Sequence record: PV874203.1 | Length of the DNA: 64,000 bases | Source of the DNA: a phage | Direction: 5' to 3' (one strand) | Shown here: one piece after another, positions 1 to 64,000 of the stretch | How the letters are laid out: every line of letters starts with the position of its first letter | Numbering within the stretch: position 1 is the stretch's first letter | Made by a program: the position numbers and the translations under genes | Notes under the pieces: generated by a model | The model's input: the letters and a program-made list of their open reading frames with translations, nothing else | The model's database searches: none | What the model was told of the DNA's origin: nothing

Positions 1-1
1 A

Positions 2-2098
2 CAGGCCGGGGCTATTGACCTCACTGGAAAGTATTTACAGAAAACCGATGCGGCTGCTACATATCAGACTAAAGTGGAAGGTGCGTCTAAAGATTTTGTA
101 TTGGATTCAATCCAACCTATAATGTCTGGAGCTTTATTCAGGGAAGACCCTTGGGTTGTTAATGATACCCCATTCCGCTCTACTGGAGCTAACGGTGTAG
201 AATCAGTTGATATGATGAAGGTTACTCCCGATAACTCAATTAAGATTGGCAGTTATGCTTCTTCTGTTCAGGGAGTAGAGATTCACTCTGCTGGACGTCT
301 TCAGGTAGTAGACCAGAATGACTCTGGGGTAGAAACTAAATATCCAGTATATTCTAAACGCTATCGCCCTGAGATTGAAGATTTGCCTTTTGCTGCAATC
401 GGTTCTTATGTCAAAGATTCTAAGGGTCGTACTGTTGGGGTTACTCGTACAGGGATTAACTCTGATATCAAGCAGCTTACTCAGAAGGTGACTTTCACTC
501 AACCAGTTACCGTTCCTGATGCTGTTGGAGATTATGATGCAGTTACTTTGAGACAGCTTCGTAATAGTGGTGGTGGTTCTGGTGGTCCTACCATGAGCGG
601 TATCTCTAACTTCGGTATTGGTGATTTCCATCTTCGTGATAGTCGTGCTTTTATCCCAGCTTTTGAAGTTTTTTCTGATGGTCAGCTTTTAAATCGTGCT
701 GATTATCCCGACCTGTGGGCTTATGCTCAATTATTAACCCCTATTAGTGATTCTCTTTGGCTAGAAGACCCTTACCAAAGAGGTAGATACTCTACAGGTG
801 ATGGTTCTACTACTTTCCGTGTTCCAGACCGAAACGGTATCCAGCCTAATTCCCTTCCGGCTCTTTATGGACGAGGTGATGGTGGTGCTTCCGCAGCTAA
901 TGGTCAAGTATTTGATTCTGCGGCCCCTGACATTATTGGCTCTGTTGCAGCATATTCTGCTGGAACTTATGCCCAGCTTTTTGGAGCAGCTACTAATGCA
1001 TTTGAATCTAGCAATGCCCTCTTTCCTCAAGGTACAGGGGATACAATACCTCCGGGGTCTGGGCCAGTCGATGGTCGATATAACACTGTTGAGTTTAAGG
1101 CTTCCAGATATAATGGAGTTTATGGTCGTAGTAACACAGAAATCATGGGTCGTAACTTTGTTGGTGTTTGGACTATCCGTGCTCATGGTGGTTTTGTAGC
1201 AGCTAATACTTCTTGGTCTGTTATTAACCAAGATAGTGCTGCTCCCTCTGTAGGAACTACAGTGGTTGGTGGTAAGGTTGAATCTAAGTATATCAACCCA
1301 TCCAGTCAACAGTTTGCTCGTCTATATTCAACATCTTCTTGGGGAAGTGCTTGCTCTGCCGTGATTGAAGCACAAGGTGCAAGTACTCACGCTTATAAGT
1401 TTTATGAGGATGGCACTGTTGATTTTAGGCAGTCTGGTAAGACAAATCCATTCCGCATGTACACACCAACTGGAACTTGGACTGGACTGACGGATGCGGG
1501 GCCAAACAATTTAACCACCAATGGAATGGATAGGGTGGCGATTTCTAGTGGCTCTGACACAGTGGTGCGTGGGTACTCTATTGGAGGATCTAGACCTAAT
1601 GGTTATCCAACCAAGATTGGGTATCATATGTATTTGCCGGGAGTTAACGCCTTCGGTGTCGCCTGTACAACTATTGGAGGAGACAGCGGAAAGTTCTGTC
1701 GATATTTTTACGACATAGATGGGCAGATGTATGGCTCAACTGATTATGGAAACTTTAGCTATACAAAGAGTGGTGTCTCGGATGAAAACCTGAAACATAA
1801 CATTGTTGATATTGATGCAGAAAGAGCTATTGAAGTAATAAAAGGACTGAAGTTCAAATCCTTTGTTTACAACGATGATGAGAAGAATCGATCTCGTCGT
1901 GGTATCATTGCACAGCAGGCAGAGACGGTAGAACCTCTGTATGTCAAGACTCGCAAATACCCAGGAATGGAGAAAGGCTCTCCAGAAATTGAGCAGAAAG
2001 AGCTAGACACTACTCCAATGCTCCTTGACACTATGCAAGTAGTTCAAGACCTTCTGAAGCGTATTGAAGTTTTGGAATCGAAGTTAGCAGAGAAGTAA
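2..2098 (+). CDS. tail fibre / tailspike protein with C-terminal intramolecular-chaperone (peptidase S74-like) domain; 5' end probably outside window
   Basis: Frame is open from window position 2 (track start 74 is an internal GTG). C-terminus ...SDENLKHNIVDIDAERAIEVIKGLKFKSFVYNDD... resembles the auto-cleaving chaperone domain of phage fibres; hairpin terminator follows. Confidence 0.6.
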   Translation, partial: QAGAIDLTGKYLQKTDAAATYQTKVEGASKDFVLDSIQPIMSGALFREDPWVVNDTPFRSTGANGVESVDMMKVTPDNSIKIGSYASSVQGVEIHSAGRLQVVDQNDSGVETKYPVYSKRYRPEIEDLPFAAIGSYVKDSKGRTVGVTRTGINSDIKQLTQKVTFTQPVTVPDAVGDYDAVTLRQLRNSGGGSGGPTMSGISNFGIGDFHLRDSRAFIPAFEVFSDGQLLNRADYPDLWAYAQLLTPISDSLWLEDPYQRGRYSTGDGSTTFRVPDRNGIQPNSLPALYGRGDGGASAANGQVFDSAAPDIIGSVAAYSAGTYAQLFGAATNAFESSNALFPQGTGDTIPPGSGPVDGRYNTVEFKASRYNGVYGRSNTEIMGRNFVGVWTIRAHGGFVAANTSWSVINQDSAAPSVGTTVVGGKVESKYINPSSQQFARLYSTSSWGSACSAVIEAQGASTHAYKFYEDGTVDFRQSGKTNPFRMYTPTGTWTGLTDAGPNNLTTNGMDRVAISSGSDTVVRGYSIGGSRPNGYPTKIGYHMYLPGVNAFGVACTTIGGDSGKFCRYFYDIDGQMYGSTDYGNFSYTKSGVSDENLKHNIVDIDAERAIEVIKGLKFKSFVYNDDEKNRSRRGIIAQQAETVEPLYVKTRKYPGMEKGSPEIEQKELDTTPMLLDTMQVVQDLLKRIEVLESKLAEK

Positions 2099-2102
2099 GA
2101 TA

Positions 2103-2120
2103 AGCCCCTTCGGGGGCTTT
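2103..2120 (+). terminator. rho-independent terminator
   Basis: AGCCCC-TTCG-GGGGCT hairpin followed by TT(T) directly after the tail-fibre stop. Confidence 0.6.
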
Positions 2121-2190
2121 AGTAGTAAGTACCCTTAGTAAGTAATGAAACTAATATATCCCAAGAGGTTAATATATAGGAGACACTCAA

Positions 2191-2409
2191 ATGAAAATGA
2201 TGAAACAAGCTGCATATGGTTTAATATGTTTAGGCGCAGGTGTTGTGGTATCCACCGCAGTTCCTGTAGGCGCAGTTCATCCATTAGTAACTGTCCCTGC
2301 TCCAGTAGAGAAGCTCAGCTCTCAATGTAAGCAGAGAACAATTCAAAATAACTTAGTTGTTATTTGCCCTGATGCTGAATCTAACGCTCTGAGAAAGATA
2401 CTACCTTAA
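2191..2409 (+). CDS. small membrane or secreted protein (holin candidate by position)
   Basis: 72 aa with one hydrophobic stretch (AAYGLICLGAGVVVSTAVPVGAV); immediately upstream of the lysozyme gene. Confidence 0.35.
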   Translation: MKMMKQAAYGLICLGAGVVVSTAVPVGAVHPLVTVPAPVEKLSSQCKQRTIQNNLVVICPDAESNALRKILP

Positions 2410-2438
2410 TTTAAAGGGACTACAAAAGGAGGTTAGAA

Positions 2439-2930
2439 ATGGATAACGTCGCATTGCCACCTGTACAACTAAACTTAAGCCCAGCTGGAATGGAATTCAT
2501 CATGAAGCATGAGGGTATGAGAACCAAGGCTTATAAAGATTCCGCAGGTATCTGGACTATATGTGTAGGGGCTACGCGCGATATGAATGGTTATCCGGTT
2601 AGACAAGGATTAACGTATTCTATAGAGGATTGTCTAGCTCTGCTAGATAGAGACACACAAGACTCTGTTCGTGCTACTCAGAAGAACATAAAGGTTCCTT
2701 TACTAGTTCATGAGTTTGATGCACTCACTTCTTTCAACTTCAATGTTGGCAGTGGTGCTTTGAGCGCATCTAAGTTAAGGAAGGTTATCAATGGAGATGT
2801 TAAGGGGGATGTTTATTCCGAATTTCTTCGTTGGGATAAAATAACGGTCAGGGGAGAAAAGCAGAGAAGTCAGGGTCTTCATAACAGAAGGGTTGCAGAA
2901 GCTGATCTTTACACTGAAGGTAAATATTAA
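2439..2930 (+). CDS. endolysin, GH24 (T4/lambda-type) lysozyme
   Basis: MEFIMKHEGMRTKAYKDSAGIWTICVGAT and QGLHNRRVAEADLY match GH24 lysozyme hallmarks; AAGGAGG RBS upstream. Confidence 0.85.
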   Translation: MDNVALPPVQLNLSPAGMEFIMKHEGMRTKAYKDSAGIWTICVGATRDMNGYPVRQGLTYSIEDCLALLDRDTQDSVRATQKNIKVPLLVHEFDALTSFNFNVGSGALSASKLRKVINGDVKGDVYSEFLRWDKITVRGEKQRSQGLHNRRVAEADLYTEGKY

Positions 2931-2942
2931 TGGAGGTGCCTT

Positions 2943-3746
2943 TTGGCTATCGAAACTAATGCGGTAGTTGTTACCGACTTAAACCCGCTCTATCCTAGAG
3001 ACAGGGATTACATCTACGAAGGGGCGGCTCAAATCCGCCTCATTAAACAAACACTACAGAACACATTCCCCAATGTCACAGAACCAGTTGATATTGATTC
3101 TGACACTTTTAAGATTATGTCAGAGAAGCTCAAGTTTACTGGTGATGCAATGGATGTTGGTGGTCTGATGATTAAGAACGTCACTCCGGGGACTGGTGAC
3201 AAAGATGTTGTTACTAAAGGTCAGATGGAAGCGTTCATGAAGAACTGGATGGAGAATAAGCTCTATCGAAAGGGCTCTTACTACATCACTGAAGAAGATA
3301 TTAACCCCGGTGACTCTATCTCCCTAGGATTTGGCTCTTGGGCTAAAGTGACTGGTGTTATCATGGGTACTGGTGTTGTAAACCCTGATGGCTCTGTTCC
3401 TAATGCTCAGAGAGTCGAGTTCCAAGCAGGTGGCACAGGCGGTCGTGTCTTCAATACCATTCGTACAGAGAACGTACCTTTGATGACAGTTAATGGCTCC
3501 AGCTTCTCCTTATCCAGTAACACCCACAGTCACAACATGGTGTTTGGTCGTGGGGATGCTAGCGGTCATAACAGCTCACCTAACTGGTATAGTCCGGGTG
3601 GTGGTTACAGTCAGAGAACAGATAATGATACTCACACTCATACAATCTCTGGTAGTGTAAGTCTTGGTCGTGATGATATTTCTCGTCAACCTATTAACAC
3701 TTTGCCACCATTCAGAGCGGCTCACATTTGGAGACGTATTAGCTAA
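2943..3746 (+). CDS. virion structural protein (tail-fibre associated), hypothetical
   Basis: 267-aa ORF with TTG start after GGAGG; Gly/Ser/Thr-rich, sits inside the tail module. Confidence 0.45.
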   Translation: MAIETNAVVVTDLNPLYPRDRDYIYEGAAQIRLIKQTLQNTFPNVTEPVDIDSDTFKIMSEKLKFTGDAMDVGGLMIKNVTPGTGDKDVVTKGQMEAFMKNWMENKLYRKGSYYITEEDINPGDSISLGFGSWAKVTGVIMGTGVVNPDGSVPNAQRVEFQAGGTGGRVFNTIRTENVPLMTVNGSSFSLSSNTHSHNMVFGRGDASGHNSSPNWYSPGGGYSQRTDNDTHTHTISGSVSLGRDDISRQPINTLPPFRAAHIWRRIS

Positions 3747-3755
3747 GGAGGAATT

Positions 3756-6700
3756 ATGGCGCTGTACCCAATAAAGTCATTAGGCGCTGTAGGCGTTATC
3801 GCTGATCAGGCTCCGACAGACTTAGCTCCTAATGCTTTCACTAATGCTATAAATGCTCGATTTGTTGAGCAGAGAGTATTTAAGACGGGGGGCAATGCCC
3901 CTCTTTCTTATGTAGATGAAGATAAGGATTTAACCCCTCTATCTTTCGTGTCTATGCCTTTCGATTATTATAGCGCAGGTAATAGCTTTCTTGTTGTAGG
4001 TACGGATAAGAAGTTATATAAACTGACAGATGAAAGCTTGACTGACATTAGCCGTAAGGTTGCTACAGTCACTAAAAAGGCTTCTGCCTCGATTAAGATT
4101 TATCCGGTTGTTTCTCAGATTGTTCCAAAAGAATCAACTATTTCAATGAACTTCAATCAGACTAAGAATCTAGAAGTTTCTCTTCTTCCTGCTGATGCTA
4201 ACAATACCGATCTTGTTTGGGAGGTTAGTAATTCAACTTATGGAAGTATTACAGTAGACCCTAGTGACTCTAAACTTGCTACTCTAACATCTTTTGAGAG
4301 AGAGGGTAACCTTGTAGTAACTATCTCTACTGCTGATGATTCTGTAGTGGCGCAGATAGCTATTAACATCATAGATGGTGATTCTGGAATCTTCTTGAGT
4401 CAAGACACTGTTACTATCCGTAAAGGAGGGACTACTACTCTTACAGCTGTTACTGGTAAAACCCCTGTAACTTGGTCCAGTAGCAATGCTTCTATTGTAT
4501 CTGTAACTCCTAATGCTAACTCCCTTACTGCTGTCATTACAACAAATGGAGAAGGTAATGTAACAATCACTGCTGATAACGGAACGAAGACTGCTTCTTG
4601 TGAGGTTGTTTCCATACCTCAGATTGACAGTATCACCTTAAGTCAGTCAGATGTGATAGTTAGTAGAGGTTCTCAATACATTCTAACTGCTACCCTTTCT
4701 CCTGCTAACGCCCCTAATCAAAACATTACTTGGACTTCTTCTAATCCAAATATTGCAACAGTATCAGGGACCAGTACACAAGGGACGGTCAACGCTCTAC
4801 TCGCTGGCTTTACCGAGATTACGGCTACCACTGAAGAAGGTAACAGAGTTGCTGTCTGTACTGTAAGAGTAGACTTAGCTGGAAGGGCTATGAGAACAAG
4901 TGCTATGGCATTTGCTGCACCTGCATCAGAACCAATTGAATCACAAGAGGAAGAAGTAGTAACTCCTCCTGAAAGTGAAGAGACGGTTTATTTTGCTGAG
5001 CCTACGTCTGGTATTGATACGTCAGGGATGTACGAAGGTAACAACTTCTATGATTATTCTAACGTAAACGATATTGAAGGTTTTGCAAGAGCTTCTTTGT
5101 TCGCAACCCCTTTATCATCCGTAACCTTAGATGTTGTCAGCGCTTCTCTCGATGTTGGTGAGGAAATAGTTATTACAGCTACAGCTTCTCCAGAAGGTGA
5201 TTATTCTTATCAGTGGTCTGTTGATAAGACTGGCTATGTTTCTACAACTTCAGTTACTGGTAAATCTATCAAACTGGTTGCTCTTCGTAAAGGAGAGATT
5301 AATGTAACATGTACTGTCAGCCAAATGACTCAGAAGGATTACGATGCTTTTGATGACTACCCTTGGTATCACGCTATTATTTCTAACTGTGCAGTTGCTA
5401 CAACTCACTATGAAACTCCTCAGGTAAAAGAATTCGAATCAGAATACTTTGTAGATCTTCCGGGATGGGGTGAGCAAACAGTTGTCGATAATGACGGGAA
5501 CCCTTCAGTCAAGAAGTTTAACTGGAAATGTGAAAGAGTGAGATCTTTTAACAACCGTCTTTTTGCTCTGAACATGAGAGAGGCTAATGCTTCTGGTGTT
5601 ACCACTAACTATCCGCTTCGTCTTCGTTGGTCTAACTTTGCCAATGAGAACAAGGCTCCTACACTGTGGGATGACTTTGCCTATGATCGAGTTGTGTCTT
5701 CGGACTTAGCTTCTAACATCGTAGGGCAGACTCAGGCTCTAGAGAATGGGTATGCTGGTTACATTGACTTAGCTGACTCTAATGGTAGCTTGATTGATAT
5801 CCTGCCTCTTAAAGATTACTTGTTCGTTTACACAGAGTTTGAAACGTATATTGGTTCTCCGACTAATAACACATACCAACCTCTGATGTTCAAGAAACTC
5901 TTTAACGACTCTGGTATCCTTGCTCCTGAGTGTGTGGTTGAAGTAGAAGGTAGTCACTTCGTAGTTACTCAGAACGATGTGATCTTACACAATGGTGCAA
6001 CCAAGAAGTCAATTGCATCTAACCGTGTTAAGAACATGCTGATTAATGAGGTGTGTCTGGTTAACCCTCTAGCAACTCGAGTACACTTGCATCAGGATAA
6101 GAAAGAAGTTTGGGTGCTCTATGTAGGTCCGGGAGAGCCGAAAGAAAGCTTCGCTTGTACTAAAGCTGCTGTATGGAACTACGAGTTTGATACTTGGTCC
6201 TTCCGTACTATTCCTTATGCTCAGTGTATCGGTCTGGTTGATCCTCCTGTTTTAGAAAGAGGTCCAATCTGGTCTGACTTCCAAGAAATCACTTGGGATG
6301 ACCCATCTATCAAAGAACTCGTTTGGAGAAAGGATGCAACAAACTTCAGACAGAGGGTTACGATAGTAGGTTCATTCTTGAGGGGATTCTACCAAGTGGA
6401 TGTAGGTGCTCTCGATTATTTCTATGACAGGTTAAATGATGTTGTTATAGAGAAGCCTCTGGAGATGAGGTTGGAGAGAACTGGTCTAGATTTTGATAAT
6501 GTGACAAATGAGTGGAATCAGAAGCATATTAACAGATTCCGTCCTCAGACAACCGGCTCAGGCACTTATACCTTTGAAGCTGGAGGTAGTCAATTCTCAA
6601 ATGAATATGGACACCCACACACATCTAAGACTTATACAATCGGTGTTGACAGGCATGTCTCGGTTAGACTGAACCATCCATACCTTTTCTATAATGTTAT

Positions 6701-6773
6701 AGATAATGATGTTAACAGTAATGCTGCTATCAATGGGTTAACGATAGAGTTTGCTGTTGGCGGACGGAGATAA
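3756..6773 (+). CDS. large virion protein with bacterial Ig-like (Big_2) domains
   Basis: 1005 aa; repeated Ig-like segments (e.g. VTPNANSLTAVITTNGEGNVTITADNGTKTASCEVVS); RBS AAGGAGG; terminator follows. Confidence 0.65.
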   Translation: MALYPIKSLGAVGVIADQAPTDLAPNAFTNAINARFVEQRVFKTGGNAPLSYVDEDKDLTPLSFVSMPFDYYSAGNSFLVVGTDKKLYKLTDESLTDISRKVATVTKKASASIKIYPVVSQIVPKESTISMNFNQTKNLEVSLLPADANNTDLVWEVSNSTYGSITVDPSDSKLATLTSFEREGNLVVTISTADDSVVAQIAINIIDGDSGIFLSQDTVTIRKGGTTTLTAVTGKTPVTWSSSNASIVSVTPNANSLTAVITTNGEGNVTITADNGTKTASCEVVSIPQIDSITLSQSDVIVSRGSQYILTATLSPANAPNQNITWTSSNPNIATVSGTSTQGTVNALLAGFTEITATTEEGNRVAVCTVRVDLAGRAMRTSAMAFAAPASEPIESQEEEVVTPPESEETVYFAEPTSGIDTSGMYEGNNFYDYSNVNDIEGFARASLFATPLSSVTLDVVSASLDVGEEIVITATASPEGDYSYQWSVDKTGYVSTTSVTGKSIKLVALRKGEINVTCTVSQMTQKDYDAFDDYPWYHAIISNCAVATTHYETPQVKEFESEYFVDLPGWGEQTVVDNDGNPSVKKFNWKCERVRSFNNRLFALNMREANASGVTTNYPLRLRWSNFANENKAPTLWDDFAYDRVVSSDLASNIVGQTQALENGYAGYIDLADSNGSLIDILPLKDYLFVYTEFETYIGSPTNNTYQPLMFKKLFNDSGILAPECVVEVEGSHFVVTQNDVILHNGATKKSIASNRVKNMLINEVCLVNPLATRVHLHQDKKEVWVLYVGPGEPKESFACTKAAVWNYEFDTWSFRTIPYAQCIGLVDPPVLERGPIWSDFQEITWDDPSIKELVWRKDATNFRQRVTIVGSFLRGFYQVDVGALDYFYDRLNDVVIEKPLEMRLERTGLDFDNVTNEWNQKHINRFRPQTTGSGTYTFEAGGSQFSNEYGHPHTSKTYTIGVDRHVSVRLNHPYLFYNVIDNDVNSNAAINGLTIEFAVGGRR

Positions 6774-6777
6774 CAAC

Positions 6778-6806
6778 AAGGGGCTTCGTGCCCCTTTTAT
6801 TGTTTT
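6778..6806 (+). terminator. rho-independent terminator
   Basis: AAGGGGC-TTCGT-GCCCCTT stem followed by TTTTATTGTTTT. Confidence 0.65.
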
Positions 6807-6816
6807 GGAGGAACTT

Positions 6817-7785
6817 ATGGGTGCAGGTGGTTTTCGTAAGAATACTGGTCGTAATAACACCACACTCCCGTACAACGTTGGGTTTCTCAATAATGTACAG
6901 GACACAGAAACATATAACGTAGCCGTATATGACGAGCTACAGAAAGTCAGCACAGCTACTAACCAAATGTTCCAAGCCATTGATGAGATTCACGATGAGA
7001 TTGATGTTCGTATCAAAGCTCTTCATGCGATGAATCTACAATTTGATGAGCTTGAGAACAGAATTACCACAGAGATTGAAACAGCTATCGCAGATATTAT
7101 AACACAGATGGGGAATCTCTCCACTGAAGATATTTGGGATAATTCTGTTCAACCTCCTGTAAAATTAGAAAGCACTGTATCTGGCTTTAAGACAAGTATT
7201 GAAGGTAACACAACTAAGATTCAAACGGTAGAAGGGATTGTTAACGACCAAGGTCAAGAGATTGCTTTAGTTCAGACAGAGATTCAAAATATCAATGGAA
7301 GCCTCTCTCAGTATATGAAGCTTTCTGAGTATGAAGCTACTTGGGGTGTTAACTCTACGGTCAACGGAAGATACGCTGGGGTCAAGTTAACTAACAACGG
7401 AACAAACAGTCAATTCCAAGTAACAGCTAATAAGTTTATTGTCGGTGATGGCAGCTCTGGTAATACCCCTTTTGTGTTTGAGGGTGGGAGAGCTAGGATG
7501 GAGTTCGCTGACATAAAGAACGTCAACATCACAACAGCTCAGATTGCCAATGCTAGAATCCAATGGGCACAGATTGATAACGTATCAATCTCCAACGCTC
7601 AGATTCAGAACTTGTCAGCGGATAAGATTACTGCTGGTTCTATGTGGGGTTCTAACTGGCGACTTACCGTTGGAGGTGATTTTGTTATGGGTGGTACAGG
7701 TGGGGCACAATTATGGATGAATGGAAACAGAATAGACTTCTACGATGGAAGTGGTGCTCTAAGAATTAGAATAGGGAGTTGGTAA
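6817..7785 (+). CDS. tail fibre protein
   Basis: Start moved to ATG after GGAGG (track start overlaps previous gene); repeats such as NITTAQIANARIQWAQIDNVSISNAQIQNLSADKITAG typical of phage fibres. Confidence 0.6.
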   Translation: MGAGGFRKNTGRNNTTLPYNVGFLNNVQDTETYNVAVYDELQKVSTATNQMFQAIDEIHDEIDVRIKALHAMNLQFDELENRITTEIETAIADIITQMGNLSTEDIWDNSVQPPVKLESTVSGFKTSIEGNTTKIQTVEGIVNDQGQEIALVQTEIQNINGSLSQYMKLSEYEATWGVNSTVNGRYAGVKLTNNGTNSQFQVTANKFIVGDGSSGNTPFVFEGGRARMEFADIKNVNITTAQIANARIQWAQIDNVSISNAQIQNLSADKITAGSMWGSNWRLTVGGDFVMGGTGGAQLWMNGNRIDFYDGSGALRIRIGSW

Positions 7786-7786
7786 T

Positions 7787-8818
7787 ATGGCATATGGAAT
7801 ATGGACACAACCAGTAGGGCCGGGGCCAGCAACCCCCGCTCCCTTGTTTATTGATAGCGGAAGTACTTTCCCTCAGTTCAAGAATAGCATAAGAGGGAGT
7901 TTTAACTTCAATGGAGCTGGGAGATCTTTCCCTATTAGTGGATGGGATGGTAGTGGTCAGATAGTTATTGTTCCCACTGGTTCTCTATGCTGGCAATGGG
8001 AAGTACCTCCTAACTTAGTCCCTGATGTTTATTGTGTAAATAACATCTATGTAGAAAATACCTCATCTTTTAGGGTGACTCTGAACCAGAATCCCGGCGG
8101 CAATCCTTTATTTGACTGTGGATTCAACGTCTACCAGATTTGGCCTAGAGCTGATAGAAACTATGGGATAACTTTCTCAAATACAGCAGACTACTTTTCC
8201 ATATCAGATGCTGGGGTTGTTGGTCAATGCATTTGGGCTTGGCAGGGGGTCATAAACAATGCCCTTCAGATACCAAATATCGGTGGGTTCAATATGACCA
8301 ATGCTGTTGTATTTGCTAATTGGTCTGATGGAGGACTTGGACTGTCTTATACCTCTGATGACAGAGTTATTCGTGTCTACCAGAACAGACCTTACGTAAA
8401 CGGCAACACTAATGAGGGTGGTTCTGTGTTTGCTAGAATTGCAGTATTCTGCAATGGGGCAGGTGTTCCGGAACACAATGGAGGTTTAAATATCTACTCT
8501 CCGGGAACCACTCAATGTGTATTTTCTACTAACAGAACACCTTTCACTGTGGATACTTTTATAGGCTCAGGAGGTGGTAACACTGGAATGGCGTACCCTA
8601 TGATACCTCTTACTTCTGGAATAGGTGCAATAAAAGGCCAAGGTAGTGGGTGGAGATACCAGCAAATGAGATCTCACACAATGAGTGGCTCTAGTATAGG
8701 AACTGGTTATGGAAGGTACTTATTTCAGTGGAATCAAAATTACGATCTAGGGGCTGACACTGTTGTTAACTTATCAGTTCCTGTAATAAACGCAGCTAAG
8801 GTTTTTGCTGGACTATAA
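7787..8818 (+). CDS. tail fibre / receptor-binding protein (distal part), hypothetical
   Basis: 343 aa, Gly/Asn/Ser-rich beta-type composition, coupled to the preceding fibre gene. Confidence 0.5.
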   Translation: MAYGIWTQPVGPGPATPAPLFIDSGSTFPQFKNSIRGSFNFNGAGRSFPISGWDGSGQIVIVPTGSLCWQWEVPPNLVPDVYCVNNIYVENTSSFRVTLNQNPGGNPLFDCGFNVYQIWPRADRNYGITFSNTADYFSISDAGVVGQCIWAWQGVINNALQIPNIGGFNMTNAVVFANWSDGGLGLSYTSDDRVIRVYQNRPYVNGNTNEGGSVFARIAVFCNGAGVPEHNGGLNIYSPGTTQCVFSTNRTPFTVDTFIGSGGGNTGMAYPMIPLTSGIGAIKGQGSGWRYQQMRSHTMSGSSIGTGYGRYLFQWNQNYDLGADTVVNLSVPVINAAKVFAGL

Positions 8819-8830
8819 CAAGGAGATATT

Positions 8831-9613
8831 ATGGCAATTAAAATGGGTATTGAAGAACTAGACCCAATGGTTCAACAGGCTTCAAAGAAGTATGGAATAC
8901 CAGCTGCTTTGATTCATGCTGTCATCCAAAGGGAGTCTAGTGGACGTCCTACAGTGGCTTCTGGAACTGGTCCTGTAGGTTTAATGCAGATCAGTAAAGG
9001 GTTGGCTAAAGATTATGGTTACAAACTAGAAGACAGACTTGACCCAGCAAAGAATATTGATATGGGTGCTCGCTATATCAGAGATAACCTGAAAGCTTTT
9101 AATGGTGATGTTAAGAAAGCAATGGTTGGTTATTCAGAAGGTATAGGTGGTGCTAAGCAGATGTTCGCTGGTAAGAAAGGGTTTACTCCTCAAGCTCTTG
9201 ACTCAATGAACAACAAGCACTTTCTCCCTTTCTATGGTGATGCAGCTTCTCAGATTGCTAACCCTGTTGGAGCTTTGCAAGCTGTTCAACCAGCTAACCA
9301 ATTTAGTCCGGATACTCTTGATAGGGAGAAGGCTGCACAAGCTCCCACTCAGGCAGAGATTGCTTCTTCTAAGACAGGTGCTTTAGGTGGTAATCCAGTA
9401 GAGTTTTACTCTGATGAAGTGCAGGAAGGTGAAGACCAGAAGCCTCAACAGAACTTTGGTAATGCAGTATTAGGAGTAGCTGCTATGCTTGCTGGTAAAC
9501 CTCCTACTTCTCAAACAGTTCAGAGAGTGAGTACACCTCATGCAGCAGGTTCTCAGTACAGCCCACAAACACAAGCAGTGCTTAGACGTCTGGCTAGCAT
9601 TGGTGTTAAGTAA
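8831..9613 (+). CDS. virion-associated lytic transglycosylase (SLT domain)
   Basis: AALIHAVIQRESSGRPTVASGTGPVGLMQIS matches the SLT catalytic motif (ES...GLMQ). Confidence 0.8.
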   Translation: MAIKMGIEELDPMVQQASKKYGIPAALIHAVIQRESSGRPTVASGTGPVGLMQISKGLAKDYGYKLEDRLDPAKNIDMGARYIRDNLKAFNGDVKKAMVGYSEGIGGAKQMFAGKKGFTPQALDSMNNKHFLPFYGDAASQIANPVGALQAVQPANQFSPDTLDREKAAQAPTQAEIASSKTGALGGNPVEFYSDEVQEGEDQKPQQNFGNAVLGVAAMLAGKPPTSQTVQRVSTPHAAGSQYSPQTQAVLRRLASIGVK

Positions 9614-9632
9614 TAGTCATTAAGGAGGACTT

Positions 9633-10685
9633 ATGTCTTTATTTGGAAAATCAGCTTCTAGCAAAACCACAGTGGCCCCTTCCTCTCAGGTTGATGCCCT
9701 GCTGAAGCAGATTGTTGCTAATGCTCAGAATATGCAGAACAACGATCCGGGATTCATCTCCCAACAGCTGGCTGGGTTTAATGGCAACCAACAAGGTGCT
9801 CTGAATAACTTAGCAGCTTCTACAACTCAAAAGCAATTGGCTGATATGTACACACCTCGTACACAGCAAGGTTTAGACCAACTCAACTCTCTTGCTCAAC
9901 AGTATCAGAATATTGTCAATGGTGGTGGAGTTACGGCTGAGGGTGTTAATAACTTTAGTAAAGGACTAAACAACTCAGCTCTTGCACAAGCTACTAGCAA
10001 AGCAGCTTCTAATGTTTCTCTTGGCAATGGCTATGACTCTGGCTCTCTTCGTAGAGCTGCTGCTCAGGGTGCTGCTTTGAATGGTGCTAACACCAACCTG
10101 TCTCGTACTATCAGTGGCAAGAATATGGGTGTAAGTGCTCTGCAACAAGATCAGAACTTCCAGAGAGGGTTACTTGGTGCTCAATCCGGTCTAGCCGGAC
10201 AGAACCTCAACCTAGGTGCTCAAGGTGTTCAGGCAACTCAACAGGCCATTCAGAATCAACTCATGGCTGGCAATCTGCAACAGCAACAAGCCCAAGCTCA
10301 GGCTGATATTAATTGGCAGAATGCTATCGGCTCTCAGCAGTATGGATGGAATCAGCTTAACAACCAGCTTAATGTACTAAATAGTGTAAGCCCAATGGCT
10401 GGGTACACGATTAAGAATGCTGCTCCGGGGGTTAATACTGGACAACAGCTCCTAGGTGCTGGTATCACTGGATTAGGTATTGCAGGTCGTATGGGTGCTT
10501 TCTCTCCTAATCAACAGACTCAGAATGCTTGGAGTTCCTATAACAACTCAGGTGGGCAGTCTGGTATGGCTGGTCCTATGATTGGAGGTTCTAATCTTTC
10601 TCAACAGAAAGGTCAGTCTAACTGGTTATCCACAACGGGTAATAATATCTTAGGTGGGGTCTTAGGGGCATTCGGAGCAAACTAA
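9633..10685 (+). CDS. Q/N/G-rich internal virion protein, hypothetical
   Basis: 350 aa, low complexity rich in Gln/Asn/Gly/Ala; good RBS (AAGGAGG). Confidence 0.55.
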   Translation: MSLFGKSASSKTTVAPSSQVDALLKQIVANAQNMQNNDPGFISQQLAGFNGNQQGALNNLAASTTQKQLADMYTPRTQQGLDQLNSLAQQYQNIVNGGGVTAEGVNNFSKGLNNSALAQATSKAASNVSLGNGYDSGSLRRAAAQGAALNGANTNLSRTISGKNMGVSALQQDQNFQRGLLGAQSGLAGQNLNLGAQGVQATQQAIQNQLMAGNLQQQQAQAQADINWQNAIGSQQYGWNQLNNQLNVLNSVSPMAGYTIKNAAPGVNTGQQLLGAGITGLGIAGRMGAFSPNQQTQNAWSSYNNSGGQSGMAGPMIGGSNLSQQKGQSNWLSTTGNNILGGVLGAFGAN

Positions 10686-10697
10686 AGGAGATTTAAT

Positions 10698-11666
10698 ATG
10701 GCTTTATTTGGAGGAGGGAATAGTAAAACTACTTCCCAAATGATTCGCCCTGAATACATTCAACAGTATATTGATCAGCTTAATCAACAGATTGGTAATA
10801 CTAGTTCAGGGGATTATGTTTATCGTGACAATGTAGGATTCAATAACAACCAGACAGAAGCTCTTAACAACTTGGCACAATCTGGTGCTCTAGGGACTCT
10901 TTCACAGCAATATATGGATGCATCCGGTCAAGGGTTGGGTTATCTAGATAATGCCTATAAAGGCTATCAGAGCCTCTCTGGACAAGGTGGGATTACTGGA
11001 GAACAGATTGGTGCTCTTGCTGGTCAACTGTATGACGACGATGCTGTTCAGGCAGCTATTACAGCTAATAATGAACAAGTTCAGCAGAACCTAGCACGCA
11101 ACGCTCTTCCTCAGCTAGCTCAGCAGTATTCTGGTCAGCAGGGTTCAGGTGCTCGTATGGCTAAATCTTTTGCTCAAGGTGATGCTCTGAATCAGATGCA
11201 AAGCCAAGCAACAGATATTACTAACAGTGCTTATAACTCGGCTATCAACCAAGCTGAAAGCATTCTCTCTGGTAATAGACAGAATCAGGCAGCTGCTCTC
11301 TCAGGTCTTTCTACTATTGGCTCTAACCTTTCCAATTTAGGTCAACAAGGTGCTGATCTATCTCAACAGCAAATACTAAACCAATGGAAGGCTGGGTTGC
11401 AGCAACAACAGCAACAACAGAATGAATATGATAATGCCTACCAGAATGCTCAGAACGCAGCTAATTGGGGATGGCAGGATATCAACAACCAACTCGGTGC
11501 AGCAGGTGTACTTAACGGCGCTCTCGGACAAACTACAACTACTAAAACATCTGGTGGCAAAGGTGGTTTCCTTGGTGGAGCTATGAGTGGTGCAGCAGCT
11601 GGCTCTTCCTTTGGGCCTTGGGGTGCATTGGCTGGGGGTGTAATCGGTGGGTTGGCTAGTTCTTAA
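10698..11666 (+). CDS. Q/N/G-rich internal virion protein, paralogue of the preceding gene
   Basis: Similar N-terminus and composition to 9633..10685 (MSLFGKSASSKTT vs MALFGGGNSKTTS). Confidence 0.55.
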   Translation: MALFGGGNSKTTSQMIRPEYIQQYIDQLNQQIGNTSSGDYVYRDNVGFNNNQTEALNNLAQSGALGTLSQQYMDASGQGLGYLDNAYKGYQSLSGQGGITGEQIGALAGQLYDDDAVQAAITANNEQVQQNLARNALPQLAQQYSGQQGSGARMAKSFAQGDALNQMQSQATDITNSAYNSAINQAESILSGNRQNQAAALSGLSTIGSNLSNLGQQGADLSQQQILNQWKAGLQQQQQQQNEYDNAYQNAQNAANWGWQDINNQLGAAGVLNGALGQTTTTKTSGGKGGFLGGAMSGAAAGSSFGPWGALAGGVIGGLASS

Positions 11667-11679
11667 TTAGGAGATAAAT

Positions 11680-13329
11680 ATGCAACAGACAACTTATGCT
11701 CAGGTCAGAAGCCGTGACCCGAGAAATACTTTCTATGGTGTTAATCCGGGAGCGGCTTCGGCCTCTCCTTATATGGCTAGACCTGCTCAGACAGCAGATA
11801 TTTCTATGTATCAACGCCCTGCTGTACCTGCTGGGTTATCTGCTCTAGTAGGTCAGGCTTCAGTTGATCATCAGAACATGTTAAATCCTGTTCAGAGTAA
11901 TGGACTTCCTTCTGATATTCCAAATGACGTACAACCTCAAGCACAACAGGCTGTAACTCTCCCTGAGTTTGAGAATCAAGAAACTATGCAAGCTGCTGGA
12001 CTTTCTCCTTCTTCTATTCCTCCGGAATCTACACCTCTTCCGGTGACACCTCCGACTAAGCCGTTAGAAGCTGGTCCTATGGAGTTCACTCCTTCTCAAG
12101 TGGAACAGGCACAAGGGGTGGTTAATACTCTTGCTCAAGGTCAAGATACTGGTGAAGGTATGGCTGCTGCTACTCGTGCTAAAGATCAGGAACGTGTTAA
12201 CAATGATATTATGCAAGTCGCTAAAGCTAAAGACCCTTCAGAAGCTTGGAAGAAGTTACAGAAAGAACCTTTCTATCAAAACTCTAGTTTCTATACAGGC
12301 TTGATGGGTGTAGGTCTTTCAATCATGTCCGGTAAGTCTCCAATTGAAGCTTTCCAAATTGGTCAGGGTATGGCTAACCAAGATGAGACTAAGAAACAAC
12401 TAGAAGCTAACCGTGATGCATTGGTTGAACAAGGTTTCTCTCAAGACTCTATTGCTGCTGCTATTGCAAGCGGTGACCCTTCTCTTCTGAAGATGAAAGC
12501 TAAAGACCCTCTTCAACAGGAAGCTCTATATGCTGCTCGTGAAGAACGTCAGAATGCTGAGTGGGATAGACGTCAACAGATTCAAGAACAGACTATGCGT
12601 GAGCGTGCTGATGAGACTCGCCGTGCCGCTGAAGAAAGAGCTAATATGAACTTTGAACGTCAGAAAGAATTGATTGGCTATCGTGATCAAGTCAAGGCTG
12701 AACGTGCTGAACAAGCTGCTCAGAGTTTTAACTTTAACCCGAAAGAAGTTCGTCTTGCTCAGAATACAGCTGAAGGTACGGTTGCTAAGCAGTGGGCAGA
12801 GAAAGGTGGCCTGTTTAACCAGTCTAACAAAGACTTGGATTTGGCTGATAAGGCTGTTAAGGATAAAGACTATCAGACAGCTCGTTCTGCTTACATGCAG
12901 GCTATCATGAACTCCGCAAGGGCTGAAATCGGTGCTACTCGTTCTCTTACCGAAGAAGACTTGGGGCACTTTGCAGAAGACCCATCAATCTTCGTTCGTG
13001 TTGGCAACAAGTTTGCACTGAAATCTGGATGGCGTCCTACTGATTCTGCTCTTGCTTATGCTCGTAAGCAAGCTAACGTTGGTCACACCTCTGCAATGAA
13101 AGGTGTTGCTGATGCTAAGAGAGCTACGATTGAAGCTTATATCGGTTCTGGTATGGATAAGAAGAGAGCTACTGCATTGGTTAACCGTGCAATCCCTTCT
13201 GGTGGTTTCTATGACCCTCTAGGTGTTTTCTCTGAACAAGCAGAAGAAGCAGTTGGTGGTGTAGCAACCAATCCTAAGCTTAATGGTGCTTTATCAGCTG
13301 TCGAAGACACTAGCTGGTTTACTCAATAA
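11680..13329 (+). CDS. virion/internal protein, hypothetical
   Basis: 549-aa ORF, Pro/Gln-rich N-terminus, charged helical C-terminus; RBS GGAG. Confidence 0.55.
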   Translation: MQQTTYAQVRSRDPRNTFYGVNPGAASASPYMARPAQTADISMYQRPAVPAGLSALVGQASVDHQNMLNPVQSNGLPSDIPNDVQPQAQQAVTLPEFENQETMQAAGLSPSSIPPESTPLPVTPPTKPLEAGPMEFTPSQVEQAQGVVNTLAQGQDTGEGMAAATRAKDQERVNNDIMQVAKAKDPSEAWKKLQKEPFYQNSSFYTGLMGVGLSIMSGKSPIEAFQIGQGMANQDETKKQLEANRDALVEQGFSQDSIAAAIASGDPSLLKMKAKDPLQQEALYAAREERQNAEWDRRQQIQEQTMRERADETRRAAEERANMNFERQKELIGYRDQVKAERAEQAAQSFNFNPKEVRLAQNTAEGTVAKQWAEKGGLFNQSNKDLDLADKAVKDKDYQTARSAYMQAIMNSARAEIGATRSLTEEDLGHFAEDPSIFVRVGNKFALKSGWRPTDSALAYARKQANVGHTSAMKGVADAKRATIEAYIGSGMDKKRATALVNRAIPSGGFYDPLGVFSEQAEEAVGGVATNPKLNGALSAVEDTSWFTQ

Positions 13330-13348
13330 GACCTAAGTCCTGCCTTCT

Positions 13349-13357
13349 ATAATGTAT
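13349..13357 (+). promoter_or_regulatory. TAATGTATA promoter-like motif (candidate phage-specific promoter)
   Basis: TAATGTATATAGGGGG about 40 nt upstream of the 1488-aa gene; the same motif recurs upstream of other genes on both strands. Confidence 0.45.
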
Positions 13358-13396
13358 ATAGGGGGTAGGACATTTTTATTTATAAAAGGAGACGTT

Positions 13397-16300
13397 ATGG
13401 CTAACATTAAACCGTGGGAAGAAGCTTCCAAAGCTCCTGCGTATCTGAATGCCTCTCCGGAGCAACAAGCTCAAATGAGAGAACAATATAAGGCAGCAGG
13501 TGGCTCTATTCCTGAGGAACAACCAGTAGCACAACCACAACAAGAAGAACGTGGTGCTATAGGTGAGTTTGCTCAAGGTGTGTCAAATGCTCTTCAATCC
13601 GGTGGTGCAAACATTGCAGCTAGTGCTGCTAAAGGTATTGGTGGTTTAGTTGAGATTGGTGAGAATCTAGCTGGAGCACAAACTAGTTATGGTAAGCGTA
13701 TCCAAGAGAACTCTCAGAACCTTCTGAAAGAACGTATGGATAAGATTGAGGATGGGATTGGTAAAACTGTCGGTCAATATGCTGGTGTTGCTGGTGATAT
13801 TGGTTTGACAGTTGCTAACCCATTAGCTGCCGCCGCTATCATTGCAGGTCGTGAGACAGGTCGTGCATATGCAGACCAAACCCCTGAAGAGGGAGAAGAT
13901 AAGTCTATTCTAGATGCAGCCTTAGTTGGTGGTGCTAACTATGCGGCTCAGAGAATCCTTCCGGGTGCTGTTGGTACAGCTGAGTCCACACTTGGACGTA
14001 TTGGTCAGAACGTTGCTACTAACGCAGTGGCTGGTGCTAAAGGTGGTGCTCTTGTAGGTGCTGCTGAAGCTCAGAACAAGCATGGAGATGATACAACCTT
14101 TGCTAATGTATTAGAGGGTGCTATCGAAGAAGGTGCTATGGGTGCTGCATTCGGTGGTGCAGTTGGTGGTGTTCATGGTTTGATTAGCCGTCCGGATTCT
14201 GCTGTCTTCAAGAACACTCCAGAGTATGCGAAGACTGATATTGCTGCTGATGATGAACTGATTCGTAGTGCTAAGAATATTGATGAATTGAAAGAAGCTT
14301 ACTCTAAAGCTGAAACTGCTAACGCTGCTTCCGCTCTTAATCTTCTAGATGAGAATGGATTCCGTATCACAGATGCTGTTGCTGTAGATTCTCCTGCTGC
14401 CCAGCGTATTCTTAATACAGACCAAGCTCGTGCTGAGAAAGCTGCTTCTGTTCAGAAAGAACATTCTAATATTCCTGGCCTCAATCCTTTGGCTTCTCCT
14501 GCTAAAGTTCGTGGTAAAGCATTCGCTGATAACGAGCACAACCAGAAGCAAGCTGTTGCTATGAAAGATGCAATGGCTGATTACACAAAGGATAACACTA
14601 AAGCTCTTACAGATGTTCTGGATAATCTTGATCGTGAGTTAGTTTCTCTCCGAGCTTCTGGTGATTTTACTGGTAGTCCGATTGATATTAAGAATCGCAC
14701 ACAAGCTGATCGTGACTTCATTGATGCTTACAAGACTTTCTATAATGAAGCAAACCGATTCAAAGCTCGTGATGGTGAAGACTTTAATAACTTTGTAGAG
14801 AAAGCTACTGAACTACAGAAGATGGCTGACAATGTTTCTCCAGAGATGAAACAAGCTATTGGTGGGTTGAAGAAACTGAAAGGTATGCCTGAAGGTTTTA
14901 ATCCTATCCAAGACGCCTACACTCTGAACAACACAGCTAAGTTCATGAGCAACCAAGACCGTGGTTGGACTTCCCTTACTGATGATGGCTTCCGTGAGAC
15001 TTCTTCTCCTAGTCTGGTTATGAACACCCTTGGTGCTGCTAAGTATGCTCTGAATCGCTTCTCTTCTCAGCGTGCTCGCTCTCAACGTGTTAAGCAACAA
15101 GAATCTAACAGTGAAGCTATCCGCTCTCTGGCTCGTGGTGATTTGGAAGTTGCTCGTGCTAAATCCACTGCTGATGAAGCTCGTGCTAAAATGGAAGAAG
15201 AACCAGTTGTTGATGACATTAAATTTAAGACGCAAAATGACGTAGAAACCGAACCGGTTCGGGAGCCTTCTTCTAGTACTGTGACGGAAGAAAATCTTCC
15301 TTCTTCTGCTCCTCAAGAAACTCCTCTTACAGCTCGTGATTTAGTTGCGCAAAGACGTGCTATCCGTCAGGCTGAACAGCGTCGCGCTGAAGAAGAGGCA
15401 GCAGCTGCTCAAGAAGCTCCGGTCGAACAAGCTCCACAGGCTGAACCTCTCCCTGCTCGTAATCCTTTAGAGGAACGTCGTGCGATGGAACAGCAACGTG
15501 CTCAAGAAGAGGCCACACAGGCTCCAGAACCCACCGTAGAGGAACCAACAGTTAAAGCTGAGCCATTACCTGCTCGTGCTCCTAAAGCTCCTAAGGAAGC
15601 TGTACAGGACGTTAAACCGGCAAGTGGTGTAGAACGTTTAGCTGCTATGTCTAGTGCTGCTCGTCAGGCTACTAAAGATCGTGCAGAACGTTTTGCTCGT
15701 TCTCTGTATTCCAAGGCTGCTAAGGCTAAAGCTACTGCTGAAAACTTCTTGGCTTACAAGGGTGATCCTAAGGAACTGATGCGTCGCATTCGTCAGGAAG
15801 ATAATGCTATCAACACTGAACGTCATGAAGAAATGGCTCGTAACCAGTTAGCTTCTCAGCAAGGTATTGCTACTGCTAAGAACAACACTGTACGAACTAA
15901 TTTTGCTGAATGGGTTAAGGAACGTGGTCTGCCAGAAGATATTGCTACTAAGGCATTACGTGCTGAAGAGAAAGGTTTAGGTGGGAACGTGACTAACTTG
16001 GATAGTTTGAAACGTCGTGCTGAAAGGTTGTATCAGAAGCAGCGTGAGGCTGAGTTTGATAGACTGTACCAAGAAGCTCTGGAAGAGAACAAAGCTTTCG
16101 ATAAGAAGGATGCTCCTAAACTGGTTGACCAGAAGAAAGAGCTTCAGTCTGAGATTGATACTTTGATTGATTCAGAACCTTTACGTCCTGCTCAGAAAGA
16201 TGCTATGCGCAGGCTGATGAATGATTATGTAGATGGGAAGTTTAAATCTTCAGAGAAGGCTGGTAGGGAAGAGGCTTTGGAAGTTGGTCAGATGAAGGAT

Positions 16301-17818
16301 ATTTGGGATGGGTTCATTAACACCTATAACAGAGAAGTGAATGCCTTCAACAAAGCTAACAAGAACTCTCAATACGAAGCTGCTGCTAAACACTTGCAGG
16401 CTCGTGAAGAACGTCTTGCTACTCTGAGAAATAAAGCTCAGGCTCGTTCAGATGCTAAAGCTGCTGTTGAAAATGAACGTAAAACTCTAGAGGCTATTGC
16501 AGCTCAGAAGAGTGAGATTGAGAAGATGATGGAAGGTTTACCTAAACCTGTTCGTGAGGCTCAGGAATCTCGTACATTGAAACAGTTGGCTGCTCACCAT
16601 GATAAGAACTCTCCAGTTCCTCCAGAGAAGTTCCGTAGTTACATTGAACGTATCCATAACGCCGAGTCAGATTACCTTGATCGTCAGCGTCGTTTAACTG
16701 ATGCAGAGGAAGATGCTCGTCAGGCTAAGTGGAATAAGATGTATGAGCAAGCGGAAGAGATGGACCGTAAATTTGATATAGACAAAAGAGTTAAACGCAG
16801 TGAAGAGCTTAAAGCGGCTCAGAAGCGTGAGAATGATCTCATGGCAGTACAACGTCAACGTGACGACATTCATCGTCGCCTGATGCATACTTTGGAAGAT
16901 AAAGGCATATCTAAAGAGGATGCTGAAGCATTTGCTGGTTCCTACATGGATAACCGTTATGCACTTCTTGATAAGCCTATGACTCCTACTGAACATCAGA
17001 ATGCTCGTTCTCGTATCGAAGCTGATGTTGAGAAGTTTGCTAAGAAGTACGAATCAATGACTCCTATCGAGAAAGAGATTGTTAAGGTTACTGGAGATAC
17101 TGAAGGTAAGCTTGATAACTTGGATGCGGATACTAGGAAGGCTATTGAGGAGGCTCAGAAGGTTGACTCTGATATTAAGAAATTGCAAGAGGAAGAGTTG
17201 GAGATGGAGAAGATTCGTTCTGCTCTGCCTGATGATGAAAAATCTCAAGCAAATTCTGATATCTTGGAAAGTATCAAACAGCAGGAAGAAGTCTTTGCTG
17301 ATAAAGTAGAGAAAGCTTTCTTGAGTGGGAAGAGCTTGGATGAGTTAGCTAGTGTGGCTGAAGTTTTAGACAGGGTTCATGGTGCAGATAAGGCTGGTAA
17401 CAACCGTCGCTTTGTACGTGCATTGCAGACTGCTGCTGAAAACAAGAAGAAGTATGGTGATAATCCAGTAGCTTGGTTTAGTGCTGATGATTACTCTGCC
17501 ATTGCTAAACTTGGCGCTTCTTCCGCAGGTGGTAACAAATCTAGAGCACTGGAGAAGATCTTTGGTTCTACAGCTGAACAGGCTAAGAGTAAGTTGCTTG
17601 GTAGGGATGATGTAGCGAAGATGAGACGTGTGATTGAAGAGAACCCTGATATTAAGATTCCTTCTTACAAGACAACGAATCGTACTGAGTACTTGCAGTT
17701 CTTGGAGAAGTTTAATGACGAAGGGAAGCCGAAGATTAAACGTGGCTCATTGTCAGAGAAGCTTGAACGCAGTAAGCGTCAATCGAGACTCCGTGTAAGA
17801 GTTCGACCTAAGGAGTGA
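13397..17818 (+). CDS. large internal virion / ejection-type protein, hypothetical
   Basis: Start set at ATG after AAGGAG (track start 13352 lacks RBS); 1474 aa, Ala/Glu/Lys/Arg-rich helical composition; size and position fit an internal core protein of a podovirus. Confidence 0.55.
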   Translation: MANIKPWEEASKAPAYLNASPEQQAQMREQYKAAGGSIPEEQPVAQPQQEERGAIGEFAQGVSNALQSGGANIAASAAKGIGGLVEIGENLAGAQTSYGKRIQENSQNLLKERMDKIEDGIGKTVGQYAGVAGDIGLTVANPLAAAAIIAGRETGRAYADQTPEEGEDKSILDAALVGGANYAAQRILPGAVGTAESTLGRIGQNVATNAVAGAKGGALVGAAEAQNKHGDDTTFANVLEGAIEEGAMGAAFGGAVGGVHGLISRPDSAVFKNTPEYAKTDIAADDELIRSAKNIDELKEAYSKAETANAASALNLLDENGFRITDAVAVDSPAAQRILNTDQARAEKAASVQKEHSNIPGLNPLASPAKVRGKAFADNEHNQKQAVAMKDAMADYTKDNTKALTDVLDNLDRELVSLRASGDFTGSPIDIKNRTQADRDFIDAYKTFYNEANRFKARDGEDFNNFVEKATELQKMADNVSPEMKQAIGGLKKLKGMPEGFNPIQDAYTLNNTAKFMSNQDRGWTSLTDDGFRETSSPSLVMNTLGAAKYALNRFSSQRARSQRVKQQESNSEAIRSLARGDLEVARAKSTADEARAKMEEEPVVDDIKFKTQNDVETEPVREPSSSTVTEENLPSSAPQETPLTARDLVAQRRAIRQAEQRRAEEEAAAAQEAPVEQAPQAEPLPARNPLEERRAMEQQRAQEEATQAPEPTVEEPTVKAEPLPARAPKAPKEAVQDVKPASGVERLAAMSSAARQATKDRAERFARSLYSKAAKAKATAENFLAYKGDPKELMRRIRQEDNAINTERHEEMARNQLASQQGIATAKNNTVRTNFAEWVKERGLPEDIATKALRAEEKGLGGNVTNLDSLKRRAERLYQKQREAEFDRLYQEALEENKAFDKKDAPKLVDQKKELQSEIDTLIDSEPLRPAQKDAMRRLMNDYVDGKFKSSEKAGREEALEVGQMKDIWDGFINTYNREVNAFNKANKNSQYEAAAKHLQAREERLATLRNKAQARSDAKAAVENERKTLEAIAAQKSEIEKMMEGLPKPVREAQESRTLKQLAAHHDKNSPVPPEKFRSYIERIHNAESDYLDRQRRLTDAEEDARQAKWNKMYEQAEEMDRKFDIDKRVKRSEELKAAQKRENDLMAVQRQRDDIHRRLMHTLEDKGISKEDAEAFAGSYMDNRYALLDKPMTPTEHQNARSRIEADVEKFAKKYESMTPIEKEIVKVTGDTEGKLDNLDADTRKAIEEAQKVDSDIKKLQEEELEMEKIRSALPDDEKSQANSDILESIKQQEEVFADKVEKAFLSGKSLDELASVAEVLDRVHGADKAGNNRRFVRALQTAAENKKKYGDNPVAWFSADDYSAIAKLGASSAGGNKSRALEKIFGSTAEQAKSKLLGRDDVAKMRRVIEENPDIKIPSYKTTNRTEYLQFLEKFNDEGKPKIKRGSLSEKLERSKRQSRLRVRVRPKE

Positions 17819-17820
17819 TA

Positions 17821-17860
17821 AAAGAAAAGCCCTCAACCGAAAGGAAGAGGGCTTTATTAT
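17821..17860. terminator. bidirectional terminator between convergent blocks
   Basis: AAGCCCTC-loop-GAGGGCTT hairpin flanked by A-run and T-run, between the plus gene ending 17818 and the minus gene ending 17863. Confidence 0.6.
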
Positions 17861-17862
17861 TT

Positions 17863-18120
17863 CTAGATTAAATCGTAATACTGAATAATGTCAGAGAGTT
17901 TGAACTCTCGAATCTCATCTTTCTCTACATCAATTGCTGTCATAATCCAACAAGGTTTGCCACCGTTATGAAAACGGGAGCTAGCAACGGAGGTTCGGAG
18001 TGGAATAACGGACCGGTCAGCAACCTCGCCTCTCCAATTGCGATAGCGAAAGCGAAGCACTTGTTGCGTAGATTTTTGATCATCACTCATTTCCTTTTTT
18101 GAATTGTTTTCTTGCATCAT
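17863..18120 (-). CDS. hypothetical protein
   Basis: 85-aa ORF, first gene of the minus-strand block. Confidence 0.4.
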   Translation of the reverse strand: MMQENNSKKEMSDDQKSTQQVLRFRYRNWRGEVADRSVIPLRTSVASSRFHNGGKPCWIMTAIDVEKDEIREFKLSDIIQYYDLI

Positions 18121-18629
18121 TGGTATTCCCTAGCCATCAGATCTTCCTTAGCTTTAAGGTAGGCGTTATGTGCTTCTATTGGTGTGTTGAAACTACCTAT
18201 ATGTTTCCTTTTACCTCTGAAGGTAATAGCGGCTACATAAGGATTACTCTTACTGGTCTTGTTGATAGTAACACCTTTCAATCCTGTTGAGAGGTTATCA
18301 ACTCTAGGATTACTCTTATTTAAATTCTGAAGAGATCCTTCTGCTATTCTAAGATTTTGAATAGTGTTGTTTGTCTTATTCTCATCGATATGATCCAGGC
18401 TATCTGGATATGTTCCATAAATGAGGAACCACGCCAGCCTATGAGCGAGCCAAGGCTTCCCATCAAATTGTATCCTCACATATCCATCATTACCTAGTGT
18501 CCCAGCCAAAGAACCTTTTGAGGCTTTTCCTCCTCTTCTCACTTTCCAAAAGAAGTGACCTGTGTCTGCATTATAGTCTAACACTTCATGGAGATTGGCT
18601 AGTCTTTTTAAACTGTTTTCGATCTTCAT
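18117..18629 (-). CDS. HNH homing endonuclease with AP2-type DNA-binding domain
   Basis: DHIDENKTNNTIQNLR (HNH_3) plus GVTINKTSKSNPYVAAITFRGKRKHIGSFNTPIEAHNAYL (AP2-like); start trimmed to an internal ATG to avoid a 155-nt overlap. Confidence 0.65.
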   Translation of the reverse strand: MKIENSLKRLANLHEVLDYNADTGHFFWKVRRGGKASKGSLAGTLGNDGYVRIQFDGKPWLAHRLAWFLIYGTYPDSLDHIDENKTNNTIQNLRIAEGSLQNLNKSNPRVDNLSTGLKGVTINKTSKSNPYVAAITFRGKRKHIGSFNTPIEAHNAYLKAKEDLMAREYQ

Positions 18630-18993
18630 TTTCCTTCTTTGTTTTAATCTTATGACAAGGGTCTTTACACAGAACCTGAAAACCTTCTTTCTCACACAGA
18701 GCACGAGAGATGATTTCATCCCAAGTTGCTTCATGGTCAAGAGGAACTATAGGTTCTATGTGGTCAATAGCCATATCCTTTACAGGGTGGTCAGAACCAC
18801 ACATGGCACACTTAAAGTGCATTGCCAGTCTGCCTGTCTTTGGATTAATCTTCTGCTCTGTCTTGGCGTCTGCTAGTGCATCGAACATGGGCTTCCACTT
18901 TCTAGTCAGAGAACGAATCCCTGACTTGATAAAAGAGTTGTAACGAGCTTCAGTCCACATTCCAGAGCATCTAGTCTTCTCAGCCTTCGCCAT
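18586..18993 (-). CDS. HNH endonuclease
   Basis: CAMCGSDHPVKDMAIDHIEPIVP...LCKDPCHKIK fits the HNH zinc-finger nuclease pattern. Confidence 0.55.
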   Translation of the reverse strand: MAKAEKTRCSGMWTEARYNSFIKSGIRSLTRKWKPMFDALADAKTEQKINPKTGRLAMHFKCAMCGSDHPVKDMAIDHIEPIVPLDHEATWDEIISRALCEKEGFQVLCKDPCHKIKTKKENEDRKQFKKTSQSP

Positions 18994-19171
18994 AACCTAC
19001 ACTCATATCATCTTCTTCCCATACACGTTTATCCACTCGGTGTGATACTTTTTCACGTTTTTCTTTAATATAGCGGTTGCCTAATTCGTGGCTATATTTA
19101 ATACGCTGCTCTTTACGAGATTCACGGTTGGAGGAGTTTTCATCATATGAACGATAATCAAATTTACCCAT
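18980..19171 (-). CDS. hypothetical protein
   Basis: 63-aa charged ORF in a tight gene array. Confidence 0.3.
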   Translation of the reverse strand: MGKFDYRSYDENSSNRESRKEQRIKYSHELGNRYIKEKREKVSHRVDKRVWEEDDMSVGYGEG

Positions 19172-19194
19172 TATAATATCCTTATTACCAAGAT

Positions 19195-19704
19195 TTATTT
19201 GTGACGATGAAAGCCTAAGTGTAGGTCTTCTCTCTTTATTCTTAGGGCTTCTTCAGCCTCTTCTTTAGTTGCATAATACCCTAGATGGATAGATTTCCCA
19301 GACACTCCAATAATAGCTCTCCACTTATTAGCTCTTTTATGGAAAGAGACTCCCTTGATTCCGGAAGTACAGTTTATAGAGATCTTTCTGTTCCACTGAT
19401 TCTGACTTAAAGTGGCTTCTCTTAGATTACACCACTTGTTATTAGAAGGGTCCCCATCTATGTGATCTACACAATCGGGAATGTAACCTTCCATATAAAG
19501 GAATGCAAGTCTATGAGATTGGTACAATATTCGATTTACCTTGATGCAGTGGTATTTATGTTTTCCATAAAAACATCCAGCCACATCTCCAACATTCTTC
19601 CTACCTTTCTTAACTGTCCAAGTAAACTGACCAGTATTCGGGTCATACTTGAGAAGTCTTTTTAACTCTTCTCTATCCAAGATTACCATTCCTTGTTTAA
19701 CCAT
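19195..19704 (-). CDS. HNH homing endonuclease with AP2-type domain
   Basis: DHIDGDPSNNKWCNLREAT (HNH_3) and GVSFHKRANKWRAIIGVSGKSIHLGYYATKEEAEEA (AP2-like). Confidence 0.7.
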   Translation of the reverse strand: MVKQGMVILDREELKRLLKYDPNTGQFTWTVKKGRKNVGDVAGCFYGKHKYHCIKVNRILYQSHRLAFLYMEGYIPDCVDHIDGDPSNNKWCNLREATLSQNQWNRKISINCTSGIKGVSFHKRANKWRAIIGVSGKSIHLGYYATKEEAEEALRIKREDLHLGFHRHK

Positions 19705-20487
19705 GTCCAGTCGAACAGGTCTTCCGGAGTCTGACCAACAAAGAGCAGCCGAGCATTCTCAAGCATTTTCTCTTCATCTTCAGTATCGAACTTCTTATAA
19801 TATTCCATTCGTACTATATGATACATGGTCCACTTATCTGTAACACCAGCCAACAGTTTAGCTGCTGCTTTCTTCCCTACTCCTTGACGTCGAAGCTGGA
19901 GCTTACCACCCCACATAACTTCTTTACGTTCTCCACATCCGGGGATATTATCTGTACCATCTCCAATCAACATCTGATAGAAGAAGTTTTGCCATGAAAC
20001 TAAATCAGATACGTAGTGAGGAGGAACCTCTTTTTGTCTTTCTCCACAAGCCCAACGGTAATGCCATCCGGGAGTTATTAACAAATCCTTGTCTCTTGTA
20101 CAGATAATAGTGTTCTTATCCCTACGTTGCCTTTCAGCTAATGCATCATCAGCCTCTCTCCCAAATACATCAATGTATTCATACTTACTCTTAATGTAAT
20201 CACCGACATTTTGCCAATGAAAAGGTCTTTCTCCGGGAGGTCTGTTTGCTTTGTAGTCTTGCTGCTTAGCAACATCAAAACGGAAATTACCACCTTCGCT
20301 GAAGTAGAATACAACCTTACTACAACCCGAGCGAGCTATGATTGTATCAATCTTGTACTGAAGTCGTTCAATCATGAAATTGTAATCAACTGGAACACGT
20401 CCTGTGTCAAGGAAGGGATGCTCTTGAGTAAGAGCACCTACTTCATATCGAAGAACGTCAGCGTCCACTATAGCAACTTCAGGGAGC

Positions 20488-22024
<1,537 letters not shown>

Positions 22025-22272
22025 AATGCATCTCTTTATAAACAGTTTCCGTGTTCTTCTTCCAGTTAGATAAACTGGTAAGAACTCTCTGAGCAACTTC
22101 ATCAGCTGCTCTATTTCTTTCAATCTCTAACTCTTGTTGATGCTTTTCTTTATCCAGATTGTTACTGTCTGTTCTGTACTCATTAAACTTCATACCACCA
22201 AAGAATACAAGAGCTGAGAAAACGATAAACCCTAAGTTATCACTTAACGTGTTTTGCATGTTGTCTCCAACG

Positions 22273-22297
22273 AAAAAAAAGCCACCCGAAGGTGGCT
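22273..22297 (-). terminator. rho-independent terminator (minus strand)
   Basis: Minus strand reads AGCCACC-TTCG-GGTGGCT followed by TTTTTTTT, directly after the SSB gene. Confidence 0.7.
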
Positions 22298-22318
22298 AAG
22301 CTATAACAAGGAGAGTTA

Positions 22319-23065
22319 TTAGAATGGGCTATCGTTGTCGTCTTCGTAAGTAGAAGCAGGCTCTTTATCAATCGTAGGGATTGAAGGAGTAGCTTCTTTC
22401 TGTTCTGTTTCAGAAGCACGAGTAATTTCACGACCAGCCAGAGGCATGTTCTTAGCATCATTAGCTTGAGTAAGCAGGTTGCGCTGGAACGGGAACATCA
22501 ATTGATAGGATGCTACGTTCTCATCGGTTTCAGCATATGGTTCGAAGAATACCAGAGGACTACGAGCTTCACCAACTGCTGCACGATATTTGGTTGGGAT
22601 TGGAGAAATGGTTTTGATGGAGTTTTTAACTTCACCGGCTTTGTTAGTGTAAGAGTTAACCAGAATGTTAACAGGCTGGCCTAACAGAACATCCTTGAAC
22701 CAAGACAGATCACCTTTCAGTGCTTGAATACTTGGGTCAATCATCTTGCAGAGATCAAGAATACCAGAGTTCTTAGCTCGTGGGTTTACATCATAGCTCT
22801 TGAACTGGCAAGCCGGACGTGGTTCTAATGCCTTACCATCGGAATCTTTACCAGTAGCATCAACACCAATCAGCTCGAAAGCCAAATCCATACGGAAAGC
22901 TGGATTCTTAGGAGTTACTGCTTTGGTCTTCGGGTCAATCCAAGGGTCTCGATTGTGAACACCCAAACCTACTACACGAACGATGCGTGCTTCGTACTCA
23001 CCATCAGGGATGATGTCGTAGTTGGATTTACGGGAAGAAGTTGCGATAGTTGGAATCATAGACAT
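22319..23065 (-). CDS. single-stranded DNA-binding protein
   Basis: 248 aa with acidic C-terminal tail ending ...YEDDNDSPF, the hallmark of SSB C-termini; lies in the replication block. Confidence 0.6.
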   Translation of the reverse strand: MSMIPTIATSSRKSNYDIIPDGEYEARIVRVVGLGVHNRDPWIDPKTKAVTPKNPAFRMDLAFELIGVDATGKDSDGKALEPRPACQFKSYDVNPRAKNSGILDLCKMIDPSIQALKGDLSWFKDVLLGQPVNILVNSYTNKAGEVKNSIKTISPIPTKYRAAVGEARSPLVFFEPYAETDENVASYQLMFPFQRNLLTQANDAKNMPLAGREITRASETEQKEATPSIPTIDKEPASTYEDDNDSPF

Positions 23066-23125
23066 ATTTTAATTTCCTTATTTAATTTTGAAAGATTGTT
23101 GCTCTCTTTGAGCGGTTATGTATAA

Positions 23126-23134
23126 TATACATTA
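23126..23134 (-). promoter_or_regulatory. TAATGTATA promoter-like motif (minus strand)
   Basis: Plus TATACATTA is the reverse complement of TAATGTATA, about 60 nt upstream of the SSB gene. Confidence 0.4.
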
Positions 23135-23186
23135 TAACTTTTGTAAGATAAGTATCATTTTATTGGTAGTAGATACTCACTAATGG

Positions 23187-23195
23187 TAATGTATA
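23187..23195 (+). promoter_or_regulatory. TAATGTATA promoter-like motif (plus strand) facing an ORF-free region
   Basis: GGTAATGTATATAAGG on the plus strand inside the 23066..23499 intergenic region. Confidence 0.35.
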
Positions 23196-23629
23196 TAAGG
23201 TAGAGTTAGAGAATAACTCTTGCACGGGACTGACGACGATAAGGCGCAGACGACAATCTCTCATAAGTTTGTAAGAAATTGAGAGACTACCGGAAGGGCA
23301 GGAGCCACCTGCGAGATAAAAATAGAGAATTAAGGAATCCTTGATTTAGGTTGTAGGGACTCCTAGGGACTTTGATTCTCTATTTAAAAGAATATTAATT
23401 ACTTACTACCTAAATAATTAACTAGCTTACTTAAACCAAATTCAAGAATAATAGATAAAAAGATTATTCCTAAGAAAGCTAAGAAGTAAAGGATATAAGT
23501 TACCATTCAAGTAAACCTTTAAAATTAGATTTTTCTACTATTCTCTGATAATGAAGATTAGAATCAGCTTGTTTCTTTAACATCTCATTATACCTATCTC
23601 TGATAGAGTCTTTATAAACTACAGGTTCT

Positions 23630-24133
23630 TTAAATAATGAGATCTTGTTCTTTTCTTCTTTCATCGAAAACCTTCCTAATCTCTTGCAGAGAAACAGCTT
23701 TATAATTAATTTGCTCCATTGATGTACAGAAATATCTCCAATCATCAATTACATGGTTATGAGTATGAGCATAAATATTAAACTTCCCTCTCATCTCATC
23801 AGAGTGAATAGGAATATGAGTTACCCAAAACTCTTTATATTTAAAGTCACCAGAGATTCTACGGAAGACTTTCATCATATCAGGGAGAAGTTCTAATCTG
23901 TCATGATTTCCTAAGACCAGATGCTTCTCTCCTCTAACTTCAGCGATGATATCAAGGGCATACTTTTCAAACACCCAATCACCTGTAAAGAAAACTTTAT
24001 CACGTTTGGTTACGTGGTCAAAAGCAGCCAGAATTGCTTTGTCATGCTCTTCAATGTTTTTAAATTGCTTACGAAAACTACAGATGTTGCGATGGCCTAA
24101 GTGACCATCTCCTGCAAAATAAACTTCAGCCAT
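23630..24133 (-). CDS. calcineurin-like metallophosphoesterase
   Basis: GDGHLGH, TGDWV and LGNHD motifs. Confidence 0.6.
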   Translation of the reverse strand: MAEVYFAGDGHLGHRNICSFRKQFKNIEEHDKAILAAFDHVTKRDKVFFTGDWVFEKYALDIIAEVRGEKHLVLGNHDRLELLPDMMKVFRRISGDFKYKEFWVTHIPIHSDEMRGKFNIYAHTHNHVIDDWRYFCTSMEQINYKAVSLQEIRKVFDERRKEQDLII

Positions 24134-24142
24134 AAAGACCTC

Positions 24143-24358
24143 TTAAATCAAGCATCCATCACAGGTTAAGTCACCTAATAGGGACAGGGAGAGTAATCTG
24201 GATTGTTCATCGCTGTACAGTTGATCAATCTCTTCTTTGAGTTTTGCCAATTCCATAAAATTAATAAGCTGTCCATGTTCTAGACAGTCTGTTTTCAATA
24301 TGAATAAAACATCAGCGTCTTTTGAATCTTCACTTGAGTATTTATCAATGTATTCCAT
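24143..24358 (-). CDS. hypothetical protein
   Basis: 71-aa ORF in a tightly packed array. Confidence 0.4.
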   Translation of the reverse strand: MEYIDKYSSEDSKDADVLFILKTDCLEHGQLINFMELAKLKEEIDQLYSDEQSRLLSLSLLGDLTCDGCLI

Positions 24359-24360
24359 TT

Positions 24361-24582
24361 TTATGCCACATCTCCTTGTTTATTGTTAATAACATCCAGT
24401 GCTGTATATGCTTTACCTGTTCCTAAGTATTCTAGAACTGGAGGACTTTTCTTCTCCTCAGCGACTACATAAGGTGTGATCTTTCCTTTCAGTACAGCCT
24501 GAGATGCTTTAGCGCTGTCTTCAGATGTGTGAACAGTAGTAAACCCTTTCTTTCCAATTCTATAAGTGTGAATCCAAATCAT
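24361..24582 (-). CDS. hypothetical protein
   Basis: 73-aa ORF, 2-nt spacing to neighbours. Confidence 0.4.
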   Translation of the reverse strand: MIWIHTYRIGKKGFTTVHTSEDSAKASQAVLKGKITPYVVAEEKKSPPVLEYLGTGKAYTALDVINNKQGDVA

Positions 24583-24594
24583 TTAATTTCCTTA

Positions 24595-25005
24595 TTAACG
24601 TATAACCAGAGGCTCTTCAGAGTACACAGGAGCGGCTATTTCTACAGGAGGTGCTGCCCTAAGGTCATTAAGTCTTACACCCTTCAGCATACCATCTAGG
24701 TGGTCCTTTTTGGGGATTCCAACAGGGAAATCGTCAATCCAGATATCTACAAAGAAACCTAACTGTCGACAAACCTCATCCTTCTGCACACCATTACAAA
24801 AGATGATAGGAATTTGCAAACACTCTGCATCAATCTTAATGTCGTGATTATCATATCCATTAGGCTCTGCAAAGCGATAAGTTACAAAACGTACATCATA
24901 ACCTTTAGCTTGCATTAATGTCACCACAGACCGCCACAGCTCCTTATCTGAGGTGTAAGTATCATCATAATCTAAACCGATATTCATGTCAAGTCCTTTA
25001 GACAA
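24595..25005 (-). CDS. hypothetical protein
   Basis: 136-aa ORF. Confidence 0.45.
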   Translation of the reverse strand: MSKGLDMNIGLDYDDTYTSDKELWRSVVTLMQAKGYDVRFVTYRFAEPNGYDNHDIKIDAECLQIPIIFCNGVQKDEVCRQLGFFVDIWIDDFPVGIPKKDHLDGMLKGVRLNDLRAAPPVEIAAPVYSEEPLVIR

Positions 25006-25219
25006 GAAAAGCCGCCCTAAGGCAGCTTCTTATTTAACTATTCACTTTAGCTTCAAGTGCTTCATTTTCGATACTCAAGTCAATCACTACGCCAGTAAGC
25101 TCAACGACTGCTTGGCGAAGGGCATCTTTACCCATAGAGTGTACTTGAGATAAGAAGAAAGCTTTACCTTCTTCAGTGGATAGGGTTTCTTTTAATTCAG
25201 AAGCAGTCATTGATATTCC

Positions 25220-25414
25220 TTATGTTATGTTATAAATTCGCATGATTGTACCACTATTGGCTTCAATAGCAGCAACCATTTGGTTTCGTTCTTCATCCGT
25301 GTAAACTAACACACTTCTAAACTCACCTGTTGCATCAGTATAAAGGATGTTGTATTTCGGAGGTGGCTTACGGTAGATACCTTCCATCATTCTTTCTCCT
25401 CTCGTTCTTTCCAC
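25220..25414 (-). CDS. hypothetical protein
   Basis: 64-aa ORF. Confidence 0.35.
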   Translation of the reverse strand: MERTRGERMMEGIYRKPPPKYNILYTDATGEFRSVLVYTDEERNQMVAAIEANSGTIMRIYNIT

Positions 25415-25570
25415 AGTTCAGCAAGTTCTAAATAAAACTCAGCTTCATCAGGACGTCCTTGTTCATTACAGATGGCGCTCTGGCGATAACACCAATCCGA
25501 TGGCATCTCTTCCACTTCAATCTCCTTGTTAAGAACCAATCAATAAGAATAGTTCATTCGTCTTATTTAT

Positions 25571-25765
25571 TCACTCTACCAATGCAGGTACTTCTATCCT
25601 TTTAACTGTGAATGTTTTGTTTGGAAACTTTCGAACTAACTCTGCTGCTTTGGTTATTGCTAAGTTCTCTGTCTCAAAGATACACAGTTGACCATTTAAT
25701 GCTACAAGAGTAGAGCCACCGCTGAAGACGGCCCAAGATTCATAATAACCACGAACACTCATCAC
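25571..25765 (-). CDS. hypothetical protein
   Basis: 64-aa ORF overlapping next gene by 4 nt (coupling). Confidence 0.4.
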   Translation of the reverse strand: MMSVRGYYESWAVFSGGSTLVALNGQLCIFETENLAITKAAELVRKFPNKTFTVKRIEVPALVE

Positions 25766-26130
25766 TCAACCTCAATATTATATAAAGATTTTAATGTATC
25801 TTTAACCCAAGAGATTCGTTTTTGGTTCTTATGATGTGCTCTGTTGTCCCTATCTCTGAAGTATTGATCACATCCAAAAGGATAAGTCTTGTCCAAGAAT
25901 TTATCCTGAGTGAACATGTTTTTCATATCATCTATATCTAGATGTTTTGTGAAATAATAATACCTCTTATAACAACGGAAGTTGAAACATAATCCATGAT
26001 CTTCGTTAAACCAAGGAGGGCACTCCTCTGTTTGAGTTATATGGTAGTATTGGAGGAGGAAGTCCTCCATCCCCCTCTCCTTGAATAAACACCTAAGTGT
26101 TCTGTAAACTATATTAGTTTCTTTCATCAC
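25762..26130 (-). CDS. hypothetical protein
   Basis: 122-aa ORF, Cys/His-containing. Confidence 0.45.
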   Translation of the reverse strand: MMKETNIVYRTLRCLFKERGMEDFLLQYYHITQTEECPPWFNEDHGLCFNFRCYKRYYYFTKHLDIDDMKNMFTQDKFLDKTYPFGCDQYFRDRDNRAHHKNQKRISWVKDTLKSLYNIEVE

Positions 26131-26135
26131 CTACC

Positions 26136-26288
26136 TCAATGGGTATGCATCCAATTCAATCCAATCTGACAATCAGATGCCAGAGGACATTCCATGTTCA
26201 AATACTCACCAGCCTTCTTAACACAAAGCTCGGTGTGCTCTTTGAGTTTCTGTACATCGTTACGATTAGCTGAGAACTGACCCTCATC
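26136..26288 (-). CDS. DNA polymerase C-terminal segment (3' exon; motif C and C-terminus)
   Basis: Minus-strand translation (M)DEGQFSANRNDVQKLKEHTELCVKKAGEYLNMECPLASDCQIGLNWMHTH aligns with the end of T7-type DNA polymerases (HDE...GPNWAICH); not in the ORF track because under 60 aa. Confidence 0.55.
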   Translation of the reverse strand, partial: DEGQFSANRNDVQKLKEHTELCVKKAGEYLNMECPLASDCQIGLNWMHTH

Positions 26289-26895
26289 CATTTATGTTAT
26301 TCCCAAATTACTTCGGGTATCGGACTATATCATAACAGCATAGCTAATTTGCTGTTGTTGGCGCTTCGAGGGTTTCCCTGTTAACCCCCTACTCCCGCAG
26401 GATAGTCTCTACACTTTCCACTTTCGAATCCATCTACAAGCGATTCCAAAGCTCACACCAAACCTTTCTGCAAGAGCAACACCAGTACATTCATTATTAA
26501 GCCAGAACTCTTTAGCAGCATCCTGTCTTTCTCTGTTTCTACCAGTATTTGATTCTATGGCATGTGCACTACCTTCTAAGATCTCTAGATGATCAGTGTT
26601 ACAACATGCCCTATTCTTGCATTTGTGGTTAACTTCGTAGCCGTCAGGAATGTTTCCAAACTTCTCTTCCATGACATACCTATGATACATGACCCATTTG
26701 CCATTTATCACTTTTCGAAAGTATCCATCTTTATTTAATTTGTGTGAGATAGGGATGATACATCCTGTGCTAGTTGTTTCTAGCACTAGATCTTTCTTAG
26801 CCATATCACCTCCTAATAGCTTAGCTCGGTATTGCCCTCAACTTAATGGTCGGGTTTCACCGAGTTCACCAACTTTTACATGCACAATGAAGTTT
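26289..26895 (-). mobile_element. putative group I intron in the DNA polymerase gene, carrying an HNH endonuclease ORF
   Basis: Upstream exon would end in U (…GAUAUGCAU), intron ends in G (…AUAAAUG) before GAUGAG; 3' part contains AGACUAUCCUGCGGG and AUGAUAUAGUCCG, matching conserved group I R/S elements (GACUA/UAGUC = P7). Boundaries approximate. Confidence 0.55.
26409..26804 (-). CDS. HNH homing endonuclease (intron-encoded)
   Basis: HRYVMEEKFGNIPDGYEVNHKCKNRACCNTDHLE HNH motif; strong RBS TAGGAGGTGAT; sits between the two polymerase segments. Confidence 0.7.
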   Translation of the reverse strand: MAKKDLVLETTSTGCIIPISHKLNKDGYFRKVINGKWVMYHRYVMEEKFGNIPDGYEVNHKCKNRACCNTDHLEILEGSAHAIESNTGRNRERQDAAKEFWLNNECTGVALAERFGVSFGIACRWIRKWKV

Positions 26896-28587
26896 ATGCA
26901 TATCAATTACCTTAGCACAACGAACCTTATCTCTCTCAATCCACTTGTTAAGGAACATCATAGCATATTTCATAACAACAGCACCAGCACATTGCAGGAG
27001 AGTGTTAAGTGCTTTATGAACCATAACCTTACCAGTGGCATCTCGTCTCATTGTAATCTTACGACCATCAACACCAATCAAGTACCCTTGAGCAGCTTTC
27101 TCTGTCATACGATCAATGAGGATTGCAATACATGGGTTCTCTGCCAAGAAACGTGCTCGCATCACTGAACCTTCGTCAGCCCCACCACCTACAATTGAAC
27201 CGAGCTTAGCATCACCAGCACCATAGTTGAATGCGTAGATAAATGTCTTAGCGTTGTCACGAGTAGGAAGACCAGCAAGTTTCTGGTTGTGGGAGTGTAT
27301 ATCACCTTCAAGGAGAATATCACGATACATAATAGCAGAAGCTAAACCACGTTCTGCCAGAGCTTTCTTAGCTGGATTGTTTTCTTCTATTGCTTCAGCA
27401 AGCATATCCCTACACTCTTTAATGAGGTAGTGTGCAAGCATACGCAACTCTAACCCAGAACCATCATACCCCAAGAATACTTCTTTACCAGCGGGTATGT
27501 AATATTTGTAAGCACCTACAGGTTTGTCTTTCTTCCCCGGCTTACCTTTCTCATAAATTACGTTAGTACCTTTTCGTATATAACAACCATCAGGAACAAC
27601 GTTAGTAATAACGAAAGGACGAGAGTGATCATCATCTGAGTTATAGTCAGATTCAAACAAACTGCGACACTCATGACCAAACAAACCACGGGAGGGAATA
27701 TTAACCACGATACGATGTTTGAATCGAAAAGTCGGCGTAGCGCAGCTGTTAGCTTCTGCCGAAAGTTTACCATCTTCGCGCTCCTTTGCTATAAGTCCAC
27801 TAATAAGACCTAGCCTGTGAGCCGCTACAACGCGTCTCTTAAGCAAACTTCCGACACTCCCTAGCTCACCCCCTAACCCTTCTTCAAGAGTCTCCTCGAG
27901 GTTTGTAGGGGCTGTAGGCCACTTGTTTGAGGTAGCTAGTGCTATCTTAATCTCATCAAAAGTAATAGGTCTACGTCGGTTAGGATTTAAACCTAAACCA
28001 AACACATAAGCCTTCATGTAGTTCTTAGTTTTAAACCGAAAATGCTTCTCTAAGAACTTTCTAATATCAGCGTCAACCATCTCGGCTGTCTGCTTCTGTT
28101 TAGCATTACCTCGCATCCAAGCTGAATACCATGCTTGGTATGTTCCATACTTTCGCATATCTTTCTTGATTTCAAAAGTATTCCAAGGTTTCTTTGATAC
28201 ATTAAACTCTGGAGGAAGAAAACCCTCATCCATAAGGGCTTCTTTAACTCGGGCATCTTTCGATGGGTCAAAGGCTACGTACTCTACACAGGTGAATGCT
28301 CCACCAATGTCTTCTCTCTTAAGTCCAACCCTATCACAATAGGCTTGAGGCCACTTCTGTAAAGCTCCAGACTTCTTAAATGGCTTCATATAAGTAGAGC
28401 CATCTAATCTCATCTTAGGTAAGAGAGGAATCAGTTCTTTGTCAATATTAACAATAATCTCTTTAAGGAGGTGAACATACCACCGAGCATTTCTTCGGTT
28501 GAAACTCACTCCGTGCTTCGCTTGCTTAGAGATTATATCAGCGACAGTCATCTCTGTCAAAAATGGGAGAGCGTCCGGGTTGCTCAC
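26866..28587 (-). CDS. DNA polymerase, family A (T7 gp5-like), polymerase domain; ORF runs into the intron
   Basis: RDNAKTFIYAFNYGAGDAKLG matches motif B of T7-type polymerases; ORF ends before motif C, which is supplied by 26136..26288. If spliced, the exon ends near 26896. Confidence 0.8.
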   Translation of the reverse strand: MSNPDALPFLTEMTVADIISKQAKHGVSFNRRNARWYVHLLKEIIVNIDKELIPLLPKMRLDGSTYMKPFKKSGALQKWPQAYCDRVGLKREDIGGAFTCVEYVAFDPSKDARVKEALMDEGFLPPEFNVSKKPWNTFEIKKDMRKYGTYQAWYSAWMRGNAKQKQTAEMVDADIRKFLEKHFRFKTKNYMKAYVFGLGLNPNRRRPITFDEIKIALATSNKWPTAPTNLEETLEEGLGGELGSVGSLLKRRVVAAHRLGLISGLIAKEREDGKLSAEANSCATPTFRFKHRIVVNIPSRGLFGHECRSLFESDYNSDDDHSRPFVITNVVPDGCYIRKGTNVIYEKGKPGKKDKPVGAYKYYIPAGKEVFLGYDGSGLELRMLAHYLIKECRDMLAEAIEENNPAKKALAERGLASAIMYRDILLEGDIHSHNQKLAGLPTRDNAKTFIYAFNYGAGDAKLGSIVGGGADEGSVMRARFLAENPCIAILIDRMTEKAAQGYLIGVDGRKITMRRDATGKVMVHKALNTLLQCAGAVVMKYAMMFLNKWIERDKVRCAKVIDMHKLHCACKSW

Positions 28588-28603
28588 TTTATACTCCTTT
28601 AAA

Positions 28604-29026
28604 TTATTGGTAAAGTAAATCTGTAAATGCTTGGTTATCTTCTATCACATCTAACACGGTAGCTTCATAGCTGTAAGCCCTAACCGCCCCGTTAACAACT
28701 ATCCGAGGAGTAGGTGGAGGTGGTGCATGGTTAGTCCTAGCTTCACGAGGTTGCTCTCGTACTAAATGAGCCACAACCCTTTGGTTAGCGACTTCTTCTC
28801 TTTCTCGGATAGCTCTCTGAATGTAAGCTAACTTCATACCCCAAGCTTCTTCAAACTCTTGAGGGTGCTTATCACTGATTACTACATACTGACGCTCAGG
28901 GATACCAGATCGAATCTCTGATAATAGCTCATGGAACAAATCCAGTTCATGTTCAGTGAGATTCATTTCAATATCATCCCACTTGAGAACTAAGAAACGG
29001 TTTTGATGTCTAGTCGGTAATGGCAT
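28604..29026 (-). CDS. hypothetical protein
   Basis: 140-aa ORF. Confidence 0.45.
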   Translation of the reverse strand: MPLPTRHQNRFLVLKWDDIEMNLTEHELDLFHELLSEIRSGIPERQYVVISDKHPQEFEEAWGMKLAYIQRAIREREEVANQRVVAHLVREQPREARTNHAPPPPTPRIVVNGAVRAYSYEATVLDVIEDNQAFTDLLYQ

Positions 29027-29183
29027 TCTACTCCACCTCTACTCTAACGTAAGTTCTCTCGCCCACATCATCTTTCCAGACCCATGCCTTGGCATCTTCT
29101 TCAGACTTAAAAACTTTCACAACGATGTATCCACCTTCCCATTCATCACCGCTCTGTCCTACGTAAACATATTCTTTCATTAT

Positions 29184-29468
29184 TTAACCTTTTGGGAATG
29201 GCATTAAAGATTCCATAGCATTTTTGATATCACTATTGATTCGTGCATCTCGATAAGAGATAAACTTACCTTTGCTATCACGGAACGTCACATGAGTTCT
29301 GGCTGTTTCGTAAGGAAGTAATCTAACACTGGTTGGGATAACATCAATCTCCACATAGAACTTGTCAATAGTCTTACTCTTAGCTAACAGATAAGACCAA
29401 GTACGTGGTTTCTGATCTGGGCGATTTGGGTATGTGTCTCGAATCTGAACCATAGCTAACTTATTCAT
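29184..29468 (-). CDS. hypothetical protein, tandem paralogue A
   Basis: Shares ...ARTHVTFRDSKGKFISYRDARINSDIKNAMESLMPFPKG with the neighbour. Confidence 0.5.
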   Translation of the reverse strand: MNKLAMVQIRDTYPNRPDQKPRTWSYLLAKSKTIDKFYVEIDVIPTSVRLLPYETARTHVTFRDSKGKFISYRDARINSDIKNAMESLMPFPKG

Positions 29469-29469
29469 A

Positions 29470-29721
29470 TTAAACTCCTTTAGGGAATGGGATGAGGTTT
29501 TCTACTGCAACACGGAAATCTTTCTCTACATCTTTATTCTTATAAGAAATGAATTTACCATCAGCACCACGTAGGATTACGTTAGTACGAGCTGTTTTTG
29601 GGTTATGACTAATCTGGTTTGCAATGATATTAGCAATGCCGTGATTATTGGTGAACTTCCATTTAACCATACGATTGTTAGACATTACATCAATGATATT
29701 TACAGATTTTACAATAGACAT
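29470..29721 (-). CDS. hypothetical protein, tandem paralogue B
   Basis: ...ARTNVILRGADGKFISYKNKDVEKDFRVAVENLIPFPKG; paralogue of 29184..29468. Confidence 0.5.
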   Translation of the reverse strand: MSIVKSVNIIDVMSNNRMVKWKFTNNHGIANIIANQISHNPKTARTNVILRGADGKFISYKNKDVEKDFRVAVENLIPFPKGV

Positions 29722-29749
29722 ATTTATTACCTAAGAAGTTTAATTTGGT

Positions 29750-29784
29750 TTATATAAAAGAAAAGGCCACCCATTTGGGTAGCC
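29750..29784 (-). terminator. rho-independent terminator (minus strand)
   Basis: Minus strand: GGCUACCC-AAAU-GGGUGGCC (one G-U pair) followed by a T-run. Confidence 0.55.
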
Positions 29785-29789
29785 TTATA

Positions 29790-30113
29790 TTACGATGAGC
29801 TTAAAGCTCCTTTTCGCTTAGCAGCACCAGCTGCTTTTCCAGCTCGATTACCACTTTTGCCGCCGTTTGAACGGTTTGAGCTGACTGATTCAATACGTAA
29901 GTTGCTTGACGCATTAGAGCCTCCAGACTTGACAGCTCGTTTGTGTCCAACATCTTTACCTCTGACAGCAGCTTTTCCATCGCGCTTTTCAACGATGCGA
30001 CGTGCACGGTGGCGCTGAGCATCTCCGCTCTTGCTCCCAACGCCTGTCTCACCACGGGCAATTGCGGTACGTCTTTCTTGTGCATAATCTCTCTTTCCTA
30101 CATGATCTGCCAT
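29790..30113 (-). CDS. small basic Gly/Ser/Arg/Lys-rich protein
   Basis: 107 aa; strong RBS TTAAGGAGTTTTAA-ATG; preferred over the overlapping alternative frame, which lacks an RBS. Confidence 0.45.
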   Translation of the reverse strand: MADHVGKRDYAQERRTAIARGETGVGSKSGDAQRHRARRIVEKRDGKAAVRGKDVGHKRAVKSGGSNASSNLRIESVSSNRSNGGKSGNRAGKAAGAAKRKGALSSS

Positions 30114-30139
30114 TTAAAACTCCTTAATATATCAGTGTA

Positions 30140-30148
30140 CACTAAGGA
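30140..30148 (-). promoter_or_regulatory. TAATGTATA promoter-like motif (minus strand)
   Basis: Plus TATACATTA about 30 nt upstream of the 29790..30113 gene. Confidence 0.4.
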
Positions 30149-30167
30149 GTATACATTATGGATGCTA

Positions 30168-30533
30168 TTAAAACTCTGCTAAGTATTTAATATCAGAGGC
30201 ATATACCTCATCAAAGGAAATAACTTCTCCATTGTAAAGAAGTTCTATCTTCAATATACCAGAGCATTTGGTGTCTTTAGAATCAACCCTGATAGAGAGT
30301 TTATCAACTATCTGAGCTTTAATCTCTTCTATTTCTGGCTCTTGAGTATACTCACTCCACCCTCCCGGTGGTACAAAATCATCGGGAACGTCAATGATAG
30401 TAGGTTCTCCATCATTCATGCAGGTATCTTCATTGAACTCTTCACACTCAAAGCATGCTCGTTCGATATTTTTGTAGAAGTCGATGGTTGCTGAACCATC
30501 ACCACAATCTCGGATAACTAAAGCGACTTGCAT
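30168..30533 (-). CDS. hypothetical protein
   Basis: 121-aa acidic ORF. Confidence 0.45.
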   Translation of the reverse strand: MQVALVIRDCGDGSATIDFYKNIERACFECEEFNEDTCMNDGEPTIIDVPDDFVPPGGWSEYTQEPEIEEIKAQIVDKLSIRVDSKDTKCSGILKIELLYNGEVISFDEVYASDIKYLAEF

Positions 30534-31273
30534 TTATCTTGTTCCTTTTCCATAGCTTTAACAATGGCCTTACAGAAACCAGAACGAACAATGTCATCCG
30601 ATTCTCCGTCTACAATCTCAGCGAACTCATATAGATCATGTTCATCAATAAAGTTAGTAGCCCAAGTAAGACCACTCTCACGACCACGCATATCATGCTG
30701 GTTAGTATCACCCATGCAGAACAGCTGAGAGGTTTCTCCCAATCTAGTCATGATTGAGAAGGCTTCATCTTTAGTGGTGTTCTGGAACTCATCAACGATA
30801 ACGATAGCATCATTGAAAGAACGACCACGGAGATATTCCAGAGGTACAAATTCAATGTTACTGTTACCGAGCTGGCATTCATAGAATCCCTTACCGTATC
30901 GCTGAGTAATAACATCAATGATAGGCATCAGATAAGGTTCAAACTTCTCGCGCATTCCTCCCGGAAGTAAGCCAAGAGAGTTACCCATGCCGACCGAAGG
31001 GCGACTCAGGATGATCTTCTGAATCTTACCACTCTTCAGTGCATCAATAACCGTGGAAGTGATTACAAAGGTCTTACCACAGCCCGCAGGAGCGTCTGTG
31101 AACACAACTTGCTTAGTCTTGATAGCATTGAGCAGCTCAGACTGGAACTGGTTCTGAGGGACTACAGGCTTTGCTAAAACCACCTCTTCAAACTCTCGCT
31201 TACCCTTACGAGTGACAAGTGCTTCCCGACGAAGGTCTTTCCGTGATTCTTTCCGTGATTGACGACGACTCAT
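30518..31273 (-). CDS. phoH: PhoH-like ATPase
   Basis: Walker A DAPAGCGKTF, Walker B IVIVDEFQNTT and TRLGETSQLFCMGDTNQHD match the PhoH family. Confidence 0.8.
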   Translation of the reverse strand: MSRRQSRKESRKDLRREALVTRKGKREFEEVVLAKPVVPQNQFQSELLNAIKTKQVVFTDAPAGCGKTFVITSTVIDALKSGKIQKIILSRPSVGMGNSLGLLPGGMREKFEPYLMPIIDVITQRYGKGFYECQLGNSNIEFVPLEYLRGRSFNDAIVIVDEFQNTTKDEAFSIMTRLGETSQLFCMGDTNQHDMRGRESGLTWATNFIDEHDLYEFAEIVDGESDDIVRSGFCKAIVKAMEKEQDKCKSL

Positions 31274-31467
31274 TTACGCTCTCCAATTTCTTCGTAATGA
31301 CATTCAGTAGTTAAACAATCTTTACAGATTGCTGTGTAAACCCTGACGTTAGTAAATCGTTTGTTCTTCCCTTTGGTTGGAGAGCCTTTAGCAAGCTCTC
31401 TGATAACCTTGTTACTTAAATGAAGGTTTGTCCCTTCACATCTAGAGCACTTCACCACAATGTCCAT
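31270..31467 (-). CDS. zinc-ribbon protein
   Basis: CSRCEG...CKDCLTTECH two CxxC pairs. Confidence 0.45.
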   Translation of the reverse strand: MDIVVKCSRCEGTNLHLSNKVIRELAKGSPTKGKNKRFTNVRVYTAICKDCLTTECHYEEIGERK

Positions 31468-31652
31468 TCAGTAAGAGACCACAGAGAGTCACCTATGCGG
31501 GCATTGTCATTCCTGATGAGATCTTTAATTTTATCCACATCAGTTAAGTGTGTTACGTTCAAGATATCCTTAACCTCTGGGGCATATTTAAATATGGCAA
31601 CAATACTTTTATGATCTTCAGCATATCTTTCTAGAACATAAACTACGCTCAT
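31452..31652 (-). CDS. hypothetical protein
   Basis: 66-aa ORF. Confidence 0.35.
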   Translation of the reverse strand: MSVVYVLERYAEDHKSIVAIFKYAPEVKDILNVTHLTDVDKIKDLIRNDNARIGDSLWSLTEWTLW

Positions 31653-40592: not shown

Positions 40593-41789
40593 TTAGTAGT
40601 TTACAACAGTACCATCATTCAGGGTAAGACTATTAATCTGCAACACACGACCAAGCTGACGATCACTAATTGGTGCGTTCCAGCCAGAGCGGTAGAAGTT
40701 ACGACCACAGAAGAAAACAATTACGTTACTTGCTACGGTCGAACCATTTTCAGGATGCTTGATGTTAGCGATATAATAACCACGACGCAGATTACGACGG
40801 GTGATTGGGGTGATCTCTAACCCTTGTTCTTCAACTTGCATTGTTTCAGGAACAGGTTCCGAAGACTCTTCAGCAACTGGCTCAGCTGCCAATGCAAAGT
40901 TTTCGTCATCTGCCGATTCAGCAAACTCTTCTTCCACTTCTTCAACAGGCAGCTCGTAAGCAACGCGGTAGTCAGGATCAACACCAGAGAAACTCTTAAC
41001 AAACTCAACAATGTTGTGAGTGTAAGTTTCCAGAGTTGTTCCAGTCAGGCCCGGAGCTGTATTAACTTCCAGAACCCAAGCGTTAGTACCTTTGCTAATC
41101 AGGTCAACAGCACCGAAGTTCAAACCCAGAGCGGATACAGCTTTGTGAGCTTGAATCAGAACTTGATCAGGAGGGGCTTCAGTGAAGGAGTTAGAATAAA
41201 CCCAACCAGTGTGATGGTTGCGAACATCTTCACGATAATTTTCCAGTTCACGATAACCGTTACGACGAATCTTCTTCTGAACGTAAGTGATGACACCTTC
41301 GAACACATGAACACGCCATTCACGACGTGGGCCTTGGATTCCTTTGGTGTACAGAGGAGCATCCGCAACACCTTCTCGAGTAAGACGAACAGTAATACCT
41401 TCCCCAGAGTGACCAGTTAAGGTTGCACGTTCATAAACAATTTCATTCCGGTTCCAGTTCAGAGCTAACTCACGATCAGTGGTGTATTCAACAGTCTTGA
41501 CTTCAGCTAAACTCAGTGCGTTAAATGCTGCAACTTTATTAGCTGCTCGGTTCAGAGCTTCAACGGTATTCAGTACAGTTGCACCACCAAAGAAAGAAGC
41601 ATCATAACGACGGTTGCCATAGTTTACAACAATATCACCAGCACGAGAACGATAACGAGAACCCTCTGATACCAGAGACATTACATTAGCATTTAAGCGA
41701 AGCTCCTGAATCTTAGTGTTAATTGCAGAAGTAAGTTCACGAACTGAATCAGAAGGGCCATAAGGAAGAACACGGATACGAGTAGTCAT
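40593..41789 (-). CDS. ATP-grasp family ligase (RimK / glutathione-synthetase-like) with acidic C-terminal region
   Basis: GAVDLISKGTNAWVLEVNTAPGL matches the ATP-grasp C-terminal motif (vLEvNt.PG). Confidence 0.65.
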   Translation of the reverse strand: MTTRIRVLPYGPSDSVRELTSAINTKIQELRLNANVMSLVSEGSRYRSRAGDIVVNYGNRRYDASFFGGATVLNTVEALNRAANKVAAFNALSLAEVKTVEYTTDRELALNWNRNEIVYERATLTGHSGEGITVRLTREGVADAPLYTKGIQGPRREWRVHVFEGVITYVQKKIRRNGYRELENYREDVRNHHTGWVYSNSFTEAPPDQVLIQAHKAVSALGLNFGAVDLISKGTNAWVLEVNTAPGLTGTTLETYTHNIVEFVKSFSGVDPDYRVAYELPVEEVEEEFAESADDENFALAAEPVAEESSEPVPETMQVEEQGLEITPITRRNLRRGYYIANIKHPENGSTVASNVIVFFCGRNFYRSGWNAPISDRQLGRVLQINSLTLNDGTVVNY

Positions 41790-41791
41790 TG

Positions 41792-42016
41792 TTAGATACC
41801 TTTAAGTTTAAGAATTTCGTTACGAGTTTTTTGAATCTGAGCTTCAATTTCGAAGTAGTCGTTGAACGCGTCGTTCTCTACTTCATCGGATGGTGCATCA
41901 ATTAGACCGAAAGCGAACGGATACAGCTTTCGCTGCTCCGTTACTAATTCGATATGAACTCCTATGTAATACTGTAGGAGAGTGATCTTCGGTTTCTTAG
42001 GAACCAGATTTGACAT
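41792..42016 (-). CDS. hypothetical small protein
   Basis: 74-aa ORF between the ATP-grasp and GATase genes. Confidence 0.4.
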   Translation of the reverse strand: MSNLVPKKPKITLLQYYIGVHIELVTEQRKLYPFAFGLIDAPSDEVENDAFNDYFEIEAQIQKTRNEILKLKGI

Positions 42017-42230
42017 GAGGTTCTACCTTAATGCCTTTGATTTTTACATAATCAGCAAGTACGTTATTGATCACCGTTGGGAAAGGAACCTCAACCTGTG
42101 TCTCAAGTACTTGACCAATACCAGCTTGCATCCACTTCTGGATTGCACGAAGGTTGTCACATCCTGTGCTCGTCATCGGGATACGTCGAGTAGTTACAAC
42201 GTTATCCAACATCATTTTTCTGATTTCCAT
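41997..42230 (-). CDS. hypothetical small protein
   Basis: 77-aa ORF directly downstream of the GATase gene. Confidence 0.4.
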   Translation of the reverse strand: MEIRKMMLDNVVTTRRIPMTSTGCDNLRAIQKWMQAGIGQVLETQVEVPFPTVINNVLADYVKIKGIKVEPHVKSGS

Positions 42231-42234
42231 AAAC

Positions 42235-44265
42235 TTAACCTCTATTCAATGAACATTTAGGAGAATTACAATAAACTTGATTCATAGAACCAAGCGTACA
42301 ACTTTCAGCATCGCGCCACGGAATCTGCTTAAAACACTCTGAACAGTAGCCGAGGGTTGACCACATTGCTTTGGTGAAGTCAGTGCTTCGGTTTCCGTCG
42401 AAGCTGACAACAGTTTTGCGGAGAGCTGTTCGTGATTCAGGAAACACACCTGCTTTCTCAGCAGGTTCCTCCTTTTTTGGCTTAGTTGAGATTGCAAAAA
42501 TACTGTTGCTACGTTTCTCAACATAAGCATCAACAACGTCCTCCAGAGTGATGCCTGTCTGTTTCGCTGAGGAAGGTAATACAGTCATACGACCGATCAT
42601 ATCTTCAGTTACACGTAAAGCAAATTCAGGACGACGGGTGTTTGTTGTATCTGTTGCTCTAATCCAGACATAACCGTCTTTGATCGTAGCATTAGATACT
42701 TTCTTCTTTACATCTACAGCGCAGACTTTACAGATATCTTCACCACGAAGACGACTAAGTTCTTCATCGAACTCATTCTCTGTTTTAACTTCACCACAGA
42801 TTTCACAAACACCAATAGGAGTTTCCTCCTCTTCTTCATCTTTAGGTTTAGTCAAACCTTCCAGACATTCAGGATGCCAGTAGCACTGATATGCGAAGGC
42901 TGCTTTAGGTGCATCCTTCCAATCAATGTGTTTGTCACAACCACCACAATCACCATGAGAGTGTGCTTCCCAGAACTTACGAGTGATAGTAACGCCATTC
43001 TTATTGACGAAACTATCATTCATGTCAAAAGGGATATCATCATCAAAGTCAGCAGTAGTAGACTCAGGCTCCTTTTTCTCCAGAGATGGGTCAACAAAAC
43101 GACCTGCTGTGATCACTAAACGAACCATAGCATTAACTTCGGAGATACAGGATACTGTCCCACGGTAAACGATTTTAGGGTCTTTCAGTGCGTCCTGATA
43201 AGCCTTAATGTCTACGTTATGAACATCACCTTCGATATACTCTTGAGACTTCTCATCGTAGATATAACCGATCATCTTACCACGAGAAGGAACAGCACCA
43301 GCTGTTGCATAAGGAACAAACTCATGTGGTGTGATTTCCACAGTCATGTCGCGGCGAATGTCAATGTTTCGATCGCTTGCGATTTTGTTTTGACTTACCA
43401 CTGCGTTTCTTCGACGAACGTCTGCCGCTGTCACTCCCGGCTTCGTGTCGTAAGGATTGCTTGTACTGCTTTTTGAGGAACTTTGATAGTTGCTTTGGCT
43501 GTAGTTGTTCGAGTAGTAATTGCCCCAACGATTGATTACCGTAAAAACCGGAAGCTCGTGGGCGACCTCTTCAACTAGAGTCATGCTGTTGTTTGACATA
43601 TCAAAGATATATTCTGTACCAACTTTACATTCAAAGTGCTCATCAATTCGGTTTTTGTGAGACTTAGAACGCTTCAGAATCCACATCAACATGTCTTCTT
43701 CAGAAGCACCAAACCAATCTCTGTTACAACGTGCAAGATGGAAAGGGCGCTCTTCATTACGGATGATATGAAGGCGGTTATCAGAAGCATCATGCCAGAT
43801 CAGTGTGAAAGCACCGTCCAACTTTTGGATAGTCTCTGCTGCACCAATAGTGTTAATAGAGTGGCAGATGTTCTCACTATCCACCTCGAAGTTTTTACTG
43901 TCAGGTAACAGGTCTTGGTCCATCAAGGTTCCGTTATGAACCAGAGTGATATTACCATGTTGGAAAGGATGGGCGTTCTTGGCGTTAACTGCACCTTTCG
44001 TTGCATGACGGCTGTGACCAACAATCCATGAAGGCGCTACAGTGTAAGCTGTTTCACCAGTGGTGTGCTTCTTGTACTCATCTTGAAGGATGAATGCGAA
44101 AGAAGGAAGGGCTTCTTTGTAAGTGAAGACCTCCTTAGTGCTCTTACGCTGACCAAAGATACCAGAGGAATGTTGCCCTCGGAATACCCCAGCATAAAAG
44201 AGTTGGTTAAATACGTCTAAATCAGTGCTTGACAGATTACCGCCAGCTAATACGATGCCACAAAT
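42235..44265 (-). CDS. class II (Ntn) glutamine amidotransferase domain protein with Cys-rich zinc-ribbon C-terminal region; probable non-AUG (AUU) start
   Basis: Frame is open upstream of the track start (TTG at 43926) and reads (I)CGIVLAGG...FRGQHSSGIFG..., matching the N-terminal Cys nucleophile and RGQ motif of GlmS/PurF/AsnB-type GATases. AGGTGG SD sits 8 nt before an ATT codon preceding Cys. C-terminal half has several CxxC pairs. Confidence 0.6.
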   Translation of the reverse strand: MCGIVLAGGNLSSTDLDVFNQLFYAGVFRGQHSSGIFGQRKSTKEVFTYKEALPSFAFILQDEYKKHTTGETAYTVAPSWIVGHSRHATKGAVNAKNAHPFQHGNITLVHNGTLMDQDLLPDSKNFEVDSENICHSINTIGAAETIQKLDGAFTLIWHDASDNRLHIIRNEERPFHLARCNRDWFGASEEDMLMWILKRSKSHKNRIDEHFECKVGTEYIFDMSNNSMTLVEEVAHELPVFTVINRWGNYYSNNYSQSNYQSSSKSSTSNPYDTKPGVTAADVRRRNAVVSQNKIASDRNIDIRRDMTVEITPHEFVPYATAGAVPSRGKMIGYIYDEKSQEYIEGDVHNVDIKAYQDALKDPKIVYRGTVSCISEVNAMVRLVITAGRFVDPSLEKKEPESTTADFDDDIPFDMNDSFVNKNGVTITRKFWEAHSHGDCGGCDKHIDWKDAPKAAFAYQCYWHPECLEGLTKPKDEEEEETPIGVCEICGEVKTENEFDEELSRLRGEDICKVCAVDVKKKVSNATIKDGYVWIRATDTTNTRRPEFALRVTEDMIGRMTVLPSSAKQTGITLEDVVDAYVEKRSNSIFAISTKPKKEEPAEKAGVFPESRTALRKTVVSFDGNRSTDFTKAMWSTLGYCSECFKQIPWRDAESCTLGSMNQVYCNSPKCSLNRG

Positions 44266-44344
44266 TTTCTAATCCACCTGAAGGGTAAACCCTTTCATCT
44301 AATTAACCTTTAAATTGTGCCCCTTTATCAGAGGCACCCATTGA

Positions 44345-45448
44345 TTACAGCGCTTGCTCTAACTGATTTTCCAGATGATCTGGAATGTACCCTGTGATAT
44401 TGCTATCACTGTGTCCTGACTCACGTAGCAAGTCAAAAATAGCACGGATACGTTGCTCTGGTGCAGATCGTACAGTAGATAAATCAGTTGTACGAAGCAT
44501 AACCAGAATCTCTTGGTACAAGTTGTTAGCGTTCCCTCGGACATATCCAAGGAATCCGTAGAAGTCTGACATATAACGTAAGTCAACAAGAACATCTCCG
44601 TTGGAGTTGGTTCGACGTAAACGAATACGACCAGACTGCTCTACTCCATGAGAACGGCAATACAAAACATCACGGGCCATACAATAGCCTGAATGCAAAT
44701 CCGACTCGTCCAGATTGTAATCCAGAGGAAGGTAAGGAAGCATCGGGGCAAATCGTACAGTATTTAAATGCTCAATAAACTGATCATTGCTCATCTCTGC
44801 GTTATCTAATGCCAGCTTCTTCAACATCAAGAAGCGGTTAACCAGATTGAGAAGTTGACCACGTTTCCACTTAGGCTCACTGATACGGAACTCAATCGAA
44901 CCGTATTGGGCAAGTGGCAGAAGGTTCAGAGATGTATATTTATCCCATGAACGAACCAGACGGTTGAAGAACTCTTCATCGTCGTAGTTAAATGCGTCAG
45001 AGGCATTCATTACCTGTGCTTGTACCACTGCGAAAGCAGGGCAGAAGTTGCTACGGTAACGATGGTAGCCTGAACACTTGAACAACATCTTTTCATAGAA
45101 GGTCCAAGCGAGAACGGTTTTCTTGAGGATATTACTATCAGCATCCCTCATATCCATATGAACGTGAGTAGAGCAACGCCAAGTCCCCTCGGCGTGCGAT
45201 TCAGCTACTGCTTCACTCAGGTTGTTGATAGCGTCTAACAACTCCTGTCCGTTGTAAGGTCGTGAACATACCATTTCACAACCATTACGCAGGGAACCAT
45301 CCTCTGTACAATCCCACATATCTGCTTCGATATGATCGGAACCTTCGAGTTCAAGTTCAATACCGACACCGCACTGAAGTGCAATTGAACTATGCGCCTC
45401 AGTTAAACGACCTTCTCGATATCCAAAAGTTTGCGCTACAGTTGTCAT
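44345..45448 (-). CDS. Amidoligase_2-type COOH-NH2 ligase (glutamine-synthetase-like fold)
   Basis: GVGIELELEG, TEDGSLRNGCEMV, STHVHMD and GSIEFR fit the conserved blocks of the amidoligase family. Confidence 0.6.
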   Translation of the reverse strand: MTTVAQTFGYREGRLTEAHSSIALQCGVGIELELEGSDHIEADMWDCTEDGSLRNGCEMVCSRPYNGQELLDAINNLSEAVAESHAEGTWRCSTHVHMDMRDADSNILKKTVLAWTFYEKMLFKCSGYHRYRSNFCPAFAVVQAQVMNASDAFNYDDEEFFNRLVRSWDKYTSLNLLPLAQYGSIEFRISEPKWKRGQLLNLVNRFLMLKKLALDNAEMSNDQFIEHLNTVRFAPMLPYLPLDYNLDESDLHSGYCMARDVLYCRSHGVEQSGRIRLRRTNSNGDVLVDLRYMSDFYGFLGYVRGNANNLYQEILVMLRTTDLSTVRSAPEQRIRAIFDLLRESGHSDSNITGYIPDHLENQLEQAL

Positions 45449-46062
45449 AACGAATCCACCAACGTAATATTGTAATTGCTAAGGTTTTCAGAAATGTGAT
45501 GAAAGTGTTCCAGAAGTCGCATCGGTTGCTGACCGTAAGAGTCACGAGGCGCTTCCAGATCTACTTGTCCTACCAGTGCACCTTTATAATGCACCTTACC
45601 ATCAGTAGGGTTGATGTAAATATAACGAGTGACCAATCCTTCGAATTCAGGATTGAACAGACTGTAAACCATCTCCCCGGAGATAGCACGACCAACACCC
45701 GGAGCATTTCGAATCTTGTTACCCATCAAACCCTTTGCTCTCTGACGAACAGGGTTAATATGAGTCCAGCTTACAGTGTTACCGTTATGGAACAGATAAC
45801 CAACATCAGGTGATTCAAGAATCAAGGTTGGGTCGAACACTGGAATACTTATCGTAGTGTTTCGAAGGTGCCCTTGCTCATTCTTGTACCACTGCTCTAC
45901 AACAAAGTACAGAGCCTGTTCTGCTTCGTGAGAGAAGTCATCGCTGCGGAAGTTACCGCTCTGCTCGACACCGATCACAAAACACGGAAGGTTGATATTA
46001 CCTGCTCGTTTAGCAATCCATGTACCATTATAGTAATGAGAAAAATCAGCTACTAAGCTCAC
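45445..46062 (-). CDS. hypothetical protein (cluster member)
   Basis: 205-aa ORF overlapping the amidoligase start by 4 nt. Confidence 0.45.
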   Translation of the reverse strand: MSLVADFSHYYNGTWIAKRAGNINLPCFVIGVEQSGNFRSDDFSHEAEQALYFVVEQWYKNEQGHLRNTTISIPVFDPTLILESPDVGYLFHNGNTVSWTHINPVRQRAKGLMGNKIRNAPGVGRAISGEMVYSLFNPEFEGLVTRYIYINPTDGKVHYKGALVGQVDLEAPRDSYGQQPMRLLEHFHHISENLSNYNITLVDSL

Positions 46063-46071
46063 GATAACCTC

Positions 46072-46878
46072 TTATGCTACCTGAAGGAGTTTGATCTGCT
46101 GGTCCGCTTCTTTAACGTTGTTGCCGTTAATGATTTCATGAAGCTTCTCAATCGGAAGGCGAGAGTGCAATGCCATCAGAGTGGACATATCACACTGCTG
46201 AACAACTTTGTCAACCTGATCATAAACAAACTTACGATTTTCACGATCACTAATCCAGAAGTTAGACAGTGAACGATATTCAATACCATAATCTTTATAA
46301 CGGATTGCAGACGCTTTACCGTAGAGTTCTTTACGGCGAGTATCTTTATCCATAATAACTGCTGGAAGGGACAGGAAGTAGTCACACAGCACACCCAACA
46401 TCATCTGAGTTTGCAGGGTGATATCCAAAGCACCAACTACGCCAAGATGTACGTGACCGCCGGCAGTACGAAGTCCCTTATTCTGAGAAGTCGGGGATGG
46501 ATTCTTCTGACCAGTGAAAGCGTTGAAATCAGGAGTACACCCGAAGATGAACGCTGATTCATTGAAAGTCTTCATCTCTTCTTCAGTGAAGATGTGAGAG
46601 CTAACACCCGGAGCTGCTTCCATGTCCAGTTTGTTCAGGACATTGTTGGTGAGATCGATACCACGTTGCATGTTATCGTTAAACGCTTCAAAACCGCTCT
46701 GTGGGTCGATATCAAACTCAGCCAGTACGTTGTCCTCTTGAAGACGAACATCCTTAGCCAGAGTGATCTTATCGTCCTTAGAACAGCCTAACAGACCAGC
46801 CACAGAGGTGATAATACCATTGCTGGTACGAACGAACATTTCAGGGTCAGAGCCAATAAGGAAAGCGCGCTTAGTCAT
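46072..46878 (-). CDS. hypothetical protein (possible second ligase-like enzyme)
   Basis: 268 aa; N-terminal LIGSDPEMFV loosely resembles the G.E.E.F start of carboxylate-amine ligases; weak. Confidence 0.4.
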   Translation of the reverse strand: MTKRAFLIGSDPEMFVRTSNGIITSVAGLLGCSKDDKITLAKDVRLQEDNVLAEFDIDPQSGFEAFNDNMQRGIDLTNNVLNKLDMEAAPGVSSHIFTEEEMKTFNESAFIFGCTPDFNAFTGQKNPSPTSQNKGLRTAGGHVHLGVVGALDITLQTQMMLGVLCDYFLSLPAVIMDKDTRRKELYGKASAIRYKDYGIEYRSLSNFWISDRENRKFVYDQVDKVVQQCDMSTLMALHSRLPIEKLHEIINGNNVKEADQQIKLLQVA

Positions 46879-47842
46879 TGTAATACTCCACTAATTCAGA
46901 AAAGAGAGATGAGATTGTGTTACCAACTTCTTCAGTAGTAAGGCCAGAGCTTGGGCCAGTACGCTGAATTAGTCGGGCTGTAAAGTTTTGTACTGTAATG
47001 TTTTCCAACTTATTGTCTATTGCTTCACGTTTGTGACCATGACAGTTGGACCAGAGTTGTAACCACTCTGACATTGTTTGGTACTCGTCCGGGTCTTGAT
47101 CTTTAGCTTGAGCAAAAGCAGTCAGAGCCTCTAGGTCGTGGTTTCGAACATAACCATTTTGGTTTCTACCTTCACCAAACATACCTTGCACCCACACCTG
47201 ATCTGTATACTCATCAGAGTCTACAACCAAAGGTAAGAATGCTGCTGCTGACATGTCACCATTAATGGCAACAGATGTACTTTCACTTGAGCTGTTAGCC
47301 CTTCCTCGTTGAGACCACCCACCGAAGAAGTCACGACCTAACCCAGCTAACACTAGAGCGATGCCGATGCGTTTACGCTTCAGCCACTCTTCCCTGTCTT
47401 CAATTCCTTCTGCTAGGAAATCCATTCCACGATACTGCCCTTCCAGAATACTACGGAAAAGCATAAGTCCTGTGAAGATCTGATCTGCTGGATGCTCACG
47501 GAGGTTGACAGCAACACTATTCGCTGAAGTGATTGTAAATACGTCACGATAGCAAGACATGGAGTTCATAATGTCTGCTGTTTCAACCAAGTTCTTTTCA
47601 ATATCAGATGCAACATGACCATGAAAAGAGTGAGTCCAGTAATTCAACATCTCCAATTGCAAGTTGATGTCACGGTTGAAGCGTCTATAACGTCCTTCTT
47701 CCGTGATAACTTCACCATTAATGTCACTTACGCATTGGCCTTGCATGTAGTTGTGGATACCGAAGCATCCACGACCTAAGAACTTCTGTTCCCCTAAATC
47801 TTGTTGAAGATTCAGAGGTACGATCGTTGTGGAGATTGACAT
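46871..47842 (-). CDS. hypothetical protein (cluster member)
   Basis: 323-aa ORF overlapping downstream gene by 8 nt. Confidence 0.45.
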   Translation of the reverse strand: MSISTTIVPLNLQQDLGEQKFLGRGCFGIHNYMQGQCVSDINGEVITEEGRYRRFNRDINLQLEMLNYWTHSFHGHVASDIEKNLVETADIMNSMSCYRDVFTITSANSVAVNLREHPADQIFTGLMLFRSILEGQYRGMDFLAEGIEDREEWLKRKRIGIALVLAGLGRDFFGGWSQRGRANSSSESTSVAINGDMSAAAFLPLVVDSDEYTDQVWVQGMFGEGRNQNGYVRNHDLEALTAFAQAKDQDPDEYQTMSEWLQLWSNCHGHKREAIDNKLENITVQNFTARLIQRTGPSSGLTTEEVGNTISSLFSELVEYYND

Positions 47843-47852
47843 AACTAACCTT

Positions 47853-49049
47853 TTATTTTCCTAAAAATAATCCGCTCATAACACCATCCCATTCAGAGGA
47901 TGGAATCACTGAATACACCGAACTTTGGTCCAGAGTTCCACTACTAAATCGCTGAACAATGTTATAAATGTTGAACAGATCTTTAGTCTCAGCACGAATG
48001 CCGTAGATTAGGCTGTTAGCTGTTCTTTCATCTTTAGACACTCGACGGGCAAAGTTAATCAGAAGGTTATCACATTTCAGGATTTCTGATTCACTCTCTA
48101 CTAGATCAGGGTGCATCACCGGCAAGAACATCGAGTTATTAACTCGTAATTCTGCTGTTTCATCATTCTCATAATGAATCCACTTAAAGTCTTCATCACG
48201 GAAATGACCACACCCCTCTCTGTACGACTGCTGACGCCAAGGAACTTGAAATGCTTCAGCATACTTATCAGCCATACCAACTGTAAATAACGACGCCGGG
48301 AAGATACAAGCATCCCAATCATTACCAACCAGAGTTGCTTTCGTTTCCCCTAAGAGGTTAGTGTAAGTGCTAACCATTCGTGAGTAAACATAAGCCTGAA
48401 GGATTGTCCAGCCCTCAACCAACCATTTATGGAGGAAGGTTTCAACTTGACTCTCTTCATCTTCACAATAGAAGGTTCGGTCTAGCATTAAATAGAACAG
48501 ACAACGATCAGCAGGAACGTTCTCAGTTGCTACGCCCATAAAACCTTTCTCGTGCCAGCGTAAACAGGAGGGACGATCTTTGTCCACAAATGCTTCCATA
48601 GCTTCCAGTACAGCACGAGGTGTGGTTCGATGCTCAGGGTTTTTACTATTCCAACGATCAATGTTATTCTTGGGAGGTGTGTCTTCATCTTCATATGAAC
48701 ACCAACCTAAAGCTGCGGATACAGGTTTTTCATCACGCCAACGTATAAAACCTAACATCTTCATGTGAGTTCCGGAGTTCCAGATATGCTTGATTTTACA
48801 CATATCCATCTCTCGGCTTAACAGGAACTCTTCCCCATCAGCACTACGAACGTTAGCTTCTTCATGCCACACTCGAACGTGCATATTCCACCCATGAGTC
48901 GCCTCATACATGTTAGGGTCAAAGTATTCGTCTTCGTAATCATCTTCATCAACGCCACCGTTATAGTTGCGAAGCTGAAGGAACCCATAACAAGGAGGGT
49001 GGACCGTTAAAACATTACCTTCAGTATCTTCTAATGTTACTGGAAACAT
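47853..49049 (-). CDS. hypothetical protein (cluster member)
   Basis: 398-aa acidic ORF with several Cys/His. Confidence 0.45.
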   Translation of the reverse strand: MFPVTLEDTEGNVLTVHPPCYGFLQLRNYNGGVDEDDYEDEYFDPNMYEATHGWNMHVRVWHEEANVRSADGEEFLLSREMDMCKIKHIWNSGTHMKMLGFIRWRDEKPVSAALGWCSYEDEDTPPKNNIDRWNSKNPEHRTTPRAVLEAMEAFVDKDRPSCLRWHEKGFMGVATENVPADRCLFYLMLDRTFYCEDEESQVETFLHKWLVEGWTILQAYVYSRMVSTYTNLLGETKATLVGNDWDACIFPASLFTVGMADKYAEAFQVPWRQQSYREGCGHFRDEDFKWIHYENDETAELRVNNSMFLPVMHPDLVESESEILKCDNLLINFARRVSKDERTANSLIYGIRAETKDLFNIYNIVQRFSSGTLDQSSVYSVIPSSEWDGVMSGLFLGK

Positions 49050-49060
49050 TATACCAACCT

Positions 49061-49423
49061 CTATTGGTTTTTAATCAACTCAATCGACTTACGGATATAA
49101 AGAATATCTCGGAAGTTTCTGTAGTTGTTCATAAATTGGTGCTTCTGGAAAGTAGCTTCTTCCAGAGCTTTCTTTGCTTCTGCGTAGTTTTTACGGGCAA
49201 GATGTACAACCCGCTCTGGTAACGTGTTTGCACGACGGATGAGATACTTGTGAGCTTTCATGTTGCTTTGCTCACGAGAAATCTTACCTTTAGCAACTTT
49301 GATACCATTTGCAATCCAAGCAAGTTCTTGCTCAAGCTCACCGTTGGACATTCCACCGAGATTTGATGCAACCTTGTTCAGAGTTTCAATATTAACGTTG
49401 CCCTTGATGGGACGTGTATTCAT
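49061..49423 (-). CDS. hypothetical protein
   Basis: 120-aa basic helical ORF; RBS AGGAG upstream. Confidence 0.45.
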   Translation of the reverse strand: MNTRPIKGNVNIETLNKVASNLGGMSNGELEQELAWIANGIKVAKGKISREQSNMKAHKYLIRRANTLPERVVHLARKNYAEAKKALEEATFQKHQFMNNYRNFRDILYIRKSIELIKNQ

Positions 49424-49770
49424 ACTTACTCCTGTTGTTTACACTCGTCAATAACCCACTGATAAGTGGATTGCCCAGAAAAGAAACACTGAATAAATCC
49501 AGATGTTCTCTGCGTTACCAGTGCTAGTGCACAAATCACTACCGCTGCTGCTAGCAGTTTTAAATCTAATTTAGACATATTTCCTCTCATTGAATTTAAA
49601 AAAGGACTCTCCGAAAAGAGCCAAGCTTTAAATCCAAAAAAAGATATTACCCAATATCTGTGGATAACCTGCTCTTAAAATATCTATCCGACGGATGTTT
49701 GAGGAATACTCCTCGCCCTAGCATCGGCCCCATACGGGAAATATATTAAGATTAGGTTAGTTGAGTCAGA

Positions 49771-49800
49771 ATAACTCACATAGCCCTCCGGAGGGCTATA
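49771..49800 (-). repeat. conserved hairpin element, copy 1 (terminator or RNA-processing site)
   Basis: CTCACATAGCCCTC-CGG-AGGGCTATAGG; stem and 5' flank shared with the copy at 55737..55775, loop differs. Confidence 0.45.
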
Positions 49801-49804
49801 GGCG

Positions 49805-50269
49805 TTACTCTATCCTAACTGAAGGGCAGTATTTCTCTTTCTTGCTGCGATACATCACAACAATCCAGTTTGAATCACGACGCTCTTTCTTACGTCGTTT
49901 CTTTTCAGCACGAGTTTCATATGTGCTAGTTCTGTGGTCACGGTATATTCCACGAAGTTCATAAAATGCCCAACCACCACCAAACACTACACCAGCCAAA
50001 GCAGCCAAAGACAAGGCACCAAGAGCAGGGGCAGTGAACCATGTCCACCAATTGAATGACAAAAAATTCTCATGCCCAAGTAAAGAGCCACCAATCATGG
50101 ACAGTGCAGCGTATACAACCCCTAACAGCAGCGTCAGTGCAATGAAGTGCATCACTGTACGCCAGAAGTATTCACAGAAGTTGGTCATGTTGTCCCAATG
50201 ATAATTGGGTAGGCTTGACATGGCTTTGTTGAACTTGTGCAACCAGCCGTTCTTGTTAACCTTGATCAT
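49805..50269 (-). CDS. integral membrane protein
   Basis: 154 aa with several hydrophobic helices. Confidence 0.5.
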   Translation of the reverse strand: MIKVNKNGWLHKFNKAMSSLPNYHWDNMTNFCEYFWRTVMHFIALTLLLGVVYAALSMIGGSLLGHENFLSFNWWTWFTAPALGALSLAALAGVVFGGGWAFYELRGIYRDHRTSTYETRAEKKRRKKERRDSNWIVVMYRSKKEKYCPSVRIE

Positions 50270-50502
50270 TACTCACCTTTCTTGGCACGATCTTTGGCAG
50301 TTTTGCCAGTGCGGATACGATGGGAAACGTTAACCAGAGTGCCACCATCAACTACGGTAACACTCTTGTTTTTAGCCAGATCGAACACAGTTTTCTCCGT
50401 GCCACCCAAGCGAATTTGCTTAGGCTCACTGAAGGTTTGGGTTGATTTGGATTGGAACTGGAACGGTTGACGAATTGCATCGATTGCGCTTACTTTAGAC
50501 AT
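50269..50502 (-). CDS. hypothetical protein
   Basis: 77-aa ORF; RBS AAGGAA. Confidence 0.4.
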   Translation of the reverse strand: MSKVSAIDAIRQPFQFQSKSTQTFSEPKQIRLGGTEKTVFDLAKNKSVTVVDGGTLVNVSHRIRTGKTAKDRAKKGE

Positions 50503-50574
50503 AGGGGAAATTCCTTAAAAAGTTATGGCTGCGTAGAGGGAATTCCCTACGCAAATTGGGCCGCCCACAGAGAG

Positions 50575-50592
50575 GCGTCATAGTACTAAAAG
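50575..50592. repeat. conserved 18-nt element GCGTCATAGTACTAAAAG, copy 1
   Basis: Identical 18-mer at 58023..58040 with similar flanks (ACAGAGAG...AGG); a hairpin lies nearby in both copies. Confidence 0.4.
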
Positions 50593-50733
50593 GAGGAGAG
50601 AAGAGGGCTTATTTAGCTACCTTTTTCTGTCCGTTTACGAACCAGATAATTGAACCGTCAGGCTGTCGTTGCCCGAAGCCTTTCTGGTTAATCATATCGT
50701 CATAAGAATATGCTTTGATTCTCATTTGTTTTC

Positions 50734-50976
50734 CTATGGAGTTAAGATAATTTCAGCCTTACTAAACTTCTCACCAACTTCAAGAGTATCAGCAACAGGA
50801 CGGGGCACACCTGTACCCAAACAAACAGCCCTTCGATACCCTCCAGTCACAGGCATCATCAAATAGATGACCTGATTATCATCTTCTTTTAAAGTAAAGA
50901 TATCAGCGATCGATAGATCTTTAACAAAGAGTTTCTTTTCTTCTTCATGATGAACTTTGATATGTATTGTGCTCAT
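50734..50976 (-). CDS. small early protein, paralogous family member
   Basis: Shares the L..L..GD(V/I)F ... NL.TG pattern with eight other small ORFs. Confidence 0.45.
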   Translation of the reverse strand: MSTIHIKVHHEEEKKLFVKDLSIADIFTLKEDDNQVIYLMMPVTGGYRRAVCLGTGVPRPVADTLEVGEKFSKAEIILTP

Positions 50977-50978
50977 AC

Positions 50979-51224
50979 CTACTCCTGAACAACTGACATA
51001 CGAATCACTTCAACAGGTGCATCACTTTTCATAACACCCAGTACGCCAGTAAGAAGATTAACGGTCGTAATCCAACCTTCTTCGACAGAGATTTTGTTGG
51101 ATACATTATTAACACGGATGTAATACTGAGGGGATGCTGTTCCTCTCTGAACTACGAAAGGGTTTCCGGGAATAATTGTAGCCAGTGAAACAGTGTTATC
51201 TTTAATCTTTGGGATAATCTTCAT
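50979..51224 (-). CDS. small early protein, paralogous family member (divergent)
   Basis: 81 aa, similar length and pattern (…NLLTGVLG…). Confidence 0.4.
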   Translation of the reverse strand: MKIIPKIKDNTVSLATIIPGNPFVVQRGTASPQYYIRVNNVSNKISVEEGWITTVNLLTGVLGVMKSDAPVEVIRMSVVQE

Positions 51225-51232
51225 ATTGATTC

Positions 51233-51556
51233 CTATTTAAGTTTTAGGCTAATATTAAGGTGCATACATGCCCTGTTCTGTACAGCAGCATAACTTCTAC
51301 CGAGCATGTCAGCCATTCTCTGAATAGACATGAACCCAGCATTACGGATAAGGAACTGGTCTTCTTCTTTAGACCACTTGACTCGGATTACAGCTCTAGA
51401 AATACCGAACTTAGTGCAAGCTGTATTAACTGCATTCTCCGTTACATTCATAATCTGAGCAACTTCTTGAACCGAGTACTCTTTGATTAGTCTCCGAAGA
51501 TTTTCAATCTGCATCGGAGTCCATATAGTTCTTCGAGCTTTCATTTTACCACCCAT
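51233..51556 (-). CDS. helix-turn-helix DNA-binding protein
   Basis: IENLRRLIKEYSVQEVAQIMNVTENAVNTACTKFGI looks like an HTH. Confidence 0.45.
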   Translation of the reverse strand: MGGKMKARRTIWTPMQIENLRRLIKEYSVQEVAQIMNVTENAVNTACTKFGISRAVIRVKWSKEEDQFLIRNAGFMSIQRMADMLGRSYAAVQNRACMHLNISLKLK

Positions 51557-51767
51557 GTCGACTTTTAACTAACACACCATCAATTATCAGATAATGTAAA
51601 TGTCTTATCATATCTGAAGACAGATCTCCATGAGCGCTATTCCACTGAAGGAAGTTCATATCCTTCCAATCTGTGTAGTGCTTTTTGGCTTCTTCCTCTA
51701 TCTGACTAAGAGTTACCCTTCTGAAAGGATATGGACTATACTTAATAAGTGTTTCACATTTTGTCAT
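51546..51767 (-). CDS. hypothetical protein
   Basis: 73-aa ORF. Confidence 0.4.
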   Translation of the reverse strand: MTKCETLIKYSPYPFRRVTLSQIEEEAKKHYTDWKDMNFLQWNSAHGDLSSDMIRHLHYLIIDGVLVKSRHGW

Positions 51768-51811
51768 ATATCCTCCAATTAAATGTTTATGTAAGACTTG
51801 CTTAGATAAAG

Positions 51812-51846
51812 ATTCAATAAAATAGGGGGAGGGGACGAATCCTCCC
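51812..51846 (-). terminator. hairpin terminator (minus strand)
   Basis: GGGAGG-loop-CCTCCC hairpin; minus strand has T-rich tract after it. Confidence 0.4.
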
Positions 51847-52057
51847 TTATCCTATTAATTAATATTGCATGTAAGATCTAACAATCGGTTGCCTTTGTAG
51901 GAATAAGCGTTATGCCAATCCAGCACTAAACTCCCGCCCCCTTAGTGGGCTGGGTTTATAAAGGGTAACGCCCTTATGGGCTAGTTACATGAATGTTAGT
52001 TTGATAGGGGATCTGAAGTCCTATCTCAAAGGACTCTCGTAAGAATCCTTCACGATA

Positions 52058-52315
52058 TTACTTAAAGATGAAATGTATAACTGCATCATATGCTTTAGAC
52101 AGAAGCCAACCTATCGGATAACAGACTCCTGCCAGTATTGAGATGGGCCATAACATAATTAAGATCACAACCATCATCTCATCAGGTTCAGAGCTGGTAG
52201 ACCCTGTTGTAATGACCCCTTTTAGTAGACCTTTCTTGTATAGCAGTTTCAGCACTAAAACAGAAAGGAATACTCCAATAAAGTAAACTGAGATAAAAAT
52301 ATCAAGTAAACCCAT
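52058..52315 (-). CDS. small membrane protein
   Basis: 85 aa, two hydrophobic helices. Confidence 0.45.
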   Translation of the reverse strand: MGLLDIFISVYFIGVFLSVLVLKLLYKKGLLKGVITTGSTSSEPDEMMVVILIMLWPISILAGVCYPIGWLLSKAYDAVIHFIFK

Positions 52316-52326
52316 TTAATCACCTA

Positions 52327-52458
52327 TTACTTATTCAACTTTCGTCTGCTATCTCGCCAAGCCAACCAAGTGTAGGTTTTCAGCTCTTCAAAGTCTTCTG
52401 GAGAGAATAGATATTCTTTGAAGGTATTTCCAAACCACTTTAAAAATTCTTCAGTCAT
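52327..52458 (-). CDS. hypothetical small protein
   Basis: 43 aa, not in track; AAGAGG RBS. Confidence 0.3.
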   Translation of the reverse strand: MTEEFLKWFGNTFKEYLFSPEDFEELKTYTWLAWRDSRRKLNK

Positions 52459-52466
52459 AAAACCTC

Positions 52467-52640
52467 TTAACAAGACTGGTCACATGGCTGATCACCACAT
52501 GTTTTACAAATCACTGGTGAATAACTACAGGAAGGATATACTGACACACCGTCAAACGTCTCACACCCACAGTCAGGGCATGTACCATTGGATTCCATGT
52601 CATAATCATCATCCACTTCACCACCACCATAACAGCTCAT
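52467..52640 (-). CDS. small Cys-rich (zinc-binding?) protein
   Basis: 57 aa, not in track: MSCYGGGEVDDDYDMESNGTCPDCGCETFDGVSVYPSCSYSPVICKTCGDQPCDQSC; strong RBS AAGGAG. Confidence 0.45.
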   Translation of the reverse strand: MSCYGGGEVDDDYDMESNGTCPDCGCETFDGVSVYPSCSYSPVICKTCGDQPCDQSC

Positions 52641-52649
52641 ATGAACTCC

Positions 52650-52871
52650 TTAGTAAACTAAACCTATAGCCTTTGCATCAGGCTGAGGGACTACTTTTGC
52701 ATTAGGGCGATAACCATCCACTGAACCATTCCAAAGGTTGACACAGGTGATATACCCATCGTTCAAGTAGTCTGTTTTAATCCAGAAGTGTTTATCGTGA
52801 CCAAAGATACTTCCTTTTGGCAGTGTGGACAATTCAACAGTTTTAAGGGATTGTTTAGAATCTAATTTCAT
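52650..52871 (-). CDS. small early protein, paralogous family member
   Basis: LKTVELSTLPKGSIFGHDKHFWIKTDYLNDGYITCVNLWNGSVDG. Confidence 0.45.
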   Translation of the reverse strand: MKLDSKQSLKTVELSTLPKGSIFGHDKHFWIKTDYLNDGYITCVNLWNGSVDGYRPNAKVVPQPDAKAIGLVY

Positions 52872-52880
52872 ATAAGTTCC

Positions 52881-53078
52881 TTAATACACCAAGCCATGTA
52901 AGAGAAACACTCTCTTAGTTAACTCTGCTTTAGCTCTGTAATAAGCCTTAGAACCTAACAGGCGGCGTTTAACAAAGAACTTAATGTCATTGCTAACATC
53001 TTGTATTAAACGCTCCTGTACAGCTTCTGAGGAGCTATTAATTGAATCAATTAACACCTTTGTAGATGTATAATTCAT
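52881..53078 (-). CDS. hypothetical protein
   Basis: 65-aa ORF. Confidence 0.35.
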   Translation of the reverse strand: MNYTSTKVLIDSINSSSEAVQERLIQDVSNDIKFFVKRRLLGSKAYYRAKAELTKRVFLLHGLVY

Positions 53079-53079
53079 A

Positions 53080-53379
53080 TCACCACTCCTTACCGGTTGT
53101 TGTTACAGAGCCACCACACCACAACGCTGTATCAATCACAACATTATCTGGCGTAGACTTCTCTTCGTTGATAGAAGGGTTAGCATTGGAGCAGGTTGCT
53201 CCGTTCCAGCGCATATCGATTTCACCAGAAGGAACCTTCTCACCTTTATGCCAGCGAGAAACACAAACACCTTCCACTGCTACTGCACACCATCCATCAG
53301 GACGGCTCTGTACGCAGCCTGTAAGGGCCACACAGACAAGGAAGATACAGATTAAGGATATTACACCACCCCAACTCAT
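53080..53379 (-). CDS. lipoprotein
   Basis: Signal peptide with lipobox LTGC; Cys-rich mature region. Confidence 0.55.
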   Translation of the reverse strand: MSWGGVISLICIFLVCVALTGCVQSRPDGWCAVAVEGVCVSRWHKGEKVPSGEIDMRWNGATCSNANPSINEEKSTPDNVVIDTALWCGGSVTTTGKEW

Positions 53380-53398
53380 AACTATCTCCTACGTTGAT

Positions 53399-53474
53399 TG
53401 GTGCACCCTACAGGACTCGAACCTGTAACCAACGACTTAGAAGGTCGCTGCTCTGTCCATTGAGCTAAGGGTGC
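53399..53474 (-). tRNA. tRNA-Arg (anticodon UCU), CCA encoded
   Basis: Minus-strand cloverleaf: 7-bp acceptor stem GCACCCU/AGGGUGC, D-arm GCUC/GAGC, anticodon loop CUUCUAA, T-arm ACAGG-UUCGAGU-CCUGU, 3' ACCA. Confidence 0.85.
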
Positions 53475-53483
53475 TATATTTAT

Positions 53484-53792
53484 TTATAAGGAGAAAGACT
53501 TCTTACAATCCTTCTCTTCAAAAGTGTAGTAGCCTGTTGTATCAGGGAAGTAGGCATACTTTGTTTCTTTGCCATCAATAGCCATGACACGATTACCAGA
53601 AGTTGTTTCTACAAACAGAAGCCCATCTCTTACCATACCATGAGATTCTTTGATACCAGTTAAGCTATGCTCTTTAAGAGTGCATTGCTGAACACTCTGA
53701 TACTTAACTCCAATCTCTGCACTATTAACAGAGATGATACCAATGGTTGTCATTAGTAGTAAGGTTGAGATGATAAAATGCTTTTGTTTCAC
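53484..53792 (-). CDS. secreted/periplasmic protein
   Basis: N-terminal signal peptide MKQKHFIISTLLLMTTIGIISVNSA. Confidence 0.5.
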   Translation of the reverse strand: MKQKHFIISTLLLMTTIGIISVNSAEIGVKYQSVQQCTLKEHSLTGIKESHGMVRDGLLFVETTSGNRVMAIDGKETKYAYFPDTTGYYTFEEKDCKKSFSL

Positions 53793-53810
53793 ATTAACCT
53801 CTGGATTTAT

Positions 53811-54020
53811 TTAACTGAAGATACGCAAGGCCACATCGTGATAGATATGACCGGGGACTTTGTGCTGTTCTATTTTCAAACAGCGTTTACAGACACGAGA
53901 TACACGAGATTCTTTTCTCTCGACCGGAGTGTCTTTAGCGTGAGTAATATGTAAGTTTTCAGTGATCACCCACTCATGTTTACATCCAGAATCTTCGGGC
54001 TTTTTCTTACGAAAGAACAT
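53811..54020 (-). CDS. zinc-ribbon protein (paralogue pair A)
   Basis: CKHEW...CKRCL motif; similar to next gene. Confidence 0.4.
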   Translation of the reverse strand: MFFRKKKPEDSGCKHEWVITENLHITHAKDTPVERKESRVSRVCKRCLKIEQHKVPGHIYHDVALRIFS

Positions 54021-54029
54021 AACACCCCC

Positions 54030-54191
54030 TTAGATTACATCACGATGACTAACATCACCACACACCTTACACTGAATAACGTAACGTGTGCCCTTGTCAT
54101 TATTCCCATCTGAATCTGTATAGACCAGAGGGCGAGTATTAATAATCTTCCAATCATGACAATGAAAGACACGCTTTAGCCACTTGAACAT
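54030..54191 (-). CDS. zinc-ribbon protein (paralogue pair B)
   Basis: CHDWKI...CKVCG; start trimmed to an internal Met to remove overlap. Confidence 0.4.
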   Translation of the reverse strand: MFKWLKRVFHCHDWKIINTRPLVYTDSDGNNDKGTRYVIQCKVCGDVSHRDVI

Positions 54192-54198
54192 ATTAACC

Positions 54199-54450
54199 TC
54201 AAGCACAAGCAGGGAGAGTGATGATTTTATGCTTACCATCAAACTCTCCAAATAAACCTAAGAATGTAGGACTGTAAGTGCCAGTACAAACAAACTCATC
54301 AAACAGTGCGTTATAGCTAGGCTTAATCTTCCAAGCCCATACATAACCCATCTTGTCAATTGCAATGTAACGAGTGTTCAGAGGAACAGTCATCATCACA
54401 CCATCAACTTCAATCACTTTAGTTATTGGTGCAGCTTGGAAGTTTTTCAT
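54199..54450 (-). CDS. hypothetical protein
   Basis: 83-aa ORF. Confidence 0.4.
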   Translation of the reverse strand: MKNFQAAPITKVIEVDGVMMTVPLNTRYIAIDKMGYVWAWKIKPSYNALFDEFVCTGTYSPTFLGLFGEFDGKHKIITLPACA

Positions 54451-54677
54451 TACATTTCCTCTAACTTAAGAGTTGCTTTATATTCTTTAACCGGAGCGTC
54501 TTCAGGGAAAGAAAGTCTTTGAGAGGGTTGGGGTAATCGTACAGAAAACCCGCCACCAATCTTCATGTAGAAAGATTCTTGACTGGCAAGTTCTGTGTTG
54601 AATGTGAAAATAGAACCAATGCTCAAGTCTCGGAAAGTCTTTTGCTTTGGTTTAGTCGAGTCTAAAACGATATTCAT
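54450..54677 (-). CDS. small early protein, paralogous family member
   Basis: FRDLSIGSIFTFNTELASQESFYMKIGGG. Confidence 0.45.
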   Translation of the reverse strand: MNIVLDSTKPKQKTFRDLSIGSIFTFNTELASQESFYMKIGGGFSVRLPQPSQRLSFPEDAPVKEYKATLKLEEM

Positions 54678-54842
54678 ACTTTACCTTTGATAAAAATGTC
54701 ATTACCACAGACACAGCATGAACGAACAACAGTAGCGCCACGCTGAACGATACGAACCTCTTCTTTAACCAGATTAACACGAGCACCACAGCAAGGAGAG
54801 TTAACATAAGAGTAACCAGCTTGCGTATTCTTGATTGTTTGC

Positions 54843-55199
54843 TTAGACATTTGATTCGAGATCTCTTAGTTGTTCAGCCAATTGTTCGCACTCATTGATG
54901 CAGAACTCTTCTGTTCTTGGAACCCCATTAGGGTTGAACCGTGTCTTATCACACGCATGGGCACAATCAAACCCGATTGTATTTAAACCACCCATCTCTT
55001 CAAGAGTGTCTTGCCATGTTACACCACCGTGAACTCCAACATACCAAACAACCGCTTCCTCTCCGTTATATCCGGTGAAGTTTTTATGCTTTAAGCTGTC
55101 TGGTAGCTCTACATATCCACAAAGATGGGAGTCGTTCATGTGAATAATCACAGCACGAAGCCCTGATTTAGTTACCCAACCTTTAACCATGCGTCTCAT
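54843..55199 (-). CDS. hypothetical protein
   Basis: Start set at internal ATG with AGAGGTG RBS; the track N-terminus would read through a terminator hairpin. Confidence 0.45.
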   Translation of the reverse strand: MRRMVKGWVTKSGLRAVIIHMNDSHLCGYVELPDSLKHKNFTGYNGEEAVVWYVGVHGGVTWQDTLEEMGGLNTIGFDCAHACDKTRFNPNGVPRTEEFCINECEQLAEQLRDLESNV

Positions 55200-55239
55200 A
55201 TAAGCACCTCTTGTTAGTTTAAGTAAGAGTTGTCCCTTA

Positions 55240-55273
55240 ATTAAAACAACAAAGGCCACCCGATTGGGCAGCC
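55240..55273 (-). terminator. rho-independent terminator (minus strand)
   Basis: Minus strand GGCUGCCC-AAUC-GGGUGGCC followed by UUUGUUGUUUU; near-identical hairpin at 29765..29784. Confidence 0.55.
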
Positions 55274-55736
55274 TTTTATCTATTAACTGTTGTATGTCCA
55301 ATTACCTTGCTTGTTACGGATAGCTGACATTGCATGAAGCCAGAAGCCTTCCAGTTTCAGAGCACCGTTAGCTACTGCATCCATACGTTCAGGGCGGTTC
55401 ATAAGTTTGGTTGACACTTTCATACCTATATCTCTTTGTTAGTGGAGGCATTATTGCCAGTTGATATAAGGGATAGCCCTAGTCAGGAGACTAATTCTGA
55501 CCGCGTACTCATTGCCGACCTTCTCTGCCTAAGAGTTCAGGTTCTAGAGCTATCTCTTATTCCAACTGGTGAAGACTCCCTACCCCTAGGAAGTCTCCTG
55601 AATCCCAAACCGATACGTACCCCTACATATCAGAAAGTCTTTCGAAAATTAACAGGTTTTAGTCTAACACCGGATGTTCGAGCAAGCTCTCCCTAGCGGT
55701 GTGGCATATGCCTGAGTTAATAAGTTAATGAGGAAC

Positions 55737-55775
55737 ACCCTCACATAGCCCTCTGATAGACACAAGGGCTATAAG
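55737..55775 (-). repeat. conserved hairpin element, copy 2
   Basis: CTCACATAGCCCT-CTGATAGACACA-AGGGCTATAAG; same stem and flank as 49771..49800. Confidence 0.45.
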
Positions 55776-55781
55776 TCGGTG

Positions 55782-56000
55782 TTACTTTTGAGTCAAACAC
55801 AGATCAGGACGGGGCATAACAGTGGTTGATAGACCAAAGACTTCAACATAACCAGTGCCCAGATTGGCAGCCTTACGTAAACCGTCAGGGGTTTTATCTT
55901 CTAGCATCAGCCAGAAACGTTTATCGTAAGAGAAAACATCACCACCCTTAACGTCTTCTGCATTTGCATATTTAGGATAATCAACTACTTTAATTTCCAT
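55782..56000 (-). CDS. small early protein, paralogous family member
   Basis: AEDVKGGDVFSYDKRFWLMLEDKTPDGLRKAANLGTG. Confidence 0.45.
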   Translation of the reverse strand: MEIKVVDYPKYANAEDVKGGDVFSYDKRFWLMLEDKTPDGLRKAANLGTGYVEVFGLSTTVMPRPDLCLTQK

Positions 56001-56010
56001 TTACTTACCT

Positions 56011-56229
56011 TTACTGATAGATGGAGAGGTGGATAAGTTTATTCACATGAGCGAAGTTAGGTAGGATTTGCATCTCATTGTTGAAGATATTAAAACAACG
56101 AACCCCACCCTCTACAGCATAAGCAGATTTCTGAAACAGACTACCTCCCCACACAAATACATCATGTGTTTCAAGAGATCGTAACTGAACAGCCTCGTCA
56201 ACAACCTTCTTTTCAATGTTCATACTCAC
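56011..56229 (-). CDS. small early protein, paralogous family member (divergent)
   Basis: 72 aa, similar length and spacing in the tandem array. Confidence 0.4.
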   Translation of the reverse strand: MSMNIEKKVVDEAVQLRSLETHDVFVWGGSLFQKSAYAVEGGVRCFNIFNNEMQILPNFAHVNKLIHLSIYQ

Positions 56230-56480
56230 CCTTGATTAGTAATCACTACATCGTGAAACATGATAACACGGGTTGTAGAGTGTATCTTAATAACTTGCTT
56301 ACTTCTCAGATTAAGAACAACGCAACCTCCATCAGAAGGCTTAGTCTCTTCTATCTGAGAAGTAAATAACTGAACAACCATGTAGAAATCTGCACGGGTA
56401 TCCCTGATTTGGAATACATCTCCAAGTTTAAGATCACTGACATAAAGAGTTGGTTCATTTACCTTCAAATTAATCTTCAT
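56226..56480 (-). CDS. small early protein, paralogous family member
   Basis: VSDLKLGDVFQIRDTRADFYMVVQ...VVLNLRS. Confidence 0.45.
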   Translation of the reverse strand: MKINLKVNEPTLYVSDLKLGDVFQIRDTRADFYMVVQLFTSQIEETKPSDGGCVVLNLRSKQVIKIHSTTRVIMFHDVVITNQG

Positions 56481-56706
56481 CCTTAGCCCCTATGTTAGTT
56501 ATGTGGAGATCACTACGTACTTGGCAGACTTCATCCCGTTTAAAAGGCATGAGCTTTCCAGTTACCACATCAACACAGTTTACATAGTTATCTGCGTATA
56601 GTGTGTCGGTTCTAATATAAAGAGAGTCTTTACGCTCAAATAGAACCCCCGGCTTCATATTATTTAATCGAAGCATTGTACGATCGGATTTAATATTAAC
56701 TTTCAC
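56470..56706 (-). CDS. small early protein, paralogous family member
   Basis: LNNMKPGVLFERKDSLYIRTDTLYADNYVNCVDVVTG. Confidence 0.45.
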   Translation of the reverse strand: MKVNIKSDRTMLRLNNMKPGVLFERKDSLYIRTDTLYADNYVNCVDVVTGKLMPFKRDEVCQVRSDLHITNIGAKDED

Positions 56707-56708
56707 TG

Positions 56709-56966
56709 TTAATCCGCCTTATTCGTGAGTCGAGCGTTAACTTTCTTAACAACTTCATGAGTGAAACCATCAGAAATCACACCAGTTGAAAGGTTAATAT
56801 ATTTTCTCTGATCTCCTGATCTGTTATAAGCACTTGAGGACATATAATAATCACTCAGGTTCAGAGGGAACTGGAACACATCACCTGATTCTAAATCCCC
56901 AAGAGTCAAAACCTTTGGGGCGTTGTTCATATCAATTATCACTGTTAATCTCCTGCTGCTTAGCAA
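56709..56966 (-). CDS. small early protein, paralogous family member
   Basis: LGDLESGDVFQFPLNLSDYYMSS...YINLSTG. Confidence 0.45.
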   Translation of the reverse strand: MLSSRRLTVIIDMNNAPKVLTLGDLESGDVFQFPLNLSDYYMSSSAYNRSGDQRKYINLSTGVISDGFTHEVVKKVNARLTNKAD

Positions 56967-57228
56967 TAGCTACTCGCAAGTCTTCATTAGCACGAGCAAG
57001 GCGTAACACTTCATGGTTGAGGTTCTGAAGACGCTTGTTTCTGTCTTCAACTTGCATAATAAGATCGTTAAGAGTTTCTTTAACTTTCTCATTGTACATC
57101 TCATCCACTCGGACTAGAGATTTATACATTCTCTCCCAGCTTGCTGCTTTGTTTCTTAGAATAATAAATCCTATAACGCTGATAGTTAAACAGCTTACAA
57201 AAAGGAATTTATATACTTCTAAAGTCAT
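56932..57228 (-). CDS. membrane-anchored coiled-coil protein
   Basis: N-terminal TM helix (FLFVSCLTISVIGFIIL) then charged helical region. Confidence 0.45.
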   Translation of the reverse strand: MTLEVYKFLFVSCLTISVIGFIILRNKAASWERMYKSLVRVDEMYNEKVKETLNDLIMQVEDRNKRLQNLNHEVLRLARANEDLRVAIAKQQEINSDN

Positions 57229-57316
57229 ATTATTTACCCTTTATCAGAGATTAAAAGTAATATTATTTAAGTAAGTTATATTTAGTAAACTTATTTTCTA
57301 AGAAATTTTCAAAGGG

Positions 57317-57327
57317 TCTATATACAG
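57317..57327 (-). promoter_or_regulatory. TGTATATAG promoter-like motif variant (minus strand)
   Basis: Plus CTATATACAGAG is the reverse complement of CTCTGTATATAG, about 90 nt upstream of 56932..57228. Confidence 0.3.
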
Positions 57328-57427
57328 AGCATTACCCATAGTCCCAGAATACTACCATCTTTTTCAATAAATTTACTAAGTGGTTGGTTTATAAAGGAAT
57401 TTAGTTTGTCAAATCTGGCACTAGTGA

Positions 57428-57817
57428 TTATTCCCTAGAGCTATTATCGAACACTAAATCACCACAATACATAGGATTGGCATACCATTTTGGCACCCCT
57501 TCGCTCTTACTCTGAAAGTAAGTCCCACTATACAGCGGAACATAATTCTTCTTAAGGGCACGTTTAGCCAGCCGCTCGCTTTCTCTAATGGCTTGCTTAG
57601 TCATCGGATTTTTATCACGAATCAGCTTTACATAACGTTTATAAGGTTTCTCCTGTTTTAATAGTACCGGAATCCACTCAAACTGGTTCTTTTGTCTTAT
57701 CACCTGTTCAGCGGTCAGTTTTCGTTGAGCCATTCTATTTATCACGGTATCCGCAACCATAGCTTTACATGCGGTTGGCTGATTCCCTGCCTCATAATAA
57801 ATAGTCAATGTCAACAT
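57428..57817 (-). CDS. cell-wall hydrolase, SleB/Hydrolase_2-like
   Basis: IYYEAGNQPTACKAMVADTVINRMAQ...QKNQFEWI resembles the Hydrolase_2 family. Confidence 0.55.
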   Translation of the reverse strand: MLTLTIYYEAGNQPTACKAMVADTVINRMAQRKLTAEQVIRQKNQFEWIPVLLKQEKPYKRYVKLIRDKNPMTKQAIRESERLAKRALKKNYVPLYSGTYFQSKSEGVPKWYANPMYCGDLVFDNSSRE

Positions 57818-57862
57818 TAGCTGGGCCGTTGTTATCAGAACTTGCTACCTCCTGTTTTACGG

Positions 57863-57892
57863 GCATAAAAAAGCCCCAGCCGTAGCCGGGGC
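57863..57892 (-). terminator. rho-independent terminator (minus strand)
   Basis: Minus strand GCCCCGGC-UACG-GCUGGGGC followed by UUUUUUAU. Confidence 0.6.
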
Positions 57893-58022
57893 AAACCTGA
57901 AAGCAACATATGACCGTTGCTATAAATACACTCGCAAATGCACTTACAGCAACGCAAAAAGCCGCTCAAAGGCGGCTATGCGGAAGCTTCAAATGGGGAG
58001 AGGGCACGACGCGACAGAAAGA

Positions 58023-58040
58023 GCGTCATAGTACTAAAAG
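58023..58040. repeat. conserved 18-nt element GCGTCATAGTACTAAAAG, copy 2
   Basis: Identical to 50575..50592. Confidence 0.4.
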
Positions 58041-58057
58041 AGGGGGATATATTCCTA

Positions 58058-58501
58058 CTATTTAACCCTTGCCTCTTTGATGGGGTCAATGTATTTCTCA
58101 ACGCCCCACTTGTGTTTACTATCTGCATAGAAAACATCAGGAGCACACTGGCTTGTCTTAGGAAAAGCCTGCGGGTCTTTCGTGCTACCCTTAAACTTCT
58201 GTTTACCACGGGTGCGACCATTACAGAAGATTTCTAACTTCTTCTCCTCTTCTGTTTTAGCTCCCCCGCTCTTTAACAAAGAACGTTTATGATCAGCTAA
58301 CAACAACGCATCAGCACGATGGACACGATGGCCTACACGTTTTGCCACACTAGAAGGGATATGAGATTCAGCCTCAGCTTTTGCAGCACGGCGTTTTAAA
58401 CTGCGCTTACTAATGTAATTGGTTGCCTTCGGCTTCCCTTTCTCCAGTTCAGAGATAGAAAAACAACGCCCGCCCTTCATGCTGATTTTAGATTTAGTCA
58501 C
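58058..58501 (-). CDS. basic hypothetical protein
   Basis: 147 aa, Lys/Arg-rich. Confidence 0.4.
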   Translation of the reverse strand: MTKSKISMKGGRCFSISELEKGKPKATNYISKRSLKRRAAKAEAESHIPSSVAKRVGHRVHRADALLLADHKRSLLKSGGAKTEEEKKLEIFCNGRTRGKQKFKGSTKDPQAFPKTSQCAPDVFYADSKHKWGVEKYIDPIKEARVK

Positions 58502-58570
58502 AATCTTATTCCTTTTAGTGATAAATTATATCGGGCAAGCCCATCAAGGCGACGGGCTTGAACAAATAGC

Positions 58571-58780
58571 TTAATCAAGTAAACCGAATGACTTCCAACT
58601 ACGTAGCAGGATTGTACCATCATCCATAGTTACACATAATTTTAGTAGTGTTTTGTTGGTACTACTCACCGTTGTAATTTGTCCGGTTGTACATTTACCT
58701 TTATTGCTATAAAGATACATAACACGACGGCCTAACAAACGAGATGGCGCTTTCTTAAATTCTGAAATGTTAGTGATCAT
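58571..58780 (-). CDS. hypothetical protein
   Basis: 69-aa ORF. Confidence 0.4.
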   Translation of the reverse strand: MITNISEFKKAPSRLLGRRVMYLYSNKGKCTTGQITTVSSTNKTLLKLCVTMDDGTILLRSWKSFGLLD

Positions 58781-59001
58781 AATGCTTGATACCTTTGGAT
58801 ATGTTCAATACGGGTGGATTGAGCAAATGACGCTTTAACCGCCATCTTTCTAGCTTCTTCCTTACGTTGGTTAGTGTGTACAGTATCCCAATGATTGTTA
58901 TCACGTTGGCGCTGTAATATCTTACTACATTTGCGATGGTTTCCCGTGCTGCGATGTTTCTCACAAATAGGGCACTTGCCAAAATTATTACTGAATATCA
59001 T
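58777..59001 (-). CDS. zinc-finger protein
   Basis: GKCPICEKHRSTGNHRKC motif; start overlaps upstream stop (ATGA coupling). Confidence 0.4.
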   Translation of the reverse strand: MIFSNNFGKCPICEKHRSTGNHRKCSKILQRQRDNNHWDTVHTNQRKEEARKMAVKASFAQSTRIEHIQRYQAL

Positions 59002-59225
59002 TTTCTCAATCCCAGCTTTCTTAAGATACGGCCTAACGTTGTTTCTTGCGTGATAATATAGCTGATCGCCTCACGTTCCAACGTTTCAATTTTCATTGGC
59101 GACGGATACCATTCACCAGTAATCACGCATTTACATTCAACGCCATACTTTTTAGATAGGCGGTAATGTTGACCGTTGACAAGATTCCTATAGATCGTGG
59201 TGTGTGTAATTAACATGATCGTCAC
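58998..59225 (-). CDS. hypothetical protein
   Basis: 75-aa ORF. Confidence 0.4.
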   Translation of the reverse strand: MTIMLITHTTIYRNLVNGQHYRLSKKYGVECKCVITGEWYPSPMKIETLEREAISYIITQETTLGRILRKLGLRK

Positions 59226-59246
59226 CTTTGATTATATTCTTTGATT

Positions 59247-59269
59247 AATGCACTGAATCAATGCACTGA
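59247..59269. repeat. tandem direct repeat AATGCACTGA x2 (candidate operator)
   Basis: AATGCACTGA-atc-AATGCACTGA about 25 nt upstream of the 58998..59225 gene start. Confidence 0.4.
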
Positions 59270-59270
59270 T

Positions 59271-59304
59271 AAAAGAAAAAGGCGATACCCGTTAAGATAG
59301 CGCC
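59271..59304 (-). terminator. rho-independent terminator (minus strand)
   Basis: Minus strand GGCGCUAUC-UUAACG-GGUAUCGCC followed by UUUUUCUUUU, after the 59329..60237 gene. Confidence 0.5.
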
Positions 59305-59328
59305 TCATGTTTATTAGAATTATCTTAC

Positions 59329-60237
59329 TTATGCTGCCTGACGTGCCGCCATAATCTCAGCCGCTTTACGCAATACTTCCTCTTCTTCTTCTTTCGCAGC
59401 TTGTTCGGTACGGGTAGCAACCGTTGAAGAGATACGACCGCGCAGTCCTTCTAACTTCTCCTGCATAGCTGCGATAGTCTTTTCCATTTCATCAGCGTAT
59501 GAATCGAGTGATTCCAGTTCCTTGCTTGATGCGTTCATCAGATAATCGTCAGAGATCGCTACCGTTGAAGCCGTGACTTTCTTGATGAGTGAATCAAAGG
59601 ACTTTTTAACCTTGCCCACTTCTTCACTCAGTGCGATCGTGTTATCGCTGGTAGCGCCGTTGCGCTCATCAGCCAGTAATTTGGCTTCAATACGGATTGC
59701 ATTCAAGCGTTCAACCAAAGCGTAAATATCTTGGTTAAAGTCTTCTTTATTCTTTGCCGGAATTTGCAGGTGTGCCGCTACGTTGTCATTGCAACCTTTG
59801 AAGAAGTTAGGGTTATCGACTTCAATTTCACGACCTAAGGCAAAGTTTTCGAAAGCATTTGACCAGCGAGCGCGGTTTTGTTCCATTTTGGCCTTAATTT
59901 GCGCCTCTTTCGCATCTTCTTTCGCTTTCGCTTCACCTTCCAGATTAATCCACTTCTTACGGCCATTCGCCGCATCAGTGTTAAACTTGATAGGAGTTAA
60001 GAAAGTGATTGCAGTGGCGATCACGTCCATATCGCGGAAGCGTTCAGTTAACAGAAAGTCAACCGCCGTCTGCAATACTTCTAACTTTTTACCGTTACTG
60101 CGGAAGTGCTGCAAGTGCCCTAACAGAAAATTAGAAACATCTTGCTTGATCGCCGCGTTATTGCTACGAATGTTGTTAGCCAGTGCGTTAAAACCAGATT
60201 CTTTTACCAGATTAAAAACTTTAGCCATGATATTCAC
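59329..60237 (-). CDS. hypothetical early protein
   Basis: 302-aa helical, charged ORF; RBS AAAGGTG; codon composition differs slightly from the middle genes. Confidence 0.55.
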   Translation of the reverse strand: MNIMAKVFNLVKESGFNALANNIRSNNAAIKQDVSNFLLGHLQHFRSNGKKLEVLQTAVDFLLTERFRDMDVIATAITFLTPIKFNTDAANGRKKWINLEGEAKAKEDAKEAQIKAKMEQNRARWSNAFENFALGREIEVDNPNFFKGCNDNVAAHLQIPAKNKEDFNQDIYALVERLNAIRIEAKLLADERNGATSDNTIALSEEVGKVKKSFDSLIKKVTASTVAISDDYLMNASSKELESLDSYADEMEKTIAAMQEKLEGLRGRISSTVATRTEQAAKEEEEEVLRKAAEIMAARQAA

Positions 60238-61054
60238 CTTTCAATTGTAAGGGCACTATGCCCCGCTCTCTATGAGCTTGTTTAAGTCACTATTAACTTA
60301 ACTATAACCACTCGTTGTTAAGTAGTTATAGGTAAGCGGGGCGGTCTTATCAGGAGTTAACCTTGCCGCCCCCTTATCCGTGATGTTTCATCTGGTACGC
60401 TTTAATTTTCCGCTATAAATAAAGCCGGATTGCGTAGCGATGATCAATCATCACAATAAGGCTATGCGTCCAACTCAATTTAATTACATTGCTGTAACCG
60501 TTGGCAATATCGTCTACTTTGCTTTCGCTCCCGCCTATCCTTTGTGCCAACTCCTAACCGCTAACCATCGCCCACTACGGGAGGTTATTGCGGAAAGAGA
60601 TCATTGACCGCCTAATATTCCGGCGTTTTATATCTTTCGGCGGGTTTACTACATAACCCGACTATGTACTTCCGTCATAAGACGAATCTCAAGCCGTTCA
60701 CATCGTAAACGTTCGCATTAAACCTTATTGTTAAATAGCAATTTGCCACTTTTTAACCACTCCCCGCCGCCCTCAATTGGGCGTTAATTCGTCGGACTTG
60801 TCTGCCCTGATTAGTTTCTTTCACTGTAGCACCGTGTTAGCGATGGCCGCCGCTACCCTTAACCGTGGGCGATTAGCTTAAACCTTTGCGTGTACTCAAT
60901 GAATCCGCTTATCAGTGGCGACTTTTCCAGTTAAGGGATTGTAAAACTGTTTACCCTGATGTTTTAGGGAGTTTTACGCCGTTTTATCTGGTATGCTGTC
61001 CGATGGTTATTATCTTCCAGCATATTTAACCGATATATGGGAATGTTTAAATTG

Positions 61055-61065
61055 TTAAAGAGCGG
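61055..61065. repeat. TTAAAGAGCGG repeat, copy 1
   Basis: ATTGTTAAAGAGCGG; one of four copies in the ORF-poor region. Confidence 0.45.
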
Positions 61066-61288
61066 TAAATCTGTCAGCGTGCTTTCTCACGCTACGCAAC
61101 TGTTAGCCGTTGTTACGCTTTTCACTTAAGCGGTGATTTGCTTCAGTGATGCTCATTATGGACCATGATGTTTTTGCTGTCAACCGCTTTTTTAATCTTT
61201 TTCGTCGTTCCCGCTATTGGGAGGATATATCAACCCGCTTTATTGGGTTGAAGATTAAGCGATGAGGCTTAACCCATGATTCATATTG

Positions 61289-61298
61289 TTAAAGAGCG
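61289..61298. repeat. TTAAAGAGCG repeat, copy 2
   Basis: ATTGTTAAAGAGCG; plus-strand context gives TTGTTA-N17-TATAGT. Confidence 0.45.
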
Positions 61299-61562
61299 TT
61301 TAGCCTTTTATAGTGTCTGCTAATCACTGCATCATTAAAGGCTTACTTATTCATTAACGGGGCGCCTAATCCCGAACTACCCGCTGCACTATGTGCCACC
61401 TTTCCCGCGATACGTTGATTTAGGAACTAGTTAACGTTGTTTTGTTAACTTGTGGTTAGTATGAACTACCTTAACCACGTTTGCAACCCTTTTTTATCAT
61501 CTTCTTTTATTCTTTTCCCTTATCTCGCTTGAATCTATGCGAAAGGGCAAGATGATAAGTTT

Positions 61563-61573
61563 TTAAAGAGCGG
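61563..61573. repeat. TTAAAGAGCGG repeat, copy 3
   Basis: TTTTTAAAGAGCGGG; lies just downstream of the predicted minus-strand sigma70 promoter. Confidence 0.45.
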
Positions 61574-61602
61574 GATGCTTTAAGTCATCGCTGACTATGC
61601 TC

Positions 61603-61631
61603 ACTATATATCAGGCTATTTTCGGTGTCAA
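61603..61631 (-). promoter_or_regulatory. sigma70-type promoter (minus strand), candidate early promoter
   Basis: Minus strand reads TTGACA-17 nt-TATAGT (plus tgtcaa 61626..61631, actata 61603..61608). Confidence 0.55.
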
Positions 61632-61670
61632 TACTCTTTTTAAGAATATTTTCACTTTCTAGCCTGATTT

Positions 61671-61683
61671 TTAAAGAGCGGGG
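61671..61683. repeat. TTAAAGAGCGGGG repeat, copy 4
   Basis: TTTTTAAAGAGCGGGG. Confidence 0.45.
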
Positions 61684-61727
61684 CAATTTCTTGCCTTGTA
61701 TGTTTTTCATCGTACCCGATGAATTGA

Positions 61728-61755
61728 AGTATACATTAATCAGTGAGGGATGCAA
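61728..61755 (-). promoter_or_regulatory. sigma70-like promoter overlapping a TAATGTATA motif (minus strand)
   Basis: Minus strand TTGCAT-16 nt-TATACT; the -10 overlaps TAATGTATA (plus 61730..61738). Confidence 0.4.
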
Positions 61756-62016
61756 TAGGGTAAAGCAAACTATTTTAAACTTTTTCACTATAGGGAAGAT
61801 AAAGGAACGGGTGCGCGTGATACATCATAGAAAACGGCTTGTAAAGCGATATTTAGCGGCCTAAAACGCACTATAGCGAGCTAAAAGGGAGTAAGGTATA
61901 CAATCACCTTAGAAACGATAAGAGCCTCACTAGGAGGCTTATAGGAAGGATTTAGAGCATTAGATAGATTATGACCATAGGCATGACTACGGCACAATAT
62001 AGGAGAAAGATTAAGC

Positions 62017-62391
62017 CTATGGATTTACACACTGACCATTACCTGATGCCATTTCATTCATGGACTCATCAAAGAGCGTCAACGATGAGCGCATTAAGTG
62101 ATCAACCGTAACTTGTTTACCAGTGGTTTCATTCACTAATTGAATAGTTTTAGCGTATGATTGTACATGCTCGAAATCATTTACATGCAAAATAATAACC
62201 TTAGGTGACTTTTTACCAGTCTCATAATTCTCCACAAGATAGGTGCACTGTAAACCGTCAACCGTAGCAGGGGAAAACGTTGCAGCTTTAACGCTACCCA
62301 TAGCAGATAGTAAGACACCCAACAGAAGAATGACCAGAAAGAAGCCTACAAATACTTTCACTACGAATTTAATAATACCCATGATAATCAA
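62017..62391 (-). CDS. membrane-anchored protein
   Basis: N-terminal hydrophobic helix IIKFVVKVFVGFFLVILLLGVLLSAMG. Confidence 0.45.
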   Translation of the reverse strand: MIIMGIIKFVVKVFVGFFLVILLLGVLLSAMGSVKAATFSPATVDGLQCTYLVENYETGKKSPKVIILHVNDFEHVQSYAKTIQLVNETTGKQVTVDHLMRSSLTLFDESMNEMASGNGQCVNP

Positions 62392-62484
62392 CCTTTAGTT
62401 AGAGAATGTAAGAATACAGCATATCAGCGACGAATAACGCCACTGTAACAACGAACAAGCAACGCCAAAAATAATCACAGATCA

Positions 62485-62739
62485 TTAGTTGCACTTACCC
62501 TCAAAATATGCTACGCTAAGTAGTTCGATCTCTTCCAGAGAAAGGAGAATCTCACGTTGCGCCAGATAACGACCAATTTCAGCGTCATCCATAGCTAGAG
62601 CGACAGCAGGAAACTCAACCGCATCAGCCTTATCGCCACTAGTAAACAAGATTAGACACATGTCAGAACTGTCAGTGTATGAGAAATCAATATCCCCATA
62701 GTTGTGCGTAGAGATAGTGAAGCTATATTCTTTAGCCAT
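62485..62739 (-). CDS. hypothetical protein
   Basis: 84-aa ORF. Confidence 0.4.
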   Translation of the reverse strand: MAKEYSFTISTHNYGDIDFSYTDSSDMCLILFTSGDKADAVEFPAVALAMDDAEIGRYLAQREILLSLEEIELLSVAYFEGKCN

Positions 62740-62983
62740 GTATCAATCCCTCACTAAGCAGGTTAGCCAGAGTTAAATCACCGTCAATATAAATTGACTT
62801 GAAATCTTCACGGGTAATTTCAAAATTAGCAAAGGCTAACCAATCCTTAAGAGGTTGAAATTCCATCCTACAAAAAGTAATAACAGGTAACGTTATCTGA
62901 CCATCAAGCGTGTTAAACATGATTTCAGAACGACCAACGAAACAGGAAAAACCATTAGCCAGCTTAATTTCTTTGATAGCCAT
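62732..62983 (-). CDS. hypothetical protein
   Basis: 83-aa ORF overlapping downstream gene by 8 nt. Confidence 0.4.
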   Translation of the reverse strand: MAIKEIKLANGFSCFVGRSEIMFNTLDGQITLPVITFCRMEFQPLKDWLAFANFEITREDFKSIYIDGDLTLANLLSEGLIHG

Positions 62984-63087
62984 AACCTACACTCCCAAAA
63001 CAATAAGAACATAATAAGCAATTGCAGTTGCAATCACCGTGAAAATCAAAGATAGCAAAAATGAACTAGTACTGCAAATTAATCTTC

Positions 63088-63579
63088 TCATTTGTTAGCC
63101 TTAATGCAGTTGGCTAGATTGATGTGAACAGTATAAACAGCGTTATCCGCATTATTGTAAACCGTAGTGGCGATCATCGACTCTTTAACCGGTCCATAAC
63201 TCACTAGGTTGGTTACAGCTTTAACGTCTTCGTAACGTTGTACAGTGCCATACGTCACCATATCCGCATCGTTATCGGTACGCTTGAGAACTAGATCATT
63301 GTTAGGCTGATTGTCCAGTGTCTTAGACTGAAAGAGAACGCCTTCACTAGTTACGTTACTAAATTTCACTTTTAACACGATGTTATTGCTGTCACTATCC
63401 GCACCATTGCAAATCATCCAACCCTTATTGATGGAACTAGCGAAAACATCAGCGGCATTAGTTGCAGGAGCTGGACTAGCGATAGCCTTATCAGAAAGAG
63501 ATGTGACCAGTGCACTAACACCGATAGCTGCAACCAGTGCATAGCTTGCCAGATTTACTACCTGCATTGCCTTAGCCAT
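63088..63579 (-). CDS. secreted/periplasmic protein
   Basis: Signal peptide MAKAMQVVNLASYALVAAIGVSALVTSLS...A; RBS AAGGAG. Confidence 0.5.
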   Translation of the reverse strand: MAKAMQVVNLASYALVAAIGVSALVTSLSDKAIASPAPATNAADVFASSINKGWMICNGADSDSNNIVLKVKFSNVTSEGVLFQSKTLDNQPNNDLVLKRTDNDADMVTYGTVQRYEDVKAVTNLVSYGPVKESMIATTVYNNADNAVYTVHINLANCIKANK

Positions 63580-64000
63580 TTTTGTTACTCCTTATATAAA
63601 TTCAATCAACTGTTACCAACTATATATTAAAGGAAAAGACCGTCAACCAATTATTTTCTAACTTTCTTGCATCCTACTGAAAACTAAAGGAATTTAATTT
63701 ACCTAACTTTCTACATTCAGGGGATTATCTTACTTCTTATTGTTACTTTATAACACTACGGATGTAACGCTATCGCTACGGGTAGCAGACCAACATACCA
63801 GGACACGGAGAGCACACAACCGCAGAACAGACCACGGGGAAACATAGCCAGATAGTGCGGTAATAATATACCACTTAAATAATTAGTTAACTCAAACATC
63901 AAAGACGTTCGCTACGCTCACAAAGGCACGCTGAAAAAGGAAAGAATAAACATCAATAAAAACAATCATTCTTAAAAGAATTATTAAAAGAAACATAATC

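Follow-up and report, generated by a model that had tools for sequence, protein, structure and literature searches.

What two adjacent genes for glutamine-, asparagine-, and glycine-rich proteins contribute to a phage particle is the question raised by one locus in the DNA analyzed here, a 64,000-nt stretch of phage sequence (PV874203.1, referred to below as the window). The original prediction regarded the products as paralogs of a virion module, and as internal virion or ejection proteins of prion-like or disordered composition that could form a flexible channel or scaffold. Both ORFs are located on the + strand: paralog A (9633..10685) encodes 350 aa (36.0 kDa, pI 9.8) and paralog B (10698..11666) encodes 322 aa (33.4 kDa, pI 4.3), and the quoted N-termini, MSLFGKSASSKTT and MALFGGGNSKTTS, are both present. 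Two strong, properly spaced Shine-Dalgarno sites can be read upstream of the start codons, AAGGAGG for A (9622..9628, +; 4 nt before ATG 9633) and AAGGAG for B (10685..10690, +; 7 nt before ATG 10698); the latter shares the last base of A's stop codon.

Paralogy and identity of the pair

The unusual composition of both proteins was confirmed. Gln, Asn, Gly, Ala, and Ser together account for 62.3% of A and 61.2% of B (33.6% in window ORFs), and Gln plus Asn for 26.9% and 24.8%, compared with a background of 10.6% among window ORFs of at least 150 aa. Charged residues (D+E+K+R) make up 6.6% of A and 9.3% of B versus 23.8% of window ORFs, and the residue composition of the two proteins includes no Cys or His. 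The paralogy is also real and exceeds shared composition: BLASTP with compositional adjustment aligns A and B over 270 aa at 32% identity (E = 2e-13), their Smith-Waterman alignment scores 277, with shuffles at 91 +/- 12 (z = 16) and 20-aa block shuffles at 108 +/- 13 (z = 12.8), and both match phrog_4287, a 'DNA ejection protein' family (A, residues 1-350, E = 7e-117; B, residues 1-310, E = 1.9e-107). The QQ...LNN...GQ stretches that had been described as repeated are not repeats; the best off-diagonal self-alignments score 58 and 59, inside the shuffle range, and self-alignment revealed no internal tandem or degenerate repeats beyond shuffles in either protein.

The genomic context is indeed that of a virion module, with tail-needle, DUF6453, and SLT transglycosylase genes upstream of the pair and two large virion-protein genes downstream. 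The ejection-protein block opens with a gp20-like SLT lytic transglycosylase gene (8831..9613, +; 260 aa; Pfam SLT PF01464, E = 1.2e-23; phrog_12507 'transglycosylase', E = 1.9e-174), whose product is 96.9% identical to gp20 of phage SU10. Paralog B is followed by a gp23-like ejection protein gene in the gp15-like 'tunnel' position (11680..13329, +; 549 aa; phrog_12130, E = 0; 86.2% identity to SU10 gp23) and, in the gp16-like position, by the gene for a gp24-like giant ejection protein (13397..17818, +), which is 97.6% identical to SU10 gp24 and likewise comprises 1473 aa. Its start is placed at ATG 13397, which is preceded by the Shine-Dalgarno sequence AAAGGAGA; the match to phrog_14629 begins at residue 16 of the ORF as listed. 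The gp23-gp24 spacer contains a terminator-like hairpin with a 15-bp stem, followed by a U-run (13337..13371, +; folding energy -22.8 kcal/mol, z = -3.0).

Judged by its sequence, the phage is another isolate of the genus Kuravirus, the phiEco32/SU10-type coliphages, as its nucleotide identity to 71 Kuravirus genomes is 92-96%. A is 97.4% identical to SU10 gp21 and B is 96.3% identical to SU10 gp22; lengths (350 and 322 aa) and neighbors (SLT gp20, gp23, and gp24) are equal, and there is no difference of substance between the two pairs. In SU10 phage preparations, mass spectrometry identified gp21 (35.9 kDa, 53% coverage, 11 peptides) and gp22 (33.3 kDa, 49% coverage) (PMC4281155); the masses calculated for A and B are 36.0 and 33.4 kDa. 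Moreover, virions of SU10 contain gp20-24, genome-release intermediates lack them, and gp20 has been named an ejection protein with transglycosylase activity (PMC9509320), while gp23 is a virion protein lost upon genome release (PMC9509320, PMC4281155). Because they occur in virions and are missing from the genome-release intermediates, SU10 gp21 and gp22 are ejection proteins. Transferred through sequence identity, this evidence upholds the proposal of internal virion or ejection proteins, and A and B correspond to gp21 and gp22, whose status as ejection proteins is already documented. The observation is genuine, but most of it was known before, since the SU10 proteomics had already been published. 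The 'DNA ejection/injection proteins' of phiEco32, 172-1, NJ01, and other Kuravirus phages likewise belong to PHROG 4287, and as a finding about the window the pair is ordinary, dozens of GenBank records already annotating such genes as ejection proteins. The gene order SLT, gp21, gp22, gp23, gp24 is identical in SU10, 172-1, and one distant contig; that contig has an A copy of only 43% identity, and its genes run SLT, A, B, ~550 aa, ~1450 aa.

Predicted helical core and glycine tail

With a 58-sequence alignment (A4), AlphaFold2 models B as an all-helical protein, with helices at residues 80-95, 101-111, 114-143, 150-212, and 219-275 and a pLDDT of 80-92 over residues 90-205; confidence is low in residues 1-80 and 274-322. 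The predicted α-helical core (aa 80-212; 10935..11333, +) includes the G-S-G-A-R motif of the family, which in relatives reads GSSRAGVAQG. It is followed by the Q/N-richest helix (aa 213-275; 11334..11522, +; 45% Q+N in the best 60-aa window), which is predicted at a pLDDT of 45-68 and ends with a conserved W-x-Q/D-I/L-N-N-Q-L motif. The Gly-rich C-terminus of B (~50 residues), which includes the glycine-zipper tail (aa 289-322, GGFLGGAMSGAAAGSSFGPWGALAGGVIGGLASS; 11562..11663, +), is the only part modelled without structure, and within the B family conservation peaks in the glycine tail (82% mean identity versus 46-56% elsewhere). As it is unstructured in the model yet most conserved, these results suggest that the gp22 C-terminus is a functional membrane or oligomerization segment rather than a floppy linker. 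Paralog A carries two such segments, namely a Gly-rich hydrophobic segment 1 (aa 266-292, GVNTGQQLLGAGITGLGIAGRMGAFSP; 10428..10508, +), which in the alignment lies opposite the beginning of the glycine tail of B and shows 71% mean identity across the A family, and a terminal Gly-rich segment 2 (aa 336-350, GNNILGGVLGAFGAN; 10638..10682, +). The Gly/Ala-rich tails are weakly hydrophobic; the best 19-aa Kyte-Doolittle windows, which in A falls in segment 1, reach 1.16 (A) and 0.94 (B), below the usual threshold for a transmembrane helix.

The helical model bears on the possibility that the two proteins are intrinsically disordered, prion-like Q/N proteins that act as flexible filler, lubricant, or capsid scaffold without a defined fold. 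Several features of A and B agree with this reading: Q+N accounts for 25-27% of all residues and for 45-47% of the richest 60-aa window, charge is very low, and AlphaFold2 confidence is low at both ends of B (residues 1-80 and 274-322); in addition, the ejection proteins remained unresolved when the SU10 virion was reconstructed (PMC9509320). However, known ejection proteins cannot be seen in virions either, although they fold into channels once released. A fold-less filler is very unlikely, because the helical core is predicted with confidence (pLDDT 80-92), conservation is position-specific, with N, Q, G, and W residues staying invariant between families that share 25-40% identity, internal repeats are absent, and the segment with the least 'structure' is conserved best. 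Of the prion-like traits, only strong Q/N enrichment was found; a stable fold is predicted, their conservation is not of composition only, and degenerate repeats are lacking. The suggestion of a 'flexible channel or scaffold' therefore stands in part: a channel role agrees with the published SU10 model and with the family links described below, whereas disorder is not supported.

Foldseek hits of a first AlphaFold2 model (pLDDT 50) to chemoreceptor, colicin, and Tc-toxin helical hairpins in the PDB were rejected as uninformative because the model was poor and the matches reached only E > 0.08. Sequence searches against the PDB with each protein and with a 26-sequence profile gave no match below E = 0.5, so that no relative by sequence has a solved structure, and a BFVD search returned mainly uncharacterised phage members of the family, adding no function. 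A full-text literature search retrieved no paper with both 'ejection protein' and 'glycine zipper'.

Relatives beyond Kuravirus

Profile comparisons place gp21 and gp22 in a large family, PHROG 4287, together with LUZ24 gp53/Pa223 gp56, a link that is new here. The family profile search returned 471 representative clusters at E <= 1e-3, 80 of them at E <= 1e-10. Over these hundreds of clusters, conservation is position-specific, with the invariant N, Q, G, and W residues retained at 25-40% identity, and invariant or near-invariant alignment columns also extend across the two paralogs. The members would make up a widespread podovirus family, and they appear to share a layout that consists, in order, of a Gly-rich N-terminus, a T-rich stretch, an α-helical Q/N-rich core, a T-rich/poly-Gly linker, and a glycine-zipper tail of 30-35 residues at the extreme C-terminus. 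In other phages, the family domain is found at the N-terminus of longer proteins (650-1600 aa), and one of these bears the annotation 'internal virion protein D'. A motif of these long fusion proteins, LLAAGLGMMSGxSPYAxxNIGxGG, resembles residues 203-232 of the window gp23; when this 'Rosetta stone' link between gp21/gp22 and gp23 was examined, pairwise BLASTP gave E = 3e-4 and 0.016, phmmer/jackhmmer nothing, and a motif HMM E = 1.6.

Among the relatives is LUZ24 gp53 (313 aa; PHROG 7477), by size and position the ortholog of Pa223 gp56 in Bruynoghevirus. It matches phrog_4287 (E = 2e-10) and the family HMM (5e-23), and the bridging proteins P0133 and P0148 match both PHROGs (4287 and 7477). 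In Smith-Waterman comparisons with LUZ24 gp53, B reaches z = 10.8, whereas the value for A (z = 2.0) is not significant. An earlier hhalign comparison of profile A1 with LUZ24 gp53 as a lone sequence was negative (probability 1.6%), a result that the HMM-based tests overturned. Like the window pair, LUZ24 gp53 possesses GG-K-TT near the N-terminus, Q/N helices, a T-rich and poly-G linker, and a glycine tail; it is similar in size and is encoded upstream of virion proteins of ~505 aa and ~1050 aa. It differs by ~25 additional N-terminal residues, and Bruynoghevirus has a single copy in place of the tandem pair. Pa223 gp56 is a virion protein by mass spectrometry and has been proposed to be the outer-membrane channel of the ejectosome, a role predicted from transmembrane predictors and an AlphaFold3 nonamer; its tail, which is homologous to the window tails, was called transmembrane by MemBrain (preprint 10.1101/2025.06.11.659172).

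In Grimontviridae (7-11, GAP52, Privateer gp018) and many metagenomic members, the family spans residues 1 to ~320 (E = 3e-40 against profile A1). The gene occupies the same module position as the window pair, and according to its record Privateer gp018 was found in virions by mass spectrometry. In contrast to the window, these phages have one gene, and its product carries ~90 additional C-terminal residues that constitute an S74 self-cleaving chaperone domain, for which the cleavage motif is S-D-x-x-x-K. PF13884 (Peptidase_S74) was detected in P0171 and P0194, and the domain is also present in P0121 and in the GAP52 and Privateer copies; a Pfam search of A and B gave no match to PF13884. In the alignment, the S-D-A-S/T-L/M-K-K motif that opens the S74 domain starts exactly where the gp22 tail ends, and the start of the domain coincides with the exact C-terminal end of gp22, gp7, and gp53, a correspondence that is likewise new here; in these homologs, self-cleavage would thus uncover the same tail.

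P22 gp7 (PF25688, PHROG 598), which is assigned to the outer membrane, is likewise encoded by the first ejection gene past the needle gene; as in the window proteins, its middle is rich in Q and N and its terminal tail is near-identical in style (...GGGASGAIAGAGLAKLIGSSTPWGAAIGGGIGLLGSLF). A further similarity is a KGGKGG stretch, which according to the P22 gp7 record becomes the N-terminus once the first 20 residues are removed. The hhalign comparison of the two families gave 94.3% probability (E = 1.1e-7) over 35 low-complexity columns of the C-terminal tail only, and Smith-Waterman comparison with P22 gp7 gave z = 4.5 for B and z = -0.1 for A. P22 gp7 is 229 aa long versus 322-350 aa in the window, and the central regions show no significant alignment. 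Neither A nor B matches the gp7 family PF25688 in Pfam at E <= 0.1, and the family HMM scores neither P22 gp7 nor T7 gp14 significantly. A glycine-zipper C-terminal tail appears to be common to gp21/gp22 and P22 gp7, which is new here; common ancestry of the whole proteins is unproven.

B is nearer than A to the single-copy GAP52 and Privateer homologs, LUZ24 gp53, and P22 gp7, and a family HMM search of GAP52, Privateer, and LUZ24 detected no hidden second paralog. The acidic copy, gp22, is ancestral-like and would retain the ancestral layout, and gp21 is the diverged basic copy, a distinction also new here. In particular, A lacks ~23 residues of the central conserved segment present in B and the wider family and has a C-terminal extension. 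The missing residues, the divergent C-terminus, and the failure of A to show detectable similarity to LUZ24 gp53 and P22 gp7 might indicate that one paralog is a redundant or decaying duplicate without a role of its own. This is very unlikely, as in relatives both genes keep their full length, Shine-Dalgarno sites, and adjacency down to 43% identity, the A family conserves blocks of its own (68-71% identity) as well as its basic charge, and mass spectrometry of SU10 virions shows abundant gp21 at the coverage given above (PMC4281155). The charge split itself is kept across relatives, with a median pI of 9.8 in the A family and 4.3 in the B family.

A putative trans-envelope channel

In podovirus ejection operons, the gene for a gp14-like protein precedes those for a gp15-like protein of 430-980 aa and a gp16-like protein of 600-1340 aa (PMC8954989). 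A and B take the gp14-like place in this order, being located upstream of the 549-aa and 1473-aa genes on the same strand with spacers of 12-67 nt; the gp14-like protein is encoded by a single gene, 196-240 aa in 14 phages (PMC8954989), whereas the window has two genes (350 and 322 aa). T7 gp14 and DEV gp73/N4 gp52 are outer-membrane ejection proteins that have been found experimentally to form pores, and for T7 gp14 and DEV gp73 the outer-membrane role was tested by fractionation and planar-bilayer experiments.

We consider it probable that the ejection proteins gp21 and gp22 are a duplicated, gp14/gp7-like, membrane-inserting component of a trans-envelope channel. Since the SU10 orthologs are near-identical, the proteins can be taken to be made late, packaged with DNA inside the head, and released at infection by way of the tail nozzle, along with the gp20 transglycosylase, gp23, and the giant gp24. 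Gene position, homology to LUZ24 gp53/Pa223 gp56, and the P22 gp7 tail suggest that the pair corresponds to the small 'gp14/gp7-like' ejection protein. Once released, the helical cores may oligomerize into a tube that prolongs the nozzle, and the glycine-zipper tails may insert into a membrane, most likely the outer one, opening the first segment of a trans-envelope DNA channel. Because opposite charge is conserved and adjacency is strict, it is suggested that gp21 and gp22 co-assemble as a hetero-oligomer or as two stacked rings.

The opposite charges of the two paralogs could also suit two environments, and gp21 and gp22 might be ejection proteins that form a periplasmic tunnel or an inner-membrane anchor rather than an outer-membrane pore; as variants, each membrane would receive one paralog, or both would prolong the nozzle, with gp23 or gp24 forming the pores. 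At 322-350 aa, the proteins exceed known outer-membrane pore proteins, the predicted helices 150-212 and 219-275 could cover much of the periplasm, and elsewhere the domain stands at the N-terminus of the 650-1600 aa proteins that include 'internal virion protein D'. However, by gene order the pair fills the gp14/gp7 slot, upstream of gp15-sized and gp16-sized genes, and the closest relatives with a functional proposal, Pa223 gp56 and P22 gp7, are assigned to the outer membrane; a tunnel or anchor is thus unlikely. Within the favored reading of a membrane-inserting channel component, a more specific version is possible, though we hold it only tentatively: the gp21/gp22 hetero-oligomer may be a double-length form of the P22 gp7/T7 gp14 pore, the glycine zippers piercing the membrane in an ancient superfamily of P22-, LUZ24-, and phiEco32-like podoviruses, with an S74 domain that ancestrally held the tail inactive or pre-assembled and was lost at the Kuravirus duplication.

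The opening of the outer membrane by short-tailed phages is still being worked out one phage at a time. The superfamily proposed here comprises Kuravirus gp21/gp22, Bruynoghevirus gp56, and the S74-bearing Grimontviridae proteins, together with P22 gp7 through its tail. The superfamily link, the glycine tail as the most constrained segment, and the conserved acidic/basic pair could guide structural work on therapeutic phages of the genera Kuravirus and Bruynoghevirus.

Two paralogous proteins very probably carried and ejected with the genome

Proteins A (9633-10685, 350 amino acids) and B (10698-11666, 322 amino acids) are encoded on the same strand by ORFs that begin with the N-termini originally quoted and follow strong ribosome-binding sites (AAGGAGG at 9622-9628 and AAGGAG at 10685-10690, respectively). 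As the gaps to adjacent genes measure 12-19 nt, the block reads as one operon. The composition of both proteins is clearly unusual, which confirms the observation behind the original prediction. In particular, Gln and Asn make up 26.9% of A and 24.8% of B (10.6% across window ORFs of 150 amino acids or more), Gln, Asn, Gly, Ala and Ser together 62.3% and 61.2% (background 33.6%), and charged residues (Asp, Glu, Lys, Arg) 6.6% and 9.3% (background 23.8%); Cys and His are absent from both. A and B are paralogs, beyond mere compositional likeness: a composition-adjusted BLASTP alignment covers 270 residues at 32% identity (E = 2e-13), and the Smith-Waterman score of 277 exceeds those obtained when the whole sequence is shuffled (91 +/- 12, z = 16) or when it is shuffled in blocks of 20 residues to preserve local composition (108 +/- 13, z = 12.8). 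Along their entire length, both match PHROG 4287 'DNA ejection protein' (E = 7e-117 for A, 1.9e-107 for B). The "repeated stretches" proposed earlier, however, are not repeats: aligned with themselves off the diagonal, the proteins score at best 58 and 59, inside the shuffle range.

The 2-kb stretch encoding A and B is 92-96% identical to 71 genomes of Escherichia and Shigella phages of the genus Kuravirus (Gordonclarkvirinae), including SR02, MN05, 172-1 and SU10. The genes for the needle, the DUF6453 protein, the SLT transglycosylase, A, B, the 549-amino-acid protein and the approx. 1473-amino-acid protein correspond one-to-one with SU10 gp18-gp24; identities to gp20, gp21, gp22, gp23 and gp24 are 96.9, 97.4, 96.3, 86.2 and 97.6%. 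Moreover, the computed masses of A (36.0 kDa) and B (33.4 kDa) agree with those published for gp21 (35.9 kDa) and gp22 (33.3 kDa). Proteomics of SU10 preparations detected gp21 (53% coverage, 11 peptides) and gp22, the 'DNA injection protein' (49% coverage) (PMC4281155). A cryo-EM study reports that SU10 virions contain gp20-24, though unresolved in the map, and that genome-release intermediates are devoid of them; it terms them ejection proteins prolonging the nozzle into a channel that crosses the periplasm (PMC9509320); a comparative paper on YF01 makes the same assignment genus-wide. Through orthology with SU10, packaging in the head and exit with the DNA are thus established for A and B, which are very probably ejection proteins. 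The ejection-protein reading, with its possible channel, was therefore correct. Absence from virions combined with homology to an enzyme had been named as evidence against it; the orthologs are in virions, and searches of Pfam with A and B matched no family, enzymatic or otherwise.

Neighboring genes

Two hairpins border genes of this region. On the + strand, a 15-bp, GC-containing stem followed by a U-run (13337-13371; -22.8 kcal/mol, z = -3.0) lies within the 67 nt that separate gp23 from gp24, ahead of the Shine-Dalgarno site AAAGGAGA and ATG 13397, and could be a partial terminator that reduces the dose of the giant gp24. The gp24 start at 13352 from a mechanical ORF listing lies inside this hairpin and is probably spurious (SU10 gp24 has 1473 amino acids). 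Just past the end of the nozzle gene (6773), a GC-rich hairpin of 7 bp, readable on both strands (6778-6796), is flanked by T-runs on either side. The needle gene probably starts at ATG 6817 rather than at the listed TTG 6751, because its PHROG match opens at residue 23 and the shorter protein has 322 amino acids, as does SU10 gp18; this hairpin would therefore be intergenic. Between the tail-needle and SLT ejection genes lies a + strand gene (7787-8818) for a 343-amino-acid DUF6453 protein (PF20051; phrog_1265 'membrane protein'). Unlike its neighbors, this protein contains six Cys and ten Trp residues. The SU10 ortholog, gp19, is outside the gp20-24 ejection set and does not appear in the 2014 mass-spectrometry list as consulted. 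A tRNA-Arg gene (anticodon TCT) is located on the - strand at 53399-53474, in the early/middle region.

Fold, duplication and charge

With a shallow alignment, AlphaFold2 yielded a poor model (pLDDT 50), whereas 58 diverse family members gave an all-helical one, with residues 90-205 at pLDDT 80-92. Helices are predicted at 80-95, 101-111, 114-143 and 150-212, together with a lower-confidence long helix (219-275) spanning the Q/N-richest stretch; coil is modeled only for the final approx. 50 residues. In both paralogs, N-x-x-Q-x-x-A near residue 50, Arg153 and W-x-Q-I/L-N-N-x-L are invariant or nearly so, and conservation within the B family peaks in the glycine tail (mean identity 82% versus 46-56% elsewhere). 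The confident helical core, the position-specific invariant residues and the conserved tail argue against the prion-like or disordered character originally suggested.

One metagenomic contig, with an A copy of just 43% identity, retains the tandem pair and its neighbors, while Grimontviridae and Bruynoghevirus have a single copy. The single-copy proteins are nearer to B (Smith-Waterman 317 and 315) than to A (241 and 179), as are LUZ24 gp53 (z = 10.8 versus 2.0) and P22 gp7 (z = 4.5 versus -0.1). From its conserved central segment, A has lost approx. 23 residues, and at the C-terminus it has gained an extension of approx. 60 residues, closed by another small glycine segment. A comparison drawing on homolog sets P0001-P0045 and P0052-P0101 revealed that the gp21-type A family is basic (median pI 9.8, median net charge +6) and the gp22-type B family acidic (median pI 4.3, median net charge -8, none above pI 5.0); no basic member was found among 45 B-family clusters. 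This opposite charge is a conserved split and hints at heteromeric pairing.

The wider family and a possible membrane role

Searching 1.84 billion cluster representatives with the family profile recovered 471 members at E <= 1e-3 (80 at E <= 1e-10) in three recurring architectures: stand-alone proteins of approx. 300-350 amino acids ending in a glycine-zipper tail (GGAMSGAAAGSxFGPWGAxxGGxxGG); proteins of approx. 400-430 amino acids with an additional C-terminal Peptidase_S74 intramolecular-chaperone domain; and proteins of 650-1600 amino acids with the family domain at the N-terminus, one annotated 'internal virion protein D'. The S74-bearing single copy occurs in the prolate podophages 7-11, GAP52 and Privateer and in Aeromonas relatives; PF13884 was matched in homologs P0171 and P0194, and the phrog_4287 profile itself continues through the domain. 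S74 on an internal ejection protein is unusual, because the domain normally accompanies trimeric tail fibers and spikes. S74 domains self-cleave once they have assisted trimeric folding. As the S74 motif S-D-A-S/T-L/M-K-K begins, in the alignment, exactly at the point where the sequences stop in gp22, P22 gp7, LUZ24 gp53 and other stand-alone members, mature S74-type proteins would share the same C-terminal tail. The domain directly follows the glycine tail in the GAP52 (6974-8206) and Privateer (6980-8209) loci and in P0121, P0125, P0171 and P0194; P0181 instead bears an N-terminal Hint/intein-like domain.

In many relatives of 650-1600 amino acids, the gp21/22-like domain is fused to a long C-terminal region, in which P0154, P0171, P0178, P0183, P0191, P0211, P0233 and others conserve a hydrophobic motif (LLAAGLGMMSGxSPYAxxNIGxGG). 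The motif resembles gp23 YTGLMGVGLSIMSGKSPIEAFQIGQG (12286-12375, residues approx. 203-232; pairwise BLASTP E = 3e-4), but HMM tests did not reach significance; a gene-fusion link between gp21/22 and gp23 is possible.

LUZ24 gp53 (313 amino acids) matches phrog_4287 (E = 2e-10) and the broadened family HMM (5e-23). It lies upstream of virion proteins of 505 and 1055 amino acids and corresponds in size and position to Pa223 gp56, a virion protein confirmed by mass spectrometry and proposed as a T7-gp14-like outer-membrane channel because transmembrane helices are predicted in its C-terminal part (278-291 and 296-311) and AlphaFold3 models a nonamer as a tube (10.1101/2025.06.11.659172). P22 gp7 is classed with T7 gp14 as an outer-membrane ejection protein (PMC8954989) and, as stated in the DEV paper, partitions into lipid nanodiscs (PMC11445570). 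Its processed N-terminus carries KGGKGG, its middle is rich in Q/N, and its tail is strikingly similar to that of gp22. When the family profile was compared with that of 21 gp7 homologs, the probability was 94.3% (E = 1.1e-7), but only over 35 tail columns; the family HMM did not score P22 gp7 significantly, and neither A nor B matched the gp7 family PF25688. P22 gp7 thus has a module in common with the family, probably of common origin, and is not a demonstrated whole-length homolog.

Within the ejection operon, A and B may take the place of gp14/gp7, gp23 that of the tunnel protein and gp24 that of the large inner-membrane/cytoplasmic protein; the SLT enzyme, joined to gp16 in T7, has a gene of its own here (gp20). 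After release, the helical cores of A and B would form a tube prolonging the nozzle, the acidic and basic paralogs probably co-assembling. Their glycine-zipper tails would embed in a membrane, most likely the outer one. Weak points of this model are the merely mild hydrophobicity of the tail and the partly predictive nature of the functional assignments of the closest relatives, gp56 and gp7; a role for A and B as a putative outer-membrane channel element is accordingly proposed tentatively. Their protein identity and virion fate were already known, and their family-level connections represent incremental leads, short of discovery.

Follow-up and report, generated by a model that had tools for sequence, protein, structure and literature searches.

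The motif repeated across the 64,000-nucleotide stretch of phage DNA analysed here (sequence record PV874203.1, hereafter the window) is the already characterised promoter element of the phage sigma factor gp36. We hold with high confidence that (T/A)AATGTATA is the -10-like element of middle and late promoters read by E. coli core RNAP together with gp36. The source is a Kuravirus, a phiEco32-like podophage. Its DNA is approximately 92 % identical to phiEco32 and, in a BLAST mapping onto EU330206 (phiEco32) and its annotation, colinear with it across the whole window, which begins at position 12683 of phiEco32. Six gp36 promoters have been mapped in phiEco32 (P6, P13, P26, P40, P58 and P68), with the consensus tAATGTAtA and transcription starting 6-8 nt downstream (PMC8948821, PMC4281155, PMC4331800, PMC12276001). 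P6 and P13 fall outside the window, while window positions 13351, 23126, 30150 and 34578 align to phiEco32 26015, 36632, 42937 and 46862, upstream of genes 26, 40, 58 and 68. A preliminary description made from the letters alone had listed seven motif copies, all of which are present in the sequence, had read them as promoters for RNAP carrying a phage sigma factor, and had linked them to a motif of this type reported for phiEco32-like phages. As four of the seven sites are orthologous in position to mapped gp36 promoters and tAATGTAtA is the experimentally established gp36 element, that interpretation is right, and was already known. By orthology with the published promoters, these four sites are expected to fire in this phage. 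The four orthologous promoters are as follows.

13350 to 13358, plus strand: P26, late promoter, -10-like element TAATGTATA, orthologous to phiEco32 26015; predicted start ~13365, gene 26 homologue starting at 13397.
23126 to 23134, minus strand: P40, middle promoter, TAATGTATA, orthologous to phiEco32 36632 (minus strand); predicted start ~23119, gene 40 homologue starting at 23065.
30150 to 30158, minus strand: P58, middle promoter, TAATGTATA, orthologous to phiEco32 42937 (minus strand); predicted start ~30143, gene 58 homologue starting at 30113.
34578 to 34610, minus strand: P68, middle promoter, -35 block TTGGTAGTAGATA at 34598-34610 and -10 element AAATGTATA at 34578-34586; predicted start 34571, gene 68 homologue starting at 34538.

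Orthologues of both phiEco32 transcription proteins are encoded within the window.

21120 to 21764, minus strand: sigma factor gene, orthologue of phiEco32 gp36 (214 aa; 210 of 214 residues, 98 %, identical to PDB 9m7y chain F, E = 2e-143).
40338 to 40586, minus strand: gp79 orthologue (82 aa; E = 1e-51 to PDB 9m7y_G / 9m7z 'gp79').

The 98 % identity to gp36 bears out the sigma-like factor earlier proposed at 21120-21764. All of the published DNA- and RNAP-contact residues of gp36 are kept (E79, H80, Y83, R84, W90, S91, S94, N95, Y186 and R187), as are its clamp and flap contacts. Pfam returned a weak Sigma70_r2 match below the gathering score (E = 0.0015; 18.8 bits, the cut-off being 24) and no region 4 profile match for this protein. 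gp79 inhibits the sigma70 holoenzyme and co-activates the gp36 holoenzyme (PMC12276001). In the cryo-EM open complex of RNAP, gp36 and gp79 on P68, gp36 reads AATG and its C-terminal domain contacts -37G and -34A (PMC12276001). By homology with this solved complex, the N-terminal domain of gp36 would read A-14, A-13, T-12 and G-11 with the DNA melted from -11, leading to a transcription start 6-8 nt past the motif, while the C-terminal domain would touch G-37 and A-34 of the -35 region. The gp79 orthologue would displace sigma70 region 4 and stabilise gp36, the two proteins together switching transcription from the sigma70-driven early genes to the middle (P68, P58 and P40) and late (P26) genes. 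Because the P40 operon includes the sigma gene, transcription from P40 would close a positive loop.

Among relatives the motif stays invariant where its flanks diverge. P26, a mapped late promoter used in vitro (PMC12276001), has a -10-like element invariant in 6 relatives, and at P40, where the upstream sequence is divergent, 8 distinct relatives all keep the -10 element and -34A. At P58 atAATGTATActccttagtgta is invariant among relatives despite the lack of a conserved -35 region, the sequence upstream of -16 being wholly unrelated. From -46 to +8 the P68 sequence of the window equals that of phiEco32, and the gp36-contacted -37G and -34A correspond to the G and A in GGTA. G-37 and A-34 occur at identical spacing at P68, at a site divergent from P40 that we call Px, and at 57330-57356, and A-34 is also invariant at P40; P26 and P58, both single-element promoters in phiEco32, lack these -35 contacts. 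A 15-bp hairpin with a U-run after it encloses the P26 motif.

Exact TAATGTATA is found at 13350-13358 (+), 23187-23195 (+), 23126-23134 (-), 30150-30158 (-) and 61730-61738 (-), and AAATGTATA at 34578-34586 (-), so that six sites (13350, 23126, 23187, 30150, 34578 and 61730) agree with tAATGTAtA; for TGTATATAGAC at 57316-57326 (-) the agreement is limited to the 3' half of the motif. The copy previously placed at 30140-30148 exists, but its true place is 30150-30158, 10 nt away. Every copy had been described as lying 30-90 nt before a gene start. This holds for genes 26, 40, 58 and 68, where the copies are co-oriented with the gene and 30-54 nt upstream of its start, but not for the plus-strand copy at 23188, which faces away from gene 40 towards ORF-free DNA. 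Two exact AATGTATA copies, both in coding sequence, were absent from the original list.

57123 to 57130, minus strand: AATGTATA within the coding sequence of the gene 116 homologue, with G at -15, no -37G and no functional support.
52072 to 52079, plus strand: AATGTATA antisense in a minus-strand ORF; absent from phiEco32 and a chance match.

Separately, AATGTAGA at 63712 (-) was considered as a P6-like site and rejected, as it resembles P6 but carries G at -15 and lacks further support.

The site divergent from P40 combines a perfect -10 element with the -35 block and 16-nt spacing of P68, and faces a conserved region in which no plus-strand ORF of at least 22 aa is found.

23163 to 23195, plus strand: Px, candidate seventh gp36-type promoter, -35 block TTGGTAGTAGATA at 23163-23175 and -10 element TAATGTATA at 23187-23195; predicted start 23202.
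23202 to 23391, plus strand: ORF-free conserved region, candidate ncRNA, with a 5' stem-loop (23200-23223, around the predicted +1), a variable stem-loop module, a GCAGG hairpin (23298-23312) and a long composite hairpin (23321-23384).

GGTAGTA-N16-AATG occurs three times in the window (P68, Px and 57316-57356) against 0.16 expected. Across 14 distinct relatives, representing 3 genera, TGGTAGTA and gtAATGTATAta of Px do not change while the spacer is free to vary. Relatives were also sought through the gp117 homologue, a small protein of wide occurrence, which gave 80 loci with only 6 of use; the more distant 7-11-like loci (L008-L010) yielded no Px-type region. A scan of IMG/VR for GGTAGTA-N16-AATGTATA gave more than 120 contigs, mostly unrelated, which is the chance level for so large a collection and makes the scan uninformative. 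Px is not among the six published promoters, being absent from PMC8948821 Table S3, from the SU7 and Paul annotations and from the original mapping as conveyed by later summaries. At 23187 (+), where a promoter upstream of a gene had been claimed, the motif is real but is followed by non-coding DNA and no gene.

Since Px faces an ORF-free, highly conserved and structured region, it probably makes a new structured ncRNA of 165-190 nt. We lean slightly towards the full reading in which Px is a genuine seventh gp36 promoter of Kuravirus, Suseptimavirus and Nieuwekanaalvirus, directed against the surrounding gene flow and producing such an RNA in no described family. In that reading the RNA may act in regulation or as an antisense transcript where the gene 41 operon ends, or it may prime or activate a replication origin, as happens in T7 and T4. 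The GC/AT skew turns at ~17.9 kb, where gene orientation flips, and is uninformative on an origin at 23.2 kb. The 3' ~100 nt of the region are nearly invariant across genera in which the gp40 proteins are only 83-85 % identical. Within the 5' stem (AGAGUUA...UAACUCU in the window, AUAGCU...AGUUAU in phiEco32) two pairs show compensatory changes and one a G-C/G-U switch, although covariation is confined to this one short stem and its pair count was reached by 121 of 500 shuffles. Rfam gave a tRNA-Arg as the sole match at gathering threshold in the whole window and nothing credible in 23050-23650 at E <= 5, and no homologue of the region was found among 5,426 E. coli genomes. No account of a small ncRNA from Px was found in the literature that followed the original phiEco32 mapping or in its summaries of that work.

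It is possible, if rather doubtful, that Px does not work, that its motif is a relic or a decoy for the gp36 holoenzyme, and that the conserved block downstream is a minus-strand DNA or RNA element, such as the terminator closing the gene 41 operon just ahead of P40, or an origin of replication. The minus strand folds better than the plus strand (z = -4.8 vs -3.1, the plus-strand MFE being -53.9 kcal/mol) and offers the better U-run after the long hairpin (UUUUUAU as against UUUAAAA), and the invariance of the 3' ~100 nt leaves no covariation there. Such a reading has to contend with both Px elements being conserved as footprints at fixed spacing in 14 distinct sequences whose spacer is free to vary, and with a covarying 5' stem situated at the predicted +1 of Px. 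The G-U pairs of this stem would be A-C on the minus strand, although the structure was predicted on the plus strand, which biases this comparison. Nor does a terminator alone explain ~100 invariant nucleotides, loops included, and a terminator would in any case be compatible with a working Px promoter.

The third occurrence of the -35 block lies at the copy previously described at about 57317.

57316 to 57356, minus strand: gp36-like bipartite site lying upstream of the gene 116 homologue and reading GGTAGTA-N16-AATG, then CTC-TGTATATAGAC.

Here 5 relatives retain GG.AG and GGTAATG at the same spacing, with a 1-nt indel between AATG and TGTATATAG. The site reads AATGCTCTGTATATAG, with CT in place of TA at -10/-9, and so departs from tAATGTAtA; it is not on the published phiEco32 promoter list. 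What had been called a copy of the promoter motif is a conserved bipartite site with an atypical -10, a putative non-canonical site carrying the P68-type -35 block.

The copy at 61730 is of a different kind.

61728 to 61755, minus strand: probable sigma70-type early promoter TTGCAT-N16-TATACT at the head of the early gene cluster, its -10 overlapping a TAATGTATA particular to this phage.

Four sigma70 promoters have been reported for the early gene cluster of phiEco32 (PMC8948821). Relatives keep TTGCA, GTATACT and the upstream A/T tract, but neither the spacer nor AATG, which is replaced by GGCG, AGCG or CGCG and recurs only in IME267. With 3/6 and 5/6 hexamer matches the site is too weak for a sigma70 consensus scan to call. 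The motif is real, but with AATG not conserved its earlier assignment to the phage sigma fits less well, and the site appears better explained as the -10 of a conserved sigma70-type early promoter.

That all of the copies are host sigma70 promoter variants, with an AT-rich -10 (TATAAT or TATACT) not read by the phage sigma, is very improbable. The conserved TTGCAT-N16-TATACT at 61730 fits such a reading, as does the sequence of P26 and P40, TATAATGTATA, which holds a perfect TATAAT within it (TATAAT-GTATA), so that sigma70 could read both as well; a sigma70-like site over P40 scored 10/12 in our scan, and dual use of such sites was proposed by the SU10 authors (PMC4281155). The conserved bases, however, reach past the sigma70 hexamer, with G-11 and T-10 invariant, and the P58 motif is invariant even though it has no conserved -35 region. 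Initiation at these promoters in vitro depends on the gp36 holoenzyme, and the structure has gp36 itself reading AATG (PMC8948821, PMC12276001).

The frequency of the motif in coding and non-coding DNA, proposed earlier as a check, also favours promoter elements. Exact AATGTATA occurs 8 times in the window against 2.95 expected, a count reached by only 1 of 100 dinucleotide shuffles, but with one mismatch allowed the signal is gone (25 vs 20.2 expected), so that it resides only in near-perfect copies. Non-coding DNA makes up 10.4 % of the window at 39 % GC and contains 5 of the 8 copies against 0.39 expected under a first-order Markov model (binomial P = 5e-4 for 5/8). The start of gene 26, which a crude ORF map had put at an ATG within the motif, was corrected by hand for this test. 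The 61730 (-) copy, within the non-coding early-promoter region, was counted as coding, the spurious 67-aa ORF at 61585-61788 being dropped only for a later hexamer listing; disregarding this ORF brings the count to 6 of 8. This bias in location is stronger evidence than the enrichment in copy number. That the enrichment reflects shared ancestry and the AT-richness of intergenic DNA, and the motif has no function, as the loss of enrichment at one mismatch and an intergenic GC of 39 % might suggest, has next to no probability given 5-6 copies against a composition-matched intergenic expectation of 0.39, the invariance of the motif where its flanks were replaced (P58 and P40), and the published in vitro transcription and primer extension at orthologous sites.

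The gp36 system of the window matches that of phiEco32 in its motif, its sigma (98 %), its co-factor gp79 and its positions before orthologous genes. At P26, P40, P58 and P68 it differs only by a few flanking substitutions and by a P40-Px motif spacing of 62 bp rather than 73 bp, while the TAATGTATA copy at 61730 is absent from phiEco32 and Px and 57316-57356 lie outside its published set of six. Salmonella phage 7-11, of a related subfamily, likewise replaces sigma70 with a phage sigma for its late genes from equivalent promoter positions (PMC8948821). Its sigma, SaPh711_gp47, is however only ~15 % identical and uses a different consensus, the bipartite GTAAtg-N16-aCTA (PMC8948821), with no gp79 and no middle class. 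As in T4, where AsiA acts with MotA, a small phage protein moves sigma70 region 4 and a second factor gives specificity (compared in PMC12276001), but T4 retains sigma70 with an activator whereas in phiEco32-like phages a separate phage sigma replaces it. With the ECF (group 4) sigmas gp36, labelled 'ECF sigma' in GenBank and PDB, shares two domains, sigma2-like and sigma4-like. This resemblance comes from structure and not sequence (PMC12276001), in which gp36 is marginal: the 21120-21764 protein lacks the significant region 2 and region 4 profile matches that define the class. AATGTA is also unlike ECF -10 motifs and several gp36 promoters need no conserved -35.

Tying each site to its published promoter aids the annotation of this genome, as most deposited relatives have none of these promoters annotated. 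Going slightly beyond the literature, a GGTAGTA -35 block at a fixed 16-nt spacing is common to three promoters, counting the two candidates, in agreement with the 2025 structure and contrary to the earlier 'single-element' description, and one of these, Px, faces a conserved non-coding region. If the RNA predicted from Px is real, it would give a well-studied model phage group a small RNA that depends on a phage sigma.

The window is colinear with phiEco32 (EU330206, loci L001 and L002) at mostly 85-96 % identity in the BLAST map, with phiEco32 position 12683 corresponding to window position 1. Megablast of 20000-32000, 1-25000 and 39001-64000 recovered about 100 Gordonclarkvirinae podophages of Escherichia and Shigella at 90-96 % identity, none of these matches being an identical record. 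As in phiEco32, plus-strand genes up to ~17.8 kb are late and structural and the minus strand thereafter carries middle and early genes.

In phiEco32 the promoters of the phage-encoded sigma factor gp36 precede genes 6, 13, 26, 40, 58 and 68 (P6 to P68, named by downstream gene) and share one common consensus, tAATGTAtA, transcription beginning 6-8 bp downstream of it (PMC8948821). Table S3 of that paper holds exactly those six promoters in six relatives, and PMC4281155 and PMC4331800 agree with it on the phiEco32 promoters. The AATGTA lies at -14 to -9, and at P68 gp36 contacts A-14, A-13, T-12, G-11, G-37 and A-34; gp79 inhibits the sigma70 holoenzyme, stabilises gp36 at the promoter and activates P26 and P68 (PMC12276001). 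These published promoters support the proposal of the preliminary description that the motif marks promoters for RNA polymerase carrying a phage sigma factor.

Features of the window
13351, plus: P26, late promoter; predicted start 13365, gene starts 13397
21120-21764, minus: gp36 sigma factor orthologue; 210/214 identical to PDB 9m7y chain F, E = 2e-143
23126, minus: P40, middle promoter; start ~23119
30150, minus: P58, middle promoter; atAATGTATActccttagtgta invariant, upstream of -16 unrelated among relatives
34578, minus: P68, middle promoter; identical to phiEco32 from -46 to +8
P68, 23165-23191 (plus) and 57330-57356 (minus): GGTAGTA-N16-AATG sites from a pattern scan
23321-23384, plus: predicted long composite hairpin in the near-invariant ~100 nt downstream of Px
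same ~100 nt, plus: predicted GCAGG hairpin
40338-40586, minus: gp79 orthologue, 82 aa; E = 1e-51 to 9m7y_G
53399-53474, minus: tRNA-Arg, anticodon TCT, annotated likewise in phiEco32
61052-61064, 61286-61298, 61560-61572 and 61668-61680, minus: CGCTCTTTAA(A/C)AA, after sigma70-type early promoters
58267-58279, plus: fifth CGCTCTTTAA(A/C)AA copy

The identity to phiEco32 gp36 bears out the sigma-like factor suggested at 21120-21764. All promoter-reading residues (E79, H80, Y83, R84, W90, S91, S94, N95, Y186, R187) are kept in this ORF, as are the reported polymerase clamp and flap residues; Pfam alone was insufficient for the assignment since Sigma70_r2 scored under the cut-off.

Recurrence of the motif was confirmed, with eight copies of AATGTATA in the window against 2.95 expected, a count attained by 1 of 100 shuffles, although with one mismatch permitted the enrichment over the whole window is gone (25 vs 20.2). 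Location carries more weight: the non-coding 10.4 % of the window contains five of the eight (six if a spurious ORF across 61730 is ignored), against 0.39 expected there from a composition-matched model. Copies before genes 26, 40, 58 and 68 are co-oriented with the gene and 30-54 nt from its start. Positions described earlier were accurate within 1-2 nt, save for the minus-strand site at 30150-30158, which had been put 10 nt off. Two further copies, 57123(-) and 52072(+), lie within coding sequence and lack flanking features, so a promoter role for them is unsupported.

The P40 operon extends through the sigma gene and would therefore be self-reinforcing. A palindrome, ATGTATA-N-TATACAT, spans 23117-23133 with one half forming the P40 -10; relatives vary its central base and retain both arms, and it may serve as an operator or as another near-consensus site facing the opposite way (TTATGTATA, plus strand). 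A 15-bp hairpin (13337-13380(+), -22.8 kcal/mol, z = -4.7) contains the P26 -10 in its loop and upper stem and is followed by UUUUUAUUU; the arrangement looks like an intrinsic terminator that serves the gene 25 transcript and overlaps this late promoter. P58 is a clean single-element footprint. Read-through RNA over it (30105-30165(-), wholly invariant among relatives) is predicted to pair ACUCCUUAGUGUA with UAAGGAGU, the Shine-Dalgarno region of the gene 58 homologue, in a hairpin of 13 bp (-17 kcal/mol, z = -3.1). Without the 5′ arm, RNA from the predicted +1 (30143) is left unstructured (-1.6 kcal/mol), so P58 may also unmask translation of this gene.

At 61730(-), at the head of the early cluster, relatives retain TTGCA and GTATACT on either side of a variable 16-nt spacer; the AATG of the window is GGCG, AGCG or CGCG there, IME267 alone sharing AATG. 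Four sigma70 promoters are reported at the phiEco32 early cluster (PMC8948821). Most probably this is a sigma70 promoter of the early class, its -10 TATACT completing the motif by chance in this phage, and dual use by sigma70 and gp36 is conceivable. Above the 63088-63579 ORF, the spacer contains ctgAATGTAgaaag at 63712-63717(-), which resembles the P6 variant TAATGTAgA and has G at -15. In a more distant relative (IMGVR_UViG_3300013023_000001, L009 303-310(+); gp40 67 % identical, 88-kb genome) tttatAATGTAtataat directly follows a GC-rich terminator hairpin, as at P26 and P13, and the motif may thus range beyond the E. coli genera.

CGCTCTTTAA(A/C)AA occurs five times in the window against 0.24 expected, and its four minus-strand copies are invariant in most relatives. 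We take it to be a 12/13 match to E. coli rrn boxA (TGCTCTTTAACAA), so early transcripts may recruit NusB/NusE for antitermination; we found no paper connecting phiEco32 with boxA.

GGTAGTA-N16-AATG occurs three times in the window against 0.16 expected, and phiEco32 has the same three sites. At P68, TTGGTAGTAGATA occupies -39 to -27, its GGTA supplying G-37 and A-34 of the structure. The site within the gene 117/116 spacer (57330-57356(-)) keeps GG.AG, GGTAATG and their distance in five relatives; TGTATATAGACC after its AATG is also conserved, but shifted by a 1-nt indel. A motif copy had been placed here at about 57317; TGTATATAGAC is literally present (57316-57326(-)) but agrees with the motif over its 3′ half only. 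The site has a P68-type -35 and the four bases that gp36 reads by hydrogen bonds, but CT rather than TA at -10/-9; it is a possible weak or regulated gp36 promoter.

The remaining site belongs to Px, a candidate seventh gp36-type promoter (23163-23195(+)) that stands back-to-back with P40, the distance between them varying (62 bp in the window, 73 bp in phiEco32). Px has a perfect TAATGTATA at 23187-23195(+) and TTGGTAGTAGATA at the exact P68 spacing; TGGTAGTA and gtAATGTATAta stay unchanged, with the 12-nt spacer free to vary, in 14 distinct sequences that represent Kuravirus, Suseptimavirus and Nieuwekanaalvirus. It is absent from the six published promoters as listed in Table S3 of PMC8948821 and unannotated in the SU7 or Paul records.

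All annotated relatives fetched have a ~300-nt minus-strand gene gap at this position, and no plus-strand ORF of at least 22 aa was found downstream of Px. The predicted transcript starts inside a stem-loop in which relatives show two pairs with both partners replaced (U-A to G-C; C-G to U-A or A-U) and a third that alternates between G-C and G-U. A second stem-loop module has two unrelated versions among relatives, the window having the long one, and is followed by ~100 nt near-invariant across genera whose gp40 proteins are just 83-85 % identical. On balance we lean towards a putative gp36-dependent non-coding RNA. The main rival, in which the motif copy is silent and the region is a minus-strand terminator or a DNA element, seems less likely. 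The region folds better than shuffles on both strands (z = -3.1 plus, -4.8 minus), and since the U-run of the long hairpin is better on the minus strand, termination of the gene 41 operon may be a further function. Of the 51 G-U cells in the consensus structure all fall on the plus strand, the strand used for predicting the structure, which biases this test. For the putative RNA we found no Rfam family, E. coli homologue or counterpart in 7-11-like relatives. The region also holds tandem AGGGACU copies (23353-23372(+)); the ECBP2, Paul and EK010 lineages have lost one G jointly from both, and this concerted change suggests that they are read as a pair.

The feature is already known: the window carries the gp36/gp79 transcription switch of its close relative phiEco32; the residual novelty is the -35 block common to three promoters, together with candidate Px and its conserved non-coding region.

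Follow-up and report, generated by a model that had tools for sequence, protein, structure and literature searches.

The OOP RNA of phage lambda is a 77-nt, sigma-70-dependent transcript that overlaps the coding region of cII, and whether it acts as a primer or as an antisense regulator was long debated. The primary origin of phage T7 and the origins oriF and oriG of phage T4 depend on transcription and carry an AT-rich unwinding region directly after the promoter. Non-coding RNAs of lytic phages have also been found by transcriptomics, as in PA5oct (PMC7318152). In phiEco32, host RNA polymerase carrying the phage sigma factor gp36 reads promoters with a single published consensus element, tAATGTAtA, and starts transcription 6-8 nt 3' of it (PMC8948821). 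In the literature searched, six such promoters are listed, namely P6, P13, P26, P40, P58 and P68 (PMC8948821 Table S3; PMC4331800; SU10 Table S2), and one of them, P68, has been verified experimentally and is transcribed in vitro by the gp36 holoenzyme (PMC12276001). The 2025 cryo-EM structure of the gp36 open complex on P68 revealed that the -35 region is read as well, through contacts of the gp36 C-terminal domain with -37G and -34A, and also resolved the contacts from -14 to -11 (PMC12276001).

The locus described here lies in a 64,000-nucleotide stretch of phage DNA (PV874203.1; hereafter the window) and comprises a plus-strand copy of the gp36 element and the structured sequence 3' of it. 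Its predicted product resembles lambda OOP in being a small RNA opposite to an operon, beside replication genes, with a terminal hairpin close to where a converging gene ends. Unlike OOP, the RNA, if it ends at the long hairpin termed H4 below, would stop 13 nt short of the stop codon of that gene (gene 41), the RNA element is kept in phages where gene 41 is absent, and there is no sequence or Rfam relationship between the two. With the T7 primary origin and T4 oriF and oriG, the locus shares a phage-specific promoter without a dedicated gene, a position in a replication-gene region and AT-rich DNA nearby; it differs from them in the structured, GC-richer and sequence-invariant segment directly 3' of the promoter. 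Finally, like the PA5oct-type RNAs, it would be a conserved intergenic RNA whose promoter follows the phage's own transcription programme, but it has no homology to any described family and is a computational prediction.

The locus and its neighbouring genes

The 801 bases around the locus match 99 phage records, all of them phiEco32-like coliphages and the best being MN05 (99.3%), and its annotated relatives place the locus in the genus Kuravirus, subfamily Gordonclarkvirinae. The neighbouring features are as follows.

22297-22280, minus strand: strong canonical intrinsic terminator (AGCCACC-TTCG-GGTGGCT plus T7), directly 3' of gene 40
22319-23065, minus strand: homologue of phi32_40 (gene 40, SSB-like), the gene served by P40
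23399-23506, minus strand: homologue of phi32_41 (gene 41), a 35-aa hydrophobic peptide with its stop codon 13 nt beyond H4
23630-24133, minus strand: metallophosphoesterase

An earlier, sequence-only reading had described a 430-bp gap between a phosphatase gene and an SSB gene. The ORF-free stretch is in fact 333 bp long (23066-23398), and its upper neighbour is the phi32_41 homologue, followed by a homologue of phi32_42 and only then by the phosphoesterase gene. The statements of that reading that all neighbouring genes lie on the minus strand and that no plus-strand ORF exists did hold, with zero plus-strand ORFs of at least 30 aa found in 23125-23753. The SSB identity is putative: one GenBank record labels the phi32_40 homologue "ssDNA-binding protein", and its C-terminus is acidic with Phe as the last residue, whereas Pfam and PDB sequence searches with the protein (22319-23065) returned no match.

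P40, gene 40 and the terminator at 22297-22280(-) together look like a monocistronic unit. The same terminator accounts for a spurious RyhB-like Rfam match. In an alignment of 16 relatives, the predicted gene-40 mRNA begins with ~25 nt that never vary (AACCGCTCAAAGAGAGCAACAATC) and that hold, at 23101-23113(-), a 4-bp hairpin (GCUC-AAAGA-GAGC), and it is possible that this P40 leader is a regulatory leader for the SSB-like gene. On the other side of the gap, the gene-41 product is strongly hydrophobic (MVTYILYFLAFLGIIFLSIILEFGLSKLVNYLGSK), and its gene is deleted or truncated in Paul/ECBP2/AnnaHegner-type phages. Two sigma-70-like promoters, at 24992(-) and 24924(-), feed the upstream operon toward the gap. 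Farther away, at 28532-28560(-), TTGACA and TATAAT separated by 17 nt and accompanied by an upstream TG form a perfect sigma-70 consensus promoter (12/12 matches).

The gap also stands out in composition. As the earlier reading had noted, it is locally GC-richer (0.46 at 23200-23299 vs. 0.24-0.28 on either flank). The plus strand of the segment is purine-rich while the flanking genes show the opposite bias. The ~190 nt right after the plus-strand promoter are the GC-richest stretch in the region; GC content is 0.46 and then 0.40 over the first 150 nt 3' of the promoter, and AT-rich DNA (0.24) begins only after 23390.

A probable plus-strand gp36 promoter facing the gene cluster

The window holds five exact copies of TAATGTATA, against 0.84 expected. 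Three of these are known promoters as judged by their flanks, at 13350(+) (P26), 30150(-) (P58) and 23126(-) (P40), while P68 reads AAATGTATA and is found at 34578(-). The copy at 23187, which the earlier reading had singled out correctly, lies outside the published set of six gp36 promoters. That reading had overlooked P40 on the minus strand. A further exact copy at 61730-61738(-), on the gene strand of the early-gene region, is also outside the six published promoters; it is without a P68-type -35 box, and may be a chance match or an additional unlisted promoter. The promoter features of the gap are the following.

23126-23134, minus strand: P40 middle promoter, TAATGTATA, matching the published SU10/phiEco32 P40, with a predicted start near 23119
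23162-23175, plus strand: -35-type box ATTGGTAGTAGATA, with G23165 at -37 and A23168 at -34
23187-23195, plus strand: gp36 promoter element TAATGTATA at -15 to -7, an exact match to tAATGTAtA (PMC8948821)
23202, plus strand: predicted transcription start, A23202 (range 23201-23203), from the published 6-8 nt spacing and the -11G numbering

The plus-strand promoter has the two-part architecture of P68. Box ATTGGTAGTAGATA and its 11-nt spacing are identical at P68 (34578(-)) in the same genome, as is the 10-nt core AATGTATATA of the -10 element, and the position of the box is such that the -37G and -34A contacts of gp36 would be supplied by G23165 and A23168. Like H1 of the transcript predicted here (below), P68 transcripts also start with a short hairpin closed by a 7-nt loop. 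Unlike P68 and P40, the plus-strand promoter opposes the gene cluster and has no ORF 3' of it.

Comparison among relatives points in the same direction. Of the 29 related loci collected from GenBank, IMG/VR and metagenomes, all but one retain both box and element (28/29), and every one retains the box core TGGTAGTA (29/29; in ES17-like loci GGTAGTATATC replaces GGTAGTAGATA), while the 11-nt spacer between them differs at almost every position. The exception is a metagenomic locus (L036, contig ERZ1034915 NODE-75) that reads TAATATATA, with a contact base changed (-11G to A); the rest of its RNA region is intact, and the change could be a natural or an assembly variant. In a pattern scan of IMG/VR, the bipartite motif came up at about two sites per Kuravirus genome, a number that agrees with P68 and the plus-strand site taken together. 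On this basis, the plus-strand promoter is very likely functional and would be read by the gp36 holoenzyme, and we infer its activity and exact start site from the sequence features given above. The earlier proposal of a promoter that fires against the direction of the genes into structured, ORF-free sequence is thus well supported computationally, the full P68-like architecture being conserved.

P40 is conserved in all relatives and lies 52 bp from the plus-strand TAATGTATA, so that the two promoters stand back to back (divergent). In ES17-like phages (ES17 itself, 1750-1893, and the loci L007 and L032-L035) an insertion of ~128 bp separates the two divergent gp36 promoters and carries an annotated 47-aa minus-strand ORF; since such an insertion is tolerated, no fixed distance between the promoters appears to be needed. 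In the literature searched, the plus-strand promoter and its RNA are undescribed, with the reservation that Pavlova 2012 or Savalia 2008 may mention them.

The predicted transcript is modular and its 5' hairpin covaries

The following elements were delineated on the plus strand 3' of the promoter.

23202-23220, plus strand: H1, 5'-terminal 6-bp hairpin (AGAGTT / loop AGAGAAT / AACTCT), starting at +1
23221-23291, plus strand: variable middle module, type A, containing hairpins at 23230-23249 and 23257-23286
23292-23389, plus strand: near-invariant 3' block of 98 nt, containing H3 and H4
23298-23312, plus strand: H3 hairpin (GCAGG / AGCCA / CCTGC), stem invariant, sole variable site the loop C/A (AGMCA)
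23320-23385, plus strand: H4, long irregular hairpin with lower-stem arms at 23320-23330 and 23375-23385

The internal complementarity and repeats noticed earlier are all present in these elements: TCTCTCA (23257-23263) is complementary to TGAGAGA (23280-23286), TAGAGAAT occurs at 23207 and 23323, and TAGGGACT occurs twice within H4, at 23354-23361 and 23364-23371.

Evidence for an RNA-level role comes from H1. In the alignment of the predicted transcript, which comprises 21 distinct versions, two of the six H1 pairs show compensatory changes (UA<->GC; CG/UA/AU) and a further pair is divided between GC (11 sequences) and GU (10). Since the minus strand would have a C-A mismatch in place of G-U, H1 should be a helix of the plus-strand RNA, and its covariation points to selection on the RNA product. 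The support expected from covariation across related phages was therefore obtained for H1, in a plus-strand-specific manner, and for one pair of the type A module, but not for H3 and H4, whose 27 pairs are all invariant or nearly so and consequently provide no covariation evidence.

The middle module exists in two unrelated types. The window, MN05, ES17 and ECBP2 have type A, while about two-thirds of the relatives examined, including phiEco32 and most others, have type B, which is 26 nt shorter. Within type A, one compensatory change (CUG/CAG to CCG/CGG) in ECBP2 and one U-A to U-G change in L007 were read from the sequences. H1 and module types assort independently, with SR02 combining the H1 of the window with module B and ES17 combining the H1 of phiEco32 with module A, which suggests that recombination has exchanged parts of the RNA gene, with breakpoints at the invariant TTGCA and where the 3' block begins.

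Folding energies support structure without assigning it to a single strand in every comparison. The segment 23201-23400 folds better than its shuffles on both strands (z of -3.1 for plus and -5.0 for minus), as does the 3' block alone (-3.3 and -4.0, respectively); for the whole transcript, 13/13 variants tested favored the plus strand over the minus strand, by 3.5-10.5 kcal/mol. Rfam cmscan over 22000-25000 on both strands (E<=10) gave no match within 23066-23400, and ARAGORN found no tRNA or tmRNA in the gap. The RNA was also considered as a small-ORF message and this was rejected, since no reading frame is conserved between the module types, which differ by 26 nt, and indels of 1-2 nt sit in the block. 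A trans-target search for shared or inverted k-mers across the window returned eight 11-mers vs. ~5 expected, i.e., chance level (one match, near a late promoter, falls inside a coding region), and duplexes predicted with the gene-40 leader were no better than shuffles. A role as a CsrA sponge was set aside, the enrichment of GGA motifs being weak (6 vs. ~3 expected, counted by eye).

The 3' block is near-invariant across three genera

Each of the 99 GenBank records, from the genera Kuravirus, Suseptimavirus and Nieuwekanaalvirus, contains the 3' block once (99/99), and none among the matches listed annotates a feature there; the segment is thus conserved in related phages. Identity of the block to that of the window remains at 93-100% in the most divergent relatives, while gene 40 of the same phages shows 80-84% identity over its first 279 nt and a different gene has taken the place of the downstream one. 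Part of the high identity in 4E8 and SU7, where the neighbouring gene 41 is also ~98% identical, may stem from mosaic recombination rather than selection. Gene 41 is absent in Paul, ECBP2, OliverMaurmann, AnnaHegner, E20-1, TH42 and LAMP, all of which keep the promoter and the block.

Conservation ends exactly at the end of H4. The lower stem of H4 consists of 11 Watson-Crick pairs, which G-U pairs lengthen to 15 bp on the plus strand, and the indels of the relatives (AAU/AAAU/AAAC, a 2-nt deletion and a 1-nt deletion) are all accommodated by predicted loops or bulges; variable sites of the block likewise lie in predicted loops. After H4, the plus-strand tail (UUUAAAA or UUAAAA) is a poor terminator, while the conserved minus-strand tract UUUUUAUCU is a better one. 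On the minus strand, H4 itself lies 13 nt past the gene-41 stop and just ahead of P40. A terminator scan of both strands (loop of 3-8 nt, at least 3 GC pairs) called H4 on neither, owing to its long interior, and detected no canonical plus-strand terminator in the more than 2.5 kb that follow H4. With the inner part of H4 regarded as the hairpin, the 3' arm UUCUCUAUUU could act as a U-rich tract. H4 may be a bidirectional stop that also ends the converging upstream operon. Because conservation stops there, the 3' end of the plus-strand RNA is predicted at H4, and any overlap with gene 41 depends on this predicted end.

The element appears to be confined to the Kuravirus-like phages. No copies were found outside this group in INPHARED or IMG/VR, and no homologue in E. 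coli genomes (blastn, E<=1) or in a pattern scan of 185,579 species genomes. It is missing from the distant relatives 7-11, Proteus P59 and three metagenomic loci (L012-L014), in which no more than ~75-150 nt lie upstream of the gene-40 homologue. The three metagenomic loci (~1360-1450; 82-90-kb contigs; gene-40 homologue 67-69% identical) have a different conserved palindromic element (…AAGCATATAGCTTAGCTTAGCTTTGATATGCTAGCTTTGCTAGATGCTT…) upstream of that gene and are without TAATGTATA.

A model for the locus and its alternatives

We favor, with moderate confidence, the hypothesis that the gap holds a gp36-dependent, middle-class transcription unit that makes a structured non-coding RNA, functional in its invariant 3' domain. 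That is, the gap would be an independent, unannotated transcription unit with a promoter (23162-23195(+)) of the same class as P68, from which host RNA polymerase with gp36 would start near 23202 and transcribe in the direction opposite to all neighbouring genes. An RNA of ~185 nt would result here, and one of ~156-161 nt with the shorter module (range about 156-187 nt). H1 at the 5' terminus would probably protect the 5' end, the middle module would have been swapped between phage lineages, and the near-invariant 3' domain (H3 and the long H4) is taken as the functional part, with the RNA probably ending or being processed at H4. Under this model the RNA might be a stable middle-phase regulator whose 3' domain acts on a conserved partner, either a protein or an RNA; we infer both its 3' end and its mode of action. 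Among the small RNA, antisense regulator and transcription-activated origin proposed by the earlier reading, a small RNA fits the data best.

Alternatively, the block might mainly be a minus-strand terminator and/or an RNase III-type processing site that ends the upstream operon ahead of P40, an explanation that we regard as rather unlikely. The plus-strand promoter would then only fire head-on, insulating gene 40 from read-through or making antisense RNA, and the plus-strand RNA would have no function of its own. The minus-strand position of H4, between the gene-41 stop and P40 with the conserved UUUUUAUCU behind it, the better z-score of the block on the minus strand and the two sigma-70-like promoters at 24992(-) and 24924(-) that drive transcription toward the block all agree with this explanation. 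The arrangement of lower stem, internal loop and upper stem, which is the layout of T7 RNase III sites, could likewise be read as resembling a phage processing site. However, the covariation of H1 and its plus-only G-U pairing imply selection on the plus-strand RNA beyond the act of transcription, neither the invariant 43-nt interior nor the invariant H3 is needed for a terminator, and the terminator scan called H4 on neither strand. Another possibility, that the plus-strand motif arose by chance or is a relic without function, appears highly improbable to us: close to one exact 9-mer is indeed expected per window, and at least one other exact copy (61730(-)) exists outside the published set, but a 14-nt box together with the 10-nt core AATGTATATA at the P68 spacing is implausible by chance, and box and core are conserved while spacer and flanks vary.

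It is also conceivable, though in our view improbable, that the locus is a transcription-activated replication origin, at which, in the manner of the T7 and T4 origins, the phage's replication machinery would rely on a gp36-dependent transcript for duplex opening or priming, with the invariant block as the recognition region (DNA or RNA-DNA hybrid) and the AT-rich flanks as the unwinding regions. Such an origin would explain an orphan promoter without a gene that adjoins an SSB-like gene and has flanks of 24-28% GC; the divergent P40 and plus-strand promoters could in addition drive negative supercoiling into the AT-rich spacer, and a site at the DNA level would be in keeping with the inverted and direct repeats and the 100 bp of invariance of the block. 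On the other hand, the promoter is followed by the GC-richest ~190 nt rather than by an AT-rich unwinding element, and there is no GC-skew inflection at the locus: the skew, inspected as an origin signal, only follows gene orientation, and its cumulative curve turns at ~18 kb (the late/early boundary). Further, the two AGGGACT repeats vary among relatives in spacing (10 to 9 bp) and sequence, and a 1-nt indel lies at the centre of the AAGG..CCTT palindrome, so that hairpin loops fit better than protein-binding DNA, and the covariation of H1 points toward a stable RNA. In fst/RNAII and bsrG/SR4-type systems, convergent genes share a hairpin, and by analogy the RNA might be the antisense antitoxin of a type I toxin-antitoxin-like pair with the convergent gene 41 and a shared terminator. 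Gene 41 does encode a small hydrophobic peptide and the convergent layout with a shared hairpin is similar, but phages that have no gene 41 keep the promoter and the block, and for this reason we reject such a pair as the general function of the element and give it only a very slight chance in any form.

Significance

PhiEco32 is a reference system for phage-encoded sigma factors. If the model favored here is correct, the plus-strand site would be a seventh gp36 promoter, and the phage sigma factor would also drive a non-coding product. This promoter is the best match to the two-part architecture and yet points the "wrong" way, and across three genera the RNA segment behind it has changed less than the genes next to it. 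Some 100 deposited genomes would have their annotation corrected accordingly. The element is also a candidate for a replication origin or for a regulator of the early-to-middle switch. In a bolder form, which we consider unlikely, it would be the replication origin of phiEco32-like phages (with a gp36-directed primer or R-loop) or would encode an RNA decoy that ties up a conserved protein of host or phage. If the origin or the decoy reading were true, the locus would represent an undescribed RNA-based layer of control in a well-studied model of transcription.

Follow-up and report, generated by a model that had tools for sequence, protein, structure and literature searches.

A putative group I intron encoding an HNH endonuclease at catalytic motif C of the gene for DNA polymerase in a phiEco32-like phage

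Introduction

Is the DNA polymerase of a phiEco32-like phage (Gordonclarkvirinae) encoded by two genes on either side of an endonuclease gene, or by a single gene interrupted by an intron? This question is raised by a 64,000-nt stretch of phage DNA (record PV874203.1), hereafter the window, in which a 573-aa polymerase ORF (26866..28587) ending ...AKVIDMHKLHCACKSW, an HNH ORF (26409..26804) and a 51-aa ORF (26136..26291; MDEGQF...NWMHTH) all lie on the minus strand, coordinates that ORF calls and Pfam confirmed as they had been given in an earlier sequence-only reading. That reading proposed a group I intron carrying the HNH gene and, as its alternative, a polymerase gene truly split by a free-standing HNH gene. 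In GenBank, the records of PE006, SU7 and ECBP2 show two "DNA polymerase" CDSs on either side of the HNH gene, and the deposits for these phages and pEC-N1203-2Af.1 describe the locus either as a pair of polymerase genes with an HNH gene or as hypothetical proteins. No intron report was found in the literature on phiEco32, Kuravirus, ECBP2 and SU7, and the word "intron" is absent from a 2023 Kuravirus review, in which the group is credited with one polymerase.

Results

The extent of the insert was determined by reading an alignment with the intron-less polymerase gene of Shigella phage SGF2 and translating the spliced product. This places a 607-nt insert, to the base, where the sequence-only reading had drawn it—after a U and ending with a G—and comparison with uninterrupted relatives shows that the exons meet at H|DE, where the Asp codon of the catalytic HDE triad of motif C (H881-D882-E883 in E. 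coli Pol I) follows its His codon. As had been anticipated, joining IDMH to DEGQF rebuilds HDE: once the insert is removed, the resulting 614-aa polymerase is identical to that of SGF2 at 609 of 614 residues without a gap, and aligns with T7 gp5 to the last residue, with mHDEgq over vHDEiq at motif C. Left in place, the insert extends the exon 1 frame by nine codons (KLHCACKSW) to a stop at 26866..26868. The Pfam DNA_pol_A profile scores the unspliced ORF at 51.4 bits over positions 143-334 of 381 only, and the spliced product at 80.8 bits over positions 143-380 of 381. In about 90 related records the polymerase is without the insert. Intron-less junctions read ATGCAY|GATGAR; the uninterrupted target in phiEco32 or SGF2 is ...ATTGATATGCACGATGAGGG..., and the spliced junction predicted for the window, ...GATATGCAT|GATGAGGGT..., would join ...ATG CAT to GAT GAG. 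The pattern is not due to chance: excision gives a gapless 614-aa frame with 99% identity to a homologue that lacks the intron.

Table 1. Features of the interrupted polymerase locus (window coordinates)
Feature	Position	Strand	Details
Exon 1, family A DNA polymerase	26896..28587	-	564 codons, last ...GAT ATG CAT = D M H
Exon 2, polymerase	26136..26288	-	starts GAT GAG; DEGQFSANRNDVQKLKEHTELCVKKAGEYLNMECPLASDCQIGLNWMHTH + stop
Group I (IA2-type) intron, 607 nt	26289..26895	-	boundaries from SGF2 allele; partial RF00028 match; covariation
P1 and internal guide	26880..26901	-	exon AUGCAU (26901..26896) / GUGCAU (26885..26880); U·G wobble at 5' splice site
P10	26889..26886 / 26288..26285	-	CAUU / first four bases of exon 2 (GAUG); guide-exon pairing
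P3 5' strand	26867..26873	-	GUUGGUG; partner CGCCAAC 26357..26363; 5/7 pairs compensatory across homologues
P4	26859..26864 / 26825..26830	-	CUCGGU / ACCGAG; encloses P5
P5 hairpin	26835..26854	-	inside P4
P6 5' strand (GC), UAAG, P6a 5' strand (CUAU)	26816..26825	-	partners GU 26413..26414, GUGG 26418..26421
Ribosome-binding site of HNH ORF	26809..26814	-	AGGAGG, 4 nt before AUG
Intron-encoded HNH endonuclease gene, 131 aa	26409..26804	-	in P6a loop; Pfam HNH_3 E=7.6e-12
Catalytic 3' core	26323..26407	-	order P7 5', P7.1, GUA, P7.2, P3 3', P8, P7 3'
P7 5' strand ("R" element)	26402..26407	-	GACUAU; pairs with P7 3' strand
P7.1	26394..26401	-	CCUGCGGG
GUA linker	26390..26392	-	between P7.1 and P7.2
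P7.2	26368..26389	-	
P3 3' strand	26357..26363	-	
P8 hairpin	26334..26356	-	
P7 3' strand ("S" element)	26323..26328	-	AUAGUC; pairs with P7 5' strand
P9 hairpin	26302..26317	-	CCCGAA-GUAA-UUUGGG
P9 and 3' tail	26289..26317	-	AAUAACAUAAAUG to terminal G (26289)

The insert, which begins AAACUUCAUU after exon base U26896 and ends ...AUAAAUG at G26289, has a complete group I fold comprising P1, P10, P3 to P9, P7.1–GUA–P7.2 and the terminal G, with no P2 and a J1/3 of 6 nt (Table 1). The R-like (AGACUAU) and S-like (AUGAUAUAGUCC) elements picked out in the sequence-only reading are real and form P7. The pairings with the exons change together with them: all 10 homologues keep the U·G of P1, and covariation between A-U and G-C is seen at the distal pair, AUGCAU facing GUGCAU here and GUGCAU facing GUGCAC in T7-like phages, and in P10 of Vp_R1 an exon 2 GAC is met by a compensatory guide GUU. 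The register of P6/P6a follows the way in which Rfam aligns a different L050 intron; a P6 made of CUA/UAG and GCU/AGU directly 3' of P4 failed in the homologues, and the covarying register was adopted instead.

To assess the fold, 10 homologues were aligned with MAFFT without regard to structure; 99.5% of 400 pair cells (40 pairs) were paired, against 31-49% in slid controls. Compensatory changes, with both sides altered, occur at 13 of the 40 pairs, and the covariation score was matched by 0 of 500 shuffles. Nearly all positions of P8 and P9 covary, P6a appears as CUAU/GUGG, CCAU/AUGG or ACUG/CAGU, and the P8, P7.1 and P7.2 hairpins are found in all homologues; P4 and P7 are invariant, and covariation is therefore mute on both, for or against. 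The expectation that a covariance model would find a group I intron on the minus strand was borne out in part. RF00028 (Intron_gpI), the only Rfam match—a result that, with the frame and the stop codons, led us to reject a group II intron—hits 26301..26488 with E=4e-4 in a 4-kb search (0.0068 for the whole window) and aligns P7, P3', P8, P7' and P9 correctly. The score of 27.2 bits is nevertheless below the gathering score of 50, a curated detection criterion and not a biochemical definition, because the alignment spans only the 3' core and a portion of the HNH ORF, onto which the model's 5' part is forced. In L050, a homologue that lacks the ORF and lies at the same H|DE site passes that threshold with 61.2 bits. 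Rfam E values and covariation far above the shuffled and slid controls are a second reason for not regarding the pattern as a product of chance.

The same site, H|DE, holds homologous introns in T7-like phages and in phages of Vibrio, Aeromonas, Edwardsiella and Klebsiella. The T7-like phages 13a, K1F and JeanTinguely have theirs at the H|DE codons, annotated by the depositors within a joined CDS; these introns and that of Sekstaphage-1 match the window copy at 66-80% of the non-coding core and at 54-60% of the HNH protein. The C-terminal segment is thus not a separate conserved gene in these relatives: T7-like introns end in AAAG, and exon 2 has no start codon before it. Compared with the T7-like copies, the window intron has a longer P5 and a shorter P7.2, its guide fits exon AUGCAU and not GUGCAU, and it ends in AUG and not AAG.

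The HNH ORF, for which a strong ribosome-binding site had rightly been noted, has its HNH_3 domain over residues 40-76, with a second match to zf-His_Me_endon (0.0012), and its product is 54-61% identical to the intron ORFs of the homologues in the five phage groups named above. Gene and ribozyme overlap, as the last 13 nt of the ORF (GUGG AAA GU GUAG) also serve as the 3' strands of P6a and P6 and as J6/7, and an alternative hairpin in competition with P6a (AGCUAU/AUGGCU) has the AGGAGG in its loop.

Discussion

We are highly confident that the polymerase gene is interrupted by a 607-nt group I intron with an HNH gene, and that one pre-mRNA is spliced to give a 614-aa enzyme. The proposal of such an intron in the sequence-only reading finds support in the boundaries, the fold, the covariation and the same-site homologues, from which we infer splicing and endonuclease activity in this phage. 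The gene would be transcribed as a single pre-mRNA whose intron folds into a canonical ribozyme, in which the internal guide CAUUGUGCAU would align both exons, one through P1, where the U·G lies at the 5' splice site, and the other through P10, which involves GAUG of exon 2. The first attack, after U26896, would come from an external guanosine that P7 binds, and the freed 3'-OH of exon 1 would then attack after G26289, joining ...ATG CAT to GAT GAG.... The ligated mRNA would encode a 614-aa family A polymerase with motif C (HDE) intact, whereas a failure to splice would leave a 573-aa product without the catalytic Asp and Glu of this motif. By analogy with I-TslI of ΦI, the 131-aa HNH enzyme may nick or cut intron-less polymerase alleles near the insertion site in mixed infections, and repair of such an allele may copy the intron in (homing).

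The 51-aa ORF takes its first codon, AUG, from the last three bases of the intron, which are in the frame of exon 2. It is conceivable, although improbable, that the element works in two modes: when splicing fails, the 51-aa piece would be made separately and complement the 573-aa polymerase in trans. A related and likewise improbable idea is a switch between translation and splicing: the 5' strand of P6a can pair either with the HNH start codon (AGCUAU/AUGGCU) or with the end of the ORF (CUAU/GUGG), and ribosomes on the HNH message would therefore unfold the core. If true, this would make the element more than a passive selfish intron.

The AUG at the 3' end of the intron bears on whether the polymerase gene is instead split by a free-standing HNH gene, its 573-aa and 51-aa polypeptides assembling after translation, which we judge very unlikely. 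In some T4-related phages the PolB gene is reported to be split by an insertion, with two polypeptides that assemble post-translationally. A precedent for split phage polymerases is reportedly to be found in work by Petrov et al. from 2010, which PMC3073962 cites. Such an arrangement would agree with the GenBank annotation of PE006, SU7 and ECBP2, and the depositors of SU7 marked a ribosome-binding site upstream of the junction AUG; SU7/ECBP2, DT115P1 and several metagenomic copies share with the window such an AUG in the exon 2 frame. However, no Shine-Dalgarno sequence was found before the junction AUG in the window (UUUGGGAAUAACAUAAAUG), and this AUG is not conserved, the T7-like homologues having AAAG, UAAG or AUAG in its place. 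Moreover, a free-standing gene needs no conserved ribozyme, yet the 211 non-coding nt that flank the HNH ORF form P1 to P10 and pair with both exons, and it is the compensatory changes in these helices and in the exon-guide pairings that contradict the split-gene alternative. A break within the catalytic triad itself likewise speaks against two separate genes.

A third possibility, in which an intron or endonuclease cassette has decayed, no longer splices and has left the polymerase gene a pseudogene, would be in keeping with the score of the window copy below the Rfam gathering threshold and with its shorter P7.2, but there is little chance that it is correct. Every core helix is intact, and each of the eight carrier phages has a full-length HNH ORF. 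Both exons are in frame and 99% identical to a functional-looking intron-less allele, and the non-coding parts of the intron are 96-100% identical between phages that are only about 80% identical over the polymerase region (exons plus intron). In addition, this is the only polymerase gene examined in the window, in a group for which the Kuravirus review lists one. An intein or other in-frame protein-splicing element, although suggested by the interruption of a conserved catalytic motif and by an HNH-type endonuclease such as some inteins carry, is rejected from the sequence, since the insert's 607 nt are not divisible by three, reading on from exon 1 reaches a stop after nine codons and the HNH ORF has its own ribosome-binding site and start codon.

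The group I intron proposed here involves no new mechanism, its class, subgroup, site and endonuclease family having all been published already. The td, nrdB and sunY genes of phage T4 contain self-splicing group IA2 introns with intron-encoded endonucleases. Compared by description, these are also IA2 ribozymes in essential genes of nucleotide or DNA metabolism of a virulent coliphage, with an endonuclease ORF that loops out from a peripheral helix and overlaps core pairings, but the host genes are different and the T4 endonucleases (I-TevI, I-TevII) are GIY-YIG and not HNH enzymes. Another comparison is with the group I introns of Bacillus phages SPO1, SP82 and Bastille and of cyanophage Pf-WMP3, which lie in family A polymerase genes and encode HNH nicking endonucleases (I-HmuI, I-HmuII, I-BasI and I-PfoP3I) (PMC3428280). 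They are inserted, however, at site 674 (E. coli numbering), within the fingers subdomain, and not at 881, in motif C, and the ORF in SPO1 lies in P8 (PMC3073962 Table 1).

The closest published relatives are the ΦI/W31 introns, which, as described in PMC3428280 and PMC8136825, self-splice in DNA polymerase gene 5 of T7-like phages and encode the HNH nicking endonuclease I-TslI; the content of Bonocora & Shub (2004, 2009) is used here as relayed by PMC3428280, PMC8136825 and PMC8845596. In the account of PMC3428280, these introns are of subgroup IA2, lack P2, have P7.1 and P7.2 linked by GUA, carry the HNH ORF in P6a and are inserted at site 881. The window intron shares with this description a family A polymerase host gene, insertion at site 881 (numbered as in E. 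coli Pol I), which separates H from D in HDE, the missing P2, the P7.1/P7.2 pair joined by GUA and an HNH ORF in P6a with its own ribosome-binding site. It therefore matches the published ΦI/W31 family by insertion site, subgroup and ORF position, a likeness drawn from the description in PMC3428280 and the T7-like homologues and not from the sequences AY769989, AY769990 or I-TslI (AAV53690). One difference is in the host, a phiEco32-like phage whose polymerase is weakly similar to T7 gp5 and has no exonuclease domain.

The significance of the locus is twofold. First, one mobile intron lineage appears at the same His|Asp boundary of motif C in three or more lineages of phages—T7-like Autographiviridae, phiEco32-like Gordonclarkvirinae and Vibrio Grimontviridae—whose polymerases are otherwise only distantly related. 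This is a clear-cut case from nature in which a homing element tracks an invariant catalytic motif across families, with a guide that co-evolves with the exon of each host. Second, the locus should be annotated as one joined CDS with an intron, as gene-content comparisons and the taxonomy of kuravirus-like candidates for phage therapy carry over the split-polymerase annotation error.

Some minor observations concern the HNH gene and its distribution. No phiEco32-type promoter motif (TAATGTATA) was found within the intron, and its 25 matches in the window, for 20 expected, are not an enrichment. A search of a 5.8-billion-protein collection with the HNH protein returned 69 homologues, all without names, and two "NCBI" matches on contigs of less than 1 kb, considered as possible ΦI/W31 records, were ruled out as metagenome contigs. 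Finally, about 100 related records include 8 distinct phages that carry the intron, a patchy spread compatible with mobility.

Results

By megablast, the window falls among the phiEco32-like coliphages (Gordonclarkvirinae: Kuravirus, Suseptimavirus and relatives), and all genes in its polymerase part lie on the minus strand. The sequence-only reading of this locus, a polymerase gene interrupted at motif C by a group I intron carrying an HNH gene, described the ORFs and elements accurately in every detail, as ORF calls and Pfam matches show; the ribosome-binding site of the HNH ORF is an AGGAGG at a spacing of 4 nt from the ATG. Of 102 records with a match to the polymerase region, the insert is covered in only 11, from 8 distinct phages; the others align in two pieces and therefore have an uninterrupted gene. 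Alignment with the single 614-codon polymerase CDS of Shigella phage SGF2 places the exon boundaries exactly where they had been proposed. The conceptually spliced product, 614 aa long, is identical to SGF2 at 609 of 614 residues without a gap, aligns with T7 DNA polymerase through the last residue (mHDEgq over T7 vHDEiq), and raises the Pfam score from 51.4 to 80.8 bits, profile coverage then reaching 380/381. These comparisons show that the insert divides motif C after its His codon, before Asp, and that only exact excision of the 607 nt brings the motif back together, as the earlier joining of the exons into HDE had implied.

Features of the polymerase locus and of the intron fold
Feature	Coordinates	Strand	Description
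Polymerase ORF	28587..26866	-	573 aa; ends ...AKVIDMHKLHCACKSW*; Pfam DNA_pol_A match only to profile position 334/381
HNH ORF	26804..26409	-	131 aa; HNH_3 domain, E=7.6e-12 (Pfam)
51-aa ORF	26291..26136	-	MDEGQF...GLNWMHTH
Exon 1	28587..26896	-	ends at T26896 (...GAT ATG CAT)
Intron	26895..26289	-	607 nt; first bases AAACUU, last AAAUG; terminal G at 3' end
Exon 2	26288..26136	-	starts at G26288 (GAT GAG ...)
Spliced polymerase	26136..28587	-	aligns to T7 gp5 residues ~290-698
Rfam Intron_gpI match	26301..26488	-	27.2 bits; E=4e-4 in 4 kb, 0.0068 in whole window
Alternative hairpin	26792..26822	-	AGCUAU/AUGGCU; -5.3 kcal/mol
P1			exon AUGCAU / guide GUGCAU; U·G at splice site
P10			guide CAUU / exon 2 GAUG
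P2			absent
P3			GUUGGUG / CGCCAAC
P4			CUCGGU / ACCGAG
P5			hairpin
P6 + P6a			GC/GU + CUAU/GUGG; close ORF-containing loop
P7			GACUAU / AUAGUC
P7.1-GUA-P7.2			present, between P7 and P3'
P8			AACAGC / GCUGUU
P9			CCCGAA-GUAA-UUUGGG
tRNA gene	53402..53474	-	Rfam tRNA, 71.9 bits

The Rfam group I search on the minus strand of the insert recovered the 3' core of the predicted intron, at a score below the gathering score of 50. Its alignment is right for P7, P3', P8, P7' and P9; with the intron's true 5' half on the far side of the HNH ORF, ~400 nt upstream, the model has to fit its own 5' half to ORF sequence instead. Reading the fold by eye, with a script check, gave a complete group I structure, in which the R- and S-like elements noted from the sequence are real and form P7.

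Homologous inserts at 64-68% identity, most of them matching about 50-99% of the query, were found by sensitive blastn with the insert. They sit in DNA polymerase genes, those of many T7-like phages (13a, K1F, JeanTinguely, Sekstaphage-1 and others) and of Vibrio phage Vp_R1 (Grimontviridae), Aeromonas PT2, Edwardsiella DT115P1 and Klebsiella RCIP0053, every one with the junction ...GCAU/GAUGA... (H/DE). Depositors annotated a joined CDS for 13a, K1F and JeanTinguely, so the intron was recognised there. Ten sequences were aligned with ORFs removed, using MAFFT without structural information, and the proposed pairs were counted afterwards: standard pairs occupy 99.5% of 400 cells, compared with 31-49% in controls that shift the partners by 1-3 columns, both-sided changes occur in 13 of 40 pairs, and none of 500 shuffles reached the observed covariation score. 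Compensatory positions number five in P3 and four in P9, P8 differs in sequence in almost every lineage with pairing always kept, and P6a covaries completely in DT115P1 (ACUG/CAGU vs CUAU/GUGG). The HNH ORFs of DT115P1 and RCIP0053 end sooner, but the GGUGUAG after them is still kept, so that the constraint on those bases is on RNA, not coding. The exon-guide combination is AUGCAU with GUGCAU in kuravirus-like and Vibrio phages and GUGCAU with GUGCAC in T7-like phages, and in Vp_R1 exon 2 has GAC and the guide a matching GUU; such co-variation is difficult to account for without selection on exon-guide pairing and, through it, on splicing.

At intron nt ~17-34, the position of a 6-nt J1/3 in the others, the DT115P1 and RCIP0053 introns (L010 and L011) form an extra hairpin (ACGUCGA-GUAA-UUGACGU), a P2 specific to this lineage of a family that otherwise lacks one. 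The spliced polymerase, at only 614 aa, is without a 3'-5' exonuclease domain; exonuclease subunits are separate genes throughout the group according to a Kuravirus review (PMC9965538). Elsewhere in the window lies a tRNA gene, and a sub-threshold 'Plastid-ycf2' match on the opposite strand is probably just its mirror image.

Discussion

Boundaries, restored frame, fold, covariation, homology and the HNH domain all support the proposed reading: judged by its sequence, the insert is a genuine group I intron of IA2 type that carries an HNH homing-endonuclease gene and lies in motif C of a family A polymerase. In E. coli Pol I numbering, motif C is H881-D882-E883. The polymerase-gene introns of the T7-like phages ΦI and W31 are self-splicing members of subgroup IA2, inserted at site 881, without P2, with P7.1 and P7.2 linked by G-U-A and with the HNH ORF in P6a (PMC3428280, summarising Bonocora & Shub 2004). 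Site, subgroup features and ORF position are thus all the same in the window intron, ΦI and W31 being compared by description and the sequence link running through homologues from T7-like genomes; site, architecture and sequence assign it to the lineage already described from T7-like phages. That phiEco32-like phages have it too seems not to have been reported so far: we found no such report in the literature, and the word 'intron' is absent from a 2023 review of the group. In public records of these phages it is mis-annotated, GenBank entries of carriers showing two polymerase CDSs and an HNH gene, or hypothetical proteins (PE006, L002; SU7, L003; ECBP2, L004; hits H3-H6 and H11, the polymerase accompanied by an HNH or homing endonuclease), and none of those from intron-carrying kuravirus-like phages has an intron or joined CDS. 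The SU7 record begins the HNH CDS at a start farther upstream, so that the CDS overlaps exon 1. Our results offer a useful annotation correction and a good example of cross-family spread of a kind of element that is not itself new.

Following the group I paradigm, guanosine-initiated two-step transesterification would join U26896 to G26288, and translation without splicing would give a polymerase that ends before the catalytic Asp. The ΦI enzyme, I-TslI, is cited as a homing endonuclease that makes nicks and has a core site of 9 bp; by analogy, the HNH protein would nick intron-less alleles near the insertion site, and repair would then copy the intron into them. Several patterns fit with mobility and with gain or loss of the intron. 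Its distribution is patchy, with 8 distinct carriers among about 100 records, and these fall in at least two genera. Between phages with only about 80% identity over the polymerase region as a whole (exons and intron), identity in the non-coding parts of the intron is 96-100%. The junction His codon is CAC in 6 of 8 intron-less kuravirus-like alleles examined (loci L073-L079 and L001) and CAU in all intron-containing alleles, whose P1 U·G pair depends on that U.

At its 3' end the HNH ORF doubles as intron structure, its final 13 nt forming the 3' strands of P6a and P6 plus J6/7 and its stop codon abutting P7. An alternative hairpin, mutually exclusive with P6a, pairs the P6a 5' strand with the HNH start codon, leaving the ribosome-binding site in the loop; SU7 and Vp_R1 can form a similar one, and the T7-like copies no more than a weak one. 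Endonuclease translation and ribozyme folding should therefore interfere mutually, an interplay reportedly studied for T4 td/I-TevI, and the hairpin could possibly act as a translation/splicing switch. The intron's final AUG is in frame with exon 2, which explains the 51-aa 'DNA polymerase' ORF of gene callers. We regard this AUG as incidental because it is not conserved (AAAG, UAAG, AUAG or AUUG in homologues) and has no SD sequence before it in the window.

A scan of IMG/VR for the R...S core yielded 56 loci, two of which (L050 and L043) hold an ORF-less 225-nt version at the same H/DE site; the L050 copy scores above the Rfam threshold, at 61.2 bits. L050 (contig 3300045988_051581, T7-like) has two group I introns in one metagenomic polymerase gene (8689-8917 and 9330-9587), the second, a different one that scores 69.1 bits, lying ~400 nt upstream of the H/DE homologue. 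Another IMG/VR locus, L021 (contig 3300045988_126022), has a homologous intron of about 419 nt that lacks part of its HNH ORF and appears transitional between the ORF-containing form of about 600 nt and the ORF-less one. Stretches with 82-83% identity to intron nt 17-77 (P3-P5-P4) occur within further interrupted phage genes, in Rhizobium phage RHph_N3_13 (L013, 701-762) and Aeromonas phage phiA047 (L014, 701-759). One of these genes encodes a ribonucleotide reductase, entered in its record as two 'partial' proteins, N- and C-terminal; the other stretch has an HNH gene and a fragment of a terminase large subunit as neighbours. Both are probably further unannotated group I introns.

Follow-up and report, generated by a model that had tools for sequence, protein, structure and literature searches.

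Evidence for AUU initiation directly before the catalytic cysteine codon of an amidotransferase-like gene in phiEco32-like phages

As a start codon, AUU is weak and is discriminated against by IF3, and to our knowledge the confirmed bacterial AUU starts, such as those of infC and pcnB, are few enough to be counted on one hand. In infC, the AUU or AUC start is the target of IF3 autoregulation (PMC5499595), and reinitiation at the natural thrS/infC junction, UAA GGU AUU, accounts for about half of infC translation (PMC3592434). For Escherichia coli pcnB, which encodes poly(A) polymerase I, the AUU start keeps translation of the enzyme low, an excess of which does harm (cited in PMC3592434 and bioRxiv 10.1101/063800). 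Codons of the AUC and AUU type initiate at about 1-2% of the level of AUG, and a reporter protein started from AUC still had an N-terminal Met (bioRxiv 10.1101/063800).

Here we analysed a stretch of 64,000 nucleotides from a phiEco32-like coliphage (record PV874203.1; hereafter the window), in which the gene for an amidotransferase with a cysteine nucleophile appears to start at AUU. The gene belongs to a phage cluster together with genes for amidoligase, ATP-grasp and COOH-NH2 ligase proteins, the function of the cluster being a prediction only (PMC10580990, citing Iyer 2009). The amidotransferase was detected by proteomics in phage SU10, at the protein level only (PMC4281155). The ATT start is not new, since the coding sequence is already annotated from ATT in phiEco32 (2008; NC_010324, phi32_83, YP_001671828.1), SU10 and the BASEL phage Bas93. 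Gene and ATT codon are those of the window, but the family pattern, the conservation of the leader and the exchange of leader cassettes are absent from these annotations. Our search, which did not cover the phiEco32 papers, retrieved no text discussing the ATT start beside these annotations. It likewise retrieved no earlier description of recurrent AUY starts (ATT or ATC) across a phage family, of AUY leader cassettes swapped between near-identical genes, of a leader such as that in the window exceeding the adjacent coding DNA in conservation, or of an infC-like geometry of stop, 3 nt and AUU in an amidotransferase gene.

Reading frame and product of the amidotransferase gene

The gene lies on the minus strand at 42235..44265 and consists of the ATT, 675 further codons and a stop, in total 2031 nt. 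Its frame is open from position 44268, with the sequence AAA ATT TGT GGC ATC GTA ... and the translation K-I-CGIVLAGGNLSSTDLDVFNQLFYAGVFRGQHSSGIFG..., and is preceded by an in-frame TAG (44271..44269) two codons upstream of the ATT, giving the order TAG-AAA-ATT-TGT. There is no ATG, GTG or TTG between this TAG and the Cys codon, and the first canonical start in frame is a TTG at codon 113 (43924..43926, minus strand), which is the start given by the mechanical ORF list. Re-reading the strand thus bore out two statements of the preliminary description, namely that the frame remains open for about 340 nt beyond the listed start and that the ATT at 44263..44265 is the only in-frame start candidate before the Cys codon. 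No canonical in-frame alternative would therefore leave the protein intact. A second long frame that combines a hairpin-SD-AUY module with the lack of a canonical start was not found in the 64-kb window.

The predicted product resembles class-II (Ntn) glutamine amidotransferases (GATases). The GATase domain covers about residues 1-230 of the full-length protein, and the Cys-rich C-terminal part of about 440 residues gave no Pfam match. The full protein scored 55.1 bits against GATase_6 (cut-off 27 bits) and 27.4 bits against GATase_7 (cut-off 25 bits), whereas the form truncated at the TTG reached 23.7 bits against GATase_6. A profile search of the PDB matched structures of GlmS, PurF and AsnB with E-values of 1e-6 to 1e-3, and in the profile of PHROG 4736 the Cys that we number as residue 1 is aligned to profile position 2, the first after Met. 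This Cys, encoded by the TGT at 44260..44262 (minus strand), is the predicted N-terminal nucleophile of the mature enzyme. In the family alignment (A1), C1-G2-I3-V4 were invariant, as were R28, G29, N96, H98, P99, H109, N110, G111, D128, S129 and E130, which line up with the WATHG...NAHP...HNG...TDTE motifs of GlmS. The conserved residues of the oxyanion hole and the glutamine-binding site (RG, N-x-H-P, HNG, D-S/T-E) are thus present, and the placement of the Cys, the matches to curated models and the motif residues together identify the full protein, as judged from its sequence, as a predicted class-II amidotransferase-like enzyme.

E. coli PurF, GlmS and AsnB have the same Ntn fold and share the motifs RG, GH.R.AT.G, NAHP, HNG and D[ST]E with the window protein. 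In these enzymes the Cys is the first mature residue after removal of Met, as predicted here; unlike the window protein, the cellular enzymes are initiated at AUG and carry a known synthase domain as a fusion partner. The first 112 codons, which are skipped if the gene is called from the TTG, differ between genera by synonymous versus nonsynonymous codon changes in ratios of 51:25, 42:22 and 46:25, or about 2:1, a pattern of coding sequence under purifying selection. We regard the TTG at codon 113 as a very unlikely start of translation in the phage.

Leader and initiation region

The Shine-Dalgarno (SD) sequence AGGTGGA is located at 44273..44279 on the minus strand, and its AGGUG core, 8-9 nt upstream of the AUU, pairs with the 3' tail of the 16S rRNA. 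The hexamer AGGTGG (44279..44274) ends exactly 8 nt before the ATT, as had been described. Calling it strong overstates it somewhat: the 5-bp AGGUG duplex has a calculated energy of -5.9 kcal/mol against the 9-nt anti-SD and -7.2 kcal/mol against the 13-nt 16S tail, which is moderate, yet clearly better than at the two other candidate sites, before the mini-ORF AUG (-3.4 kcal/mol) and before the TTG (-3.5 kcal/mol). Two canonical triplets overlap the AUU out of frame, a UUG at +2 and a GUG at +4 in AUUUGUGG, and these could act as competitors.

An upstream mini-ORF of 9 codons, ATGAAAGGGTTTACCCTTCAGGTGGATTAG (MKGFTLQVD*), was found at 44298..44269 (minus strand), in frame with the gene and ending, as had been proposed, at the TAG just before AAA-ATT-TGT. 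The arrangement in the sequence, a mini-ORF with its own start and a stop within a few nucleotides of the AUU, is that expected for termination-reinitiation. It resembles E. coli infC in the AUU start, in the SD located inside the upstream ORF and in the stop 3 nt before the AUU (UAG AAA AUU in the window, UAA GGU AUU in infC). It differs in that the upstream ORF of infC is a full gene, and in that a link to IF3 is here conjectural. Since the window product is an enzyme and not a factor that reads the codon, any regulation would be a form of sensing and not autoregulation as in infC. The mini-ORF is kept in all Gordonclarkvirinae compared and in the Aeromonas phage BUCT695, where it reads MKGLTLQAD*. 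It is preceded at a distance of 8 nt by a weak SD-like AAAGG (44307..44311, minus strand), which is replaced by AAATG in BUCT695, and a relative designated L313 has the same translation-initiation region (TIR) and in-frame TAG without the 9-codon ORF. The weak mini-ORF SD, its absence in BUCT695 and the missing ORF in L313 make the reinitiation step uncertain.

Directly 5' of the SD and within the mini-ORF is a small hairpin, AAGGG-UUUA-CCCUU (44281..44294, minus strand), which is retained in BUCT695 with a change in the loop only (GGGTTAACCC); in L313 a different stem precedes a near-identical TIR. Another computed fold, an 8-bp GC-rich hairpin with the sequence GUGCCUCU-GAUAA-AGGGGCAC, is located at 44317..44337 (minus strand) just past the stop codon of the amidoligase gene. 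It looks like a terminator but is poor in its U-tract, and in phages ECBP2 and SU7 the GC-rich stem is preserved by other sequence (GCGCTCT...AGGGCGC). No Rfam family reached its gathering score, the best matches having 14-17 bits against cut-offs of 44-70 bits (E 0.8-7), and no recoding element was above threshold, an astrovirus frameshift element scoring 14 bits against a cut-off of 70 bits.

The leader and start region (65 nt, 44248..44312, minus strand) matched 69 phage records of GenBank at 100% identity and 28 more with one base different, the one-base variant being a synonymous change in codon 2 in the sequences inspected. The same sequence was also present in independent metagenome contigs, and BUCT695 was 91% identical to the window over the 65 nt. 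Among four genus-level coliphage representatives, 96% of the leader positions from -51 to -1 were invariant as compared to 50-59% in the flanking coding DNA; when the Aeromonas phage was added, the values were 86% and 24-32%. Near-total invariance over 50 nt should exceed what an SD and a hairpin need, which counts against the explanation favoured below.

Start codons and annotation across the family

The homologues were grouped into 182 clusters (<70% identity), which yielded 192 cluster-by-start-codon representatives. The codon before the Cys was ATG in 150 of these (as ATG-TGY), ATT in 26, ATC in 8, TTG in 7 and GTG in 1, and nothing else was observed. ATT and ATC thus account for 34 of the 192 representatives (about 18%), about four times GTG and TTG combined. 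By comparison, pcnB is a single chromosomal gene, whereas the AUY starts of this family come with exchangeable leader cassettes. ATG-TGY was found at the homologous position in relatives that have other leaders, namely Salmonella phage 7-11, Cronobacter phage GAP52, Proteus phage P59, Vibrio phage Vp_R1 and many metagenomic phages, and the ATT of the window, which is at the position of this ATG, is invariant in 97 coliphage records. That the codon is start-capable in every one of the 182 clusters agrees with the earlier proposal that AUU initiation places the Cys at position 2. Sequence comparison thus supports the conclusion that translation of the amidotransferase begins at the AUU right before the catalytic Cys codon.

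In 25 of 33 AUY lineages, an in-frame stop is located 2-21 codons upstream and is followed by no canonical start. Three AUY lineages have a TAA-A-ATT junction with the upstream gene, and the upstream stop is 4 nt before the AUY in two. Nine clusters, with proteins more than 70% identical, contain both AUY and canonical (ATG or TTG) starts, and AUY leaders were exchanged as cassettes between genes of 96-99% identity. The SDs were stronger in AUY leaders (median -8.0 kcal/mol) than in canonical ones (-6.5 kcal/mol, p = 0.001). A hairpin at the SD is present in some AUY leader families and absent in others; its association with AUY starts was strong in the two sets by which it was defined (p = 1.7e-4 and 1.4e-3), but the held-out set showed it only weakly (6/19 versus 8/72, p = 0.07).

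The prediction that standard gene callers would cut off the catalytic domain is borne out by the public records. Of 43 listed Kuravirus records, 26 have no annotation over the first 113 nt, and others start at an internal GTG, ATG or TTG. The catalytic Cys or half of the catalytic domain is missing from about three quarters of the public records of Kuravirus, Suseptimavirus and Nieuwekanaalvirus and from that of BUCT695.

Interpretation of the AUU start

We consider it likely that the gene encodes a class-II amidotransferase-like enzyme that starts at AUU, exposes Cys1 and is served by a dedicated leader, probably with reinitiation from the mini-ORF. The AGGUG sequence would set the ribosome on the AUU, the initiator tRNA would supply fMet, and deformylase and methionine aminopeptidase would then uncover Cys1, as modelled on E. 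coli PurF, GlmS and AsnB. Because AUU is weak and disfavoured by IF3, the gene would be placed in a dedicated and conserved leader, composed of the small hairpin, the SD and an A-rich spacer, without overlap of the upstream amidoligase gene. Reinitiation after the mini-ORF, which spans the hairpin and the SD and stops 3 nt before the AUU, would probably aid initiation. The net outcome may be that expression of the amidotransferase is low or sensitive to IF3 relative to its neighbours in the early operon. In this scheme we infer that fMet-tRNA is used, that Met is removed and that the mini-ORF is translated, and likewise what the hairpin and IF3 do and which physiological end the arrangement serves.

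A sequencing or assembly error that hides a true ATG is ruled out. ATT is one base from ATG and ATG-TGT occurs in more distant relatives, but the same sequence is replicated in 97 phage genomes that were sequenced independently and in several metagenome assemblies, and ATT or ATC occupies this position in 34 of the representatives. The preliminary description had regarded a plain ATG-TGT in related phages as a sign of such an error. Such relatives do exist, but only behind a completely different leader, and they therefore give no sign of an error here; the related coliphages keep both the ATT and the leader. We give almost no credence to the possibility that the protein is made without its N-terminal domain, as a product of 563 residues from the TTG at 43926 or from a different start inside the frame, with the 340 nt before it in decay. 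Most GenBank records follow this annotation, and the 63.8 kDa given for the protein detected in SU10 fits the truncated size (PMC4281155), but that figure is a database value and not a measured size. The 112 codons are open in all relatives with the excess of synonymous changes noted above and carry invariant catalytic residues, the SD of the TTG is weak, and the truncated protein, which would be devoid of Cys1 and of half the GATase fold, scores below the Pfam cut-off.

In Bacillus subtilis PurF, as in other Ntn hydrolases, a propeptide is removed autocatalytically. A comparable route, in which translation starts at the mini-ORF AUG, reads through the UAG and yields a 12-residue MKGFTLQVD-X-KI that is cleaved autocatalytically to expose Cys1, is in our view very improbable. 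The mini-ORF is in frame with its AUG exactly 12 codons ahead of the Cys, which is similar to the 11-residue N-terminal extension before the Cys of B. subtilis PurF, and the two substitutions in the BUCT695 mini-ORF are conservative (F>L, V>A). In about 5 AUY lineages a canonical start (ATG, GTG or TTG) occurs in frame 12-13 codons upstream of the Cys, so that a propeptide form is possible in some relatives: an uninterrupted ATG at -12 in L112 and L341, and ATG, TTG and GTG at -13 in L342, L203 and L270, respectively. The propeptide ORF is continuous only in these five, a minority of distant AUY lineages; in the window it is broken by the TAG. Unlike in B. subtilis PurF, the stretch in the window is interrupted by this conserved UAG two codons before the AUU, which is unchanged in all 97+ relatives, and the only tRNA in the window is a tRNA-Arg(tct), with no suppressor tRNA. 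The SD of the mini-ORF is weak, and in-frame stops with no start upstream are found in most AUY lineages. An internal codon at -1 could be anything, yet it is start-capable throughout the 182 clusters. A start at AUU is also compatible with the invariant 50-nt leader being mainly the operator of a trans-acting regulator, such as a small RNA, the enzyme itself or a protein from phage or host that binds RNA, although we think this unlikely. It would explain the excess of leader over flanking conservation, with and without the Aeromonas phage, and the near absence of variation (at most one base) in the 97 records and in the metagenomes. The stem sequence varies freely in other AUY leader families, and structure alone therefore leaves the invariance in the window unexplained. 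The leader matched no Rfam family, however, its motif has no second copy in the window, and overlapping constraints (mini-ORF, hairpin, SD, stop and start) or a recent cassette transfer could yield the same invariance.

Returning to AUU initiation, we put forward only tentatively that the use of AUU/AUC starts is under selection in the family, recurs in it and can be exchanged horizontally, through a TIR cassette that was swapped repeatedly ahead of genes otherwise nearly identical and that ties expression to start-codon discrimination. The proposed cassette would comprise an SD, in many cases directly adjoined by a hairpin, then a spacer rich in A/U with a stop triplet in it, and the AUY, and it would detach the gene from its upstream neighbour. 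Expression would then hinge on IF3 activity or on reinitiation from a mini-ORF, and the phage could time or throttle the enzyme by the translation state of the host.

The truncated proteins are taken over from the records into databases and family models, and gene callers that accept only ATG, GTG and TTG are unable to repair the annotation. With an N-terminus that is pinned by the catalytic Cys, the family provides a comparative data set on what lets AUY initiation work, and the leader in the window, with its infC-like mini-ORF stop 3 nt before the AUU, offers a compact and invariant experimental model. If the cassette trait is real, no natural set of genes with AUY starts would be larger, infC apart, and the family, its N-terminus being anchored by the catalytic Cys, would act as a natural reporter of AUY starts that gene callers systematically miss in phages. 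It also raises the testable idea that phages may tune one enzyme of an operon through start-codon discrimination.

The codon before the conserved cysteine

The phage is phiEco32-like (Kuravirus, Gordonclarkvirinae), and a 701-nt query around the start site of the class-II glutamine amidotransferase (GATase) gene found 97 phage records in GenBank, with identities of 75-97%. The gene follows an amidoligase gene ending in TAA (44347..44345, minus strand), and its leader reads, 5' to 3' on the same strand, TTTAAAGGTTAATTAG ATG AAA GGG TTT ACC CTT CAG GTG GAT TAG AAA ATT TGT GGC ATC GTA. The leader comprises a weak Shine-Dalgarno (SD)-like AAAGG, a 9-codon mini-ORF (ATG at 44298..44296) with an internal 5-bp hairpin (AAGGG-UUUA-CCCUU), an AGGUG SD (within AGGTGG, 44279..44274, 8 nt before ATT), an in-frame TAG (44271..44269), a 3-nt gap and the proposed ATT start (44265..44263), which abuts the Cys codon (44262..44260). 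The GATase frame runs 675 codons onward to a stop at 42235, and its earliest canonical start is a TTG at 43926, codon 113, which was the one picked by a mechanical ORF list. The SD before AUU, with a duplex energy of -5.9 or -7.2 kcal/mol, is clearly stronger than those of the mini-ORF AUG (-3.4) and the TTG (-3.5). The open frame, ATT, SD, mini-ORF and TAG listed in the preliminary description are thus all present.

Homologues were gathered by protein similarity rather than by motif, in four IMG/VR scans, and pooled to 182 clusters at <70% identity. The codon before Cys was ATG (150), ATT (26), ATC (8), TTG (7) or GTG (1), and no other. Reading upstream, 25 of the 33 lineages with ATT or ATC (AUY) meet an in-frame stop, at a distance of 2-21 codons, before any canonical start, and nine clusters of >70% identical proteins mixed AUY members with ATG or TTG members. 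Since the codon is always start-capable, interchanges with ATG and is preceded by stops, it behaves as a start codon, which favours the initiation at AUU next to Cys that the preliminary description had proposed; on this comparative evidence, AUU is very probably the start codon of the window gene. The AAA-ATT-TGT sequence was present behind the same leader in all three coliphage genera and in Aeromonas phage BUCT695. The plain ATG-TGT starts that had been named as a sign of sequencing error do occur at the homologous position, in Salmonella phage 7-11, Cronobacter GAP52, Proteus P59 and Vibrio Vp_R1, but only behind unrelated leaders. A base-call or sequencing error as the source of ATT is excluded, the leader and ATT being identical or one base different in 97 records and recurring on metagenome contigs.

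Four lineages carried tandem near-cognate codons at positions -2/-1 (L049 ATT-ATT, L174 ATT-ATC, L168 ATC-ATC and L188 ATC-ATT). Initiation at the upstream codon of such a pair would give Met-Ile-Cys, an N-terminus that methionine aminopeptidase should not process.

The protein data also point to the skipped N-terminus. The 676-aa full-length sequence scored 55.1 bits against Pfam GATase_6, while the TTG-truncated form, at 23.7 bits, fell below the cut-off of 27 bits. Position 2 of the PHROG 4736 profile, right after Met, aligned with the window Cys, and a profile of eight homologues matched GlmS, PurF and AsnB in their Ntn-amidotransferase domains. Ten residues that do not vary in the family alignment (C1, G2, R28, G29, N96, H98, P99, H109, N110 and G111) lie in the first 112, as does the peptide CGIVLAGGNLSSTDLDVFNQLFYAGVFR. 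Synonymous to nonsynonymous codon differences between genera were 51:25, 42:22 and 46:25 in the first 112 codons, and this excess indicates that the stretch is translated and under purifying selection. On every sequence criterion tested the gene encodes a class-II amidotransferase, with predicted activity, and full function is predicted to need the N-terminus that the TTG start omits. The C-terminal ~440 residues (42235..43570, minus strand) had no Pfam match and contain three Cys-rich CxxC...CxxC, zinc-ribbon-like modules, as in HGDCGGCDKH...CYWHPEC, VCEICGEV...CKVCA and GYCSECFKQ...YCNSPKC.

The ATT start is prior art at the annotation level for the type phage: phi32_83 in the phiEco32 reference record begins at the same ATT, as do the coding sequences in the SU10 and BASEL Bas93 records. 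Among 43 Kuravirus rows inspected, 26 left the first 113 nt without a feature, two showed small spurious ORFs there and two a "terminator" feature. Other records start internally, at GTG codon 26 in SR02 and O18-011, at ATG codon 12 in Suseptimaviruses and at further internal sites in KBNP1711 and BUCT695. With the 5' part missing or an internal start in most records, the expectation that gene callers would truncate the gene was right. In GenBank record WFI101126 the "terminator" spans nucleotides 1-113 of the coding region; a terminator-like GAGGGCAACATTCCTC followed by TGGTATCTTT (44165..44180, minus strand), which falls within the codons of the conserved FRGQHSSGIFG motif, has probably arisen by chance. 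The SU10 protein has been detected by mass spectrometry at the protein level, with 9 peptides (PMC4281155).

Conservation of the leader

Among four genus-level coliphage representatives, positions -51 to -1 were 96% invariant as compared to 50-59% in flanking coding DNA; inclusion of BUCT695 lowered these values to 86% and 24-32%. The 65 nt of leader and start were 100% identical in 69 records, differed by one base in 28 (a synonymous GGC>GGT in those individually read) and were 91% identical in BUCT695, and the same sequence was present on metagenome contigs. Within the mini-ORF stretch BUCT695 differs by two bases, one in the hairpin loop and one in the SD, giving the conservative peptide changes F>L and V>A. 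Pattern scans of IMG/VR and metagenomes for covariation in the window leader returned only identical copies and chance matches.

The minimum-energy fold of the leader contains an alternative, SD-sequestering stem, GGUUUACC/GGUGGAUU, which was rejected as a conserved structure because both BUCT695 substitutions break it. An Rfam scan of the leader found no family near threshold. No repeat of the leader motif was found elsewhere in the 64-kb window, and a repeated promoter-like element was discarded since TTTAAAKGTWAA had 6 matches against ~3 expected, which is not significant. Directly 3' of the amidoligase stop is a GC-rich 8-bp hairpin, GUGCCUCU-GAUAA-AGGGGCAC (44337..44317, minus strand; from the fold), whose stem is kept with other sequence in relatives (GCGCTCT...AGGGCGC in ECBP2 and SU7; a shorter loop in KBNP1711). 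This points to conservation of an RNA or terminator structure, albeit one whose U-tract is poor.

In Kuraviruses the GATase gene lies within the sigma-70 early region, and the window leader is a poor match to the published phiEco32 gp36 promoter motif, tAATGTATAtA. Grimontviridae relatives (L007, L018-L020, L006 and L009) carry TTTAAATGTAA(A/T) 20-30 nt upstream of the GATase start; it resembles the gp36 motif, which the window equivalent, TTTAAAGGTTAA, matches less well. In these relatives a dedicated phage-sigma promoter may drive the gene, whose leader would then be very short. At an unrelated locus with a different gene context, three IMG/VR contigs (L091, L097 and L098) have AAAGGGAAAACCCTTCAGGAGGA, 11 nt and then ATG, the hairpin-plus-SD design of the window leader with a canonical start.

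Exchange and common features of AUY leaders

Six pairs of 96-99% identical proteins (L063/L058, L174/L160, L223/L224, L244/L245, L320/L314 and L337/L317) have leaders that differ up to the start codon, with homology restarting at TGYGG. In one, a common upstream sequence is followed by CAAAGCC-ACA-GGCTTT-C-GGAGGATAATACT-ATT (L320) or AGAGGTTTAAT-TTG (L314). Unrelated leaders in near-identical genes indicate that AUY was swapped together with the translation-initiation region and not point-mutated in place. The window leader is common to BUCT695 (48% protein identity) and absent from closer ATG-type relatives (63%), and L313 (34%) has a near-identical initiation region, AGGAGGATTAGAAA-ATT-TGTGGC, with in-frame TAG and a different hairpin; this sharing fits cassette exchange.

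The gene neighbourhood (40593..46062, minus strand) is conserved across coliphages and phages of Vibrio, Aeromonas and Pseudomonas: COOH-NH2 ligase, hypothetical, amidoligase (PF12224), GATase, two small ORFs that overlap (41997..42230 and 41792..42016) and RimK-like ATP-grasp. Its predicted function is peptide or cell-wall modification (PMC10580990, crediting Iyer 2009). HNH homing-endonuclease genes lie beside or inside the cluster in relatives, such as SU7 (L005, 1..42), and in UFV-P2 one of them, ORF24, directly separates the amidoligase gene from the GATase gene (PMC3890496). The intergenic site may be an insertion hot spot for mobile elements, and such insertion could be related to leader exchange.

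SDs were stronger in AUY than in canonical leaders (median -8.0 vs -6.5 kcal/mol, p=0.001). In the first two sets, from which the criterion itself was derived, a compact perfect hairpin with a lineage-specific stem ended 11-17 nt before the start in nearly every AUY lineage (12/14 vs 13/86 canonical, p=3e-7; free-standing leaders 11/11 vs 3/17). The separate held-out set gave a weak result (6/19 vs 8/72, p=0.07; free leaders 2/9 vs 1/13), with no convincing replication of the SD-abutting hairpin as a universal AUY partner. This makes the hairpin a feature of certain leader families (the window's, GGAGGAT[AT]A... and GGAGATGAGAAA among them) rather than something that AUY generally requires; GGAGATTTTATT-ATT, a large family, has no hairpin. 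A stop triplet in the SD-start spacer (AUY 14/14 vs 53/86 canonical, p=0.004) is recorded as an observation only, the test being post hoc and the spacers A/T-rich. Most canonical-start genes overlap their upstream neighbour or directly adjoin it (gap -1 to 5 nt in 55/86), whereas AUY genes have their own leader or an upstream stop 1-20 nt before AUY.

Routes of initiation

The SD would direct initiation at AUU with fMet, whose removal would expose Cys1. Escherichia coli uses ATG, GTG and TTG for 83%, 14% and 3% of starts, and its confirmed AUU starts are only infC and pcnB. Initiation from AUA, AUC or AUU reaches ~1-2% of the AUG level, and N-terminal Met was still present on a reporter begun at AUC (bioRxiv 10.1101/063800). 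The window gene would resemble infC and pcnB in its AUU/AUC initiation, as judged by sequence, with putative IF3 dependence. In infC, AUU or AUC is the target of IF3 autoregulation (PMC5499595), and we only infer that low or IF3-sensitive expression is what selection favoured in the phage gene. The natural thrS-infC junction (UAA GGU AUU) has the same arrangement of stop, 3-nt gap and AUU, and reinitiation there supplies about half of infC translation (PMC3592434). Termination on the mini-ORF followed by reinitiation might likewise help AUU initiation, a tentative proposal that we rate somewhat below even chances. Out-of-frame UUG (+2) and GUG (+4) codons in AUUUGUGG (44258..44265, minus strand) would open 8- and 4-codon ORFs (MWHRISWR* and MASY*) and could be competitors of AUU or decoys. 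A -1 frameshift at A-AAU-UUG was discarded on inspection, as the frames there do not join that of the GATase.

Readthrough of UAG from the mini-ORF AUG would instead place a propeptide before Cys. The window has the required in-frame ATG at -12, and five distant lineages have in-frame starts at -12 (ATG in L112 and L341) or -13 (ATG in L342, TTG in L203, GTG in L270), with similar predicted leaders (MTVFIRLGDEKI, MTFVIRKNGDFII and MEAPIRCHGDFII), although this tally was made post hoc and the lineages are perhaps not independent. However, the UAG is invariant, the codon at -1 is start-capable in every homologue cluster, and no suppressor tRNA was found in the window, where the single phage-encoded tRNA is a tRNA-Arg (anticodon TCT, 53399..53474, minus strand). 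Readthrough is thus very improbable here, and the -12/-13 starts may represent a propeptide or alternative start in a minority of lineages. Expression from the TTG only, which lacks the conserved N-terminus, is more improbable still. That the invariant leader also serves as an operator for a trans-acting factor, a reading complementary to AUU initiation, we consider unlikely.

The literature searched contained nothing relevant on ATT/AUU starts in phage genes, the phiEco32 papers lying outside that search. Nor does it appear to describe the enrichment of AUY across the family, the exchange of cassettes or the invariant, infC-like leader. Together, these three features make the locus a good experimental model.
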